Translations under genes and position numbers: made by a program
The notes under the pieces: model-generated
The model's input: the letters and a program-made list of their open reading frames with translations, nothing else
What the model was told of the DNA's origin: nothing
Database searches by the model: none
Shown here: positions 1 through 51,814 of the stretch, piece after piece
Position numbering within the stretch: the stretch's first letter is position 1
Layout: every line of letters begins with the position of its first letter
Assembly (NCBI GenBank): GCA_964574785.1
Contig: CAZNPP010000010.1
Location: forward strand, 6,353 to 58,166
Direction: 5' to 3'
DNA: 51,814 nucleotides
From: an uncultured Chloracidobacterium sp.
GTDB lineage: Bacteria; Acidobacteriota; Blastocatellia; Pyrinomonadales; Pyrinomonadaceae

Positions 1-19
1 AAGGCAATCGGCAATTACT

Positions 20-3000
20 TCATTCTGCTCGTAAGGCTGGCAACAAAGGCGATCGTAGTGCTGCGACTGTCGCAATAATTGATGCAGTTAAACCCGTAAC
101 CAGAACTGCTAAAAGCAATAACCCTAGCCAGGCATCGGGAAGCCTCGCTCCACGGTCAATAAGAACTGGAGCAATAGCCAGTCCCGCACAGATAATGCCC
201 GTCGCCAAACCACAGATGAGCAACAAAGCATTCTCAGCGATCACCATTACTGTGAAGTGGGAAGAGTTATATCCTACAGCACGCAATAAGGCCAACTCCT
301 TTCGGCGCTCAAAAACATTGCGCAGCAGAACGGCTGCCATCCCAACGGTTCCAAGCAGTAAACCAAGGCCTCCAAGAATTTGAAATGTAGAGATAAAAGT
401 GTTCTCGACGCGATGGAATTCAGCTAAACGTTCAGCGGTGGTTGTGACATTAAACCCATAATCCGATAGTCGCTCTTCGAGCTTAGCTGCAATGCTCGGT
501 ATTTGGTCTCGCAAGCGTGTATCGAGTAGAAAAATGCGTTGCCCCTCCTGTTCTGGGAAGAGACGAATAAAATTCGCTTCTGACATAACTAATTCGCTCT
601 GAAAAATACTGTCTCGAAGGGCGCCGACGATTCGCAACCGAATTGTTCCCCCGGGCTGCACGAGAACCAAATCATCACCCACTTTAAGGTGCATGATGTA
701 CGTGAGGGAATTCGCATCACCTATAACCGGAACTGCTTCATCATTGAACTCACTTCTTAGAAGTACCCAAGGGTTCTCTCTTTCTTCATCTCTTTCCGCA
801 AGCGAGCCTTGAAAACTAAAACGGTTGCTGTCGATGAACTCATCAGAAGCGGCAATGATGCGAGGGCTGCGAGGCTGATAGAGGTTCAAACAGCTTGCGT
901 CGTCACCGGGACGTAATCGAAATCTAACAAAGTTTATACTTGCAAGCTCTTCATCCTGGTCAATCGATGGAAGATTCAACGCGTCTCGCCCATCCGCTGT
1001 ATTGGGGTCATGAACCAGGGGAAGGAGTGATTCGGCTAACAACGGGTAACCACCGCTACCGGACTTTACATCCTCGAGTACTGCCGCAGTGTCTCGTCGG
1101 AAAGCATCCACAGCAACAATGATGAACGTTGCAAAGGCGATCAATGTAATACAAAGTATACTGCGACTTGGACGGTATGTTGAATTTCTGAATCCCAGCC
1201 GGGATATGGACCAAAGTCCATTGCCAACGATGGCTGTACGTCGGTCCGTTTTTAGCCAGTTCGCTTGGAAAAAAAGAAGTCCTACCAGCAGCAGGGTGCC
1301 ACCCACGAAAAAGCCAAGTACCTGTCCTGTGACCTCAAAATAAGCTGCGATAAGCAGCGCCAGCCCGGCAACGCAGAATGCTGTGGCGAGGTGGCCAGCT
1401 CTGCCGTGTACCATTCTCTTCCCTTTCTTCCCCCCAGGCATTGCCAATCCCACGCCACCTTGCACTCCGGTCTCGAGGACGTTCCCGGTAAGGAGACTTC
1501 GAGTTGACTCCTTTCCCAACCGCCGAATGGTCCAGACAATACAAACGAGAGCTGCAATGATTCCTCCAGCCGCGCCAGCGATCAGTGAAACAGCGCCGAT
1601 ATGAAGAGTCAACATCGTGGTTCCCACTGCATCAACCCACCACGTTCGCAACCCAACCATCATTAAGTAACCGTATGCCAGGGCCCCAACCAGACCCACT
1701 AAACTTCCTAACAAGGCCAGCATCGTACCCTCTAATAAGAACAGATTGCGGATTTTGATACTGGGAAATCCAAGTGCCTGGAGAACTCCTATCTCTCGCA
1801 AACGCTGCTCGACCCCTAACTTGAAGAAGAGCACAGTGAGGAGCAACGCCGAGACAACAAGAAAAAAACTGAAGTAGAGAAAGTATTCACCGAAGTCAGT
1901 ACTGCCACGTGAAGCCTCCAATCCCTGAGCGCGCACCGGGATGATCTGGAAGCCCATGACGTTGGGGGACAAGTTCTGAAGCAAGGCCTGACTGTAATGC
2001 TCAAGCGTGTTACTAAGCTGAGCATCACTTGAAGGAATGATCCGCAGCGCGGTGAGATTTCCAAAACGTGATTGCCAGAGTTCTTGCCCTACAACAAGGG
2101 GGATGAATGCCTTTGGGGTGGTGCGAAACTGGTCCCAATAATCTTCGTCTTCCTTGCGTACCCTTCCGAGGTCAATAGGGAACGGAGGGTCCCAGTCCGA
2201 CAGCCCTTCTGATTCGGTAATTCCGGGGTACTCAGGGACTAGATCGCGATCAGCGGCAATACCCCGTATTGGGACGACATCAACGAGTTGAAACTGAGTG
2301 GTTTTGGTCTCAAGACGACCGGCTTCGTGCCACAGGTAATACTCGAGTGAAACGTTTTCCCCGGGAGTTACACCCAGATCTCTTGCAGCCCATTCATTCA
2401 GAATTAGCGGCGGCAGATCCCCTGATGGTGTCTCGGATTTTCTCAATTCGGCAAACGTATTCTCATCGAGGGCGGTAACCAATGAATATGGAATAGAACG
2501 CCTGCCAGCCTGGATACTGTTGGCGAGGTAAGAAAGAACGGGACGCGTAGTTAGCGTTAATTGCTTTGCAGCAGCCTCCGCTCTCTGGCGAAGATGGTCG
2601 TCTATCAGCTTGCGATCGGTTTCGAGCGAAATGCTGTGCTGTTCAGTGATTGGCCGCAAAATAATGCCAAAGTCAGCCAATGTCGCTTGCTCGCTTAACA
2701 CCTTCTCAAGACCAACAATTCCGGAAGTGGGATCAGGACCAGCAACAAGGATCGTGTTGACCTTGCCATTCTGGTCTAATTCCTTTTGCAGCAAAGAGAG
2801 CGGGAGGAATACGGCCAGTACGGCATTTTGCTGTGGTTGCAGAGAGAACTCACCCAGTGCCGCTGGCGATATAGTCTGGCGAATGGTCAGTCGAAGAGTT
2901 CTGCCTACCTCATCCTTTCTTCCGTGAAGCGACTCAACGGGAATGGCAGAAGGCTTTTCGATAATCAAGAGCAGGGAGTCATTGGGCGCACTCCCCAATT

Positions 3001-3427
3001 CATGGGCCAGACTTTCGCTAATAAGGACTTCCCGATTTCCAAAATGAATTTGCTCGCGCTGGTGAAACTTCCAAAACCTTTCATCTATGCCGTATACACG
3101 GACGTCCCTGACGGTGCGCTGTCCCTGCTCCGACGCAACGGCGCCTCTGATGGCAATTAACGGACAAGCCGTATAGCCTGCGGAAGCGAATTCGCTGTGC
3201 TGTTGCAAGTCGTCTGCTAACCGTTCTCGAAAGAATCCTGCTGTCACTAAATAATCGGTGTTACCCAGTCTCTGTAGGAAAAGATTACGTAGACTTGATC
3301 TTACGGAATCCCCAACAACAAGAGCGCCAGCGAGTACAGCAACGGCGGTGGCAACACCAAATATCACCGCAACATTGGTCCGCCAGTAGTAGCTGAGATT
3401 TCGTTTGATAAGCTTAGTAGTTCGCAT
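20..3427 (-). CDS. Large FtsX/MacB-type ABC transporter permease (1135 aa, two FtsX-like modules)
   Basis: Uninterrupted 1135-aa ORF. N-terminal TM helix is followed by a long soluble region. Two FtsX-type signatures are present (RLREIGVLQALGF and RRKELALLRAVGY), each followed by hydrophobic helices. The start shares 1 nt with the stop of the ATPase gene at 3427. Confidence 0.8.
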   Translation of the reverse strand: MRTTKLIKRNLSYYWRTNVAVIFGVATAVAVLAGALVVGDSVRSSLRNLFLQRLGNTDYLVTAGFFRERLADDLQQHSEFASAGYTACPLIAIRGAVASEQGQRTVRDVRVYGIDERFWKFHQREQIHFGNREVLISESLAHELGSAPNDSLLLIIEKPSAIPVESLHGRKDEVGRTLRLTIRQTISPAALGEFSLQPQQNAVLAVFLPLSLLQKELDQNGKVNTILVAGPDPTSGIVGLEKVLSEQATLADFGIILRPITEQHSISLETDRKLIDDHLRQRAEAAAKQLTLTTRPVLSYLANSIQAGRRSIPYSLVTALDENTFAELRKSETPSGDLPPLILNEWAARDLGVTPGENVSLEYYLWHEAGRLETKTTQFQLVDVVPIRGIAADRDLVPEYPGITESEGLSDWDPPFPIDLGRVRKEDEDYWDQFRTTPKAFIPLVVGQELWQSRFGNLTALRIIPSSDAQLSNTLEHYSQALLQNLSPNVMGFQIIPVRAQGLEASRGSTDFGEYFLYFSFFLVVSALLLTVLFFKLGVEQRLREIGVLQALGFPSIKIRNLFLLEGTMLALLGSLVGLVGALAYGYLMMVGLRTWWVDAVGTTMLTLHIGAVSLIAGAAGGIIAALVCIVWTIRRLGKESTRSLLTGNVLETGVQGGVGLAMPGGKKGKRMVHGRAGHLATAFCVAGLALLIAAYFEVTGQVLGFFVGGTLLLVGLLFFQANWLKTDRRTAIVGNGLWSISRLGFRNSTYRPSRSILCITLIAFATFIIVAVDAFRRDTAAVLEDVKSGSGGYPLLAESLLPLVHDPNTADGRDALNLPSIDQDEELASINFVRFRLRPGDDASCLNLYQPRSPRIIAASDEFIDSNRFSFQGSLAERDEERENPWVLLRSEFNDEAVPVIGDANSLTYIMHLKVGDDLVLVQPGGTIRLRIVGALRDSIFQSELVMSEANFIRLFPEQEGQRIFLLDTRLRDQIPSIAAKLEERLSDYGFNVTTTAERLAEFHRVENTFISTFQILGGLGLLLGTVGMAAVLLRNVFERRKELALLRAVGYNSSHFTVMVIAENALLLICGLATGIICAGLAIAPVLIDRGARLPDAWLGLLLLAVLVTGLTASIIATVAALRSPLLPALRAE

Positions 3428-4092
3428 TACACGCGCAACAGTTTCTGGTTCGTTATTTCAAAACGGTGGGGGAAATGCGCCGCCAAATCCTTACTGTGAG
3501 TTACGAGAATTAAGATCGTTTCCTGCTGCCTATGAAGGTCGAGCAAGAGTGACGCGACTAGCTCTGCGGACTTTTGGTCGAGGTTTCCGGTTGGTTCATC
3601 ACACAATAAAAGTTGGGGCTGCATGATCAAAGCCCGGGCCAGAGCAACGCGCTGTTTCTCACCACCTGAAAGTTGAGCTGGTCGATGCTCGAGACGACTG
3701 CTAAGACCGACTTCGTTCAGTAGGGAGCGGGCCCGCTCGGCATCATTTCCGTTGAAGCCTGAGACAAGTGTGGGCGTAAGAACGTTTTCCAAAACTGAGC
3801 ACTGTGGTAACAGACAATGGTCTTGAAAGATGAAGCCAATCTTCTTGTTGCGGAATGCAGCAAGCTCTTTCGGGCTCAACAGAAATGGATTCTGTCCGTT
3901 TATGGTGACTGTGCCTCGAGTGGGTGGTTCAAGCGTTCCTAAGATGTATAGCAAGGTACTTTTTCCGCTGCCGGATGGCCCCATAATAGCGACAGCTTCG
4001 CCCCGGGACAGCGATAGAGATACGTCACTAAGAATTCTGAGTGGCCCCTGTGGTGTTGGATACTCTTTAGAAACGTTTTCAACCTTAAGCAA
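3427..4092 (-). CDS. ABC transporter ATP-binding protein (MacB/LolD-like)
   Basis: Walker [13 protein letters not shown] signature [15 protein letters not shown], Walker [13 protein letters not shown]. The 221-aa size is typical. Confidence 0.9.
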
Positions 4093-4106
4093 AGTACACT
4101 CCCATG

Positions 4107-4259
4107 GTGAGGAGTGACGAAGTCAGGAGTCAGAAGTCAGGAGTCAGAAGACTGAAGTTGGCAGTCAGAACTCATGAAGCAAAAAGTCAGCGCCCACACT
4201 TGAGCAGCCCTGAATTCGGTCTTCTGACTTCTGACTCCTGTTACTCATAACTCATTACC
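4107..4259. repeat. Heptad-periodic imperfect inverted repeat filling the GT4/ABC spacer
   Basis: The left arm has 7 tandem heptads, AGTCAGG AGTCAGA AGTCAGG AGTCAGA AGACTGA AGTTGGC AGTCAGA (4121-4169), preceded by GGTGAGG AGTGACG. The right arm TCTTCTGACTTCTGACTCCTG TTACTCATAACTCATTACC (4220-4259) is its approximate reverse complement. About 65 nt lie between the arms. The right arm overlaps the GT4 stop codon. Confidence 0.6.
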
Positions 4260-5559
4260 CAAATTGCCCATCACTCATCACTACGTTTTCATAAACCTCC
4301 AGCGCTTGGTCGGCCATGCACGCTACGCTGTAGTTTCTGCGTACGCTTTTGAACCCATTGTGTCCAAACTCCTCCGCCAGCTTACGATTACTAAAAATTT
4401 CTAAGAGTCCATTGGCCAGTGCTTGAGTATCATCAGGCTCTACTAAGAGGCCTCCTCCAGTTCTTTCAACTATCTCTGTAAACGCTCCCCGTCTGGGTTG
4501 GACCACTGGGACTCCACAAGCCATCGCCTCCAGCAGGAATACCCCCTTTGGTTCGTCATAAGTTGCGGGAACCGATAGCACGTCAAGTCCTCTCAGGAAG
4601 GCTATCTTCTGCTCACGGTCCAAAACGCCGCGATAACGAAATTCACTACTGAGACCCCAAGTTTGGACTCTTTGCTCAATTTCATTCAAGTATTCACGAT
4701 GTTCAGGCGCCAAGTAACCGGCTACTTCCAAACGAGCCTGCGGGTTCTCACTTCGTTCGCGCAAACGTTTATATGCTTCCGCCAAAACATGTAATCCCTT
4801 TTCTGGCGCAATGCGGGCAAAAAAACCAATTGTAAAAGGTTTGTCAGGTTCTGGCCTTCTCACCTCGTAGCCTTGAAGGTTTATTCCGAGACGTACAACG
4901 CTGGTTCGTTCCGAAGGAATTCCGAGATAGGTAGGCATGAAGTCAGCATAATATTCACTAACCGCGATGAACGAATCGATGTAGTCAAGGTGCTTTCGAA
5001 TTAGATTCTTCGCCTCAGTGCGGTAAGGTTCATGTAACCCTTCCAGGAACAGATCTTCGCCTTGAAGGGTGCAGCAAATTGGTCGATTCAGTGCCTCTTT
5101 AAGTGGCTTGGCCAAGCCAAGTAGAAGCGAATAAGGGAGACTGATCAAATCCGGGTGAGGTTCACTCCTGAGCCATTCGACTAGTTTTGCGATCTCCTTT
5201 TTTTGAAAGCCCGCCTCTCCTTTCAACATCGATACGGTCAACTCTCCGAGCATTTTAGGACTCGTCGAAATTGAGCGGCGCGCTGCTAACTTCAAAAGTG
5301 AAGGAGAATCCCACAAACGATCAAGCCATCCAGGCGTCCGGCGAAAAACCGGAACGTATTGCTCGAGGTAGACACTGATGCCTCCAAAGAACACGCGTTC
5401 CTCACTTACATTTGGCTCATCCGTGAGAGTTGGTGTGTAGACTGGAAGCAGCGTTACATCGTGACCTCGCGACATTAATTCTGTGGCCAACGCGTTATCG
5501 CGTAGACAGCTGCCGCAGTACATCTGTCCGGCGCCACCTGTGAGATAAAGGATCTTCAC
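4255..5559 (-). CDS. Glycosyltransferase, GT4-like (GT-B fold)
   Basis: 434-aa ORF. The C-terminal EPKGVFLLEAMACGVPVV...FTEIVE matches the E-x7-E-type motif region of retaining GT4 enzymes. The N-terminus MKILYLTGG...CGSC...GHDVTLL is a Rossmann-like acceptor domain. Confidence 0.8.
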   Translation of the reverse strand: MKILYLTGGAGQMYCGSCLRDNALATELMSRGHDVTLLPVYTPTLTDEPNVSEERVFFGGISVYLEQYVPVFRRTPGWLDRLWDSPSLLKLAARRSISTSPKMLGELTVSMLKGEAGFQKKEIAKLVEWLRSEPHPDLISLPYSLLLGLAKPLKEALNRPICCTLQGEDLFLEGLHEPYRTEAKNLIRKHLDYIDSFIAVSEYYADFMPTYLGIPSERTSVVRLGINLQGYEVRRPEPDKPFTIGFFARIAPEKGLHVLAEAYKRLRERSENPQARLEVAGYLAPEHREYLNEIEQRVQTWGLSSEFRYRGVLDREQKIAFLRGLDVLSVPATYDEPKGVFLLEAMACGVPVVQPRRGAFTEIVERTGGGLLVEPDDTQALANGLLEIFSNRKLAEEFGHNGFKSVRRNYSVACMADQALEVYENVVMSDGQFG

Positions 5560-5568
5560 CAGGGCCTT

Positions 5569-6996
5569 TCAAACAGCAATAGCGTGCTGGAAAGCACGAC
5601 GAGCGTAGAGATGCTCAAAAAGATTGCCTTCATGTGGTTGGTCCCAAGAAACTTGATTGGTAGCTACAGCCCCGATGTTCAAACGATCCAATTGAGGCGA
5701 GGCCACTAACCTTCCGATTAGATCCTGATCCCTTGTGATAGCTGTCACCACAAGGCTGGGACCCAGGGATTGCGGAATCTCTTCCTGACGAACGTTCACG
5801 ACGGCAGCATACGGAAAGAGAAACTCCCTGTTAGCTAATGGGTGCTCATGGGACTTGCAAAGAATGAGAGTTGGAAGGAGATAAGAGCACCCATTCACAG
5901 ACAGAAGTCGTGAGGTTTTTCGTAGCGCTGCAGTGATATCGTCGGCGCCAGGTTCGGCAAGTCCTTGATCGATTAGCTGAGAGATCCTGGCTGCGACGTT
6001 TGGATCAACAAAAGGCGCCAATTTTGCCGCCTCGTCATTAGCAGGTCGCGGGTTAATTTGGCAGAGCTTTTGGGCCATCGCCGCAGCTATTTCTTCGGCA
6101 TGTCGGGGCACCCAGATTCCAGATGCATTGATGCATGAGCGCCCACTATTATCCGATACTGAAGCTACAAGGACGTCGAGGTATTTCTCCCAATCGTCTA
6201 TGCAGTCTTCTCCTATTACTACTTTGCTGTACCCAGGTCCGTGAATCTCGATTCGCGGATCATTCTTCCAGAGTCCAACCGAGCTGATGTCCCCGAAGAT
6301 CATGCCTCTTCCGCATAAGCGCAAGATCTCTCCTGCACCGGTGTGGTCTGCTGGATAGAAGCTGAAAACTTCGGACGGAGCGCCAGCACTAATTAATGCT
6401 TGAATAATTCTGCAGGGGGTCCATGGCTCAGAACTGCCCGGTTTCAGAACCAGAGGAATTCGCAGCGCAAAAGCAGGTATCCAGAGCGAATGGACGCCTG
6501 GAGAATTATTAGGCAGTACAACGCCCAGAGAATTGCCGCGCGGAAAGAAACTTAGCGCGTGTCCGTCAATCTCACCGAAACCACGATCCAGAACTTCCCA
6601 AGCCAGATTTCTTGTTAGGCCGTTTAGAACATTGCGCATCTCGGCCAACATGCTGCGTATTTTCAGCATGTTCTTGCGTGCCAGGGGATAGGGCAGCCCG
6701 GTTGTTGCCGAAACTTGGCTGACATAATCCTCTGCTGTTTGCATCTCATCACCGAGCGGCAACGACTCATTTGTGAAGAAGTGCGCGGCCTTTTCGCAGA
6801 TATCCACCACCTCGAGGGTAGAGAACTGCAAAAGCTTTTTATGAATGCGTTTCTGGTCGCGAAGATCACGGCGAATAAGGCCGCTATTCGCTTGGCTGAT
6901 TTCAACAAACGGTTTGCCTGATTGATGATGCGAAACGACTGCAACATCAAGGCTTTTGTATGGCTGTCCGTTTCGTAATATGGGAATGTGGAGCAT
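5569..6996 (-). CDS. Aldehyde dehydrogenase-superfamily protein, possibly a LuxC-like acyl-CoA/acyl-protein reductase
   Basis: The ORF opens with TTG at 7005; the first ATG, at 6996, is used here. ALDH landmarks are LVLKPGSSEPWT, HGPGYSKVVIG and the Cys loop NSGRSCINASG. It lies 70 nt downstream of an adenylate-forming enzyme gene. Confidence 0.75.
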   Translation of the reverse strand: MLHIPILRNGQPYKSLDVAVVSHHQSGKPFVEISQANSGLIRRDLRDQKRIHKKLLQFSTLEVVDICEKAAHFFTNESLPLGDEMQTAEDYVSQVSATTGLPYPLARKNMLKIRSMLAEMRNVLNGLTRNLAWEVLDRGFGEIDGHALSFFPRGNSLGVVLPNNSPGVHSLWIPAFALRIPLVLKPGSSEPWTPCRIIQALISAGAPSEVFSFYPADHTGAGEILRLCGRGMIFGDISSVGLWKNDPRIEIHGPGYSKVVIGEDCIDDWEKYLDVLVASVSDNSGRSCINASGIWVPRHAEEIAAAMAQKLCQINPRPANDEAAKLAPFVDPNVAARISQLIDQGLAEPGADDITAALRKTSRLLSVNGCSYLLPTLILCKSHEHPLANREFLFPYAAVVNVRQEEIPQSLGPSLVVTAITRDQDLIGRLVASPQLDRLNIGAVATNQVSWDQPHEGNLFEHLYARRAFQHAIAV

Positions 6997-7005
6997 CGTT
7001 TGCAA

Positions 7006-7075
7006 TTTCGGATTTCGAATTGGGAATTTCGAATTGGGCGCTGGGAAATTCGCAAATTCGAAAATTCACAATCCC
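7006..7075. repeat. TTCGAA-rich heptad-periodic element in the adenylase/ALDH spacer
   Basis: Sequence is TTTCGGATTTCGAATTGGGAATTTCGAATTGGGCGCTGGGAAATTCGCAAATTCGAAAATTCACAAT. It has a GAATTTCGAATTGG duplication and multiple self-complementary AATTCGAAATT cores on both sides of a central GGGCGCTGGG. Confidence 0.5.
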
Positions 7076-8164
7076 CTAGTACACCCCTTCAACAACACTT
7101 GTTTGCAATTTCCTGAAAGGTCGCACGTTCCGCACTCCATCCCACGGATATGACTCGCAAGGTGGCTCTCTTTCAGCCTCATCTCTTTCGAGAAACCGCG
7201 GCATAAAAAACTCTTTCGTCAACGTCGTCAAACGTACGCGACCAGTTTCTCCATATTCAACTATCCTGTCAGGATTGTCCGGATCGACTACTTCGATCAT
7301 AGCCCGGGGCAAGGGTGGGTAGTAGATGATGGCGAAGTTGTCTTCAGGTTGACGTGGCTTGTGAACAGCCAATCCCATCAGCGTATTACCATAAGTAGGA
7401 GCGAAGTAAGCACCTTCAAGCAATTCTTCAACAGCGAATCGGTGGAACTGTGGAGTCATCTCCGTGCCGCCACAAAATACGCCCGTGATACCGAGTTGTT
7501 TAAGTGAAACCTTTTCACTGAGGGCTTCCAGTAGTTTCGGTGTCGTAAAGAGGCAGCGAATGCCATCGTGAGCTCGTAGGAGTGTCAACGCCTGCTCAAC
7601 AACGTGCTGCTTATACTGTTCCGCCATCTTTACCTCACCCATCTTTATGAGCTTTATAACCCAACGGGGATCGAGATCAACCATAAAGCATATGCCGCCG
7701 CGATACTGGGCTAGATGTTCAACTGCCAGTCGCAGCCGGCGCGGTCCGGTTGGTCCAAGTGAGAGCCAGTCGGCACCAAGCGGAAAAAATTCGTTCGGTA
7801 AAGTGGCGCTGAAGGCTTCGTAGTCAATACGGAAATCTTCGATGTTGATCCTGGACTTGGGCACACCAGTACTGCCGCCGGTTTCAAAGGTATAGACTGG
7901 TTGCGATCCGTAGGCTTTTGGCACCCAGCGGCGGACAGGACCACCACGCAGCCACTCATCTTCAAAGTAACCAAAGTGCTTCAGATCATCGTACGTACGT
8001 ATTTCATCTCTTGGATCCCAAGTAAGTTTACTTGCGAAATCGAGCCAGAAGGGACAACCTGACTCTGGATCAAAGTGCCAGGCAATTACTTCTCGCACCC
8101 AAGAGTCGAGTGTCTCTCGATATTTTGTTATTTCTGTTGACAAGGTTGCTACAGTAATGGACAT
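7076..8164 (-). CDS. Adenylate-forming enzyme of the PaaK / coenzyme F390 synthetase / LuxE-like subgroup
   Basis: 362-aa ORF. FETGGSTGVPKS resembles the (T/S)SG(T/S)TG.PK phosphate loop of ANL-type enzymes. The short length fits the PaaK/LuxE-like subgroup rather than long acyl-CoA synthetases. Confidence 0.7.
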   Translation of the reverse strand: MSITVATLSTEITKYRETLDSWVREVIAWHFDPESGCPFWLDFASKLTWDPRDEIRTYDDLKHFGYFEDEWLRGGPVRRWVPKAYGSQPVYTFETGGSTGVPKSRINIEDFRIDYEAFSATLPNEFFPLGADWLSLGPTGPRRLRLAVEHLAQYRGGICFMVDLDPRWVIKLIKMGEVKMAEQYKQHVVEQALTLLRAHDGIRCLFTTPKLLEALSEKVSLKQLGITGVFCGGTEMTPQFHRFAVEELLEGAYFAPTYGNTLMGLAVHKPRQPEDNFAIIYYPPLPRAMIEVVDPDNPDRIVEYGETGRVRLTTLTKEFFMPRFLERDEAEREPPCESYPWDGVRNVRPFRKLQTSVVEGVY

Positions 8165-8586
8165 CGCAATCCTGGTAGTCAGGGAATTAACGGATCAGTA
8201 CGCTAAAATAGCAGAAGAAGTTTTCAAAAGGTAAGCTTGCATCACTCCCATCACCCAACCCAAGACCGACTTCGATCATCATATTCAGTCAAATCTTGTC
8301 ACTCGATGTTCGGTTGTTTCAAGGAGCTTTAACGCGGGGCAAAGAGTCTGCGTCCCCGAGCAGACCTTCTGAGCCCCTCTTCAGGGTTTTCCCTATTGTT
8401 AGTCACTTGTTCGTACGCTAGTCTCACACCTTGTATTCAATCCTGCTAAGCAGCAGCGTAGTACCGCCGGTTCCTTAGAAGGTCCACCGGCTCCTGACGA
8501 GACGCGTTCTGCTCGACTACCAGTATCGAGTGTCACGGTTAAGTGTGGCTAGGATAGCAAGGAAACTTGTTGGAGTTTGAGTTAGC

Positions 8587-9237
8587 GTGAAGCGTATTCG
8601 AGTTTTGTTGGCAGATGACCACGCTCTGGTAAGGGCTGGTGTTCGGGCGCTTCTAGAGCGACTGGAAGACATTGAGGTCGTTGCCGAGGCTGGCGATGGA
8701 AAGGAGACCGTCAGCCTGATCCGCAGGTATCGTCCAGATCTTGTCATACTTGATATCGCCATGCCGGTGTTTAGTGGGTTTGAGGTGCTAGGAATTATCG
8801 CGAAAGAATTTCCTGATGTTAAGGTGATCGTTCTCTCGGTGCATGAAGGCGAAGAGTATGCCCTCACTTCTTTGCGAGCCGGAGCAAATGGGTATTTACC
8901 TAAAAAAGCTGCCAGCGATGAACTCCAAAAAGCCATAAGGGCTGTTATGCAGGGCGAAACTTACCTGTCGCCGGAAATCTCCAAACACGCGGTACCGAAT
9001 TACCGGAGAGCAAGACCGGATCTTGTAGCCGCCGAAGAACTGACGCCAAGGCAGCTCGATGTACTTCGTATGATTGCCGGAGGTTTTACAACTAAGGAGA
9101 TTGCGAGGACTTTAAACATTAGTGTGAAGACTGTAGAGACTCATCGAGCCCTGCTCATGGAACGTCTAAACATCCGTGACGTTGCTGGTCTGGTGCGCTA
9201 TGCGATCCGTACCGGATTGGTGACAGTGGACCAATAG
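8587..9237 (+). CDS. Response regulator, NarL/LuxR family (REC + HTH_LuxR)
   Basis: GTG start with GGAG upstream. Receiver motifs are LLADDH and LVILDIAMP. The C-terminal LTPRQLDVLRMIAGGFTTKEIARTLNISVKTVETHR is a LuxR-type HTH. Confidence 0.9.
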   Translation: MKRIRVLLADDHALVRAGVRALLERLEDIEVVAEAGDGKETVSLIRRYRPDLVILDIAMPVFSGFEVLGIIAKEFPDVKVIVLSVHEGEEYALTSLRAGANGYLPKKAASDELQKAIRAVMQGETYLSPEISKHAVPNYRRARPDLVAAEELTPRQLDVLRMIAGGFTTKEIARTLNISVKTVETHRALLMERLNIRDVAGLVRYAIRTGLVTVDQ

Positions 9238-9245
9238 GCGAAAGA

Positions 9246-10343
9246 TTAACCATTTGGCTCGTTAATGGGAAATGATCCCAAGATCTGAGTGCCAATGCCA
9301 GGCGTTGACGTGATTTCAAGACGCCCTCCTACCGCGAGAGCCCGCTCTTTCATGCCTTTCAGTCCCAGAGTCAGATTTGACGGCTGGCACATCAATGCTT
9401 GATTCATGTCAAAGCCAACACCATCGTCCTCGATACACAAGCGCAACTCCGCAGAAATCTGCTTTAACTCCAGGAATGTTTTCCTTGCTCTGGCATGCCT
9501 GGCAATATTCGTTAGGGCTTCCTGTACGATACGGAAGCAAGCTGTTTCAACCTCTGGTGGAAATCTTCGGTCACTAGAAGCAAGGCGGATGCGAATGTCA
9601 GCTTCGAGGTTCTGACGGTGGACTTGCCGATTAACATACCATCGCAAAGCTGCTCCGAGGCCGAGATCGTCGAGGAGCGAAGGGCGCAATTCTAAAGCAA
9701 GATTGCGAACCTGCTTGATCGCTTCGTCTACGGCGTCTACGTTTTCTTGAATGTGAGGTATTAAGTCCGCTTGAGTGGTCTGCTCACTCAATGACTGCAG
9801 ATTTATTCTAATAGCACTTAGCACTTGGCCAATCTCGTCATGCAACTCCCTCGCTATGCGTTTGCGTTCGGACTCCTGAGCCTCGACCAGTCGTCTTGAA
9901 TAACTCCTTAGTTCCTCTTCGGCGTGCTTCTGCTCGGTAATATCTTCCGCAACACCGGCAATCCCATAGACTTTGCCCTCGCTATTACGGATAGAAAACG
10001 CCCGGTCTCGTATCCAGCGTACGAAACCATCGGGACGCAAGATACGATATTCGTGGGTCTGAAGGACCCCACTCGCACGTTGGTCCATCATTCTGGCAAC
10101 GAGCTCCTGATCGTCGGGATAAACATAATTGAGAAATGAGCTGAGTTGGGCATAAATCCCTTCTGGAGAGCGTCCCAAGATTGACTCGAAAGCTTGGTTG
10201 ACGTAAAGAGTGTTCTGATATTCAGCATCCACAATCCAGAGCACGTCCTGCACATTTTCTGCAATTTGACGAAACCTCTCTTCGCTTTCGCAGAGTGCAT
10301 CTTCGATGCGCTTGTGCTCAGCAGTGGCGGTGCGGGTAGACAT
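9246..10343 (-). CDS. Cytoplasmic PAS-domain sensor histidine kinase (HisKA_3 + HATPase_c)
   Basis: No TM helix. PAS-like N-terminus (FRQIAENVQDVLWIVD...GVAEDITEQK). H-box IARELHDEIGQVLSAI. ATPase motifs DDGVGFD and GLKGMKERALAVGGRLEI. Convergent with the NarL-type regulator, 8 nt apart. Confidence 0.85.
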   Translation of the reverse strand: MSTRTATAEHKRIEDALCESEERFRQIAENVQDVLWIVDAEYQNTLYVNQAFESILGRSPEGIYAQLSSFLNYVYPDDQELVARMMDQRASGVLQTHEYRILRPDGFVRWIRDRAFSIRNSEGKVYGIAGVAEDITEQKHAEEELRSYSRRLVEAQESERKRIARELHDEIGQVLSAIRINLQSLSEQTTQADLIPHIQENVDAVDEAIKQVRNLALELRPSLLDDLGLGAALRWYVNRQVHRQNLEADIRIRLASSDRRFPPEVETACFRIVQEALTNIARHARARKTFLELKQISAELRLCIEDDGVGFDMNQALMCQPSNLTLGLKGMKERALAVGGRLEITSTPGIGTQILGSFPINEPNG

Positions 10344-10489
10344 CGTGTTTCACTGTGCCTTTTGCGCTATACGATGAGAATTGCGACGTTCAGGCGTCGG
10401 TTTTCTCCCACCGCAGAGGCCGGAAATAATATAGAAGTAAAAGCCATCGAATTGAGAATCGGCAACTAATGAAGGACGAGGTGAAGAAC

Positions 10490-10936
10490 TTACTGATTAG
10501 ACGGCACTGCCTTCCTCCCATCCATCAACTCTGGCGTAATGCGGTAGAGCGCAATAGTGTTCGAGCGCCCCCAGGCATCAACTTGTGTTGCGCTCAAAGC
10601 CGGCGTCAAAGTTGGATTGCGTTGGGTGATGAGTTGCATTGCTCGTTCCATATCCTCTGCCGCAGTAAGTTTTTGTGCCTGACCGATTATCACCACACTC
10701 TGCCAATCACGAGGATCGCTCACTTCTTCAGCTTGAAAGCAGACTTGGGGGTTGGCTTCAATAAAATCGGTTTTCATTCCTTCCGTTGTGAAAAGGTAGA
10801 TGTGCTGCCCATCATAAGCATAGTTCATTGGAAGCACGTAAGGACGACCCTCGCGAGCACAGCCAAGATGTCCAAAACTTGCGCGAGACAGTAGCGCTTG
10901 CATCTCTTCCGGTGTCATGTCTTCGACTCTAACCAT
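10490..10936 (-). CDS. Pyridoxamine 5'-phosphate oxidase-fold (FMN-binding split-barrel) family protein
   Basis: 148 aa. The pattern FGHLGCAREGRPYVLPMNYAYDGQHIYLFT...VCFQAEEV is typical of this family. It is a clear paralogue of 48648..49175. Confidence 0.7.
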   Translation of the reverse strand: MVRVEDMTPEEMQALLSRASFGHLGCAREGRPYVLPMNYAYDGQHIYLFTTEGMKTDFIEANPQVCFQAEEVSDPRDWQSVVIIGQAQKLTAAEDMERAMQLITQRNPTLTPALSATQVDAWGRSNTIALYRITPELMDGRKAVPSNQ

Positions 10937-10960
10937 CGAATATCTTTCAACGAAGCCTAT

Positions 10961-12082
10961 TTAGATATAGCGCCAGTATTTTTCGTGTATTCGTTTTGCC
11001 CAACCCCAGAAACGTCCCTGGCGAACCGTTGCTGGCTTGTCCTCCCAGAGCGCTTTATGCAGAAATATTGTATCAGCGCCGCCTTCATCAATCACCAGCA
11101 TAATTTCATGATTGTATGTGGCTTTGCGCCCGGTCCCTTTTATTTCAGCGGCAAGATTTTCAGCAGCCACTTCTGCTTGATGTACTGCCATGTGCCCAAG
11201 TTTTGGTCCCGGGAATCCAACACAATCACCGGCAGCGTAGATACGGTCCGCTCCTTGGACTTTCATCTCCTGATCTACTCTTATGTAGTCTTCATCGTCC
11301 GCTATTCCTGCACTTCTTGCAACACTTGAACCGCGGAATGGCGGTAGCAACATCAATAACCGATGCTTTATTGCCAGCCCTTCGTCGGTCATCACCATTC
11401 CCGGTGTAATTGTTTCAATTTTGAAGTCGGGTATGAACTCGATATTGTGGCCCTCCATAGCGTCACGCAAAGCGATGGCAATATTGCCATCGCCAAATTG
11501 AAGTCCAGGAGGCTCGGGACTGACAATCGTTATGCGTGCTTGTTTGCGTTGCCCGCTCTTTTCTAACAAGCGTGATAGAGCGAATGCGGTTTCGTAAACC
11601 GGAACCGGCAATCGTGCCCCAGGGCACTGGCCGATGACTGCTCGTCCAGCACTAAAGTCAGAAACTGCAACCCCGAACCTAAGCGCTGCGTCTTCGCTCA
11701 AAAGGTGGTGAGAATGCTCGAAGAACCCTGTCACTCTTTCGGAAGCAAGGCGCCGGCCCATTGCGCAGAAAAGAAAATCGTAGGAGATTTTTCCCTCAAC
11801 CTCTCCATGAGCCGTTATGACGTGTCTGGTTTCGGGATCAATGCGAGCAACCTCTGCCTCAATGAATTGAACCTGATGGCTGAGTAAAATTTCACGGAGG
11901 TCGGAGGTGACGTCATCTGAACGACACTTTCCGAATGCCAGTCGCACTAAAGCTGGGTAGAAGATAAATTTGTTGCTGCGAGAGATGAGCGTGATTTGGT
12001 GCTCTCTACCCAAACTCTTGCTCAACGTTTCAGCGGCAACAACGCCACCAAATCCGCCGCCTATGATTACAATCCTGGCCAT
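10961..12082 (-). CDS. NAD(P)/FAD-dependent oxidoreductase of the SQR / NDH-2 type
   Basis: N-terminal IVIIGGGFGGVVAA (GxGxxG). A second dinucleotide region is present. C-terminal IYAAGDC flavin motif. 373 aa. Confidence 0.8.
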   Translation of the reverse strand: MARIVIIGGGFGGVVAAETLSKSLGREHQITLISRSNKFIFYPALVRLAFGKCRSDDVTSDLREILLSHQVQFIEAEVARIDPETRHVITAHGEVEGKISYDFLFCAMGRRLASERVTGFFEHSHHLLSEDAALRFGVAVSDFSAGRAVIGQCPGARLPVPVYETAFALSRLLEKSGQRKQARITIVSPEPPGLQFGDGNIAIALRDAMEGHNIEFIPDFKIETITPGMVMTDEGLAIKHRLLMLLPPFRGSSVARSAGIADDEDYIRVDQEMKVQGADRIYAAGDCVGFPGPKLGHMAVHQAEVAAENLAAEIKGTGRKATYNHEIMLVIDEGGADTIFLHKALWEDKPATVRQGRFWGWAKRIHEKYWRYI

Positions 12083-12135
12083 GACTTTTCCTTTTTTTGC
12101 AGGCTCGGTGGCCGAAGTGGACAGATGGTGCTGCT

Positions 12136-12183
12136 CCTGCCCCTGCCTCCCGCCCCTGCCTCCTGCCCCTGCCTCCTGCCCCT
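12136..12183. repeat. 13-bp tandem repeat CCTGCCCCTGCCT, about 3.7 copies (G-rich on the transcribed minus strand)
   Basis: Units lie at 12136-12148, 12149-12161 (one substitution), 12162-12174 and, partially, 12175-12183. The last unit overlaps the stop codon of the 8-haem cytochrome gene. Confidence 0.8.
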
Positions 12184-13750
12184 ATTTCTTCGGGTGGCAT
12201 TCAGCACATTTAAACCTGGAAATATCACCAAGATTTATCGGATGTACAAAAGGTCCGATACCTTTATGACAAAACCCACAGTCCTGCTCTGAAAACCCAC
12301 CTATATCAACAGGATGTTGGAATGAAGCTGTCTTCTCAGGAACTGCGGCCGAGTCTTCAAGCACCTCATGGCAGATGTTGCAATCATTTCGCACGACCTT
12401 GCCGGTCTTGCTCACGTGCTCGCCATCATGACAGCGAAAACACCCCGAAGAGTACAGGTGCCCGATGTTGTTTGGGTGCGTCTGCCAGTCGGTCTTCATC
12501 TCCGGGAAAAAATAGGTCTGGTAGATTCGCTGGACCTCAGTTATTGCCTGTTCAATATTCTCCCGCTTCTGCGCATAAATCTCGCTATAGTTGGCGCGAT
12601 AAAAGTTATCTAAACCGCTTGCGATAGATTTTACGGCCTCTTCAGTTGTGTTGTAAGGTCGGGTTAACAATTCAACTCCTTGCCGCTTCAAATATGGTAG
12701 TGAAGTATCAAGCTTACCTGCAACGAACGCCTGGTCAAGAGCTGTGTCGGGAGGCAAATAGATATGAGCAGGGCGATTGTGACAATCGACACAGTCCATG
12801 CGACGTTTTGGGGCGCTGGCAATTTGTTCCGGGCTGAGCGGCCTGTGCTTGTCAAAGTATTCAGTTACGTTTCCGTTCCTATCCTTAATGCTCATCCAGG
12901 GAATTACCTGACGCTGATCGTCGATTGAGATATAAGTAACTTCGTTGGCGATGTTCATGTGCCAGTGGATCCCGGCAACATGTCCTGTAGCGGGACTTCC
13001 GCCGCCAACGTTGATGAGCATTCGTGTCCGACGTAGTGTGTTCTGTTCATCATACGCATAGCGATTAAATACTTTGAGTTGTGCTCCAAAAAATTTTTCG
13101 GGCCAATGACATTGTTCACACGTATCTTGTGCCGGTCTAAGGTTGTGTACCGGTGTTGTTATCGGGCGGGAGTATTTGTTGAAAGTAACTGAGTATAACT
13201 GGTAAGCACCGGAAAGTTTTGAGCGCGCGTACCAACCGGCGCCTGGTCCAACGTGACAATCAACGCAGCGCACTCGTGCATGCGGGGATGCGAGATAAGC
13301 GGTGAGTTCCGGTTTCATTACCGAATGGCAAGTCTCTCCACAAAAGGCTACCGATTCGGTATATTCGTACGCTCTGTAGCTGCCAAAAGCGCTGGCGAAA
13401 AGAAATATAAAACTAACAACAGAGAAAACCAATAGTCCACGGCGACTTTGAGGATCGTTCAAATCAAGCTTTGGATAAGCCAGTATTTCGTCTGGCGAGA
13501 GTTGTCGTCGTCGTCTCCGCTCAACCAGCATACCGGCAACCACGACTGTTATCCCGAAGATCATGACTGCGGGAAAAATGATGTAAGCAAGAATTCCTAA
13601 ATAGGGATTCTCAGCACTCGCGGTAATCTCAATCAAAACCAGAAGTAGAGTGCTCGCGAGGCTCGCAGCCACTATTGCGGCGCCTGCAAAGCTGATGTAG
13701 TTGCGGAAAAGACTAGGGGTTTTCGAAACCTGAGTTGTTTCTTCGCTCAT
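12182..13750 (-). CDS. Membrane-anchored octahaem c-type cytochrome with a NapC/NirT-like core (ImcH-like)
   Basis: 522 aa with three N-terminal hydrophobic helices. Eight CXXCH motifs: CGETCH, CVDCH, CEQCH, CVDCH, CFRCH, CNICH, CGFCH, CAECH. The first four show NapC/NirT-like spacing. The ImcH assignment is architectural only. Confidence 0.8.
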   Translation of the reverse strand: MSEETTQVSKTPSLFRNYISFAGAAIVAASLASTLLLVLIEITASAENPYLGILAYIIFPAVMIFGITVVVAGMLVERRRRRQLSPDEILAYPKLDLNDPQSRRGLLVFSVVSFIFLFASAFGSYRAYEYTESVAFCGETCHSVMKPELTAYLASPHARVRCVDCHVGPGAGWYARSKLSGAYQLYSVTFNKYSRPITTPVHNLRPAQDTCEQCHWPEKFFGAQLKVFNRYAYDEQNTLRRTRMLINVGGGSPATGHVAGIHWHMNIANEVTYISIDDQRQVIPWMSIKDRNGNVTEYFDKHRPLSPEQIASAPKRRMDCVDCHNRPAHIYLPPDTALDQAFVAGKLDTSLPYLKRQGVELLTRPYNTTEEAVKSIASGLDNFYRANYSEIYAQKRENIEQAITEVQRIYQTYFFPEMKTDWQTHPNNIGHLYSSGCFRCHDGEHVSKTGKVVRNDCNICHEVLEDSAAVPEKTASFQHPVDIGGFSEQDCGFCHKGIGPFVHPINLGDISRFKCAECHPKK

Positions 13751-13778
13751 TTATTTCCTTCGTTACAGAAGTATTGTA

Positions 13779-15725
13779 TTAGTCAGCCTTACTAACTGAG
13801 CCCCCATCTAGATCGAGTTCCGAAGATTCGGCAACTAGCGCTTGCTCTTCACTCGCTTTGCGTTGCTCCTCGATTAGTTGTTCATAATGAAGTTCGTGCT
13901 CTTCCTTATAATGTTCTTCGGATTCTCGGCCGTCGTAAAACGCCCAATTGATCGGGTAAACGTCAGGATCAAAGATCACATGGTAGAAGTGCCAAACAAC
14001 GATTGCCAGCGTAGCCAAAACGGCTTCATAGAAGTGTATTGCGAGGGCAACATCAAGCCACCAGCGTGGCAGAAATCCAAAAACTCCTAGCTTGAACCAT
14101 AGCACCAGCCCGGTGATGGCCATGATGATCGTGCCCCATACTACGGCCCAATATTCTGCTTTTTCAGGATAACCAAAGCGAGCCAGCTTTGGTTTTTGCT
14201 TTTTAATGCCGAGATAGTAGCCGACATTCTGAAGGAGATCCCGAACATCTTTCCCTTTGGGTAGCATGTCTCTGAGCCAGGATTTACCCTCCTTTGCCAG
14301 TAGCAGGTAAGCGATGTGATAAACGCCTGCAACCATCATGACCACGGCGGCAACACGATGCGAAATTCTCCGAATAGCTTCGCTTGAACCAAGCAGCCAC
14401 GCGAACCACGAATCCGGATATTGAAGAGCAAAACCGGAGATGACAAGCACAATGAAACTGGAGAGTAGTAGCCAGTGTTGTATTCGCTGGTTCGTTGTTA
14501 GACGAACGATAGTACGTCCTGGATGAAGCCGCTTAGCGTGAGCCTTCTTACGCCAGATCAAGGCGTTGTGAATCACCATTCCACCAATTACAAGAAAGAT
14601 CAGCGGGAGGTAGATTCGCCGCACCCATGTAGTACCTATAGTGGCCATGTCAGCACTGGTGACTTCAGGACCATAAAGATGAATCCTACCTTGCGCGAAA
14701 TTGTCTCCAGCCCCTGGATGACACTGACCACAAGTTTGGGCAAGGTTCTTTGCATGGATCATTGACGCTGGATCGGAGGACGGCAAAATATTGTGAACTC
14801 CGTGGCAACTTGCGCAGTTCGCCACAGTCTTTGAGCCAAGTCTGGATGCCAAGCCGTGATAACTGTCTTTGTAGCTGCTGACACGACCAGCAGCCACGCC
14901 AAACTCTGTCGTCAGAGTGACTCCAGCATGACATTGCTCACAACTAGTCGATGCGATCCTTTGGGTTGCCGTTCTTGTACCCGGTTCCAACGGTGAAATA
15001 ATGCTGTGAATACCATGGCAGTCGGTACAGCCCGGTGAACGGGATACTCCACGAGCTACCGCCTTTCCGTGGACACTCTGGTTGAACTCAGCAGCTATAC
15101 TGGCATGACAAGTTCCACATGTTGCGGAAATACGGGGCTTGAAGATCAATGATTCAGGATCCGAAGCCGGCAAGATGTCATGGCTGTTGTGACAATCGGT
15201 ACAAACTGCGGCAGAGAGGTTGCCATGAGCAACGGCACGAGCGTGCACACTCTCCTGATAAGAAAGAAAGGGCCGGTCACTGATGTCCGTTCCTCGCATT
15301 ACAGCGGAATCACCGTGACACTTCCCACAGGTAACAGCAAGGTTGGCGCGGTGTATGGGCGATTTTGGGTCTGATGCTGGTAGTAAAGTCGTTAGATCCC
15401 CATTGATTGCGTGGCAATCCACACACGTTGCGGCCTTCCTTCCATTTTGCAGTGCTCGTGCATGGAAACCGCGATCATAAGAGTTATGCACATCTGCATG
15501 GAACAACGCACCGCCAAGGTAAGGGAGCACCCTGCCGCCAGCATGGCAGCCCTGGCATTCAAGTTTTGCCCTTGATGGGTCCGGTTGCTTTCGATCATCA
15601 CTTTGCTGCAGCGTAGAACCTGCTAAGCCTCCGGGACTGGGGGCGGATGTTTGGCCTGGAGACTGATAGAGGAGGCAAACTGTCAATAAGATTGCGAATG
15701 CAGTGCTAAAGACATACTTTTTCAT
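13779..15725 (-). CDS. Nonahaem c-type cytochrome fused to a C-terminal multi-helix b-type cytochrome domain (CbcL-like)
   Basis: 648 aa with a signal peptide. Nine CXXCH motifs: CQGCH, CVDCH, CGKCH, CTDCH, CGTCH, CTDCH, CEQCH, CASCH, CGQCH. Five hydrophobic helices with conserved His follow (IQHWLLL, SHRVAAVVMMVAGVYHIAY, IHFYEAVLATLAIVVWHFYH). Confidence 0.8.
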   Translation of the reverse strand: MKKYVFSTAFAILLTVCLLYQSPGQTSAPSPGGLAGSTLQQSDDRKQPDPSRAKLECQGCHAGGRVLPYLGGALFHADVHNSYDRGFHARALQNGRKAATCVDCHAINGDLTTLLPASDPKSPIHRANLAVTCGKCHGDSAVMRGTDISDRPFLSYQESVHARAVAHGNLSAAVCTDCHNSHDILPASDPESLIFKPRISATCGTCHASIAAEFNQSVHGKAVARGVSRSPGCTDCHGIHSIISPLEPGTRTATQRIASTSCEQCHAGVTLTTEFGVAAGRVSSYKDSYHGLASRLGSKTVANCASCHGVHNILPSSDPASMIHAKNLAQTCGQCHPGAGDNFAQGRIHLYGPEVTSADMATIGTTWVRRIYLPLIFLVIGGMVIHNALIWRKKAHAKRLHPGRTIVRLTTNQRIQHWLLLSSFIVLVISGFALQYPDSWFAWLLGSSEAIRRISHRVAAVVMMVAGVYHIAYLLLAKEGKSWLRDMLPKGKDVRDLLQNVGYYLGIKKQKPKLARFGYPEKAEYWAVVWGTIIMAITGLVLWFKLGVFGFLPRWWLDVALAIHFYEAVLATLAIVVWHFYHVIFDPDVYPINWAFYDGRESEEHYKEEHELHYEQLIEEQRKASEEQALVAESSELDLDGGSVSKAD

Positions 15726-15765
15726 TGTGCTCTCGAGTCAGTTCAAGTACAGCAAAACGCAGGAA

Positions 15766-15843
15766 CTCCTATGTCGCCTCTGAAGCACATCAGCGACATA
15801 GGAGAATTTAGAATAACGGTAGGCCCAAATGGAAAAGGGGCCT
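15766..15843 (-). terminator. Two stem-loops downstream of the monohaem cytochrome c gene (putative terminator or processing region)
   Basis: A perfect 12-bp inverted repeat CTCCTATGTCGC / GCGACATAGGAG lies at 15766-15777 / 15793-15804. A 6-bp stem AGGCCC / GGGCCT lies at 15821-15843. The T-runs on the minus strand are only modest. Confidence 0.4.
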
Positions 15844-15878
15844 AAAGATCACGAGCTTAATGAAGGAACCGACTAATC

Positions 15879-16223
15879 TTATTCGCCAGCTGAAGCCTTC
15901 AACTGCTTCATGTAAGTTACCAGTTCCTTAGCCTGATCGGCATTGACACCTTTGGTTTGGTACTCGGGCATATGAGGAGGCTTCTCGACCTTCTTTCCCT
16001 TCAGAACGGTTTCAATGAGCTGCTCATCAGGTAAGCTGGCATCAAACTTCTTTTCGGCCTTAGCGCCATGACAGGCAAAGCACTTCCCCTTATAGAATGT
16101 CGCTGCGTCCTGCGCTTGAGCGTTACCTACAGTTGCTCTGGGAAAGACGCTGAAAAGCATGAAGGCTAACAAGGACATGACAAGAACGGTTGCGAATATC
16201 TTTATCATTTTGAAGGTGACCAT
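15879..16223 (-). CDS. Monohaem class-I cytochrome c, membrane- or signal-anchored
   Basis: 114 aa with an N-terminal hydrophobic helix. Single CFACH motif and a distal PPHMPEY segment that could supply the Met ligand. Confidence 0.8.
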   Translation of the reverse strand: MVTFKMIKIFATVLVMSLLAFMLFSVFPRATVGNAQAQDAATFYKGKCFACHGAKAEKKFDASLPDEQLIETVLKGKKVEKPPHMPEYQTKGVNADQAKELVTYMKQLKASAGE

Positions 16224-16395
16224 GGGTGATTCAATCTTCCTTTTTCGAAGTCGGAACGTCTACTTTTAACGTCCACCTACGGTCGACTGCGCAATGTTCG
16301 TGCCGCACCAGAACCCTCAAAGATCTAACAATTAACTCGTAAGTCTAGCTATTGTTCAGCTTAAGCGCGATGACACTTGCGGATTTTGCCCAAAC

Positions 16396-16417
16396 GCCTG
16401 CGAAAGTTTTCGCAGGC
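16396..16417 (-). terminator. Stem-loop GCCTGCGAAA-GT-TTTCGCAGGC downstream of the c3-like gene
   Basis: Perfect 10-nt complementary arms. It is flanked by TTTTGGG on the plus side and GTTTGGG on the minus side. It lies 21 nt after the stop at 16438. Confidence 0.45.
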
Positions 16418-16437
16418 TTTTGGGCTCCGTTGCTTTC

Positions 16438-17079
16438 TTAAGCCGCGCTCCGCTTGTGGCAAGCAGTGCATTTCTTGGTTGTTGGGGGATTTACGTCCGT
16501 TCTGTTTCTTGCCACCTCGTCGTGACACCCGGCGCAATTGCGGTGATAAGCCTGCTGGTTTGTCAGTGAGATCATCGCAGTTCCCACTTCGAACTTCATC
16601 TCAGGAATAGCCGGTAATAGCTTTGGTGTCTCGCCAGCACGAGAATGACAGTTGCGACAGGCAGCTACCCCAGCCTGTTCAGGATTCTTCTCCAATAGCT
16701 CTGCAGTCAAAGTAGTTGTGCGATCGGCAGGCCACGCAGTCTTGAGTGGTGGATGCTTGGCTACTTCTTCTTGCGGCTGGGCCGTGTGGTGACACTCAAT
16801 ACACTCCATCGGTCCGCGCGAATCCAAGGTGTAATTTTTCGTTGTATGATTGATGTGGCTAAAAGTAACTGCACCTAGCTTCGCTTCCGCCGACAGCTTG
16901 TAAGTATTCTCGGGCTTCTGTGCGGTTTGGATTGCTTCAGGCTTCGGCTCCAACCCGATTTTTGCCGCGCTTGGTGCGAAGATCAGTCCAATACCGAAGA
17001 CCGAGATTGCAAGAAATTTGATTGGTTTCACGACTCCCTCCTTTATCGGTTCCGTCCGCATATTATTGTTCTGAAACAT
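16438..17079 (-). CDS. Tetrahaem cytochrome c3-like protein
   Basis: Four CXXCH motifs (CIECH, CRNCH, CAGCH, CTACH) plus the FSHINH pattern of class III cytochromes. The ORF extends to 17172, but the ATG at 17079 forms a TGATG overlap with the upstream stop and precedes the signal-like helix. An alternative start is 17061. Confidence 0.8.
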   Translation of the reverse strand: MFQNNNMRTEPIKEGVVKPIKFLAISVFGIGLIFAPSAAKIGLEPKPEAIQTAQKPENTYKLSAEAKLGAVTFSHINHTTKNYTLDSRGPMECIECHHTAQPQEEVAKHPPLKTAWPADRTTTLTAELLEKNPEQAGVAACRNCHSRAGETPKLLPAIPEMKFEVGTAMISLTNQQAYHRNCAGCHDEVARNRTDVNPPTTKKCTACHKRSAA

Positions 17080-17990
17080 CAAAACTGCCAGGTCTTTCCT
17101 GTATGGCATCGGGTGCAAACAGAAAAATCGTCGCCTCCGAAAGCCTTCGTGCCATTGTGGCACGTAATACAACTCTGAGTCCTCCCCGAAGCATGATGTT
17201 GCGCTGCCTCCGGCGAAGTCACTTGTCGCCGCTGTGGTTGTCCAGCGCGTATCAGATGGCAGTCATTACAGTTCAGTTTCTGAGTGGAAGAATGATTTCT
17301 ATGGCTGAAGCTCATGTTAAAGGCCCGTCTCAATACCGGTGTGCGTGTATATCTTCCCAGTTGGTGGCAGGTGCCACAAGAGGAAATATCTCGTCCCTGC
17401 GCCCGAGCACGCGGCGTATGACAACGGTAGCAGGTAGTATGGGCACTAAAGCTAACGGGAATCGAGAAAGCAACTCCACCTCTTGAAGGCCTGTGGCAGG
17501 TTGCACAAGTCACACCTGACATCCCCATGTGACGAGCATGATCAAAATTTACTCGGAAGCTTCTCATTCGAGGGAATGGCTTGAGCGCGCCTGAGGACGC
17601 ATCAGTGTGACAAATTGCACACATTGGGCTCTCGGAGTGAGCGAACTGTTGTGAATGGCAACCAGCGCAGGGCAAATGACCAGATCCTGGCATGGCTGGA
17701 CGGGGAGCATTGGTCTCCCGTCGATGGCACAAAAGACAGGGGAGGCGAGCATGGTGGGCGCTGCCGTGGAAGAAACGTGAGTAATCACTCTGAGCCATCA
17801 TTTCGTTAATAGATGTCAACGGAGAATCCTCAACTGGGACAGGGCTCGAGACTGACGAGTTCGTTGCCGAGTTCCCCCCAGGCGAGCATGATAGACAGAT
17901 GATCACTATTGAGCCAACTAGACTTCCGAGCCGAGTCAGCAGTGATACTGAATCATGATTCCGTGAAGGTTTTTGGCGCGTTCGAACCAT
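17079..17990 (-). CDS. Nonahaem c-type cytochrome lipoprotein (three c7-like trihaem units)
   Basis: 303 aa. Lipobox-like IICLSC after a hydrophobic stretch. Nine CXXCH motifs: CLLCH, CAGCH, CAICH, CATCH, CYRCH, CGTCH, CNDCH, CITCH, CTRCH. They fall into three groups, each preceded by an F.H..H-type segment. Confidence 0.85.
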   Translation of the reverse strand: MVRTRQKPSRNHDSVSLLTRLGSLVGSIVIICLSCSPGGNSATNSSVSSPVPVEDSPLTSINEMMAQSDYSRFFHGSAHHARLPCLLCHRRETNAPRPAMPGSGHLPCAGCHSQQFAHSESPMCAICHTDASSGALKPFPRMRSFRVNFDHARHMGMSGVTCATCHRPSRGGVAFSIPVSFSAHTTCYRCHTPRARAQGRDISSCGTCHQLGRYTRTPVLRRAFNMSFSHRNHSSTQKLNCNDCHLIRAGQPQRRQVTSPEAAQHHASGRTQSCITCHNGTKAFGGDDFSVCTRCHTGKTWQF

Positions 17991-17997
17991 GAACGGT

Positions 17998-19233
17998 CTA
18001 CTTCACCCCCTCAATTGCTTCAATATGGTTGCTAGGTGTTTGCTCCTTTCCCAAAAGGATATGGCATTTGGTGCACTCAAAATTAGGATTTTTGTTCTTC
18101 TCTTCGATCTCAAAATTGAGAATCCCATCGGTGTTTGATTCGATGTGGCAGCCTGTGCCGCCACCTCCGCACGACTTAACCGAAACCAGGGTTTTCTCAT
18201 CCAGTGTGTTCATCACTGCTGGGACATGGCAGGTCACACAACTCAGTTCGGCATGCAGAACAAATTCATGCTGGAACCTGCCAGCGCTTCGCATTCGCCA
18301 CTTATTCAACGTGATGCGGTCTGTTATACCCATCATCGTGGCAAGCTTCTGTTCGAAATCTCGGCGAACCTGTGGTTCAAGCGGACGAAGGCGATGACAA
18401 GTCCCGCACTCTGCAGGCGCTGGTGTTATTCCTGAATCTTCGGAATGACAGGTAAAACAGGCTGCGTGATTGCGTGGTGTTGTCTTGAAGGTACCCTTTT
18501 TCAACCAGAAGGCATCTTCTGAAAGCTTTGCAGGCGGAACCGTAACGAACTCTTGATCGGAATCGCCTTGCGGTTGATATGTCTGATGACAAACCGGGCA
18601 ACTTGTGGCTTCCTGTGCTGGCGTTCGCCTACTAAAAGAGGCATGAACAAGCCAGACCTGCGGTCGCGACGTACGAGTGCGACTAACCACGTCTACGTGC
18701 GTCTCATGAGGGAAGAAAACGCGGAATTGCGAAATGAAGTCACTAGCCTTTTTTGAAGCAGCAAAGGCCTCGTCGAGACTAGGGAACGGGTAACGATCCG
18801 TATTGCGGGGACTCACACTAATGTGGCAGTTGCTGCAGATTACGGGCGCCGGGCGTTCGCGTGCGAAGAACTGTTGCCGATGACAGTCGAGACACGACTG
18901 ATGCTCAGGAAAGTCGGTTACGTCGGGAAAGGCCTCATCACCTTCCCGTACCTCTTTCCAGTTCTTTGAGGGAAACGTGTGACAAGAACTGCATTCGATT
19001 GCGTGATTTTCATTTCGGTGTGAGAACTTTGAGTAGTCAATTTTTGGGCGCTGTGTGGTACGGGCTGCGGGTCGGCGCCTTTGAGAACGACTTTGGCTCT
19101 CAATGTAAGAAGAACTCGCAGCGACCGACGGACAGACAACTGAAATCGCCATTAAGAGCGCAGCAAAGACTGGAAAAGTACGACAGGCGATGCTTCGCCG
19201 GCTTGCAATTGTGCCAGTTAATTGAATTGCCAT
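17998..19233 (-). CDS. Multihaem c-type cytochrome (8 CXXCH plus one CX6CH-like site)
   Basis: 411 aa with a signal peptide. Motifs are CSSCH, CLDCH, CSNCH, CPVCH, CFTCH, CGTCH, CVTCH and CTKCH, plus CGGGGTGCH at 18145-18171. The c7-like F.H..H segments are repeated. Confidence 0.85.
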   Translation of the reverse strand: MAIQLTGTIASRRSIACRTFPVFAALLMAISVVCPSVAASSSYIESQSRSQRRRPAARTTQRPKIDYSKFSHRNENHAIECSSCHTFPSKNWKEVREGDEAFPDVTDFPEHQSCLDCHRQQFFARERPAPVICSNCHISVSPRNTDRYPFPSLDEAFAASKKASDFISQFRVFFPHETHVDVVSRTRTSRPQVWLVHASFSRRTPAQEATSCPVCHQTYQPQGDSDQEFVTVPPAKLSEDAFWLKKGTFKTTPRNHAACFTCHSEDSGITPAPAECGTCHRLRPLEPQVRRDFEQKLATMMGITDRITLNKWRMRSAGRFQHEFVLHAELSCVTCHVPAVMNTLDEKTLVSVKSCGGGGTGCHIESNTDGILNFEIEEKNKNPNFECTKCHILLGKEQTPSNHIEAIEGVK

Positions 19234-19280
19234 TAAATGTGAAAAGCTTACTGCATTTTCGAGAGTCAGTCCGTCCGTGA

Positions 19281-20582
19281 TCAGGCCGGCTGGTCGCTCT
19301 CGATCTGTCTGATCTTCAGGTAGACCAGCACTGCCAGGAACACAATAAACACCAGCGATACTGCTAATCCCTTACGCCTGAAAGTTAGCTCGGCAAGTGC
19401 TGCCTCTCCATCTTGATATGCTTTTGCGGCAACATTCATCCCCGTTCCGGTTACCTTTTCAACTTCGTCAGGTAAAACTGTATGGACCAGAACTCGGGCA
19501 TGCGTAACACTATCAACCGCTTCCCGCAGTTCGAATTTGGGGCGGCTAACCTCCATTCCGGAATGTTCAGCCCGCTTTAGAATCTCTGAAGACCTATCGA
19601 TCGCAACCAATAAGTCATCTATCTTAGCTCGAATCGACGCTGCGGCAATAAAACCTTTATCTCCCTCGGAATGGCATGTAATACAAATAGAGTTCGGTCC
19701 AGTTCCAACCATCTCGTCTCCCGGAGCGACAATGTCATGATTGTTATGACACTTGATGCACTCTCCTATACCCATGTTATCGAATGCTACCTTGTGGGGA
19801 CTAGCTTGAAACAACTCACCCTGGCGAACATGGCACTGTCCGCAGACGTTTGCAACCGACGCTATTCCCGGTGGGGCTGCTCCATGGTTGCCATGACAGT
19901 CATTGCAAGTGGGCGCCGAGAGATCCTGTCTCTCATATAAAGCCTTGGCATGTACGCTACCCTTGTATTTTCCATACTGGTCAGTAGGAATCGGATAGCT
20001 TTTCATGTAATCAGAGCTGCCGTGACAATTGGCGCAAGTTTCGGCGACGTTCAATGGATATACAGAGGACAATGGATCGCTAACAGACCTAATACCGTGA
20101 ACTCCATGGCAGCTAATGCAGGTCGCCACCTGAACGTTACCGGTCTTGAGTAATTTGCCGTGAACGCTTGTTTCGTACTCACGCTCCTGATCGACACGCA
20201 GGGCTGGGTTAAACTTTCTCATGAAGCTGGCATCGTTGTGGCACTTGCCGCAAAAGGCCGGAATGTCAACCGCTTTGGGTTTTCCAATGTAGCCCTTCCG
20301 CGGGTCTTTAGCGGCAGTCTTATCATCCTGAGAGGGATCACCTCCGTGGCAGTCATTGCAAGTCATTGCTCGCGACAGATGAATATCATGATCAATGGTG
20401 CGGGCTGGATCGCCAATCTCTCCTTCCAGCGTTATGTGGCACTCGACGCATGAATTCTTCTTCTGCGCATGTACTTCGGTACTACCTAAACAGATAAGAA
20501 AAAGAGTGACGATGGCAATAGCTGACGAGCCACCGTTACGGCCTCGCTGGTGACAGCTTACGTTGTGATCGAAATATAACAT
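19281..20582 (-). CDS. Nonahaem c-type cytochrome with a C-terminal TM anchor (putative c-subunit of the adjacent Rieske/cyt b complex)
   Basis: 433 aa. Signal peptide ends (VHA/QK). Nine CXXCH motifs: CVECH, CNDCH, CGKCH, CISCH, CANCH, CNDCH, CGQCH, CIKCH, CITCH. C-terminal helix [17 protein letters not shown]. Located 14 nt downstream of the cytochrome b gene. Confidence 0.85.
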
Positions 20583-20596
20583 CAGGTTCCTATTAG

Positions 20597-21655
20597 TTAG
20601 GTTACGAAGCCAACAATCGTCATCACTACAATAAAGAGGACCACAACGACACCGAATACATTAAAGACAAACCTCATTTGTGGGCTCTTCCCACGATCAA
20701 TAAAGGGAATGATGGTCCAGATCAGACCGCCTACCATGAATGCAAGAACGCCGACAACCTCCCCCTCAATGAAGAGAATTTTTGCCGGAATGTACTTTAG
20801 TGTTTGAAACATAAAGAGAAAGTACCACTCAGGCTTAATACCTGCGGGCGCCGGCGCGAAGGGGTCGGCTTTCTCTCCCAACTCCCAGGGATAAATTGCC
20901 GCGAGAGCTGCAAGAACACCAATAGCAATAATCCATCCGATAAGATCGCGCAGAAGAAAATTCGGGAAAAACTTCATCTTCCTGTGGTTAGCTTCATAGC
21001 GGGACGGCACGCTCATTCCGTGAAGCTGCACCAGGAAGAGATGGGCCGCTATTAGTATTGTTGAAATTGCGGGCAAAATAGCTACGTGAAATCCGAAGAA
21101 TCGAGTCAAGGTGGCTCCAGTTACATCGTCTCCGCCACGCAAGAAACGAAGTAATGAGTGTCCGATTACTGGAACTGCTCCAGCGATATCGGTACCAACT
21201 TTCGTAGCGAAGAACGAGACTGTGTTCCAAGGCAGCAAGTACCCGCTAAAACCGAATGAAATCGAGATTAGTAAGAGAAGAACACCAGTTAGCCAGGTCA
21301 ATTCACGTGGTTCTCTATAAGCGCGCATGAAATAAGCGCTGAACATGTGTATGAACAGCGTTAGGATCATCAAGTTTGCTGACCAACTGTGAATCGAACG
21401 GATCAACCATCCGAACTTCACCTCGGTCATGATGAACTGCACGCTCTCGAAAGCGTTTTCGGCACTTGGTCTGTAATAGAGCAGCAGGAGTATTCCGGTA
21501 ACTACTTGGACTGTAAACAGAAACAGAGTCATTCCGCCAAAGTAATACCAGACACTATGGCGGTGAAGTGGCACCTCCTTCTTACGGGCAACGGCTGCAA
21601 ATGCCTCCACACCGAGGCGTTCGTTAACCCATAGTTTTACTGATTCCACACTCAT
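20597..21655 (-). CDS. Cytochrome b subunit of a bc/b6f-type complex (fused b6 + subunit IV-like)
   Basis: 352 aa. Contains [31 protein letters not shown] and [19 protein letters not shown] (haem-ligand His pairs). Multiple TM helices. Located 5 nt downstream of the Rieske gene. Confidence 0.9.
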
Positions 21656-21660
21656 TGGCC

Positions 21661-22119
21661 CTAGGATCGTGACACAATGATCTCATCTCCGCGTGTATTA
21701 ACGACGTAGGCTTCCAGCGGTCGGGGAGGAGGACCACCTATGTTGTCCCCATTGAGGTTGTATTGGCCGTTGTGGCAGGCGCACCAGATCTGCTTAGTAT
21801 CGGTGCGATACTGAACAATGCAGTCAAGATGGGTGCATGTTGCTGAAAACGCTTTCAAATCTCCCGCAGGTGTGCGTACAAGAAGTCCCGGTTGATTGCC
21901 GAACTTAAAGATCTTGCCAGAGTTTGGAGGCATCTCTTTTAGAGTTCCGGCCGTGGTGGAACTCTGCATGGCCTCAACAATTTGAGGTGGGGACATGAAC
22001 TTGAAGATTGGATAGAGGATTGCGCCTAAAGTGGCGATAACGGTGGTTCCAAGCAGGTAATCGAGAAAGCTACGCCTGCTTGGACCTGCGGGTCGAGGGC
22101 GGCTGCTTTCAATTGGCAT
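21661..22119 (-). CDS. Rieske 2Fe-2S subunit with a twin-arginine signal
   Basis: [12 protein letters not shown] motif followed by a TM helix. Cluster-binding boxes are CTHLDC and CACHNG. 152 aa. Confidence 0.9.
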
Positions 22120-22160
22120 GCGTTCTTGAGTCTCCTTTTTGATTATGTACGTAGATGAAG

Positions 22161-22382
22161 GCTACATCGATTCACACAACGCAAGCTGGACAGCATGCGC
22201 TATATCGAATTCACACAACGCAAGCCGACAGCATGTGTACAACGATTCACACAATGCAAGCTGACAGCATACGCTACAACGTTTTACGCAACGCACGCTG
22301 GACAGCATGCGCTACATCGATTCGCACAACGAAAGCTGGATGGCGATTCACACAACGCAAGCTGACAGCATGCGCTACATGG
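22161..22382. repeat. Tandem array, about 6 copies of a 36-38-bp unit (GCTACATCGATTCACACAACGCAAGCTGGACAGCATGC)
   Basis: Copies lie at about 22161-22198, 22199-22236, 22237-22272, 22273-22310, 22311-22343 (truncated) and 22344-22382. A few substitutions or indels separate the copies. The array fills the 266-nt spacer between the barrel-gene stop (22386) and the Rieske start (22119). Confidence 0.85.
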
Positions 22383-22385
22383 CCG

Positions 22386-24476
22386 CTATTCCCGGCGACC
22401 AAAATAGATCCGCAAGGACGTATAGGGCAGATGTGCACGATAATTCTGAGCCGGGAAGAACCGATCTTTATAGTTGAAATACTGATAGCCTACGTTCCAG
22501 TCAATTGTACGGTTCAACCTCAAAGTGACGCGTGCTTCCGGTGATTGAAAAGTCATTGGATACGAGTCGATCAGAACCGTGTTGTCGGGAGAAACCCGAT
22601 CACCCTGACCGTCGTCCTTGTTAATTCGATAGCCCGCATAAAAAGTTAGTCGCCTAACGGGCTGCACAAAGGCATTGACGAAGAAGAAATTATCTCTCAG
22701 GAAATAGTGACTCTCGCCAACTCGCCTCTGGCCAGAAATTGGTAGCAGGATCCCGGCCAGGCTGGTTAATTGCAGCCGTGTGTAACCGCCGCTTAGGGAG
22801 ACCTTCGGGTCGGGAGTCCAGTCTATTGACGAACTAAAGTTGCGAGTCTTTATGTTGACGTCGAGCCGTTCAGGTGCCGTTCCTGCGGGAACATTCGTAC
22901 CAATCACTTCCGAAGGGTTTGTATTGTCTTTAGTGATGAAGGAAACGTTTAAGGAAAGTTTATTATTTGCCTTGATGCGATTTCGAACGCGGAAATTAGT
23001 GAAGTCGTTGTTTCCGATCCTAATAAATACGCTGTCGGAGTTACCGTGTTCGCCGTCAAAATAAATTGTCCACGGCTTCACCGGCCGAGCCTTGAATCCG
23101 AAGATTGCTGAATGAGTTCGATTATCGAACGCCTCGCTTAAGCGAGTGGTCGTCGCAAGTGCATTAAGAGCGCGCAATTCGATGTGACGATCAGTAAACC
23201 GATAGCCACCGTGCACAGATAGACGCGTATTGAATTGATAATCGCCTTCAAACGTATTCATGAAGCGTCGATAGTTCGTGGTCCGCTGAAAGAAGGTGTT
23301 GGTCGTTGTTGTTGAAACACGTACCCCCGCAAGCGTGAATGTATTGATGACGTCGTTGATTGAGTCGTCGCCATTTATGCGGAAGTTGTCAAATCGAAAA
23401 GTGTTTGAGATGCGCAGCTTGTTGGTAGCTAAGTAAGTGACACCGATATCTCCGAGGCTCGAGGGCCTCTTGACCTCGCCAAATGCTCTTACAGTTTGTG
23501 GCCTAATCAGGTTGCCGGGGGCAGCGCTGGCTCTCCCAAATACCTCCTCAAAGAATGTGAAGCGAGAAGTACCGCTCAGATAGACGTAGCGACCAGTAAA
23601 GTCGAGTTTTCGCGCAATTAGCCGATGTACACTAAACCTCGAGTAGAAATGACGCCCACTCGTTGGCAACTCGCGGAACATTGTATCAATGCGACCAGTG
23701 TTGGTCGGGTTGTTACCTTGATTGGTTACAGTTTCAAAAATACTGGTATTGTCTTTAAAGTATCGGGCTCCCTGGAGAAACGAAACATCAAAACCCAAAA
23801 CTTTCGCATCTACGCCTGCCCGGAAATCATTGGCGCGAGTCTCATAATTAACATCAATACCAAACTCATCGCCGGAGAATCGAGCGCTCGTTAGTCCTGG
23901 CCCCCGACGTGTATCGCGCGAGTAGCCAAAATTGAATCTGACCCGCTCATTATCAGGTAGCATTGTCAGATCGAAGTCGCCGAACTGATGCTTAGTATTC
24001 TGAGTATGCTGGCCTAAAGCAAAGCCTACGAGGTTATTGAAGTATTTCGCCCTGCGCACATTTGCATTGAACCGGTAGAGTCCAGACTTCGCGACATTGA
24101 GCCGAGTATACCCATGTGGATCGCCGCCCCAACCAGACGTGTTGACCAAAAGACTATCGAAAGGACCATTTGTGCCGTCCTTTGACTGCAGCAAAAAGCT
24201 GGAGTCAAAAGCTCGTATGCCGGGTCTGTAGTTCAGATCACTTCGATATTTGTTTTCGCTTCCAGAAAGGGAAATTCCTCGAACGCCAATTTCTATGCTG
24301 GTGATAACGTCATAGCCGGCAATTTCGTCATTCGTATCAGAAGGCTGCTGAGTTGTTGTAGCGGTTTTGCTATCCGGGGTCGGAGACGGCTTCTGCTCCT
24401 GTCCCTTGATATTCCCGGGGGCAACCAGGAGAAGGATTATGAAACCTAGCCATCCCGTTGAAGTTCTCTGTTTCAT
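22386..24476 (-). CDS. mtrB: Large outer-membrane beta-barrel protein, MtrB/PioB/MtoB-like porin of a porin-cytochrome conduit
   Basis: 696 aa. A signal peptide and a Thr/Pro-rich linker are followed by about 640 aa of alternating, Y/F/R/N/G/D-rich strand-like sequence (for example GSENKYRSDLNYRPG). There are no Cys residues. It lies 37 nt downstream of the decahaem gene. The symbol is family-level only. Confidence 0.7.
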   Translation of the reverse strand: MKQRTSTGWLGFIILLLVAPGNIKGQEQKPSPTPDSKTATTTQQPSDTNDEIAGYDVITSIEIGVRGISLSGSENKYRSDLNYRPGIRAFDSSFLLQSKDGTNGPFDSLLVNTSGWGGDPHGYTRLNVAKSGLYRFNANVRRAKYFNNLVGFALGQHTQNTKHQFGDFDLTMLPDNERVRFNFGYSRDTRRGPGLTSARFSGDEFGIDVNYETRANDFRAGVDAKVLGFDVSFLQGARYFKDNTSIFETVTNQGNNPTNTGRIDTMFRELPTSGRHFYSRFSVHRLIARKLDFTGRYVYLSGTSRFTFFEEVFGRASAAPGNLIRPQTVRAFGEVKRPSSLGDIGVTYLATNKLRISNTFRFDNFRINGDDSINDVINTFTLAGVRVSTTTTNTFFQRTTNYRRFMNTFEGDYQFNTRLSVHGGYRFTDRHIELRALNALATTTRLSEAFDNRTHSAIFGFKARPVKPWTIYFDGEHGNSDSVFIRIGNNDFTNFRVRNRIKANNKLSLNVSFITKDNTNPSEVIGTNVPAGTAPERLDVNIKTRNFSSSIDWTPDPKVSLSGGYTRLQLTSLAGILLPISGQRRVGESHYFLRDNFFFVNAFVQPVRRLTFYAGYRINKDDGQGDRVSPDNTVLIDSYPMTFQSPEARVTLRLNRTIDWNVGYQYFNYKDRFFPAQNYRAHLPYTSLRIYFGRRE

Positions 24477-24513
24477 GTTAACCGTCCCTTACCAAGTGAA
24501 TCCAAAAATTCAC

Positions 24514-25533
24514 CTATCTGAAGAAAAAGCGGTCTACCTGCGAGCCATGGATCTTTACGTGACAGGTCGTACAATTCTGGTAGCGCACAGTAGCCTGATT
24601 GTGGAAGTTCGGAGTATCAGGCGCCCCAATTTCGTGCGCGTTACTGTGACACTCAAGACAAAGAGTGCGATCGCCCCGCGCGCGCGCCAACAGTTTGGGA
24701 TTGCTTGAGCCGTGTGGCGTATGGCAAGAACTGCAGCCTTCCGTCTTCAGTGGAGCGTGCTCGAATGTAAAAGGCCCCTGTTTATCCGTATGGCATTTTA
24801 GGCAGCCGGAATCGGCTCCTGTAGCAAGTCGGGTCTGCTTTAGTTCGAAACCGCCATGCGGATTGTGACAGTCGGAGCACTTTATCAATCCTTCGAGCAC
24901 ACGATGACGAAACGGCATACTGAATTGAGCTTTTTGCTCTGAGTGACAACTTATGCAAAGCTGAGGCTCGCTTCCCCTAAGCATTGATGCCGTCCGAGTA
25001 TCAACATTGCGTCGAGCAACTTCTGAGACGAGCGTATTAGAGCCGGGGTTCGAAGCAAGAACTGTGGGATCATGCGAACTGTGGCAGTCGGCGCAACCCA
25101 CGTCATTCCGCCAGTGTTCACCGCGGCGAAAGTTGTTGTGCTCTTCTCGGCCCGCATGACAAGCCAAACATGTTTCTGAGGTGTCTTTTGCTGTCTTGTT
25201 TTTGAAGGATATTATTTTAGCAGGGTCTGCTTCTTCGATATGAGCTTTACCAGGCCCATGGCAGCTCTCGCAACCTGTGACCTTACCCTTCCAATTGCGA
25301 GACTCAGTCAGCTTAGCATGAGCTGTGTGCAAAAAATTCTTGAACTGATCCTCGTGGCAATCGCGACAAGCCTCACTCCCAACATAGTCCTCTCTAAGTT
25401 CCAAGCCACGGGATACCAAAGCATCACCAGTGGCAGTCGCGGAATCAGGGAATGAAGTTGAGGCTATCCAGAGGAACAGGGTGGTAACGACTCCCGCGAT
25501 CGTTGCAAGCTTGATAATCTTTGATGAAATCAT
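24514..25533 (-). CDS. mtrA: Periplasmic decahaem c-type cytochrome, MtrA/DmsE/PioA/MtoA family
   Basis: 339 aa. Ten CXXCH motifs: CRDCH, CESCH, CLACH, CADCH, CISCH, CSDCH, CLKCH, CSSCH, CLECH, CTTCH. Blocks resembling Shewanella MtrA as I recall it are CSDCHNPHG, GPFTFEHAP, CSSCHTPHGS.NPKLL and C.TCHVKIHGS. Confidence 0.9.
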   Translation of the reverse strand: MISSKIIKLATIAGVVTTLFLWIASTSFPDSATATGDALVSRGLELREDYVGSEACRDCHEDQFKNFLHTAHAKLTESRNWKGKVTGCESCHGPGKAHIEEADPAKIISFKNKTAKDTSETCLACHAGREEHNNFRRGEHWRNDVGCADCHSSHDPTVLASNPGSNTLVSEVARRNVDTRTASMLRGSEPQLCISCHSEQKAQFSMPFRHRVLEGLIKCSDCHNPHGGFELKQTRLATGADSGCLKCHTDKQGPFTFEHAPLKTEGCSSCHTPHGSSNPKLLARARGDRTLCLECHSNAHEIGAPDTPNFHNQATVRYQNCTTCHVKIHGSQVDRFFFR

Positions 25534-25646
25534 TGCTCTCTCCTGAGAGGTGCTAATGCGCTAAACCCCAAGATGTGCTTACCAGAGGTGACGCCGGAGA
25601 TCTATGGTTTTGTGCACCTAGAGTAGTCAATAATCTCTTGACCGAG

Positions 25647-26324
25647 TCACAGCGGATTAGTCTCAATTAGTTTCAGAAGCTCTTCAAGTGGCTCACTATC
25701 AGCCAGATTGAATCTCCATTCGCTTTCCTTCAGATGAAGATAAAACGTGCGTCTTGAAACTCCATTGAACTTCTCGAAACGACGTTGGGTAAAGCTCCAA
25801 AATTGCTGAGCATCGATCGCTTCGCTCGCCTCACGATACCAACTTCCTTTTTCGGGATGCTCCAGAATCAAAGGCTTCGAATACTCAGCATCAACAAGGG
25901 CATCGTATCCATGCCAACCATCAGTGGGCACCTCGCGCGCAGCTATTCGGCCCCTTATCAATGCACGGATAATTGGTTTGCGACAGTCGGGAACTGGCAT
26001 CGTAAAGATTTTGTTCCGCCGATTAAGTAGGGCAAACAGCGGGGTATTGCGAGAAAGGCTCGAACGGCATCTACCACAAATGCACCTTGAACATGACAGA
26101 GATTCGTTACTGGAAAGTTCAGATGATAGTGGTGAGTTGCGTTCGCAATGCTCGGCGATGCGTTGACGAATCTTTAAGAAAATTGTGGTGACGCTTTTAC
26201 GAGTGAGTCCGGTTAATTGCGCGACTTCTGTTGCTGATCGGTCCTCAGCGAAATACCTCAACAACTGGCAGAACTTGACATCTGGAATTCTTGAACGGCG
26301 GTAATAGCGTCTCGATTGATTCAT
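25647..26324 (-). mobile_element. IS1595-family (ISXO2-like) transposase-like gene, probably catalytically decayed
   Basis: 225 aa from the ATG at 26324 (the ORF extends to 26357). Family-typical N-terminus RRYYRRSRIPDVKFCQLLRYFAEDRSATEVAQLTGLTRKSVTTIFLKIRQRIAEHCE and C-terminus FWSFTQRRFEKFNGVSRRTFYLHLKESEWRFN. No terminal inverted repeats recognised. Confidence 0.7.
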
Positions 26325-26644
26325 CGTCGTGAGCCGGTAAACAAAAGGCTCGAACAAGAGTCTTTGGCAAACTCTCTGAATGTTAGCCTGGAAAAGCCTC
26401 GAGTTGTCTGTTGGGCAAGCTGTATGCCCGCAGTAATAGCATAATTTCGCAGGAGTTTTGGGAAGCGAGTGGGGGCAATGAGTGCGCGCTTTTGCCCAAA
26501 GCTTGCGGAAGTTTCCACAGTTAACTGAACGTGCCGCATTCTATCATATTCCGACAGACTTCAGTTTGTCGGTTTCGTTGAGTTTGCGAACGGGCTGAAG
26601 CTACAACAAAAACGACAAAGTGAGTTTTTAGGGCGTGGGCGGAC

Positions 26645-26681
26645 AAACGAAAAGGCGCAACAGTTTTTGGGCTGTCGCGCC
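26645..26681 (-). terminator. Rho-independent-type terminator downstream of ppdK
   Basis: On the minus strand the sequence reads GGCGCGACAG-CCCAAAAA-CTGTTGCGCC followed by TTTTCGTTTG. The 10-bp stem has one mismatch. Confidence 0.6.
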
Positions 26682-26839
26682 TAATCTTATGTGGTCACTG
26701 TCCTCACCCCAGCAACCACTTGATGGAAGGATTCACCAACCATCTAATTGCCGCAAACTATATACAAAACTTCTGTCTATTGCAACTTCATAAGCGACGC
26801 CGAGTGCTGAAGCTAAAGCTTCTTACTCACAAAATAAAC

Positions 26840-29572
26840 CTAAACATCTACTGGCACCCTCGCAATTTCTTCCATCGAACCGAGTTCCTTTAGCGATTCA
26901 GCTTCCAGCGCTGCCTGAGCTGCAGCCAGTCGAGCGACAGGAACTCGATAAGGTGAGCAGCTAACGTAATCCAATTGAATCTCATGACAGAACGCGATCG
27001 AGCTTGGGTCTCCGCCATGTTCTCCACAAATACCGATTTTCAAACCAGGCTTTGCACTTCGGCCCCGCTCCGTTCCCAGACGAACCAACTCACCGACACC
27101 TTCTCGATCAAGCACCTGGAACGGATCATCGCGCAGGATTTTGCGATCTACATAATTTGGTAGAAAGCGGCTCGAATCATCACGGCTCAAACCAAATGTG
27201 GTCTGAGTAAGATCATTCGTGCCGAAAGAGAAGAAGTCGGCGTGAGCAGCAATGCTGTCCGCCGTCAGAGCAGCGCGCGGTAGTTCGATCATTGTTCCTA
27301 CCCTATACTCAATTGTCATTCCGTGCTCTCCCATGACCTGTCGCGCAATCTCATGAATTTGTTCGCCTTGCTGACGCAGTTCCTCGCTGACAGAAACCAG
27401 CGGGACCATGATCTCGAGTTGGATCTTTTTCTTTTCTCCCTGCACTTCACAAGCAGCTTCAAAGATGGCTCTGCATTGCATCCGTGTGACTTCTGGAAAA
27501 AGCAGACCGAGTCGACACCCTCTAAAACCTAACATCGGGTTCGCCTCCCTAATTCGCATAACCTGTCGCAGCAAACGACGTCTCTCATCAATCTCATCGA
27601 GCAAGTTATCCATGTCACTAAGCGTTGAGGCGCCTCTCAGCGCCAATTTCAACTCAGCTAATTCGCTCAAAAGATCATCAACGCTGGGTAGAAACTCATG
27701 CAAAGGAGGATCTAACAGACGGATGGTAACTGGTAGACCAACCATCTCGCGAAAGATGCCAACAAAATCACCTCGCTGCAACGGCAACAGTTTCTCTAGT
27801 GCTTTCTCACGTGCGCCGACGCCCTCAGCCAGGATCATCTCGCGCATTGCAGCGAGCCGCTGATCACCAAAGAACATGTGTTCAGTACGGCAGAGTCCAA
27901 TTCCTTCAGCCCCAAACTGACGCGCAACTTTGGCATCCTTTGGCGTATCGGCATTAGCTCGTACCCGCAGCCGTCGAAATTGATCCGCCCAACTCATCAG
28001 CTCGTAGAAGTCTGAACCAAGCGTAGGCTGAATAGTTGGCACTTGTCCTAAAAACACTCGCCCCGTGGAGCCGTCAACTGTAATCCACTCACCCTTGGTG
28101 ACAACACGACCATCAACACTCATTTGCTGCTGGCTATAGTCAATGTTCAGCGAACTAGCACCGCTAACGCAGGTCTTGCCCATTCCTCGAGCTACGACCG
28201 CCGCGTGACTAGTCATGCCCCCGCGCGCAGTGACAATTGCCTGTGCGGCAACCATCCCGTGGAAATCATCGGGACTAGTTTCCAACCGCACGAGTACAAC
28301 CTTGGCGCCTTCGCGAGCTAATTCTTCGGCCTCATCGGGGCTAAATACTACTTGCCCCTGTGCGGCACCGGGACTGGCAGGCAAGCCAGTGGCTAGCACT
28401 GGAGCATCGTTCTTTGGATCGACAGTTGGATGGAGCAGTTGGTCTAATTGGGCTGGAGTAACCCGTTGAACAGCGGTCGATTTATCTATGAGGCGCTCGT
28501 GAACCATCTCGACAGCTATTCGAACCGCTGCCGCGCCGGTCCGTTTGCCAGTACGGGTCTGCAGCATCCATAGCTTGCCGCGTTCAATGGTGAACTCGAC
28601 ATCCTGCATGTCGCGATAGTGGCGCTCGAGCAGGTCAGCATTTGCGGCAAACTCTTCATACGCCTTTGGCAGTTCTTTTTTGAGCTCGGTAATCGCATGC
28701 GGTGTGCGTGTCCCGGCGACTACGTCTTCGCCTTGCGCATTCAGCAAGTACTCACCGTAAAGCTTCTTCTCACCAGTTGATGGATTCCTGGTAAATGCCA
28801 CACCCGTCCCGCTTTCCGCTCCCATGTTGCCGAAGACCATTGCCTGAATATTCACAGCTGTGCCGAGCGAATCGGGAATACGGTTGACGCGGCGATAATC
28901 AACAGCGCGACGACCCATCCAAGAGTTAAATACTGCGGCAATGGCAACTCGAAGCTGTTCGTAGGGGTCTTCTGGTATCGCGTGTTGTTCAGCGAGGATG
29001 ATCTGTTTTTCGGCCGCAATGATCTCCCTCAGATCCTCAGTCTTGAGATCGGTATCGGTGCCTCCAGTCGTCAGTGCTTTAAAGCGATCCATCACCCGTT
29101 CGAACTTCTCGTGCGCTACTCCCATCACGATTTCGCCAAACAGCGAGGCAAATCTTCTGTAAGCATCAAGCGCAAAGCGCAGGTCTCCGGTCTGCGAAGC
29201 TAACCCTTGAACCGTCTCCTCATTAAGGCCAAGGTTGAGAACGGTATCCATCATCCCTGGCATCGAAAAAGCGGCCCCGGACCTTACTGAGACGAGCAGT
29301 GGATTCTTTGGATCACCAAAGCCCTTACCTACCTTCTCCTCAATTCTCTTCAAGCCTTCTTTAACTTGATCCCACATGCCTTCGGGAAAGCTCTTGTCGT
29401 TATCGTAATAGGCATTGCAGGCTTCAGTAGTAACAATCAAACCTGGTGGAACAGGCAAGCCAGCGCGCGTCATCTCGCACAAGCCAGCTCCCTTTCCTCC
29501 AAGCAAAGTTTTGTCTTCGCCACTTCCTTCTTCAAAAAGGTAGACCCATTTAGGAGCGTCATCAGCAACCAC
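26840..29572 (-). CDS. ppdK: Pyruvate, phosphate dikinase
   Basis: 910 aa. N-terminus KWVYLFEEG...LLGGKGAGLCEM. Phospho-His loop GGMTSHAAVVARGMGK. C-terminal PEP/pyruvate domain with GICGEHGGDP. Confidence 0.95.
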   Translation of the reverse strand: MVADDAPKWVYLFEEGSGEDKTLLGGKGAGLCEMTRAGLPVPPGLIVTTEACNAYYDNDKSFPEGMWDQVKEGLKRIEEKVGKGFGDPKNPLLVSVRSGAAFSMPGMMDTVLNLGLNEETVQGLASQTGDLRFALDAYRRFASLFGEIVMGVAHEKFERVMDRFKALTTGGTDTDLKTEDLREIIAAEKQIILAEQHAIPEDPYEQLRVAIAAVFNSWMGRRAVDYRRVNRIPDSLGTAVNIQAMVFGNMGAESGTGVAFTRNPSTGEKKLYGEYLLNAQGEDVVAGTRTPHAITELKKELPKAYEEFAANADLLERHYRDMQDVEFTIERGKLWMLQTRTGKRTGAAAVRIAVEMVHERLIDKSTAVQRVTPAQLDQLLHPTVDPKNDAPVLATGLPASPGAAQGQVVFSPDEAEELAREGAKVVLVRLETSPDDFHGMVAAQAIVTARGGMTSHAAVVARGMGKTCVSGASSLNIDYSQQQMSVDGRVVTKGEWITVDGSTGRVFLGQVPTIQPTLGSDFYELMSWADQFRRLRVRANADTPKDAKVARQFGAEGIGLCRTEHMFFGDQRLAAMREMILAEGVGAREKALEKLLPLQRGDFVGIFREMVGLPVTIRLLDPPLHEFLPSVDDLLSELAELKLALRGASTLSDMDNLLDEIDERRRLLRQVMRIREANPMLGFRGCRLGLLFPEVTRMQCRAIFEAACEVQGEKKKIQLEIMVPLVSVSEELRQQGEQIHEIARQVMGEHGMTIEYRVGTMIELPRAALTADSIAAHADFFSFGTNDLTQTTFGLSRDDSSRFLPNYVDRKILRDDPFQVLDREGVGELVRLGTERGRSAKPGLKIGICGEHGGDPSSIAFCHEIQLDYVSCSPYRVPVARLAAAQAALEAESLKELGSMEEIARVPVDV

Positions 29573-29909
29573 AGTTATTCACCTCAAAAGAAAAATTGAT
29601 CATTACGTTTGGATTCGGAATTTCACAGCCTGCCGATCAGAAAGCAGATCACCAACTTGCAAGCGCGAGAGCAATGCATATTCCACTGATTAATTATCTC
29701 ACTTTTGCCTGTTTAGGAAAGTGTGTGGGTGGAATTTGAGCGCCGAGTGCGAAGATTCACGCTCTGACTCTTAAGTGACAAGCTACTTTCATGCAGCCCA
29801 AAATTAAGCGAAACTCCTAAAAGAAGATCGAATGAGAGTTCAAAACTGAAAAAGGCGGAAGAAGAATAAACAAGAAAATGCTATTTTATCCCAAACTCTC
29901 GAGTGAAGA

Positions 29910-30362
29910 ATGAAATCATACACAATTCAGGGCGTCTTAATCGGAATCTCACTGGGCCTAGCCGCTGGCGTAGGTAGCTATACCTTCATCTACGCTAAGG
30001 GGTATTCATACCTCACCGATGATCCGGCGGCGTGTGCCAATTGTCACATTATGAATGAACAATACAATGGCTGGCTAAGATCCAGCCATCATGCGGTCGC
30101 AATATGCAATGATTGTCATACACCACAAGGCTTTGTGTCTAAATATCTGACGAAAGCTTCAAACGGGTTCTGGCACTCGTTCGCTTTTACTAGCGGCTAC
30201 TTTCACGAGCCGATACAGATCACCCCTCGGAATTTTGAGATTGCAGAAAAGGCCTGTCGCAAGTGTCATCAGGAGATAGTGCTGGCCATGGGACACCCCA
30301 ACGAAGGAGATTCGCGGGTGTCGTGTGTTCGGTGCCATGGCTCAGTTGGGCACCTTCAATGA
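29910..30362 (+). CDS. nrfH: Cytochrome c nitrite reductase small subunit NrfH (tetrahaem NapC/NirT family)
   Basis: 150 aa with an N-terminal TM helix. Four CXXCH motifs (CANCH, CNDCH, CRKCH, CVRCH). Located 26 nt upstream of nrfA. Confidence 0.9.
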   Translation: MKSYTIQGVLIGISLGLAAGVGSYTFIYAKGYSYLTDDPAACANCHIMNEQYNGWLRSSHHAVAICNDCHTPQGFVSKYLTKASNGFWHSFAFTSGYFHEPIQITPRNFEIAEKACRKCHQEIVLAMGHPNEGDSRVSCVRCHGSVGHLQ

Positions 30363-30388
30363 TTCAAAACTAATAAAGGGGATAAGTT

Positions 30389-31756
30389 GTGTTTCCGCAG
30401 CGACGTCGTTCGTTCCGTTTCATATTGTTTACAGCGATCATCGCCACGTTGGCCGCCGTTGTCGGCCTGACCCTTCTTGTCAACATCCTTGAGCGGAAAC
30501 AGGAGGCTCGCAATCCCTTCTTCCGCGTTGTCGAGATCACCGACGAAACGGAAGATCCTTCAGTTTGGGGAAAGAACTTTCCACTTCAATATGATGCCTA
30601 TCTGAGAACCGTCGATCAGGTTCGGACGCGTTTCGGTGGCAGTGAGGCAATCCCGAGGACGCCCACTCAGGCTGATCCCCGTTCAGTAGTCGCACAATCA
30701 AGGCTCGAGGAGGATCTTAGACTCAAGATCATGTGGGCCGGATATGCGTTCGCTGCGGATTTTCGCGAGGAGCGCGGACATGCCTACATGCTTGAAGACC
30801 AGATCTTTACAGAGCGCCAACAGGTGGTGGCCCAGCCAGGCACCTGCCTGAACTGTCACGCCTCAACTTACGTAGCCTACAAAAATCTCGGCAATGGCGA
30901 CATCTTCGCAGGTTTCGAAAAACTCAATCAAACACCTTATTTCGAGGCCCGCAAATCGGTAACACACCCGGTATCATGCATAGATTGTCACGATCCAGAC
31001 ACGCTGCAACTGCGGATCACACGTCCCGCTTTCATTGAGGGAATGCGAGCTCTAAAAGAGAGTCAGGGAATCAAGGATTATGATGTGAATTTACAAGCCA
31101 CTCGTCAAGAGATGCGCGCTTTTGTCTGTGGTCAATGCCACGTCGAGTACTACTTTCGAGGAACCGAGAAACGTCTCGTTTATCCCTGGGCCAAAGGGCT
31201 GCAAGTCGACAACATGATCGCTTACTACGACGAGGCGGGATTCAAGGATTGGACTCATGCAGACACGGGCGCCGAAGTTCTAAAAGCTCAGCATCCTGAA
31301 TTTGAGATGTGGAATCAAGGGATCCATGCGCGCTCCGGTGTCGCCTGTGCAGATTGCCATATGCCTTACTACCGTGAAGGAGCTCTGAAGATAAGCGATC
31401 ACCACGTTCGTAGCCCGATGTTAAATATTAATCGAGCTTGTCAGACTTGTCATAAGCTGCCAGAAGCAGAATTGAAAGCTCGTGTCGAGACTATTCAGGA
31501 GAGAACATTCAAATTACGTAACATAGCGATGGATGCATTAGTGGAGTTGATTGAAGACATCAAGACAGCTCGAGCGTCAGGAAAGACCGACAATGAGCTC
31601 AAGGAAGCACGCGACTATCAGCGCAAAGCACAGTTTTATGTCGACTTTGTTGAAGCAGAGAATTCCACTGGCTTTCATGCTCCCCAGGAAGCCGCAAGAA
31701 TTCTAGGAGAAGCTATTAATTTTAGTAGGAAAGGACAGGTTTCTCTTCGACGTTAA
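30389..31756 (+). CDS. nrfA: Pentahaem ammonia-forming cytochrome c nitrite reductase NrfA (haem-1 CXXCH variant)
   Basis: 455 aa with a GTG start and an N-terminal anchor helix. Five CXXCH motifs (CLNCH, CIDCH, CGQCH, CADCH, CQTCH). Family blocks are RGHAYMLEDQ, VCGQCHVEYYF, MWNQGIHARSGVACADCHMPY and SDHHVRSP. Confidence 0.9.
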   Translation: MFPQRRRSFRFILFTAIIATLAAVVGLTLLVNILERKQEARNPFFRVVEITDETEDPSVWGKNFPLQYDAYLRTVDQVRTRFGGSEAIPRTPTQADPRSVVAQSRLEEDLRLKIMWAGYAFAADFREERGHAYMLEDQIFTERQQVVAQPGTCLNCHASTYVAYKNLGNGDIFAGFEKLNQTPYFEARKSVTHPVSCIDCHDPDTLQLRITRPAFIEGMRALKESQGIKDYDVNLQATRQEMRAFVCGQCHVEYYFRGTEKRLVYPWAKGLQVDNMIAYYDEAGFKDWTHADTGAEVLKAQHPEFEMWNQGIHARSGVACADCHMPYYREGALKISDHHVRSPMLNINRACQTCHKLPEAELKARVETIQERTFKLRNIAMDALVELIEDIKTARASGKTDNELKEARDYQRKAQFYVDFVEAENSTGFHAPQEAARILGEAINFSRKGQVSLRR

Positions 31757-33030
31757 TCTGAGCACTTTCGCATTGCTGTCTCGATCATGCCGCGCAGGCT
31801 AATCTGCCCCGTGTAATTGCCGAACAAGATGTGGCCCTTCTCAGCACACCAACTCTCCCTCGCGCAGTCCCAAACATCGGGCAGCTTGACTGAATATTGT
31901 GGCAACGCCTTCGGCCAACGATGAATTACTAGTTCCTGAGGCTCACACTGTAAGCCCAGCACCTCGGATAGTTCCTGTTTTATAGCCTTTGCGAGTTCTT
32001 CGTCAGTTGCCATCAACCAGTGTGGCGCGGCAGTGCCTCCCATCATCAATGTGAAGGAGGAAAACCGACTTTCATCCAAAACGCGTTCGGGATAAGAACT
32101 CGAATTAAACAGAATCCCTAATGACGAACGTTGTTCACAAGCTGGCATTAGCACACCGACTCCCCGGGCAGGTCTTGTTAGGTTCTCTCTTTCGACAAAG
32201 GCAGTTACAGAAACCATCGGTGTGTAAGCAACAGCCTGTAACTCTCGTGCAAGAGTTGGAGACTCAGTCTTAAATAATTCGGCGGCTGCATGCGCAGGCG
32301 TTGAGATCACGATGTTGGGAGCATCAGGAATCGCTGTAACCAATTCCCCTTTTCGAAACCTTCTTCCAAGTCTTCGCTCTAGGTGCTTCTCCAATCGTCC
32401 TACCAGATCCCCCATGCCATACCTTGGTGCGACTCGCGCTTTGACGTTCTCGGAGGGCGATTTTCTTTTCCGTCCAAGCATTGCGCTCAGTAGGCTCTTC
32501 CCTCTCGGAACTTCCAATGATGGAAAAGCAGCTCTTACACCTAATTCAACCGGTTGCGCACCGTAGATTCCTCTGACGAAGGGCGTTAAAAGATAATCGA
32601 CTGCTTTGTCTCCAAGATGCACGCGCCCCCAATCGGCAAGATTCTGTCGACCGTTGTTGGAATCGCCTGGCGCCAGCGCTGCTCGACCTAGTGTTTTCAG
32701 GGTTTCGATACCACTCAACGGGAATTTACTCGGACGTCCATTGCGAACAATGTATTTGGCCTGTGAGTCCTGGCGTAGTTTTTCTAATTCAACTCCAAGC
32801 TTAGCGCACAGCTCGCTGACTGCTCGAGTAGCTATGAGTGAGTGAGCCGCACTCTCTGACATGCCAAGCCTTGTGTATTTTGTTTCGATTAGACCTCCGG
32901 CTCGCTTTTGCTCTTCCAGTAGAGTCACACGATAACCGTTCTGATCAAGGTAATACGCTGCAAGCATTCCTGCGATTCCTGCACCGACGATGGTTGCTTC
33001 CTTTCGTCTGTTGTCAAAGGTTCCGATCAT
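31753..33030 (-). CDS. hemY: FAD-dependent protoporphyrinogen / coproporphyrinogen III oxidase (HemY family)
   Basis: 425 aa. N-terminal VGAGIAGMLAAYYL...LLEEQKRAGG dinucleotide fold. The start overlaps the hemH stop by 4 nt. Confidence 0.75.
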   Translation of the reverse strand: MIGTFDNRRKEATIVGAGIAGMLAAYYLDQNGYRVTLLEEQKRAGGLIETKYTRLGMSESAAHSLIATRAVSELCAKLGVELEKLRQDSQAKYIVRNGRPSKFPLSGIETLKTLGRAALAPGDSNNGRQNLADWGRVHLGDKAVDYLLTPFVRGIYGAQPVELGVRAAFPSLEVPRGKSLLSAMLGRKRKSPSENVKARVAPRYGMGDLVGRLEKHLERRLGRRFRKGELVTAIPDAPNIVISTPAHAAAELFKTESPTLARELQAVAYTPMVSVTAFVERENLTRPARGVGVLMPACEQRSSLGILFNSSSYPERVLDESRFSSFTLMMGGTAAPHWLMATDEELAKAIKQELSEVLGLQCEPQELVIHRWPKALPQYSVKLPDVWDCARESWCAEKGHILFGNYTGQISLRGMIETAMRKCSD

Positions 33031-34001
33031 GTTCGACCCTCCGTAAAAAGTGAAAGCAAGACACGCGCAAACTCAGGATCGTCGTTAAAACATCGAGCAC
33101 GGTAATAGTGAGTAATCCCGTACGCCTTCGCCTGCTCTGCATAAAGTTGATCCAGTTCGAACAAAGTTTCGACGTGATCACTTACGAAACTGATCGGAAC
33201 AACAACAACTCTTCGGATTCCATTCTGGGCCAAACGCTTTAGTTCATCTTCTAAATAGGGTCCGAGCCAAGGCAGCTTTCCATTGCGTGATTGAAAGGCA
33301 AGCGAGCACGGATGCGCCAGGTTGCGAGAGACGGCTTCAATAGTCCGATCTACATCCTGAGGGTACGGATCCCCGCGTTCGACTATTCGCATTGGCAGCG
33401 AATGTGCTGAGAAAATGACATGGATTTGATCGTCGTTTCCGTTCCGTTCTTTTTCTGCCTTAGCGATTGCTTCATCAACCCTTCGACGGAGCAGTTGAAT
33501 ATAGCCGGAATGATCCGGCCAATTTCTAATCTGACGAATTGACGGTTTCCACTTCAAGCGCCTCAAGCCTTTAGCAACCGCGTCAAAACACGTGCCAGTA
33601 GTTGTCGTCGAAAATTGGGGAAAGAGCGGTAAGAGTACCACCTCTTCTGCGCCCCATGTCTTCAAGCGACGCAATGCAGTTGTGATGCTGGGTTCGGCAC
33701 TTCGCATTCCAATCTCGACGTAGTGAGAATCCTTTCCCAGCACACCTCTTAGCCTGGCGGCCTGAATGGCAGTCCACTTAAATTGGGGCGAGCTTCCTCC
33801 AATAGCTTGATAGCTTCGAATTGATGATGGTCCCTTAACTTGTGCGATGATGAAGGCCAGGATGTGCCTCAGTGGTGTTGGCACACCGACAAGCACGTTG
33901 GGATTTGAAAACAAACGGTAAAGGAAAGGTTTGACATCGGCTAGCGTCCACGGCCCACCGAAGTTGAGAAGTAAAATGCCGCTTTTCATAGTTGAGTACA
34001 T
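33027..34001 (-). CDS. hemH: Ferrochelatase
   Basis: 324 aa. Family blocks are LLLNFGGP, SIRSYQAIGGSSP, VIFSAHSLP and VPISFVSDHVETL. Confidence 0.9.
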   Translation of the reverse strand: MYSTMKSGILLLNFGGPWTLADVKPFLYRLFSNPNVLVGVPTPLRHILAFIIAQVKGPSSIRSYQAIGGSSPQFKWTAIQAARLRGVLGKDSHYVEIGMRSAEPSITTALRRLKTWGAEEVVLLPLFPQFSTTTTGTCFDAVAKGLRRLKWKPSIRQIRNWPDHSGYIQLLRRRVDEAIAKAEKERNGNDDQIHVIFSAHSLPMRIVERGDPYPQDVDRTIEAVSRNLAHPCSLAFQSRNGKLPWLGPYLEDELKRLAQNGIRRVVVVPISFVSDHVETLFELDQLYAEQAKAYGITHYYRARCFNDDPEFARVLLSLFTEGRT

Positions 34002-34015
34002 AGAGCGCAGGGACC

Positions 34016-35386
34016 TCAGATCGTCCGGCTGAACAGTGTCTCATCGCTTATAATTTTGATTCTTGAATCGAAAGCCATACAGATGTTGCGCAAAAATGCT
34101 CGGCCTCGGGGCGTAATTTCACAGCGCGATTTCCCCAACTTAACCAAGCCATCCGCAAGTGGTTCAGCGAGTCTGCGTTGCAACGTATCGAGGTACGGCA
34201 TATATGAATCTGGTGTGTTCCATTCAGTTTCCAGGCGCGTCATCAGATTCAATATGTGACGACGAAGAACGATGTCTTCTTCACTTAGTTGATGACCTCG
34301 CATAATGGGGATCTCTCCCTTGTGCACTCGTTCTTCATAAATCTCCAACTGCTTTTCGTTCTGCACAAAACAGGACCACGAATCGCTGATCGATGAAACA
34401 CCTAGTCCGATCAAAGGCGCCACAAAGCGCGATGTATATCCCATGAAGTTTCGGTGCAGATGTCCTTGGATTGCAGCTGTCCACAACGAGTCTGACTCGA
34501 GTGCAAAATGGTCCATGCCAATCTCACGATAGCCAAAGCTCTCAAGTAATGAGCGGCCAAACTCGTAAAGAGATCTCTTTGCTTCACCAGTAGGAAGATC
34601 TGACGCGGAAAAATGTCTTTGACCGGGCTTTACCCACGGCACATGAGCATAGCCATAGAATGCGATACGGTCAGGCTTGAGTCGCATGACTATATCCATA
34701 GTTCTTTCAATACTCTTCGAGGTTTGAAAAGGCAGACCGTAAATCAGATCGTAATTGATGCTGTTAAAGCCGGCCGCTCGTGCAATTTCAGTAACCTTGG
34801 CGACTTGTTCCTCAGGTTGGACTCGGTTCACGGCCTTTTGCACAACAGGGTCAAAATCCTGAATACCAAGACTCAACCGTCGAAAGCCAAGATCATAAAG
34901 GGTCGAGAGGTGTTCCGGCTGTGTAACTCTCGGATCCGATTCAATCGAGAACTCGGCCTCTTGCGTAGGACTAACGTCCTTCAAGATTCCGCTGACGAGC
35001 TCTTCAAGCTCAGGAGGGGTCAGAAAGGTTGGCGTACCACCACCAAGGTGAAGTTCGGTCAGGGGCAATGGCTTTGAGCGCTCAAGACTTTCGCGGTAAA
35101 GGGCCCACTCTCGCAGCACGGTCTTGACGTAAGCTGGCCCTAGTGTCGTGCTTGCAGATATTCGCGAATTGCACCCACAGTACGTACATAGTGAACGGCA
35201 AAAAGGGACGTGAATATAGATTGCCGCCCCTGCACCAATCCGTTCGGTAGCATCAAGGCAGTCAGAAACTGTCTTGATCCAGTTAGCGATGGTTGGCTCA
35301 TTTTCCCAATGAAGAATGGTTGGATAGCTCGTATAGCGTGGTCCGGGAACATCATATTTCTTTAGTAGAGCACTAGCCGCTACCAT
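34016..35386 (-). CDS. hemN: Oxygen-independent coproporphyrinogen III oxidase (radical SAM)
   Basis: 456 aa. N-terminus PGPRYTSYPT. CxxxCxxC cluster CRSLCTYC. Also GGGTPTFL and a HemN C-terminal domain. Confidence 0.9.
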   Translation of the reverse strand: MVAASALLKKYDVPGPRYTSYPTILHWENEPTIANWIKTVSDCLDATERIGAGAAIYIHVPFCRSLCTYCGCNSRISASTTLGPAYVKTVLREWALYRESLERSKPLPLTELHLGGGTPTFLTPPELEELVSGILKDVSPTQEAEFSIESDPRVTQPEHLSTLYDLGFRRLSLGIQDFDPVVQKAVNRVQPEEQVAKVTEIARAAGFNSINYDLIYGLPFQTSKSIERTMDIVMRLKPDRIAFYGYAHVPWVKPGQRHFSASDLPTGEAKRSLYEFGRSLLESFGYREIGMDHFALESDSLWTAAIQGHLHRNFMGYTSRFVAPLIGLGVSSISDSWSCFVQNEKQLEIYEERVHKGEIPIMRGHQLSEEDIVLRRHILNLMTRLETEWNTPDSYMPYLDTLQRRLAEPLADGLVKLGKSRCEITPRGRAFLRNICMAFDSRIKIISDETLFSRTI

Positions 35387-35410
35387 TAGTTGTAATCTCC
35401 TATGAGGACG

Positions 35411-35896
35411 TTAGGCCCGTGTGCCTTCGAGGGAAAGAAAGTTGGAGACAAGCGGAGGTCCAGAATACCTACTTACTGGGAAGAGATATCTAGAGAAAGT
35501 CGTACGTAGCTGTTTAAGCAATCGTAACAAGATGCGCGTGTCATCGGGAGGCAATTCGCCTTCTTTAAGCCAAGTTCGGAAAAGTTCCTCAACACCGCGA
35601 TGTCGACGTCTCGCCAACTCGTGAGTTGCTTTGAGGGAGATCAGTTCATCTGAATTATAGCCACATGAGGTTTCTTGACTATTAAGCGCGTGAAATAAGA
35701 ACTCCTCCTCATCCCGCATGTGGTGAGGCGCGGTTTCGCGAAACTCCGCAAGAGCTGAGCTAAGTGCTGCACGCTCATCGTCGTCCAATTTGTCACCACC
35801 GGCTAATTGAGTTACCGAAAGCAGAACATCAAGGCTATCTTCAAGGCGGCGGTGGCGATCACTGCTGCAAAAAGTGCTCGTAGTTTGTGTTGGCAT
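35411..35896 (-). CDS. Hemerythrin (HHE cation-binding)-like domain protein
   Basis: The internal ATG at 35896 has GAGGAG 9 nt upstream. H/E pattern: DRHRRLEDSL, HHMRDEEEFLFHAL, ATHELARRRH. The longer ORF to 36115 only translates a heptad repeat. Confidence 0.55.
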   Translation of the reverse strand: MPTQTTSTFCSSDRHRRLEDSLDVLLSVTQLAGGDKLDDDERAALSSALAEFRETAPHHMRDEEEFLFHALNSQETSCGYNSDELISLKATHELARRRHRGVEELFRTWLKEGELPPDDTRILLRLLKQLRTTFSRYLFPVSRYSGPPLVSNFLSLEGTRA

Positions 35897-36034
35897 GCGT
35901 TTATTCTCCTCGACACGATAAGACGGGAGCAACGTGTGTGCCGAAGAGCTGCTTGCTGACCTGTAGGTCTCGACGTTTGATTTCTGCGGAATATGACCAA
36001 ACTCCTGCGCAGAAATTCGCAGAAGTGGGGAAAT

Positions 36035-36130
36035 GGTGAATGGTGAAACGTTAACCGTGAATCGTAAATCGTGAATCGTGAAAGCCAGGTTTTCAATTAG
36101 CGATTCACGATTCACAATTCACGATTCACG
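36035..36130. repeat. Heptad-periodic inverted repeat (CGTGAAT-type)
   Basis: The left arm has 7 heptads, GGTGAAT GGTGAAA CGTTAAC CGTGAAT CGTAAAT CGTGAAT CGTGAAA (36035-36083). The right arm is ATTCACG ATTCACA ATTCACG ATTCACG (36103-36130). The loop is about 19 nt. The right arm contains the stop codon of the radical-SAM gene. Confidence 0.75.
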
Positions 36131-36925
36131 AGACATAATCCTTAACCCCGTTAGTTCGGCCAATGTCGACGCGATCTGCTTTATTTCGGTTGTTGGGACA
36201 GGTTTTAGCATGCGGGTGCGCCAACCTTGTGGAAGACCAGCTCTAGCTTCAAGAGTCCATGTGTAAGGAATGGGTCTTTGGGGAGTGTTGAGTTGTACCT
36301 CATCAGGAGTAATCAGCTTCAAGAGGCGAGCCAGTTCGACAATTCCATGCTTGTTTAATCGGGTCAACATGAATTGTATGGCCAAGAAACCAGTGTACTC
36401 CTGTCTAAACTTTTTTAGATTGCTTACTATCGTTTCCAAGGTTATACCCGGGATGGGACGATTGATTAGTTTAAAGGTTTTTTCGTCGACTGCATCAAGC
36501 TTACAGAACACCTTGTCAGCGAGACTCAACTCCTCCACAACTCTGCGGTTGTTCAGAAGGACGGAGTTCGTCAAAACAAGGATGGGCTTTCCAGTTCTTG
36601 CCTTTACGCGCTGAATGACCTCACCGAGATTGGCTGCTAATGTAGGTTCTCCGCTTCCAGAGAACGTAACGATATCGGCGCGCTCCCAGTCACTCTCCTC
36701 GAGGTCCTGAAGAACTTGCTCCGTAGAGACGTATACCTTTCGTTCATTTGTGAGGATATTTATTTTGCCAAGTTGGCAATAAATGCAGCGAAAATTACAG
36801 ATTGAGTCCGTGTAGAGCAAATCTATTCCGAGCGAAAGGCCAACTCGCCACGATTTCACTGGACCATAAACAGTACGTCCGACAAATTTCAGTTTGTCGT
36901 TCCCTTGTCGTTCTTGTGCTTCCAT
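36119..36925 (-). CDS. Radical SAM protein (small, COG0731-like)
   Basis: 268 aa. N-terminal YGPVKSWRVGLSLGIDL followed by CNFRCIYC (CxxxCxxC), then GEPTL. Confidence 0.8.
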   Translation of the reverse strand: MEAQERQGNDKLKFVGRTVYGPVKSWRVGLSLGIDLLYTDSICNFRCIYCQLGKINILTNERKVYVSTEQVLQDLEESDWERADIVTFSGSGEPTLAANLGEVIQRVKARTGKPILVLTNSVLLNNRRVVEELSLADKVFCKLDAVDEKTFKLINRPIPGITLETIVSNLKKFRQEYTGFLAIQFMLTRLNKHGIVELARLLKLITPDEVQLNTPQRPIPYTWTLEARAGLPQGWRTRMLKPVPTTEIKQIASTLAELTGLRIMSRES

Positions 36926-37051
36926 ACCGTCTCGTCCTTTCCATACAACTTTGAATCCACACAGAACGCCAAACTAAAGTTTAGCTGACAAGGGGCGGAC
37001 AAGGGGGGGATAGCGGGTACATAATTTGCTAGCACCAGACGTGTCAAAACT

Positions 37052-38962
37052 ATGGGCGATAAAAACATCGAGCAGGGTTTCGAGCCAGAAAGTCTGCGGG
37101 TCTTTACCAAGGCTCTGCTGGACGACTTACATGCTCTTGAATACATGCTCGACAATAATCTTCTTGAGCGCGACGTGCCCAGAGTGGGCGCCGAGCAGGA
37201 GATGTTTTTTGTCGATCGCAATCTCAGGCCAGCGCCTGTAGCTGTAGAAGTGCTTGAAAAGGCAAACGATCCTCGCCTCACCACCGAGATAGCCAGGTTT
37301 AATCTCGAGGCAAACCTCTTACCTCAAGTGATAACCGGCCGGTGTTTTTATCTACTTGAGCAGGAGCTCCAAGAGCTTGTCGAGACAGCGCGAGACGCCG
37401 CAAAATTCTTCGGTGCAGACGTGATGCTAACGGGCATTCTGCCCACGCTGCAAAGGTCCGATCTAAGTATTGAAAACATTACACCGGCGTCTCGTTATCA
37501 GCAGTTGAACCGGTCCTTAACACAACTTCGCGGAGGCCCATTCTCGATTCATATCAAAGGTCTTGATGAGATCAACTTTACGCACGACAACATGATGGTC
37601 GAAGCATGTAATACCAGCTTTCAGATTCACTACCAGGTTAATCCCAACGATTTTGCATCTCTATACAACATCGCTCAGGCAATAACCGCCCCTGTACTTG
37701 CCGCTGCAGTTAATTCGCCGCTGCTTTTCGGCCATCGTCTCTGGCACGAAACCAGGCTCGCATTGTTCCAACATTCCGCCGATGCGCGTTCTCCCACGCA
37801 ACAAGCCCGGAGTCATCCGACGCGGGTAAGCTTCGGCGAGCGGTGGTTGAATAATTCTGTACTCGAGCTCTTTCAGGATCAGATCGCGAGGTTCCGTACG
37901 ATCATGGTCTCAAAACCAGACGAGAACCCAATGGCGGTCATTGCTCGCGGCGACGCTCCGTTACTCACAGCTCTACGAGTTCATAATGGAACCATTTGGC
38001 CTTGGAATCGTGCCTGTTATGGGCTCAACAATGGGATAGCCCATCTCCGGATAGAGAATCGCGCGCTTCCAGCTGGCCCTACTACGGTCGACGAGGTTGC
38101 CAACACAGCATTTTTCATTGGTCTGATGCTCGCCTTACCTCAAGAATACGGCGATGTCGCTAAGCTAATGCCCTTTGACGAAGCTAAAGCCAACTTCTAT
38201 GCTGCCGCGCGCCACGGTCTGAATGCGCAATTTAGATGGATCAAGAATCAGAGTTATACCGCCTCTTCTCTCATTCTCGATCATTTACTTCCCTTTGCCC
38301 GGGAGGGGCTTAAACAGGCTGAAATTGACAGCGCAGATATTAATCACTACCTCGGAACGATCGAAGAACGAGTAAGTAGCGGGCAGACGGGAGCTCAATG
38401 GATGTTGAAATGCCTTTCTACACTCGAGGACTTTGGACCAAAGGATGTTCGGCAGAGAATGCTTACAGCTACTATGTTAACTCGGCAAAAAGAGAACCAA
38501 CCAGTACATAGCTGGCCTTTGATTCACGTGAGTGACACGGAGAATTGGAGTCGCAGTTATCAGGTGATTGGGCAGTTTATGTCAACTGATCTTTTTACGG
38601 TGCGACCCGACGATCTTGTTGATCTCGCAGCCAGTGTTATGGATTGGCGGCACATCAGACACGTCCCGGTTGAGGATGCTGAAGGAAATCTTGTTGGCCT
38701 CGTTACGCATCGAGCGTTGCTACGGCTACTGAGCCGCGGGGCTCAGACAGATCAGAAACGTGCGCTAACCGTGGGCGAGATAATGAAAACAGATCCGATA
38801 ACAGTGACTTCCTCTACTCCTACACTCGAAGCCATGGAGTTAATGCGGCAGCATCGCGTGGGCTGCCTCTTAGTAGTAGACGAGGGGCAGCTGGTGGGTA
38901 TCGTCACGTCGTACGATTTTCTTGAAGCATCTGCCCGGTTATTCAAGCAAAAACTGCAGTAG
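37052..38962 (+). CDS. Glutamate-cysteine ligase family 2 (carboxylate-amine ligase)-like domain fused to a C-terminal CBS pair
   Basis: 636 aa. N-terminal VGAEQEMFFVD motif region. C-terminal tandem CBS-like segments are IRHVPVEDAEGNLVGLVTHRALL and HRVGCLLVVDEGQLVGIVTSYDFL. Confidence 0.7.
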   Translation: MGDKNIEQGFEPESLRVFTKALLDDLHALEYMLDNNLLERDVPRVGAEQEMFFVDRNLRPAPVAVEVLEKANDPRLTTEIARFNLEANLLPQVITGRCFYLLEQELQELVETARDAAKFFGADVMLTGILPTLQRSDLSIENITPASRYQQLNRSLTQLRGGPFSIHIKGLDEINFTHDNMMVEACNTSFQIHYQVNPNDFASLYNIAQAITAPVLAAAVNSPLLFGHRLWHETRLALFQHSADARSPTQQARSHPTRVSFGERWLNNSVLELFQDQIARFRTIMVSKPDENPMAVIARGDAPLLTALRVHNGTIWPWNRACYGLNNGIAHLRIENRALPAGPTTVDEVANTAFFIGLMLALPQEYGDVAKLMPFDEAKANFYAAARHGLNAQFRWIKNQSYTASSLILDHLLPFAREGLKQAEIDSADINHYLGTIEERVSSGQTGAQWMLKCLSTLEDFGPKDVRQRMLTATMLTRQKENQPVHSWPLIHVSDTENWSRSYQVIGQFMSTDLFTVRPDDLVDLAASVMDWRHIRHVPVEDAEGNLVGLVTHRALLRLLSRGAQTDQKRALTVGEIMKTDPITVTSSTPTLEAMELMRQHRVGCLLVVDEGQLVGIVTSYDFLEASARLFKQKLQ

Positions 38963-39160
38963 AGACTCCCGAGATAACTCGTATTTCTGAATTCCCTGGA
39001 TTACCTGATATGAGATAAGACCGGCGGTTACAGTGAGGAGCTGTTCAATAGCAGCTCTCTGCTCGTAAGTAAGTCTACCCAACCGGCGGCGGTGACGTGT
39101 GATTTCACTTTTGGCGATATTTTCAAAGTGCAAGCGTATGTTGTCGAAGTCAGTATCCAT
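38939..39160 (-). CDS. Small ORF (73 aa) resembling the C-terminal dimerisation helix region of glutamyl-tRNA reductase
   Basis: The pattern EITRHRRRLGRLTYEQRAAIEQLLTVTAGLI recalls the HemA C-terminus (...RRL..L..EQ...IE.LT..L.NKLL). It overlaps the convergent 37052..38962 by 24 nt. No clear RBS checked. Confidence 0.3.
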   Translation of the reverse strand: MDTDFDNIRLHFENIAKSEITRHRRRLGRLTYEQRAAIEQLLTVTAGLISYQVIQGIQKYELSRESLLQFLLE

Positions 39161-39474
39161 CTGCCACTACTGCTCTTATTCTTATATTTGAAACACCTTC
39201 CACTCCGCGACCCGAGACTCAGCAACACTAGTACCAACATTCTTGGCCTTTAGGGCAGAAACTTAAAATACCTTTGCGGGCGAGTACTTGCGGGCTTTCG
39301 CGCACGAAGTGGGAAAGTTTCCGCAAGTGCGCTCTCATGCAGAAGCGAATTCCTCCGAGATCTGTAGGCATGTGTATTGCATTTTTCGGAAACGGTTGGA
39401 TGACCAGGATCACACTGCTTCAAGATGCGGCAGGGCCGCTCAAAGAGGTCGGGGAGAATTGGAGGTGGCTGCCG

Positions 39475-39852
39475 ATGGTTAAGGACGATCGCGACATTCT
39501 CGAACTACTACGAGAAGAGTTGGACTTCATCGAGATGGGAGGTTATGGGCGATCGGTTCGTACCCCCTGGAAACCAAAGTCAGCCTTCCAAGACTCCTTG
39601 ACCTGCATTAACTATGGTTATCCATACCGGGCTCATCCCTGCAACGAATGCCATCTGCTTGATTTCGTTGCCCCCGAGCATCACTCGGAGGAAGTTCCCT
39701 GTCACTTCATTCAGCTGAATGAAAATGGCCAGACGATCGAAGATTTGGAACTTGAGGATAACCAAACCAAATTGGAGAAAGAAGTCAAGCAATGGTTAAG
39801 GAGAAAGATCAGCGAGATAGAGGAGAGTCGCGCTCAACAACGCGGCGAGTGA
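39475..39852 (+). CDS. Hypothetical Cys/His-rich cytoplasmic protein
   Basis: ATG at 39475 with GGAGG about 9 nt upstream. The ORF is open from 39274, so the start is uncertain. 125 aa with an acidic coiled C-terminus. Co-directional with the next two genes. Confidence 0.45.
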   Translation: MVKDDRDILELLREELDFIEMGGYGRSVRTPWKPKSAFQDSLTCINYGYPYRAHPCNECHLLDFVAPEHHSEEVPCHFIQLNENGQTIEDLELEDNQTKLEKEVKQWLRRKISEIEESRAQQRGE

Positions 39853-39868
39853 CCTCGAAGGGAGGTGA

Positions 39869-40453
39869 ATGATGATTACGGCATTTTACCTAACTGTCAC
39901 GCTCTTGATTCTCGCTGGTCTAATCCTCGTGATTAGCCACGTAGTCAGTAGCTACAGGCGCTACCGAGGGCCGAGAATTATCACGTGCCCTGAAAATCAA
40001 AGACCGGAAATCGTCGAGGTTGACGCAGCGCACGCTACGTTAACCGCGATGGTTGGTTTGACGGACATTCGCTTGGAGCAATGTTCTCGATGGCCCCTCA
40101 TGCGAGAGTGCGGCCAGGAATGCCTGGTTGAGCTAGACAATGGTCGAAGCGAGGATCTCGTAAACGGCGTCTTGATGAGGTGGTACAGCGGCAAGCGATG
40201 TGTCTACTGCGGTAAAGAATTTGAGGCCTTGAATTGGCTGGACGACAAACCGGCACTTCAAAGTCCTGAAGGCAAATTACTGCAATGGCATGAAATTCCT
40301 AGGGAAGGATTGACAGAGGTCATTAACGAATATTCTCCGGTCTGTTGGAACTGTTACCTTGTTCAGTTCTTCCACCGTAAGTACCCCGGCATGGTTTACC
40401 AGCCGGGCAGAAGTACAAGGGAATCCCGCACCTCGATCTCTGCACAATCGTAG
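39869..40453 (+). CDS. Hypothetical single-pass membrane protein with a Cys-rich (zinc-ribbon-like) cytoplasmic domain
   Basis: N-terminal TM helix ITAFYLTVTLLILAGLILVI. Paired cysteines are CVYCG and CWNC, plus C40/C72/C81/C85. GGAGG lies upstream. The start could be the second ATG at 39872. Confidence 0.55.
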   Translation: MMITAFYLTVTLLILAGLILVISHVVSSYRRYRGPRIITCPENQRPEIVEVDAAHATLTAMVGLTDIRLEQCSRWPLMRECGQECLVELDNGRSEDLVNGVLMRWYSGKRCVYCGKEFEALNWLDDKPALQSPEGKLLQWHEIPREGLTEVINEYSPVCWNCYLVQFFHRKYPGMVYQPGRSTRESRTSISAQS

Positions 40454-40530
40454 TCTTAACGAACAGCGTTGCGGGAGAGCTCAATGCATATTAAAACGGG
40501 TGATTACATACTCGGAAAGGAGAGCAAATC

Positions 40531-41016
40531 ATGACACCCGGAAATTATCTTGTCCCCAGAACATTCAGGGAATTCTTGTCAACAGACCCCTTACGCCTGC
40601 TTCAGAACAGGCCGACGCGTTTGTTCGAAGAACCATTCACTCTGTTCAAGCCGTTTTTGCCGCTTGAAGAGAACATTCAGTTCACCGGTTGGACGCCTGC
40701 ATGCGACATCTTTGAGACCGAGAAGGAGTTGGTCCTTAAGATGGAGCTGCCTGAGGTAAAGAAGGAAGATGTGCATGTAATGGTAGAAAACAACGTGCTC
40801 ATGCTGCGCGGTGAACGAAAGCTTGAAGAGCAGGTCGAACGTGAGAACTATCACCGGATCGAACGTAGCTATGGTGAATTCGCACGACGCTTTACACTTC
40901 CGACATTCGTCGATCCTGCAAAGATACTGGCCGACTTCAAGGATGGTGTGTTGACCGTAACGCTACCCAAGAAGGAAGAAGCGCTGCCTAAACCAATTGA
41001 GGTTAAGGTGGAATAG
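40531..41016 (+). CDS. Small heat-shock protein, Hsp20/alpha-crystallin family
   Basis: 161 aa. Alpha-crystallin domain WTPACDIFETEKELVLKMELPEVKKEDVHVMVENNVLMLRGERK ... GVLTVTLPKKEE. RBS GGAAAGGAGAG. Confidence 0.9.
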   Translation: MTPGNYLVPRTFREFLSTDPLRLLQNRPTRLFEEPFTLFKPFLPLEENIQFTGWTPACDIFETEKELVLKMELPEVKKEDVHVMVENNVLMLRGERKLEEQVERENYHRIERSYGEFARRFTLPTFVDPAKILADFKDGVLTVTLPKKEEALPKPIEVKVE

Positions 41017-41052
41017 AAGTTTGGCTTCTGAAGTATGGGAGCTTTAGCGGTG

Positions 41053-41106
41053 GGGACCGTGTCTGACAAACGAAGGTTTGTTTACGACACGGTCCCTCTC
41101 TTTCTT
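41053..41106 (+). terminator. Rho-independent terminator of the hsp20 unit
   Basis: An 11-bp perfect stem GGGACCGTGTC / GACACGGTCCC encloses an inner ACAAAC-GAAG-GTTTGT stem. TCTCTTTCTT follows. Confidence 0.75.
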
Positions 41107-41200
41107 AGAATTGCGAATTGCGAATTTTAAAGCTGTAACTTGCGAGTTCCAGTTTTAGTTTCTGCAAGTTCGCAATTCCCAATATGAAAATTCGCAATCC
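41107..41200. repeat. Heptad-periodic nested inverted repeat (GAATTGC-type)
   Basis: GAATTGC GAATTGC GAATTTT (41108-41128) faces ..GTTCGCAATTCCC..AAAATTCGCAATCC (41168-41200). The inner pair is AACTTGC / GCAAGTT. Confidence 0.55.
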
Positions 41201-41314
41201 GCATGAGGAATCATATTTGCAGCGCATCTGCCGCAACGCTTTGTTGCAAGTGAGATGACCTCCACTTGGGGAACATTACACAAATAGAGAGAGGACCTGC
41301 GAGAGATTACTCAC

Positions 41315-44300
41315 ATGAATCAGTATCAAGTAACAATCGATGGCAATGAGGCCGCCGCTTATGTGGCTTACAAGACGAACGAAGTAATTGCTATCTATCC
41401 GATTACACCCTCCTCGCCGATGGGCGAGTTCTCAGACAGTTGGGCGAGCTCAAGTGAGCGTAACATCTGGGGAATGACGCCCATTGTTCGCGAGATGCAA
41501 TCGGAAGGAGGAGCTGCGGGTGCGGTGCATGGGATGCTACAAACGGGCGCTCTAACCACCACTTTCTCATCTAGTCAGGGTCTGCTCTTGATGATCCCTA
41601 ATATGTTTAAGATAGCTGGTGAACAGACGAGCACGGTGTTTCACATTGCAGCTCGATCTGTTGCCACACACGCTCTCTCGATTTTCGGGGATCACAGCGA
41701 TGTTATGGCCACTCGTTCGACTGGTTGGGCGATGCTCTTTGCCAATTCAGTTCAAGAGGTGATGGATTTTGCTTTACTGGCCCAAGCGTGCACGCTCGAG
41801 GCTCGGGTTCCTTTCCTGCACATCTTTGACGGGTTCCGTACCTCACATGAGGTAATGAAAATCAACAAGCTTTCAGATGAAGAAATTCGCGCTTTGATTG
41901 ATGACAAACTGGTTCAGGCCCACCGCGCCCGGGCGCTGACACCGGATCACCCGGTAGTGCGTGGCACAGCCCAAAATCCTGATGTCTTTTTCCAATCGCG
42001 AGAAAGAGCGAACACATTGTATCTGAAAACCCCTGCGCTCGTGCAGTCGCTGATGGACAAATTCGCCGCTATTACGGGGCGGCAATATCACCTGTTCGAC
42101 TACACCGGAGCTCAGGATGCCGAGCGGGTCATTGTAATGATGGGTTCCGGCTCGGAAACCGCTGAAGAGACAGTTGCAGCACTTGAACTCGAAGGTGAAA
42201 AGGTCGGGATACTTAAAGTCCGGCTTTATCGCCCATTTTCCATTTCTGATTTTGTTGATGCTCTCCCAAAGACTGTAAAAGCAGTTGCGGTTCTGGATCG
42301 CACTAAAGAGCCTGGGAGTACTGGCGAGCCACTTTACCAGGACGTAGTAACTGCCCTTAGTGAGAGAAAGGCGCAGTTTGCTTCATTGCCGCACGTAATT
42401 GGCGGTCGTTACGGTTTATCTTCGAAAGAGTTCACGCCCGCAATGGTTAAAGCGGTCTTTGACGAGTTGAAGAAGTCGGAGCCAAAAAACCACTTCAGCG
42501 TAGGCATTGTTGATGATGTCACCTTCACCAGTTTATCTGTAGATCCAAACTTCAGCATCGAGCCAGATGACCAGGTGCGCGCATTATTCTGGGGCCTGGG
42601 CGCAGATGGAACCGTAAGCGCCAACAAGAATTCGATCAAAATCATTGGTGAAGAGACTGAGCACTTTGCTCAAGGTTACTTTGTTTACGATTCAAAGAAG
42701 TCGGGTGCAATGACGGTCTCGCATCTTCGTTTTGGTCCACGCCCAATTCATAGCCCTTATTTAATTCAGCGCGCTAATTTCATCGCAGTTCACCAATTCG
42801 ACTTTCTAACACGCAACAATGCTCTCGAGGCGGCCGTCGACGGCGCCACATTACTTATTAATAGCCCGTATGCCCCTGAGGAACTTTGGGATCAACTTCC
42901 GCGCTTTGTGCAGGAAGAAATCATCAAAAAACAAATCCGTATATTTGCGATCAATGCCTACCAGGTGGCACGTGACAATCAATTAGGTAATCGCATAAAC
43001 ACAATCATGCAGACCTGCTTCTTTGCGATCAGCAATGTACTCGAGCGGGAAGAGGCAATTATTAAGATCAAGGAGTCAATTCGGAAAACATATGGCAAGC
43101 GTGGCGAACCTGTGGTGCGCCAGAATTTTGCCGCAGTAGATGCCGCCCTCGAGCATCTACATGAGATTCCCGTCCCGAGCACAGCCACGAGCACGATATC
43201 ACTTCCACGTGTAGTTGCTGAGCAAGCTCCCGAGTTCGTTCAGAAGATCACCGCCGAAATCATTGCTGGACGTGGCGACTCGCTACCTGTGAGCGCGTTT
43301 CCTATTGACGGAACCTATCCTGTCGGCACTTCGCAATGGGAAAAACGTAATATCGCTCAGGAAGTGCCAGTGTGGGAGCCTGACCTATGCATTGAGTGTG
43401 GCAAATGCGTTCTGGTCTGCCCGCACGCTACCATTCGGGCAAAGATATGTGACGCGAGCGACCTTACCAATGCTCCAGAAGGTTTCAAGCACATGCCTGC
43501 CAAATGGCGAGAAATGCCTGACAAACGTTACTCGATCCAAGTAGCTGTTGAAGACTGTACTGGATGTCAATTGTGCGTCGAGGTTTGTCCAGCAAAAGAC
43601 AAGAGTCAGGTCTCGCGGAAAGCATTGAACATGGCGCCACAGTTACCGCTCAGGGAACAAGAACGAATCAACTGGGACTTCTTTCTTAAGCTTCCCGAAA
43701 TTAATAAGCACCACCCAATGGGTTTCAGCTCTGTCAAGAACGTTCAGCTACTCCAGCCTCTGTTTGAGTTCTCAGGAGCCTGCGCCGGTTGCGGCGAGAC
43801 TCCTTACATCAAATTACTTACACAGCTTTTTGGCGATCGAGCCATCATCGCCAACGCTACTGGATGTTCAAGTATTTATGGCGGTAATTTACCAACGACT
43901 CCATACACGATTAATCGCGAAGGCCGCGGACCGGCGTGGAGCAACTCACTCTTCGAAGACAATGCCGAGTTTGGGCTCGGTATGAGAATGGCGCTGGATC
44001 ACCAGAATGCTTACGCCAGAGACCTGGTAAACAGGCTTCGTAGCTTAATTGGTGAGCCGCTCGCAAACAGCTTGCTTAACACCGATCAGTCAACTGAACA
44101 AGGCATTAACATTCAACGCCAGTTGGTAGCTGCTCTGAAGGCAAAGCTACAAGGCCTCAATGAGAATGAAGCTCGTGATCTCGTAAGTGTGGTCGATACC
44201 CTCGTGAAGAAGAGTGTGTGGATCGTAGGAGGAGATGGCTGGGCTTACGACATAGGTTACGGTGGCCTGGACCATGTTGTGGCCAGCGGACAGAACGTGA

Positions 44301-44860
44301 ACATTCTTGTTCTTGATACCGAAGTCTATTCCAACACTGGTGGCCAAGCCTCGAAGGCTACACCAATGGGTGCTGTTGCCAAGTTTGCCGCTGGCGGTAA
44401 GGCTAATGGTAAGAAGGACCTTGGCATGAGTGCGATGCGCTATGGCAATGTGTACGTAGCTCAAGTAGCAATGGGAGCAAACGACACTCACACGATAAAA
44501 GTTTTTCTTGAAGCGGAAGCTCACCAAGGTCCTTCTCTAATCATCGCGTATAGCCAATGTATCGCTCATGGGATCGATATGGCCAAAGGTATGAGGCAAC
44601 AGAAGCTCGCAGTTGACTCCGGTTGCTGGCCGCTCTATCGGTTTGTGCCAAGACTAGCCGAGGAGAACAAGAATCCATTTCAGCTTGATTCGAGTGATCC
44701 AAAGATTCCTTTGCAAGACTACATTTATACAGAGGGACGCTATCGCATGTTACAGCAAAGCGATCCCGCCACTGCGAAAGTGCTGCTGGAACAGGCGCAG
44801 AAGGCGGTCGACCGGCGCTGGCTACAGTACAAACAACTCGCTGCTATGAGGGTGGACTGA
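41315..44860 (+). CDS. nifJ: Pyruvate:ferredoxin (flavodoxin) oxidoreductase, single-chain
   Basis: 1181 aa. N-terminus [31 protein letters not shown]. Two 4Fe-4S motifs, [12 protein letters not shown] and [15 protein letters not shown] region [16 protein letters not shown]. Confidence 0.95.
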
Positions 44861-44897
44861 AAAGAGTTTCTTAGAATCGGCAGGAGAGCTGAAAACA

Positions 44898-45896
44898 ATG
44901 TCATTAGCAACGAACTATCTCGGTCTTGCACTTAAAAACCCGCTCGTAGTGTCGTCATCGCCGTTGTCCCACACCGTGGACAGCATTCGTCGGCTTGAAG
45001 ACGCAGGAGCTGCCGCGGTTGTAATGCACTCCTTGTTTGAGGAACAGATCACTTTTGACAGTTACTATATCGATTATTACCTATCGCAGGGAGCGGATAG
45101 TTATCCCGAGTCGCTCAATTATCTTCCCGAGATGCAGGGCTACAATGTTTCGCCGACTGAATACATGAACCTAATTCGGCGGGCGAAAGAAGCGGTGGAC
45201 ATTCCAATAATTGGCAGTATCAACGGGATAACTCCAGGTGGATGGACCGACTACGCTGTTCTAATTGAAGAGGCCGGAGCTGACGCGCTTGAGCTTAACG
45301 TCTACTACATTCCCACTGATGTTGACTTGAGTGGTCGAAAAGTTGAGGACCTGTATGTCGAAATACTGTCAGCAGTAAGAAACACCGTTTCGATCCCTGT
45401 GGCAATGAAACTGAATCCATACTTCAGCTCTACCGCCAATATGGCAAGGCGCCTGGTAGATGAAGGTGTCGACGGATTGGTTCTATTCAATCGCTTCTAT
45501 CAACCCGATTTTGATCTTGAGGCGCTTCAGGTTACACCGCGTCTCGTGTTGAGTAATTCAGCCGAGTTGCGTTTGCCCTTGCGATGGGTGGCGATTCTCT
45601 TCAACAGGTTACCGGTTGATTTTGCTATAACAACCGGCATTCATACCTGTGAGGATGTCTTGAAAGGTCTAATGGCCGGAGCTAAGGTTACTATGATGGC
45701 TTCAGAATTACTGCAAAATGGCATTCGTAGAATGAAGGTGATTCAAGATGAGCTCTTACGCTGGATGGCTGACCACGAGTATGAATCAGTTGCACAGATG
45801 ATTGGCAGCATGAGCCAGCAACATTGTGCTGAACCAGCTGCCTTCGAACGCGCTAACTATATGAAGATGCTCGCGTCCTACCGCCCGATCAACTAG
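44898..45896 (+). CDS. Dihydroorotate dehydrogenase-like TIM-barrel flavoprotein (PFOR-associated type)
   Basis: 332 aa. N-terminus [18 protein letters not shown]...[21 protein letters not shown] is typical of the DHOD-like family. Located 37 nt downstream of PFOR. Confidence 0.75.
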
Positions 45897-45898
45897 GG

Positions 45899-47029
45899 CT
45901 ACACCTGCAATTCGGATCGGGTGCGAAGCAGTTGCAATACGTGACCACGACTTAAATATCCCACCAGCTTACCCTCTTTTACGACCGGTACTTGGTTTAT
46001 GTCAGATCGGCCCATGAGTTCGAGCGCCTCGCTTAGTGGCGTTTCTGGAGCCACCGTTTTCAAACTCTCTTTTGTCCGCATTACTTCGTCAATGGTAGTG
46101 TAGGGCCACTTCTGCCGCTCGACCTGTTTTACCTCGTGTGGCGTGATGAGACCTGTAACGTGTCCATCATCGACTACCATGAAGCAGTGTCGGCCGGTCT
46201 TTAGCAGATGCTCGTCAACAAATGTCTGTAGGTTAGTTCGCCCGTCGATGATTTGGCATTCAGAATCCATTACGTCTCTGACACGCACTCCTCGCAAGCC
46301 TTCCGCGACCTCGGCTTGAGCATAACTCTCGCGGGCTGCTTCGAGCAAAAACCATCCAATAAAAGCTAACCAAAGGCCGCCAATACCCCAGCCACCAAAG
46401 AAACGAAACACTCCGAATGCGATGAGGCCAAAGGCTACCATTTGGCCCACGCGAGCTGCGATACGGGTTGATCGCGTTGGATTACCTGTGATCCACCATA
46501 CAATGGCACGCAAAACGCGGCCACCATCCATTGGAAATCCTGGAACCATGTTGAAAATGGCTAGTGCGATATTGATGATCCCGAGCCACATCAACATTGC
46601 CGGAAATGGTTGTGAGGGGAAATCAGGTGGTTGCCAGCCGAGCGCCATAGCCAGCAGAAGGCACAATATGCCGATTACGAAGCTCGTAATCGGTCCGACA
46701 ATACCCATCCAAAATTCAGTCTTTGCGTCGGCTGCTTCTTTCTCAATCAACGCTACACCACCCAGGGCGAAGAGAGTGATTGATCTGACCGGGAGACCCC
46801 GTGCTTTTGCAACTGCAGCATGCGATAGTTCATGCAGCACTATGCCCGCAAAAAACAGTATTGCCGTAAGGATGGAGAGGCCCACAATTAACGCTTCCCC
46901 CCATTCCGGGTTCTGAAACCTGAAGTGGGCAGCAAGCGAAATAGTGATTAGCAGAGCTATTAGCAGCCAACTGTAATGGAGGCCAATGGGAATTCCCGCG
47001 ATGCGTCCGAGTTTGATGTGTGCCTTCAT
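45899..47029 (-). CDS. Site-2 (M50) membrane metalloprotease with a C-terminal CBS pair
   Basis: HELSHA zinc motif, [14 protein letters not shown] (NxxPxxxxDG), multiple TM helices and C-terminal CBS-like repeats. Confidence 0.85.
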
Positions 47030-47095
47030 AGAGAATTGCCCCGACTACAATGAAGTCATCGTGTCGCTAGAGATTCACTATTCTGGCCCAAAAGT

Positions 47096-48019
47096 CTAAA
47101 CGTTGCCAGGCTTCAGCGGCCGCGCCACCAGCACTGGGCATGGGGCTTGTCGCAACACACGGTCTACGTTCGAGCCGAATAGGGCTCGCGTACCAAAACC
47201 GGCGCCATGAGCTCCAATGCTGATCAAATCGATTTCGTTTCTCTCAGCATAATTCAGCACTTCACGATAAGGTTGGCCCTCACTCACTGCATGTTTGACT
47301 TGACACCAGAGGTGAGCTTCAGGAGGGACGACTTTCTGCAACCGTCTCGCAGCTTTGTGATAAGCAACCTCCCCGGAAACGGGGTACCAGGCGATCTCGG
47401 GTTCTCTTACAACATTTGGTGGCAAAACATGAAGCAGATGTAACTCGGCTTGATATTCCTGGGTGAATGATAGGGCATATTTGAGTGCAAGTTCGGCGTA
47501 ATCCGAAAAGTCATAAGGAACAAGCACGCGCTGAAGATGAATCTTCTGAGTCTCCGGTGTTACCCACTCGCGCTCATCGCTATGGGTAACCAATACAGGA
47601 CAGGGCGCTGTCCGGCAAACGGCTTCGGCAGTCGAACCGAGAAGTGCTGCGCGGTGCGGCCGGCGCCGTGACCGCATGACAATCAAGTCGATGTCGCGTT
47701 CGGTTGCGGTTCTGGTAATCGCGTCACCGACATCCTGTCCCTCAACGAGGATGCCTTCCCAATCAAGATTTGCGAACTTAACTGGTGCGAGGAATTTCAA
47801 TAAAGCACCCTCAAACAGTTCTTTCACTTTACCATTTGAGAATGCAAGACTTAATTCGGCTCGTTGGATCGCTGAACTCGCCATTTCCGCTCCTGCCGCG
47901 GAATAACAGATTGTCAGCTTCGAATCGTACGCGCGCGCCAGCGCTAAGGCATAGAGCACGGCTTGGTCGCTATTACGAGACAAGTCTGTGGGGCAAAGAA
48001 TACGTTCTATTTTGATCAT
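47096..48019 (-). CDS. Tandem universal stress protein (two UspA domains)
   Basis: The ATG at 48019 has GGGAG upstream; the ORF extends to 48091. Two repeats each end in a G..G...LGS....V......PVLV-type motif (LLGSTAEAVCRTAPCPVLV and LFGSNVDRVLRQAPCPVLV). Confidence 0.85.
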   Translation of the reverse strand: MIKIERILCPTDLSRNSDQAVLYALALARAYDSKLTICYSAAGAEMASSAIQRAELSLAFSNGKVKELFEGALLKFLAPVKFANLDWEGILVEGQDVGDAITRTATERDIDLIVMRSRRRPHRAALLGSTAEAVCRTAPCPVLVTHSDEREWVTPETQKIHLQRVLVPYDFSDYAELALKYALSFTQEYQAELHLLHVLPPNVVREPEIAWYPVSGEVAYHKAARRLQKVVPPEAHLWCQVKHAVSEGQPYREVLNYAERNEIDLISIGAHGAGFGTRALFGSNVDRVLRQAPCPVLVARPLKPGNV

Positions 48020-48325
48020 GTTTACTCCCTCGACTGCCGTTTTGGCACAGACTGGGAGGGGCAATGACCGTGCCGGGAAGTGAACGCTCATTCACAGGCA
48101 ATTCTCACCCATCCTCACCGATCTAATGCGGGGATTTACTCATCCTCGTGGGGATCTTTCCGCAGAAATGTTTAGTTTATTGTTGCAAACATTTGATTGT
48201 AAGGCCTACCGTCACGGCACATCTGTTGCGACTTTGAAACCGAAATCATGCTACGGGCCAGATTCTGATCAGTTTGTTCTCAAGTTCAGGACAGTCCAAG
48301 TATGTGACGAGAGGAGAAACAATTT

Positions 48326-48616
48326 ATGGAAAGCACAACTATGGAGACAGCCTCGGATGCGGCGATCAAGTTCGCGCACCTATCACATGAGGTTTCAAAG
48401 GCAAAGACTTTGGTTGAAGATGTAGTGGAAGATGGAAAGCGTCAAGCGCAACGCTTGCTGAAGCGTAGTTATGTGGCTGTAGAAGATTGCGTTGAGGACA
48501 CAACCTACTACATCAAACGTCATCCCTGGCAGTCAGTGGGGATTGCCTTAGGAGTTGGAACGGGTGCGGGGTTACTTGCGGGCTGGTTCTTTGGCCGTGG
48601 CTGCAAAGCAGGATGA
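48326..48616 (+). CDS. DUF883 (ElaB/YqjD/YgaM-like) tail-anchored protein
   Basis: 96 aa with AGGAG RBS. The C-terminal HPWQSVGIALGVGTGAGLLAGW anchor is typical of the family. Confidence 0.7.
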   Translation: MESTTMETASDAAIKFAHLSHEVSKAKTLVEDVVEDGKRQAQRLLKRSYVAVEDCVEDTTYYIKRHPWQSVGIALGVGTGAGLLAGWFFGRGCKAG

Positions 48617-48647
48617 AGCGCATCGCTTCTGGGAGAGTGAACCGCAA

Positions 48648-49175
48648 ATGTTAATTGAAGAGTTGACCACTAAGGAGTGCCATCTGCTTCTCAAGGAGAT
48701 GAAATTTGGACGATTGGCGTGTGCCAGCAACAATCAGCCCTATGTTGTTCCTGTGTACTTCATTCCTTACGGTGACTACCTCTATGGATTTTCGGCTATG
48801 GGCCAAAAGATCGACTGGATGAGGAAGAACCCGCGAGTCTGTGTCGAAGTCGACCAAATTACCGATCACTTGCACTGGAAGACAGTTGTCATCGACGGTA
48901 CATATGAAGAATTGGATAACACGCCTGCACACGCAGCTGACCGGGAGTATGCCCTGGAGTTGTTACAACATAGACCCATGTGGTGGCAACCAGCCTCCGT
49001 AGCACAGAAGCATCCAGGAAAGGCCGCTTTTACGCCAATCTTCTTTCGCATCCGCATCAATCACATGACAGGTCACCAAGCCAAACCGGATTTTCTTGAA
49101 GAAGATGCGATACACCCAGATGCTGTCCGGAGTCAGGAAGTAGGATTAAGCAGAGTGAGGAATGTGCTCAATTAG
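48648..49175 (+). CDS. Pyridoxamine 5'-phosphate oxidase-fold family protein (paralogue of 10490..10936)
   Basis: ATG at 48648 with GGGAGAG upstream. [30 protein letters not shown]...VCVEVDQI aligns by eye with the 148-aa paralogue. The ORF is open from 48555. Confidence 0.7.
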
Positions 49176-50181
49176 TTAAACGTACCGCGAGGGCATACAA
49201 AACTGCTGTGGTGGTTAAGTAGATCAGAACTATGCCAACAGAGTCCCAGGGAAACAATTGACGTTGTTTCGAAGTTCTATAAGTAATGCCCACCACGGCA
49301 ATAGCAGTCATAGTCAATGCTGCTATTGTGGTAATAATGTGGCTCCCTGAGATATGGGCTAGCAATGGACCGCGTGTAAAAATCATGTCGTCTATGGCCA
49401 GTATTCCTATGTTGAAAAGATTGCTGCCGAAGAGGTTTCCCAGGGCAATGTCGGCAGCGCCTATACGCAGCGCTCCAACTGAAACCGCGACTTCTGGTAG
49501 CGAGGTCGATGAGGCTATAAGAATGCTGCCGACGAAAGTTCGTCCTAAACCTGTCATCTCCGCGATCTGGTCGCCAAGATAGGGTAGGTAGGTGGCAATT
49601 ATGATGATTACGACAGCGTTGGCCCCATAGAGAAGATATGCTCTCTTCCTGCTGACGTGTGCGTATTTCGCTTCCTCAGCGATCTCTTTAGCGAATTCCA
49701 AAATACGGCTTCGCTCGTAGAGGAAAACAGTTCGCATCGCAATTAGGTAGACCCCAAGGAAGACAAGACTGGAAAGGCTTATCCAGGCAATACTCGGAAC
49801 TATCCCTATAGCAGAAAGAGTTATCGCAACCAAACCAAGGAGTAGAATACCGAAACCAGCACCCAATACCTGGCCCTGGTGTGCTTTCGCTGAGAAAGGT
49901 GTGGCCCCTCCCACGAAGTCCAGGAGCGCAATAATCAGAAGGTTAAACATGCAACTGCCTAAGACGTCTCCGGCCGCGATATCGGGTAAGTCGAAAAATG
50001 CGATCGAGCTGACGCCGGTTATCAGTTCCGGCAACGAAGTCACGGACGCAATCATGATGACCCCAACCCACGTTCTACCCATCCCGGACTTCTCGGCGAT
50101 GATGTCCCCGTAAACTGACAGCTTCATTCCTGAGAAAAGAATTAAGAGAGTGCAGATGAAAAACTGGATCCAAACGGCCAT
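49168..50181 (-). CDS. Sodium/calcium exchanger (CaCA, YrbG-like) membrane protein
   Basis: 337 aa and highly hydrophobic. Two alpha-repeat motifs, [11 protein letters not shown] and [11 protein letters not shown]. Confidence 0.8.
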
Positions 50182-50346
50182 TCGCTCGCACCGGTTCTGA
50201 AAATTTCAAAACAACATCGCGCTATCGGATGAGGAAAGTAACTCAACCTCATTTCTGAGGCAAATGGATCACTGAGTTAAATGGTTGGGTTGGGCCCTGC
50301 GATTTTATTGGTGAGTTAGGTAATTGTCAGTTATATCCACAAATAG

Positions 50347-50550
50347 TGGGGATTGGCTAGATTGCGCACAGGGTATGAGAACATTTGTAAAGTAATCATC
50401 GAGACTGCGCTGCTGGCAGATGATGAGAAAGTACGAGCTGTCTATTTGCCGGGAAGGTTGCTGCCGATTTAGTAAAGACCTCAAGGTTGTAAAAAGAGCC
50501 GGGCTTAAGCGGATCGTGTTGATGTTGATTTGGGGTGGATTTGGTCAGTA
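50347..50550 (+). pseudogene. deoC: Degenerate remnant of a deoxyribose-phosphate aldolase (deoC) gene
   Basis: One frame reads GYENICKVIIETALLADDEKVRA. After an apparent 1-nt deletion near 50437-50440 a second frame reads CLFAGKVAADLVKTSR. Together these match the DeoC KVIIET.LL.DEEK..AC.....AGADFVKTSTG block. Stops occur at 50470 and 50488. No start or N-terminal half is present. Confidence 0.45.
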
Positions 50551-50635
50551 AAGCTAAATGCTTTATCGTAATGCGACTCCGTTCATGGGAGACCTCAGAG
50601 GTACCTGACGATCTGAGCCTGAACGGCTAACCATT

Positions 50636-51733
50636 ATGGACAATCTCATTGCTTCAAATATCCGTCAGCGGCCAGTACGCACCATTGTGAGTGTCGCAGG
50701 CATTGCTCTTGGCGTGATCCTCGTAATGTTGTTCACCGGACTAGCCCGCGGCATGTCAAACGATATGCAGCGTCGCGCCTCCAATTTGCGCACAGAGATC
50801 ATCTTTGCGCGCCCGGGGTCGATGCAATTAACAGCCTCGAGCGCAAATCTCCCCATCAAGTACATCGAACTTCTCAAGGAGATAGAAGGTGTAGAGGAGG
50901 CCCTTCCTGTCATCGTTCATATACAGCAAGGTAGTCGCGGGTTCGGCTTCGAGCGAATTGAAGGTCTTGAATGGGATCTATTTGCGCGAGTAAATCAATT
51001 GCGGCTTTTGTCGGGCTCAGCACCGTTAGCAAATGACGAAGTCGTTATAGATCAAATTAAGGCCCGAGACGGTAACCTTGTGGTGGGAAGCAAAATTGAA
51101 CTATTTGGAAATAGACCATACCGGGTAGCCGGAATATATGCTCCAGAATCAGGTGCGCGGATAAAGATGTCACTTGAAGCGATGCAGGAGGCTCTCGAAT
51201 CTCCGGGCCGGTGCTCATATATTCTTGTGAAGGTATCCAACCCCGGGGAGATCACGATAATCGGAAACCGAATTGACAGAGAGTTGCCGGGAAACAAGGT
51301 TCAACTGACTAGCGAGGTGTTTGCCAGCGCGGAAAGGAGTATCCCCTATCTGGGCGTTTTCCTTCGCGTGCTTGTTGGACTTGCTGCGGTCGTCAGTGCG
51401 CTGGTTGTTATGCTCGCGATGTATACCACCATAACTGAAAGAACGCGCGAGATCGGGATTCTAAAGTCCCTCGGAGCTTCTCGGGGCTATATAGTGGGGA
51501 TCATCGAAAAAGAGGCAATGCTGATCAGTGTGATCGGACTGGTCGTTGGATTTGTGGTCTCTTTCTTAGCCGGCTATCTGATTGGGCGGATGTTTGGGCT
51601 GACCTTCGAGTTTAGCTGGGGCTGGGCTTTGACGGCGGCGAGTATTGGCTTGCTTGGTGGCGCCATTGGTGCCCTGTATCCCGCCATTCGCGCCTCGAAC
51701 CTCGATGCGGTTAGTGCCCTCGCGTATGAGTGA
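50636..51733 (+). CDS. ABC transporter permease, FtsX/MacB-like (single module)
   Basis: 365 aa. The layout is an N-terminal TM helix, a periplasmic domain, then TREIGILKSLGASRGYI followed by three TM helices. Confidence 0.8.
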   Translation: MDNLIASNIRQRPVRTIVSVAGIALGVILVMLFTGLARGMSNDMQRRASNLRTEIIFARPGSMQLTASSANLPIKYIELLKEIEGVEEALPVIVHIQQGSRGFGFERIEGLEWDLFARVNQLRLLSGSAPLANDEVVIDQIKARDGNLVVGSKIELFGNRPYRVAGIYAPESGARIKMSLEAMQEALESPGRCSYILVKVSNPGEITIIGNRIDRELPGNKVQLTSEVFASAERSIPYLGVFLRVLVGLAAVVSALVVMLAMYTTITERTREIGILKSLGASRGYIVGIIEKEAMLISVIGLVVGFVVSFLAGYLIGRMFGLTFEFSWGWALTAASIGLLGGAIGALYPAIRASNLDAVSALAYE

Positions 51734-51814
51734 TCACCTGAACCAACAGGTCTCATTCAGGGTTTCATAACGCATCTTCACGGCGTTTTTTTCCAGCGAA
51801 GAAGTAATCTGCGT

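Follow-up and report, generated by a model that had tools for sequence, protein, structure and literature searches.

Outer-membrane conduits consisting of the A and B components only are typical of the Fe(II)-oxidizer systems MtoAB and PioAB. In the described mto clusters, mtoA-mtoB-mtoD occurs either with imoA/cymA or with mtoC, a homologue of cbcL. The gene order is mtoA-mtoB-mtoD-imoA-pmcA in S. lithotrophicus ES-1 (PMC13390432) and mtoA-mtoB-mtoD-mtoC in G. capsiferriformans and D. aromatica. The cluster of Rhodoferax ferrireducens comprises two cymA genes, mtrH, and mtrABC (PMC6295460). In Geobacter, transcription of imcH is monocistronic (PMC4251993). All roles ascribed to ImcH to date concern quinol oxidation in metal reducers (PMC6295460, PMC4251993). 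A survey published in 2018 reported no mtrAB/mtoAB adjacent to imcH.

Here, we describe a 14.6-kb gene cluster of an uncultured soil acidobacterium of the Pyrinomonadaceae, in which an imcH-like gene accompanies an mtrAB-like pair, an arrangement that is new relative to the 2018 survey. The window, i.e., the whole stretch of DNA that was analysed, is 51,814 nt long. With confidence somewhat better than even, we read the locus as one form of a modular extracellular electron-transfer (EET) gene cluster that discharges respiratory electrons outward in anaerobic or hypoxic respiration.

The locus has in common with the Mto clusters an MtrA-family decahaem and a large barrel unaccompanied by MtrC, a small class I cytochrome c with one haem, and an inner-membrane cytochrome of the NapC/NirT superfamily, a CbcL-family (MtoC) fusion, or both (PMC13390432, PMC6295460). 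It differs from them in several respects: its NapC/NirT-type member is of the 3-TM, 8-haem ImcH type, whereas that of Mto is the 1-TM tetrahaem ImoA/CymA; a Rieske/cytochrome b pair with a candidate nonahaem partner and three multihaem cytochromes of the c3/c7 type are present in addition; the barrel is missed by the MtrB/PioB HMM; and the host belongs to the Acidobacteriota rather than the Proteobacteria, with a genomic context that suggests anoxia. The two cytochromes of the inner membrane resemble Geobacter sulfurreducens ImcH (GSU3259) and CbcL (GSU0274) in domain architecture, with a nearly identical haem-motif register in the former case and conserved FdnI-type dihaem-b ligands in the latter. 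Their genes lie 28 nt apart within the putative conduit cluster, whereas in Geobacter neither imcH nor cbcL is known to us to be linked to an outer-membrane conduit. The Geobacter extHIJKLMNOPQS cluster likewise unites a porin-like protein, multihaem cytochromes, and a Rieske/cytochrome b pair in one conserved locus (PMC5877670). However, the porin-like ExtI (45 kDa) is weakly similar to phosphate-selective porins rather than MtrB-like, and a rhodanese and a selenocysteine cytochrome are encoded in the ext cluster, which has no MtrA-type decahaem, ImcH, or CbcL. A decahaem inside a barrel would be common to this locus and Shewanella MtrCAB/CymA, MtrB being the best structural match of the barrel model, and multiple alternative quinol dehydrogenases encoded next to the conduit are common to it and Rhodoferax (PMC6295460). 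Unlike both, the locus has no MtrC/OmcA surface decahaem and draws its inner-membrane modules from other families.

Organization of the Gene Cluster

Twelve uninterrupted ORFs were found on the minus strand (Table 1). The first-pass annotation had described them as co-directional genes with spacers of 5–47 nt inside sub-blocks, and every ORF and spacing was reproduced (5, 7, 14, 28, 37, and 47 nt). The sub-blocks comprise the decahaem and barrel genes; the Rieske, cytochrome b, anchored nonahaem, 8(+1)-haem, nonahaem, and tetrahaem genes; the monohaem gene; the CbcL-like and ImcH-like genes; and the flavoprotein gene. In that order, they are separated by gaps of 266, 214, 153, and 99 nt. The tight spacing or overlap within sub-blocks argues for a functional linkage of the modules, while the gaps of 153–266 nt allow for separate transcription units. 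HMM, motif, and structure-model comparisons for the most part bore out the module identities proposed earlier. When the remaining large ORFs in the window were searched against Pfam, genes for ccm, type II secretion, or MtrC/OmcA were not detected, in agreement with the absence that had been claimed.

Table 1. Predicted genes of the cluster and the ORF directly upstream, with positions in the window.
Predicted product	Length (aa)	Position	Strand	Features
IS1595-transposase-like ORF, directly upstream of decahaem gene	236	25647..26357	-	NF033547 58.9 bits (cutoff 75)
MtrA/DmsE-family periplasmic decahaem cytochrome	339	24514..25533	-	signal peptide, 10 CXXCH
MtrB-like outer-membrane beta-barrel	696	22386..24476	-	signal peptide, no cysteines, structure model
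TAT-exported Rieske [2Fe-2S] subunit	152	21661..22119	-	PF00355 match, resembles PetC
Cytochrome b, b6 + subunit IV fusion	352	20597..21655	-	PF00033, PF00032
Nonahaem cytochrome c with C-terminal membrane anchor	433	19281..20582	-	9 CXXCH, hydrophobic helix 401–429
Multihaem cytochrome	411	17998..19233	-	8 CXXCH + 1 CX6CH, c3/c7-type domains
Nonahaem cytochrome of c7-type trihaem domains	303	17079..17990	-	TIGR04257, PF14522
Tetrahaem c3-type cytochrome	~213 (from M32)	16438..17079	-	PF02085 30 bits, 4 CXXCH
Class I monohaem cytochrome c	114	15879..16223	-	PF13442, N-terminal signal or anchor
CbcL-like fusion, periplasmic nonahaem + FdnI/HydC-type dihaem cytochrome b	648	13779..15725	-	9 CXXCH, PF01292
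ImcH-like inner-membrane cytochrome	522	12182..13750	-	3 TM, CX3CH + 7 CXXCH
SQR/NDH-2-superfamily flavoprotein	373	10961..12082	-	PF07992 match

The Predicted Outer-Membrane Conduit

The 339-aa protein has a hydrophobic N-terminus at residues 5–27 and scored 232.4 bits on NCBIfam TIGR03508 (cutoff 192.2). A phmmer search of the PDB matched it to chain A of 6R2Q, MtrA of the Mtr complex (E 6.9e-29). By these matches, it belongs to the MtrA/DmsE/MtoA decahaem family. Its gene lies 37 nt from that of the barrel, and the two adjoin in 78 of the 80 related loci retrieved.

The 696-aa protein had neither a Pfam or NCBIfam match at E ≤ 0.1 nor a PDB sequence match. The MtrB/PioB family HMMs (PF11854/TIGR03509) miss it, and PF11854 touched just one of 38 relatives (E 0.13). 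The AF2 model (pLDDT 80.9) is all-beta, with roughly 26–30 DSSP strand elements, of which ~20 exceed 10 residues in length. The best PDB match found by Foldseek was MtrB (6R2Q_B, E 8.8e-14, TM 0.64/0.68), compared with TM values of 0.36–0.45 for 22-stranded TonB-dependent receptors. The protein thus models as a large MtrB-like barrel, as had been anticipated, and is predicted to be wide enough to sheathe the decahaem. Gammaproteobacterial MtrB carries an N-terminal CXXC, which this barrel lacks because it contains no cysteines.

No surface lipoprotein decahaem of MtrC architecture was detected beside the mtrAB-like pair in the window. PF22113 matched a nonahaem and the decahaem, but only over short multihaem motifs.

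The Inner-Membrane Modules

ImcH is defined by an atypical CX3CH immediately past TM3, followed by 5–9 CXXCH (PMC6295460). In the 522-aa protein, CGETCH (CX3CH) occurs at residue 137 after TM3, and seven CXXCH follow. The TM helices are located at residues 18–46, 48–78, and 103–125, compared with 13–35, 45–67, and 100–122 in GSU3259. The motif register is 137/162/211/320/437/457/491 with an extra motif at 515, i.e., one C-terminal haem more than in GSU3259 (132/156/205/311/428/448/486), and the spacings of 25-49-109-117-20-34 correspond to 24-49-106-117-20-38. The same 8-motif pattern is found in the published acidobacterial homologue OLE50779.1 (137/161/210/319/436/456/493/517). Residues 102–195 scored 47.8 bits on PF03264 (NapC/NirT; cutoff 24.1), and the protein matched NrfH (2J7A) with an E of 2e-4. 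Judged by TM helices and motif register against GSU3259, the protein carries the ImcH signature.

The nine CXXCH of the 648-aa protein lie at residues 57–332, ahead of a b domain at residues 406–617 (59 bits on PF01292, 75 bits on TIGR01583). Residues H417, H456, H564, and H579/582 align with the four haem-ligand His of FdnI (H18, H57, H155, and H169), whose numbering was counted from the alignment and follows the 1KQF literature. The last five haem-motif spacings are 28-30-29-42-28 versus 24-29-28-43-28 in GSU0274 (register 34/57/82/105/129/158/186/229/257), whereas the first three differ (44-32-42 versus 23-25-23). Five clear hydrophobic segments (373, 418, 458, 533, 559) and an acidic C-terminal tail were noted. 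The number of predicted TM helices is thus five, not the six expected of the CbcL family and found in GSU0274; a published survey admits some CbcL homologues with 4 and 5 TM. From its nine haems and FdnI-type dihaem b domain, we regard the 648-aa protein as putatively CbcL-like. Both proteins accordingly fit the ImcH and CbcL families to which the first-pass annotation had likened them.

The third module comprises a Rieske subunit with the motifs SRRSFL (residue 14), CTHLDC (95), and CACH (113), and a cytochrome b scoring 191 bits on PF00033 and also matching PF00032. The latter has His89/103, His190/205, PEWY at 275, and no Cys. Its scores of 238 bits (cytochrome b6 model) and 212 bits (ExtP model) fall short of the respective cutoffs. 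From its motifs, the Rieske/cytochrome b pair is complete. The gene of the anchored nonahaem starts 14 nt after that of cytochrome b and accompanies the Rieske-cytochrome b genes in 17 related loci. The 433-aa product lacks homology to both cytochrome c1 and cytochrome f; position and topology make it a candidate c1/f-equivalent subunit.

Candidate Carriers and Haem Motifs

Matches to the Pfam Cytochrome_C7 and CIII families were found in the 411-aa cytochrome. Its non-canonical site is conserved as CX5-6CH in 36 of 50 orthologues, and in the four aligned orthologues with nine CXXCH the same column holds a canonical CXXCH. The 303-aa nonahaem scored 43.1 bits on TIGR04257 (cutoff 40) and 72 bits on PF14522, and its orthologues keep all nine CXXCH. 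It had previously been called a lipoprotein, which we do not retain, as the lipobox is not conserved among orthologues. The tetrahaem ORF as called (244 aa) has a TTG start and a 94-nt overlap with the upstream gene; the true start is probably M32 (ATG at 17079-17077), from which the overlap is 1 nt, with the stop codon of the upstream gene. Tetrahaem orthologues are ~190 aa long and have signal peptides. The monohaem cytochrome contains CFACH and, further downstream, PPHMP, and its haem likely has His/Met ligation. It was found in 50 of the 80 related loci, mostly immediately upstream of a CbcL-like or ImcH-like gene.

In total, the eight cytochromes contain 57 canonical CXXCH (10+9+8+9+4+1+9+7, decahaem to ImcH-like protein). 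A count of 58 had been given earlier, but that number includes, as the 58th motif, the CX3CH of the 522-aa protein (residue 137); CGGGGTGCH (CX6CH) in the 411-aa protein represents a 59th haem site. In 1000 shuffles of the eight proteins, CXXCH occurred 0.32 times on average and three times at most, so the 57 motifs are not due to chance.

Distribution of the Cluster

The barrel family comprised 413 loci in species-representative genomes, of which 80 were retrieved, all from Blastocatellia-type MAGs. At least five other species-level MAGs share the 11-gene order from the decahaem to the ImcH-like gene, which persists at a barrel identity of only 42–45%. Every module is present but rearranged in three further MAGs, and partial combinations occur in dozens of related MAGs. 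Module linkage was counted in those 48 related loci whose sequence extends at least 9 kb beyond the barrel on the downstream side. An ImcH-like gene was present in 34, Rieske/cytochrome b genes in 17, a CbcL-like gene in 18, all three in eight, and none in five of these loci. The order and orientation of the modules vary around a constant decahaem-barrel pair, as is expected of functionally coupled, exchangeable modules. The minimal conserved core consists of the decahaem, the barrel, the monohaem c, and a NapC/NirT-superfamily inner-membrane cytochrome.

The cluster is widespread in uncultured Blastocatellia (Acidobacteriota), especially in Pyrinomonadaceae; its parts fall into identifiable families, their co-location is conserved, and the modules recombine across genomes. 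The architecture had been put forward as uncharacterized. This was too strong, as the synteny recurs and precedents are published, but it holds insofar as all of these acidobacterial clusters come from uncultured and uncharacterized organisms. We found no published description of this acidobacterial cluster.

Proposed Function and Alternatives

At the invariant heart of the proposed pathway, an MtrA-type decahaem would be inserted into an MtrB-like outer-membrane barrel. Electrons of the menaquinol pool would pass to the periplasm via up to three inner-membrane modules, namely, an ImcH-type NapC/NirT-related cytochrome, a CbcL-type nonahaem::dihaem-b fusion, and a Rieske/cytochrome b complex with the C-terminally anchored nonahaem in the c1/f position. 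Between these modules and the decahaem, the periplasm would be spanned by the c3/c7-type cytochromes (4, 9, and 8+1 haems) and the monohaem c. In the absence of oxygen, respiratory electrons would in this way most likely reach acceptors outside the cell, e.g., Fe(III)/Mn(IV) minerals or humic substances. We infer that all modules feed one conduit, as well as the periplasmic or surface position of the individual carriers, menaquinone as the quinone, and an outward flow. Potential-dependent or bidirectional electron exchange, as suggested in the first-pass annotation, is a reasonable hypothesis.

Outward, anaerobic use is suggested by the roles of ImcH to date, which all concern quinol oxidation, and by a neighbourhood that looks like a hypoxia island: the window also encodes NrfHA, PFOR, a HemN-like radical SAM protein, a hemerythrin, Hsp20, tandem Usp, and a NarL/DosR-type two-component pair. 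A Crp-family regulator is encoded on the upstream side of the decahaem gene, at most ~760 nt away, in 34 of the 80 related loci. This and the presence of NrfHA after the cluster in the related locus L002 point the same way, as does the fact that wastewater Acidobacteriota MAGs, including Pyrinomonadaceae, have mostly been read as facultative anaerobes, their large multihaem cytochromes being left unexplained (PMC8100337).

Rather unlikely, in our judgement, is the opposite direction, i.e., an Mto/Pio-like uptake system that oxidizes extracellular Fe(II), reduced humics, or minerals. Here, the decahaem-barrel pair would take up electrons, the monohaem c would pass some of them to a terminal oxidase, and the ImcH-like protein, the CbcL-like protein (as MtoC), and a reversed Rieske/cytochrome b complex would feed the quinone pool. 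Such uptake is consistent with the window lacking an MtrC-type surface cytochrome, with the Rieske/cytochrome b complex, which Fe(II) oxidizers use for reverse electron flow (Acidithiobacillus and Sideroxydans models), and with the description of cultured Blastocatellia as aerobes. In general terms, they are also referred to as aerobes in PMC8100337. The conserved minimal core mirrors mtoA, mtoB, mtoD, imoA, and pmcA of S. lithotrophicus, with its class I monohaem c paralleling MtoD/PmcA of the Mto uptake pathway (PMC13390432), and CbcL homologues (MtoC) are encoded beside mtoAB in Fe(II) oxidizers (PMC6295460). However, ImcH has been linked to quinone reduction in no organism (PMC6295460), and the nearby genes for NrfHA, PFOR, and oxygen-independent haem synthesis suggest anoxia, not microaerobic lithotrophy. 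Moreover, the 8-9-haem c7-type carriers are closer to Geobacter periplasmic cytochromes than to Mto components, and neither the window nor the inspected flanks contained terminal oxidase, Cyc2, or carbon-fixation genes.

We give little credence to the view that these respiratory genes are just neighbours and do not encode one wired pathway, despite the four intergenic gaps of 99–266 nt. The Rieske/cytochrome b-nonahaem would then be a general complex III, the ImcH-like and CbcL-like proteins would serve periplasmic reductases such as NrfA, and the outer-membrane system would be limited to the decahaem-barrel pair, perhaps with two c7-type cytochromes. Many relatives do pair decahaem and barrel with one inner-membrane module, or none within reach, NrfHA is near the cluster both here and in L002, NapC/NirT-family proteins are promiscuous donors (PMC13390432; bioRxiv 10.1101/2023.05.03.539133), and the related genomes are MAGs without exception. 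Yet at least one of the three modules lies within ~10 kb of the barrel in 43 of the 48 loci despite reordering, the nrf operon encodes its own quinol dehydrogenase, NrfH, and the 11-gene order withstands the low barrel identity. A conduit for a non-mineral reaction, with selenite, tellurite, iodate, DMSO, or organic shuttles as in DmsEF or Geobacter ext, seems quite improbable: the decahaem falls within the DmsE family model, the cytochrome b matches the ExtP model of a selenite/tellurite operon, and the nonahaem weakly matches ExtM, but the ExtP and ExtM scores are below the cutoffs and no catalytic subunit (DmsAB-like, rhodanese, or molybdoenzyme) was found in the cluster or its relatives.

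Flanking Genes

The flavoprotein gene, 99 nt downstream of the ImcH-like gene, belongs only loosely to the locus. It occupies the equivalent downstream place in L008 and L011, while in other relatives a homologue lies 6–7 kb upstream of the decahaem gene. A type III SQR was considered for its product and rejected (146 bits on NF049943, cutoff 525), leaving an assignment at the superfamily (PF07992) level only. At the other end of the cluster, orthologues of the 236-aa IS1595-transposase-like ORF (46–67% identity) are found at the corresponding place in L009, L010, L011, and L062, and this ORF is possibly a conserved accessory or regulatory gene.

Gene layout and haem content

The cluster consists of twelve co-directional minus-strand genes, none of them interrupted according to the ORF listing and translation. 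Gaps of 266, 214, 153 and 99 nt split it into five sub-blocks: decahaem–barrel; Rieske–cytochrome b–nonahaem–c8–c9–c4; monohaem c; CbcL-like–ImcH-like; and flavoprotein. Spacers within the sub-blocks are 5–47 nt, and the first-pass annotation had described the layout correctly. A promoter and terminator consensus scan across the locus gave counts at or below shuffled expectation and did not resolve operon boundaries; we infer the operon structure. Coordinates are collected in the table.

Coordinates of features in the window
Feature	Position	Strand	Remark
Twelve-gene cluster	10961-25533	-	
Flavoprotein gene	10961-12082	-	373 aa
Gene of the 411-aa multihaem protein	17998-19233	-	
CGGGGTGCH (CX6CH) motif of that protein	18145-18171	-	residues 355-363
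IS1595-transposase-like ORF	25647-26357	-	TTG start
NrfH/NrfA	29910-31756		
Oxygen-independent haem synthesis genes	31753-35386		
First ~190-aa ORF	39274-39852	+	one CXXCH
Second ~190-aa ORF	39869-40453	+	
PFOR	41315-44860		
Segments resembling a hypoxia or dormancy-type island	8587-10936; 26840-51733		

Eight of the encoded proteins carry 57 canonical CXXCH motifs; residue shuffling of the same proteins yielded 0.32 on average and never more than 3. The first-pass annotation had put the canonical count at 58, the 58th being in fact the CX3CH of the 522-aa protein. Because this motif and the CX6CH of the 411-aa protein add to the 57, the locus is predicted to encode 59 c-haem sites. At the CX6CH site, a CX5-6CH motif is kept in 36 of 50 orthologues, and a canonical CXXCH occupies the same alignment column in all four of the aligned orthologues that have nine CXXCH motifs. 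This conservation makes it probable that a ninth haem is bound here, by a motif with an expanded loop, and bears out the original 8(+1)-haem reading of the protein.

Recurrence of the cluster in relatives

Among the candidates scored, more than 1800 barrel homologues were above cutoff, as were all 8000 scored ImcH-like candidates; the few homologues with names came from MAGs of Pyrinomonadaceae or Acidobacteriota. With each GTDB species represented by one genome, 413 loci proved to encode a barrel relative, and 80 of them were retrieved. All 80 lie in MAGs, nearly all of which bear the label Pyrinomonadaceae, Blastocatellia, Chloracidobacterium or Acidobacteriota. The decahaem–barrel pair was near-constant (78 of 80 loci). 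The other modules were detected as follows: monohaem c in 50, c8 in 46, c9 in 46, ImcH-like in 44, CbcL-like in 21, Rieske in 21, tetrahaem in 21, cytochrome b in 19 and anchored nonahaem in 17. In the subset of 48 loci whose downstream flank reached 9 kb or more, the ImcH-like gene was present in 34, the Rieske/cytochrome b genes in 17 and the CbcL-like gene in 18; eight loci had all three and five had none.

Within a single bacterial class, then, this architecture recurs in modular form and is no isolated case. The order of eleven genes from decahaem to ImcH-like is also found in five related loci (L053, L068, L074, L082 and L085), and three more (L067, L073 and L087) show the same order as far as the fetched sequence extends. 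All modules are present in other orders in L033, L035 and L084. L011, with a barrel 78% identical, is the closest relative and lacks only Rieske–cytochrome b–nonahaem, and two metagenome contigs (L009 and L008) jointly reproduce the layout of the window. With these recurrent and rearranged copies, a claim of an unprecedented one-locus architecture would be too strong. None of the acidobacterial clusters comes from a cultured or characterised organism. One MAG, SSF22, has two separate decahaem–barrel–CbcL-like loci (L046 and L047), so some genomes carry paralogous conduit copies.

Predicted outer-membrane conduit

The decahaem (339 aa) scored 232 bits against the curated DmsE/MtrA-family model (cutoff 192) and matched MtrA in the Mtr complex (6R2Q chain A, E 7e-29). 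The barrel (696 aa) had no match in Pfam, NCBIfam or PDB phmmer sequence searches, and a scan of all 38 relatives produced a single PF11854 touch (E 0.13). Its fold was recognised solely by structure search. The AlphaFold2 model, built with 38 homologues as input, was confident (pLDDT 80.9) and all-beta and had MtrB as its best PDB match (6R2Q_B, E 9e-14, TM 0.64/0.68); 22-stranded TonB-dependent receptors reached a TM of only 0.36–0.45. The model therefore agrees with the large MtrB-like barrel initially proposed, and the protein is predicted to be MtrB-like in fold, while MtrB/PioB sequence-family HMMs do not recognise it.

Inner-membrane modules

The 522-aa protein has three TM helices, a CX3CH directly after TM3, NapC/NirT homology and seven more CXXCH motifs, features that match the published definition of ImcH (PMC4251993; PMC6295460). 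Comparison with Geobacter ImcH and CbcL was based on the motif positions tabulated in PMC6295460 (Table S2/S3). The motifs of the 522-aa protein (137/162/211/320/437/457/491/515) track those of Geobacter sulfurreducens ImcH (GSU3259; 132/156/205/311/428/448/486) and agree near residue for residue with those of a published acidobacterial homologue (OLE50779.1; 137/161/210/319/436/456/493/517). An exhaustive HMMER search found this spacing fingerprint to be common to the wider family (3672 representatives at 50% clustering); none of the representatives had the exact published length and motif coordinates of Geobacter ImcH, and the clusters of ten candidates contained no named Geobacter protein. 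An AF2 model of the ImcH-like protein, from 27 sequences at 70–93% identity, showed three long N-terminal helices at low confidence (mean pLDDT 49.7, pTM 0.33) and was dropped as fold evidence, its quality being too poor for a fold search.

The 648-aa protein, whose gene lies 28 nt from the ImcH-like gene, combines nine CXXCH motifs with a b domain of FdnI/HydC type, and the four haem-ligand histidines of FdnI all have aligned counterparts in it. The spacing of its last six haem motifs is close to that of G. sulfurreducens CbcL (GSU0274), and that of its first three differs. Five TM helices were predicted rather than six, and five-TM CbcL homologues were tolerated in the published survey (PMC6295460). 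A PDB sequence search returned no ImcH or CbcL structure, the best matches being NrfH and FdnI. On domain architecture and motif register for the one, and on domain architecture and b-haem ligands for the other, the ImcH-like and CbcL-like assignments of the first-pass annotation were supported. Both genes adjoin those of the presumed periplasmic carriers and of the conduit.

The third module has a Rieske protein that carries a twin-arginine signal (SRRSFL) together with the two cluster boxes, and a cytochrome b in which b6 and subunit IV are fused. This cytochrome b has PEWY and the His pairs 89/103 and 190/205, and lacks the cysteine for haem ci. The gene of a 433-aa nonahaem protein with one C-terminal helix follows after 14 nt. 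Cytochromes c1 and f have the same single C-terminal helix topology, and this protein is a candidate c-type subunit of the complex.

The last gene of the cluster encodes a member of the SQR/NDH-2 flavoprotein superfamily whose score is far short of the type III SQR cutoff. The protein has a cysteine at position 153, where sulfide:quinone reductases carry a redox-active cysteine, and none in its C-terminal third.

Multihaem and monohaem cytochromes

The 411-, 303- and ~213-aa proteins are c3/c7-type multihaem cytochromes, presumably located in the periplasm or at the surface; the 303-aa protein scores above the cutoff of the c7 trihaem-domain model. It had been taken for a nonahaem lipoprotein, a reading that we rejected: the lipobox-like CLSC is not conserved, and the orthologues mostly have ordinary signal peptides. 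For the tetrahaem gene, M32 is the most likely start: its ATG shares 1 nt with the stop codon of the gene upstream, and the orthologues are ~190 aa long. The 114-aa protein is a class I monohaem c. Comparison with MtoD (4XXL) gave no meaningful similarity (E 0.48), and we discarded the idea of an MtoD homologue; the parallel with MtoD/PmcA is a positional one only.

Genomic surroundings

Outside the cluster, the window reads as a low-oxygen island. It encodes NrfH/NrfA, pyruvate phosphate dikinase, PFOR, Hsp20, tandem Usp, a HemY-like protein, ferrochelatase, a HemN-like radical SAM enzyme, hemerythrin-domain and CBS-domain proteins, two PNPOx-like proteins and a NarL/DosR-type regulator with a PAS-HisKA_3 kinase. 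Several genes of the hypoxia or dormancy-type segments also flank the clusters of two related loci (L001 and L002). The two adjacent ~190-aa ORFs had no Pfam match.

The upstream flanks of relatives encode Usp, GCS2-CBS, Pyr_redox_2, a PAS kinase and a sigma-54 activator, and in 34 of 80 loci a Crp-family regulator precedes the decahaem gene by at most ~760 nt. In the window this position, directly upstream of the decahaem gene, is taken by a co-directional IS1595-transposase-like ORF that scores below the family cutoff. Its orthologues (46–67% identity) occupy the same position in L009, L010, L011 and L062, which suggests a gene that has been kept, and possibly domesticated, more than a new insertion.

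Proposed pathway and alternatives

Menaquinol (presumably the quinone type) would be oxidised at one or more of the three inner-membrane modules, and the electrons would pass via the c3/c7-type periplasmic cytochromes to the decahaem inside the barrel. We favour such outward flow, in anaerobic or hypoxic respiration, as a little better than an even bet, because quinol oxidation in metal reducers is the only role so far linked to ImcH and because the genomic context is anoxic. Both points count against the main rival, inward flow as in the Mto pathway. In its favour, the minimal core of decahaem, barrel, monohaem c and NapC/NirT-superfamily cytochrome mirrors mtoA-mtoB-mtoD-imoA-pmcA (PMC13390432), MtoC proteins, which are homologues of CbcL, are encoded alongside mtoAB in Fe(II) oxidisers (PMC13390432, PMC6295460), and the lack of an MtrC-type surface cytochrome fits it too; we nevertheless regard inward flow as unlikely. 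That the sub-blocks are merely neighbours seems improbable, as at least one module lies near the barrel in 43 of the 48 loci despite rearrangement.

Beyond outward flow in this organism, a broader reading is possible, if rather doubtful: lineage-wide extracellular electron transfer (EET) in Blastocatellia through one MtrAB-like conduit served by three tiers of potential-matched quinol oxidoreductases (ImcH-type, CbcL-type and a proton-motive Rieske/cytochrome b complex with its own nonahaem wire), which may also run in reverse. The linkage would then identify partners of ImcH and CbcL, and standard HMM screens would have missed this EET system. Blastocatellia are abundant in soil and usually regarded as aerobes.

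Relation to known systems

Each module belongs to a known family or is structurally close to one. The cluster resembles Geobacter extHIJKLMNOPQS in uniting a porin-like protein, multihaem cytochromes and Rieske/cytochrome b in one locus (PMC5877670), and the published Rhodoferax ferrireducens and Mto clusters in having alternative quinol dehydrogenases beside the conduit (PMC6295460). What appears to be new is an ImcH-type gene beside an MtrAB-like pair, an arrangement not found in a 2018 survey (PMC6295460); the combination of ImcH-type, CbcL-type and Rieske/cytochrome b–multihaem modules on one conduit; and the acidobacterial host lineage. Acidobacteria are not listed in the MtrCAB and Pcc surveys checked. 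One study of acidobacterial MAGs reported large multihaem cytochromes of unknown substrate and did not describe the cluster (PMC8100337), and searches of open-access papers on Blastocatellia, Pyrinomonadaceae or Acidobacteriota with MtrA, ImcH, porin or multihaem brought up no account of it.

The main relevance lies in soil biogeochemistry and in what the gene linkage may reveal about the partners of ImcH and CbcL. In Geobacter, imcH is monocistronic (PMC4251993); the linkage of ImcH-like and CbcL-like genes to carriers and conduit offers candidate interaction partners. If the cluster works as proposed, a large overlooked group is able to respire, or take electrons from, minerals and humic matter in anoxic spells, Pyrinomonadaceae and other Blastocatellia being widespread in soils, crusts and wastewater plants. 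Iron-cycling marker-gene surveys would undercount these organisms because the barrel escapes MtrB/PioB HMMs. The Rieske/cytochrome b complex, with the nonahaem in the c1/f position, is a candidate energy-conserving entry point into the EET chain.

In a more distant acidobacterial MAG (L003/L022, 3258-5326, and L004), the decahaem–barrel pair is followed by monohaem c and a different Rieske protein, with a cytochrome b fused to a c-type domain; this Rieske and cytochrome b pair is 29–36% identical to that of the window. The linkage between barrel and Rieske/cytochrome b therefore appears to have arisen more than once.
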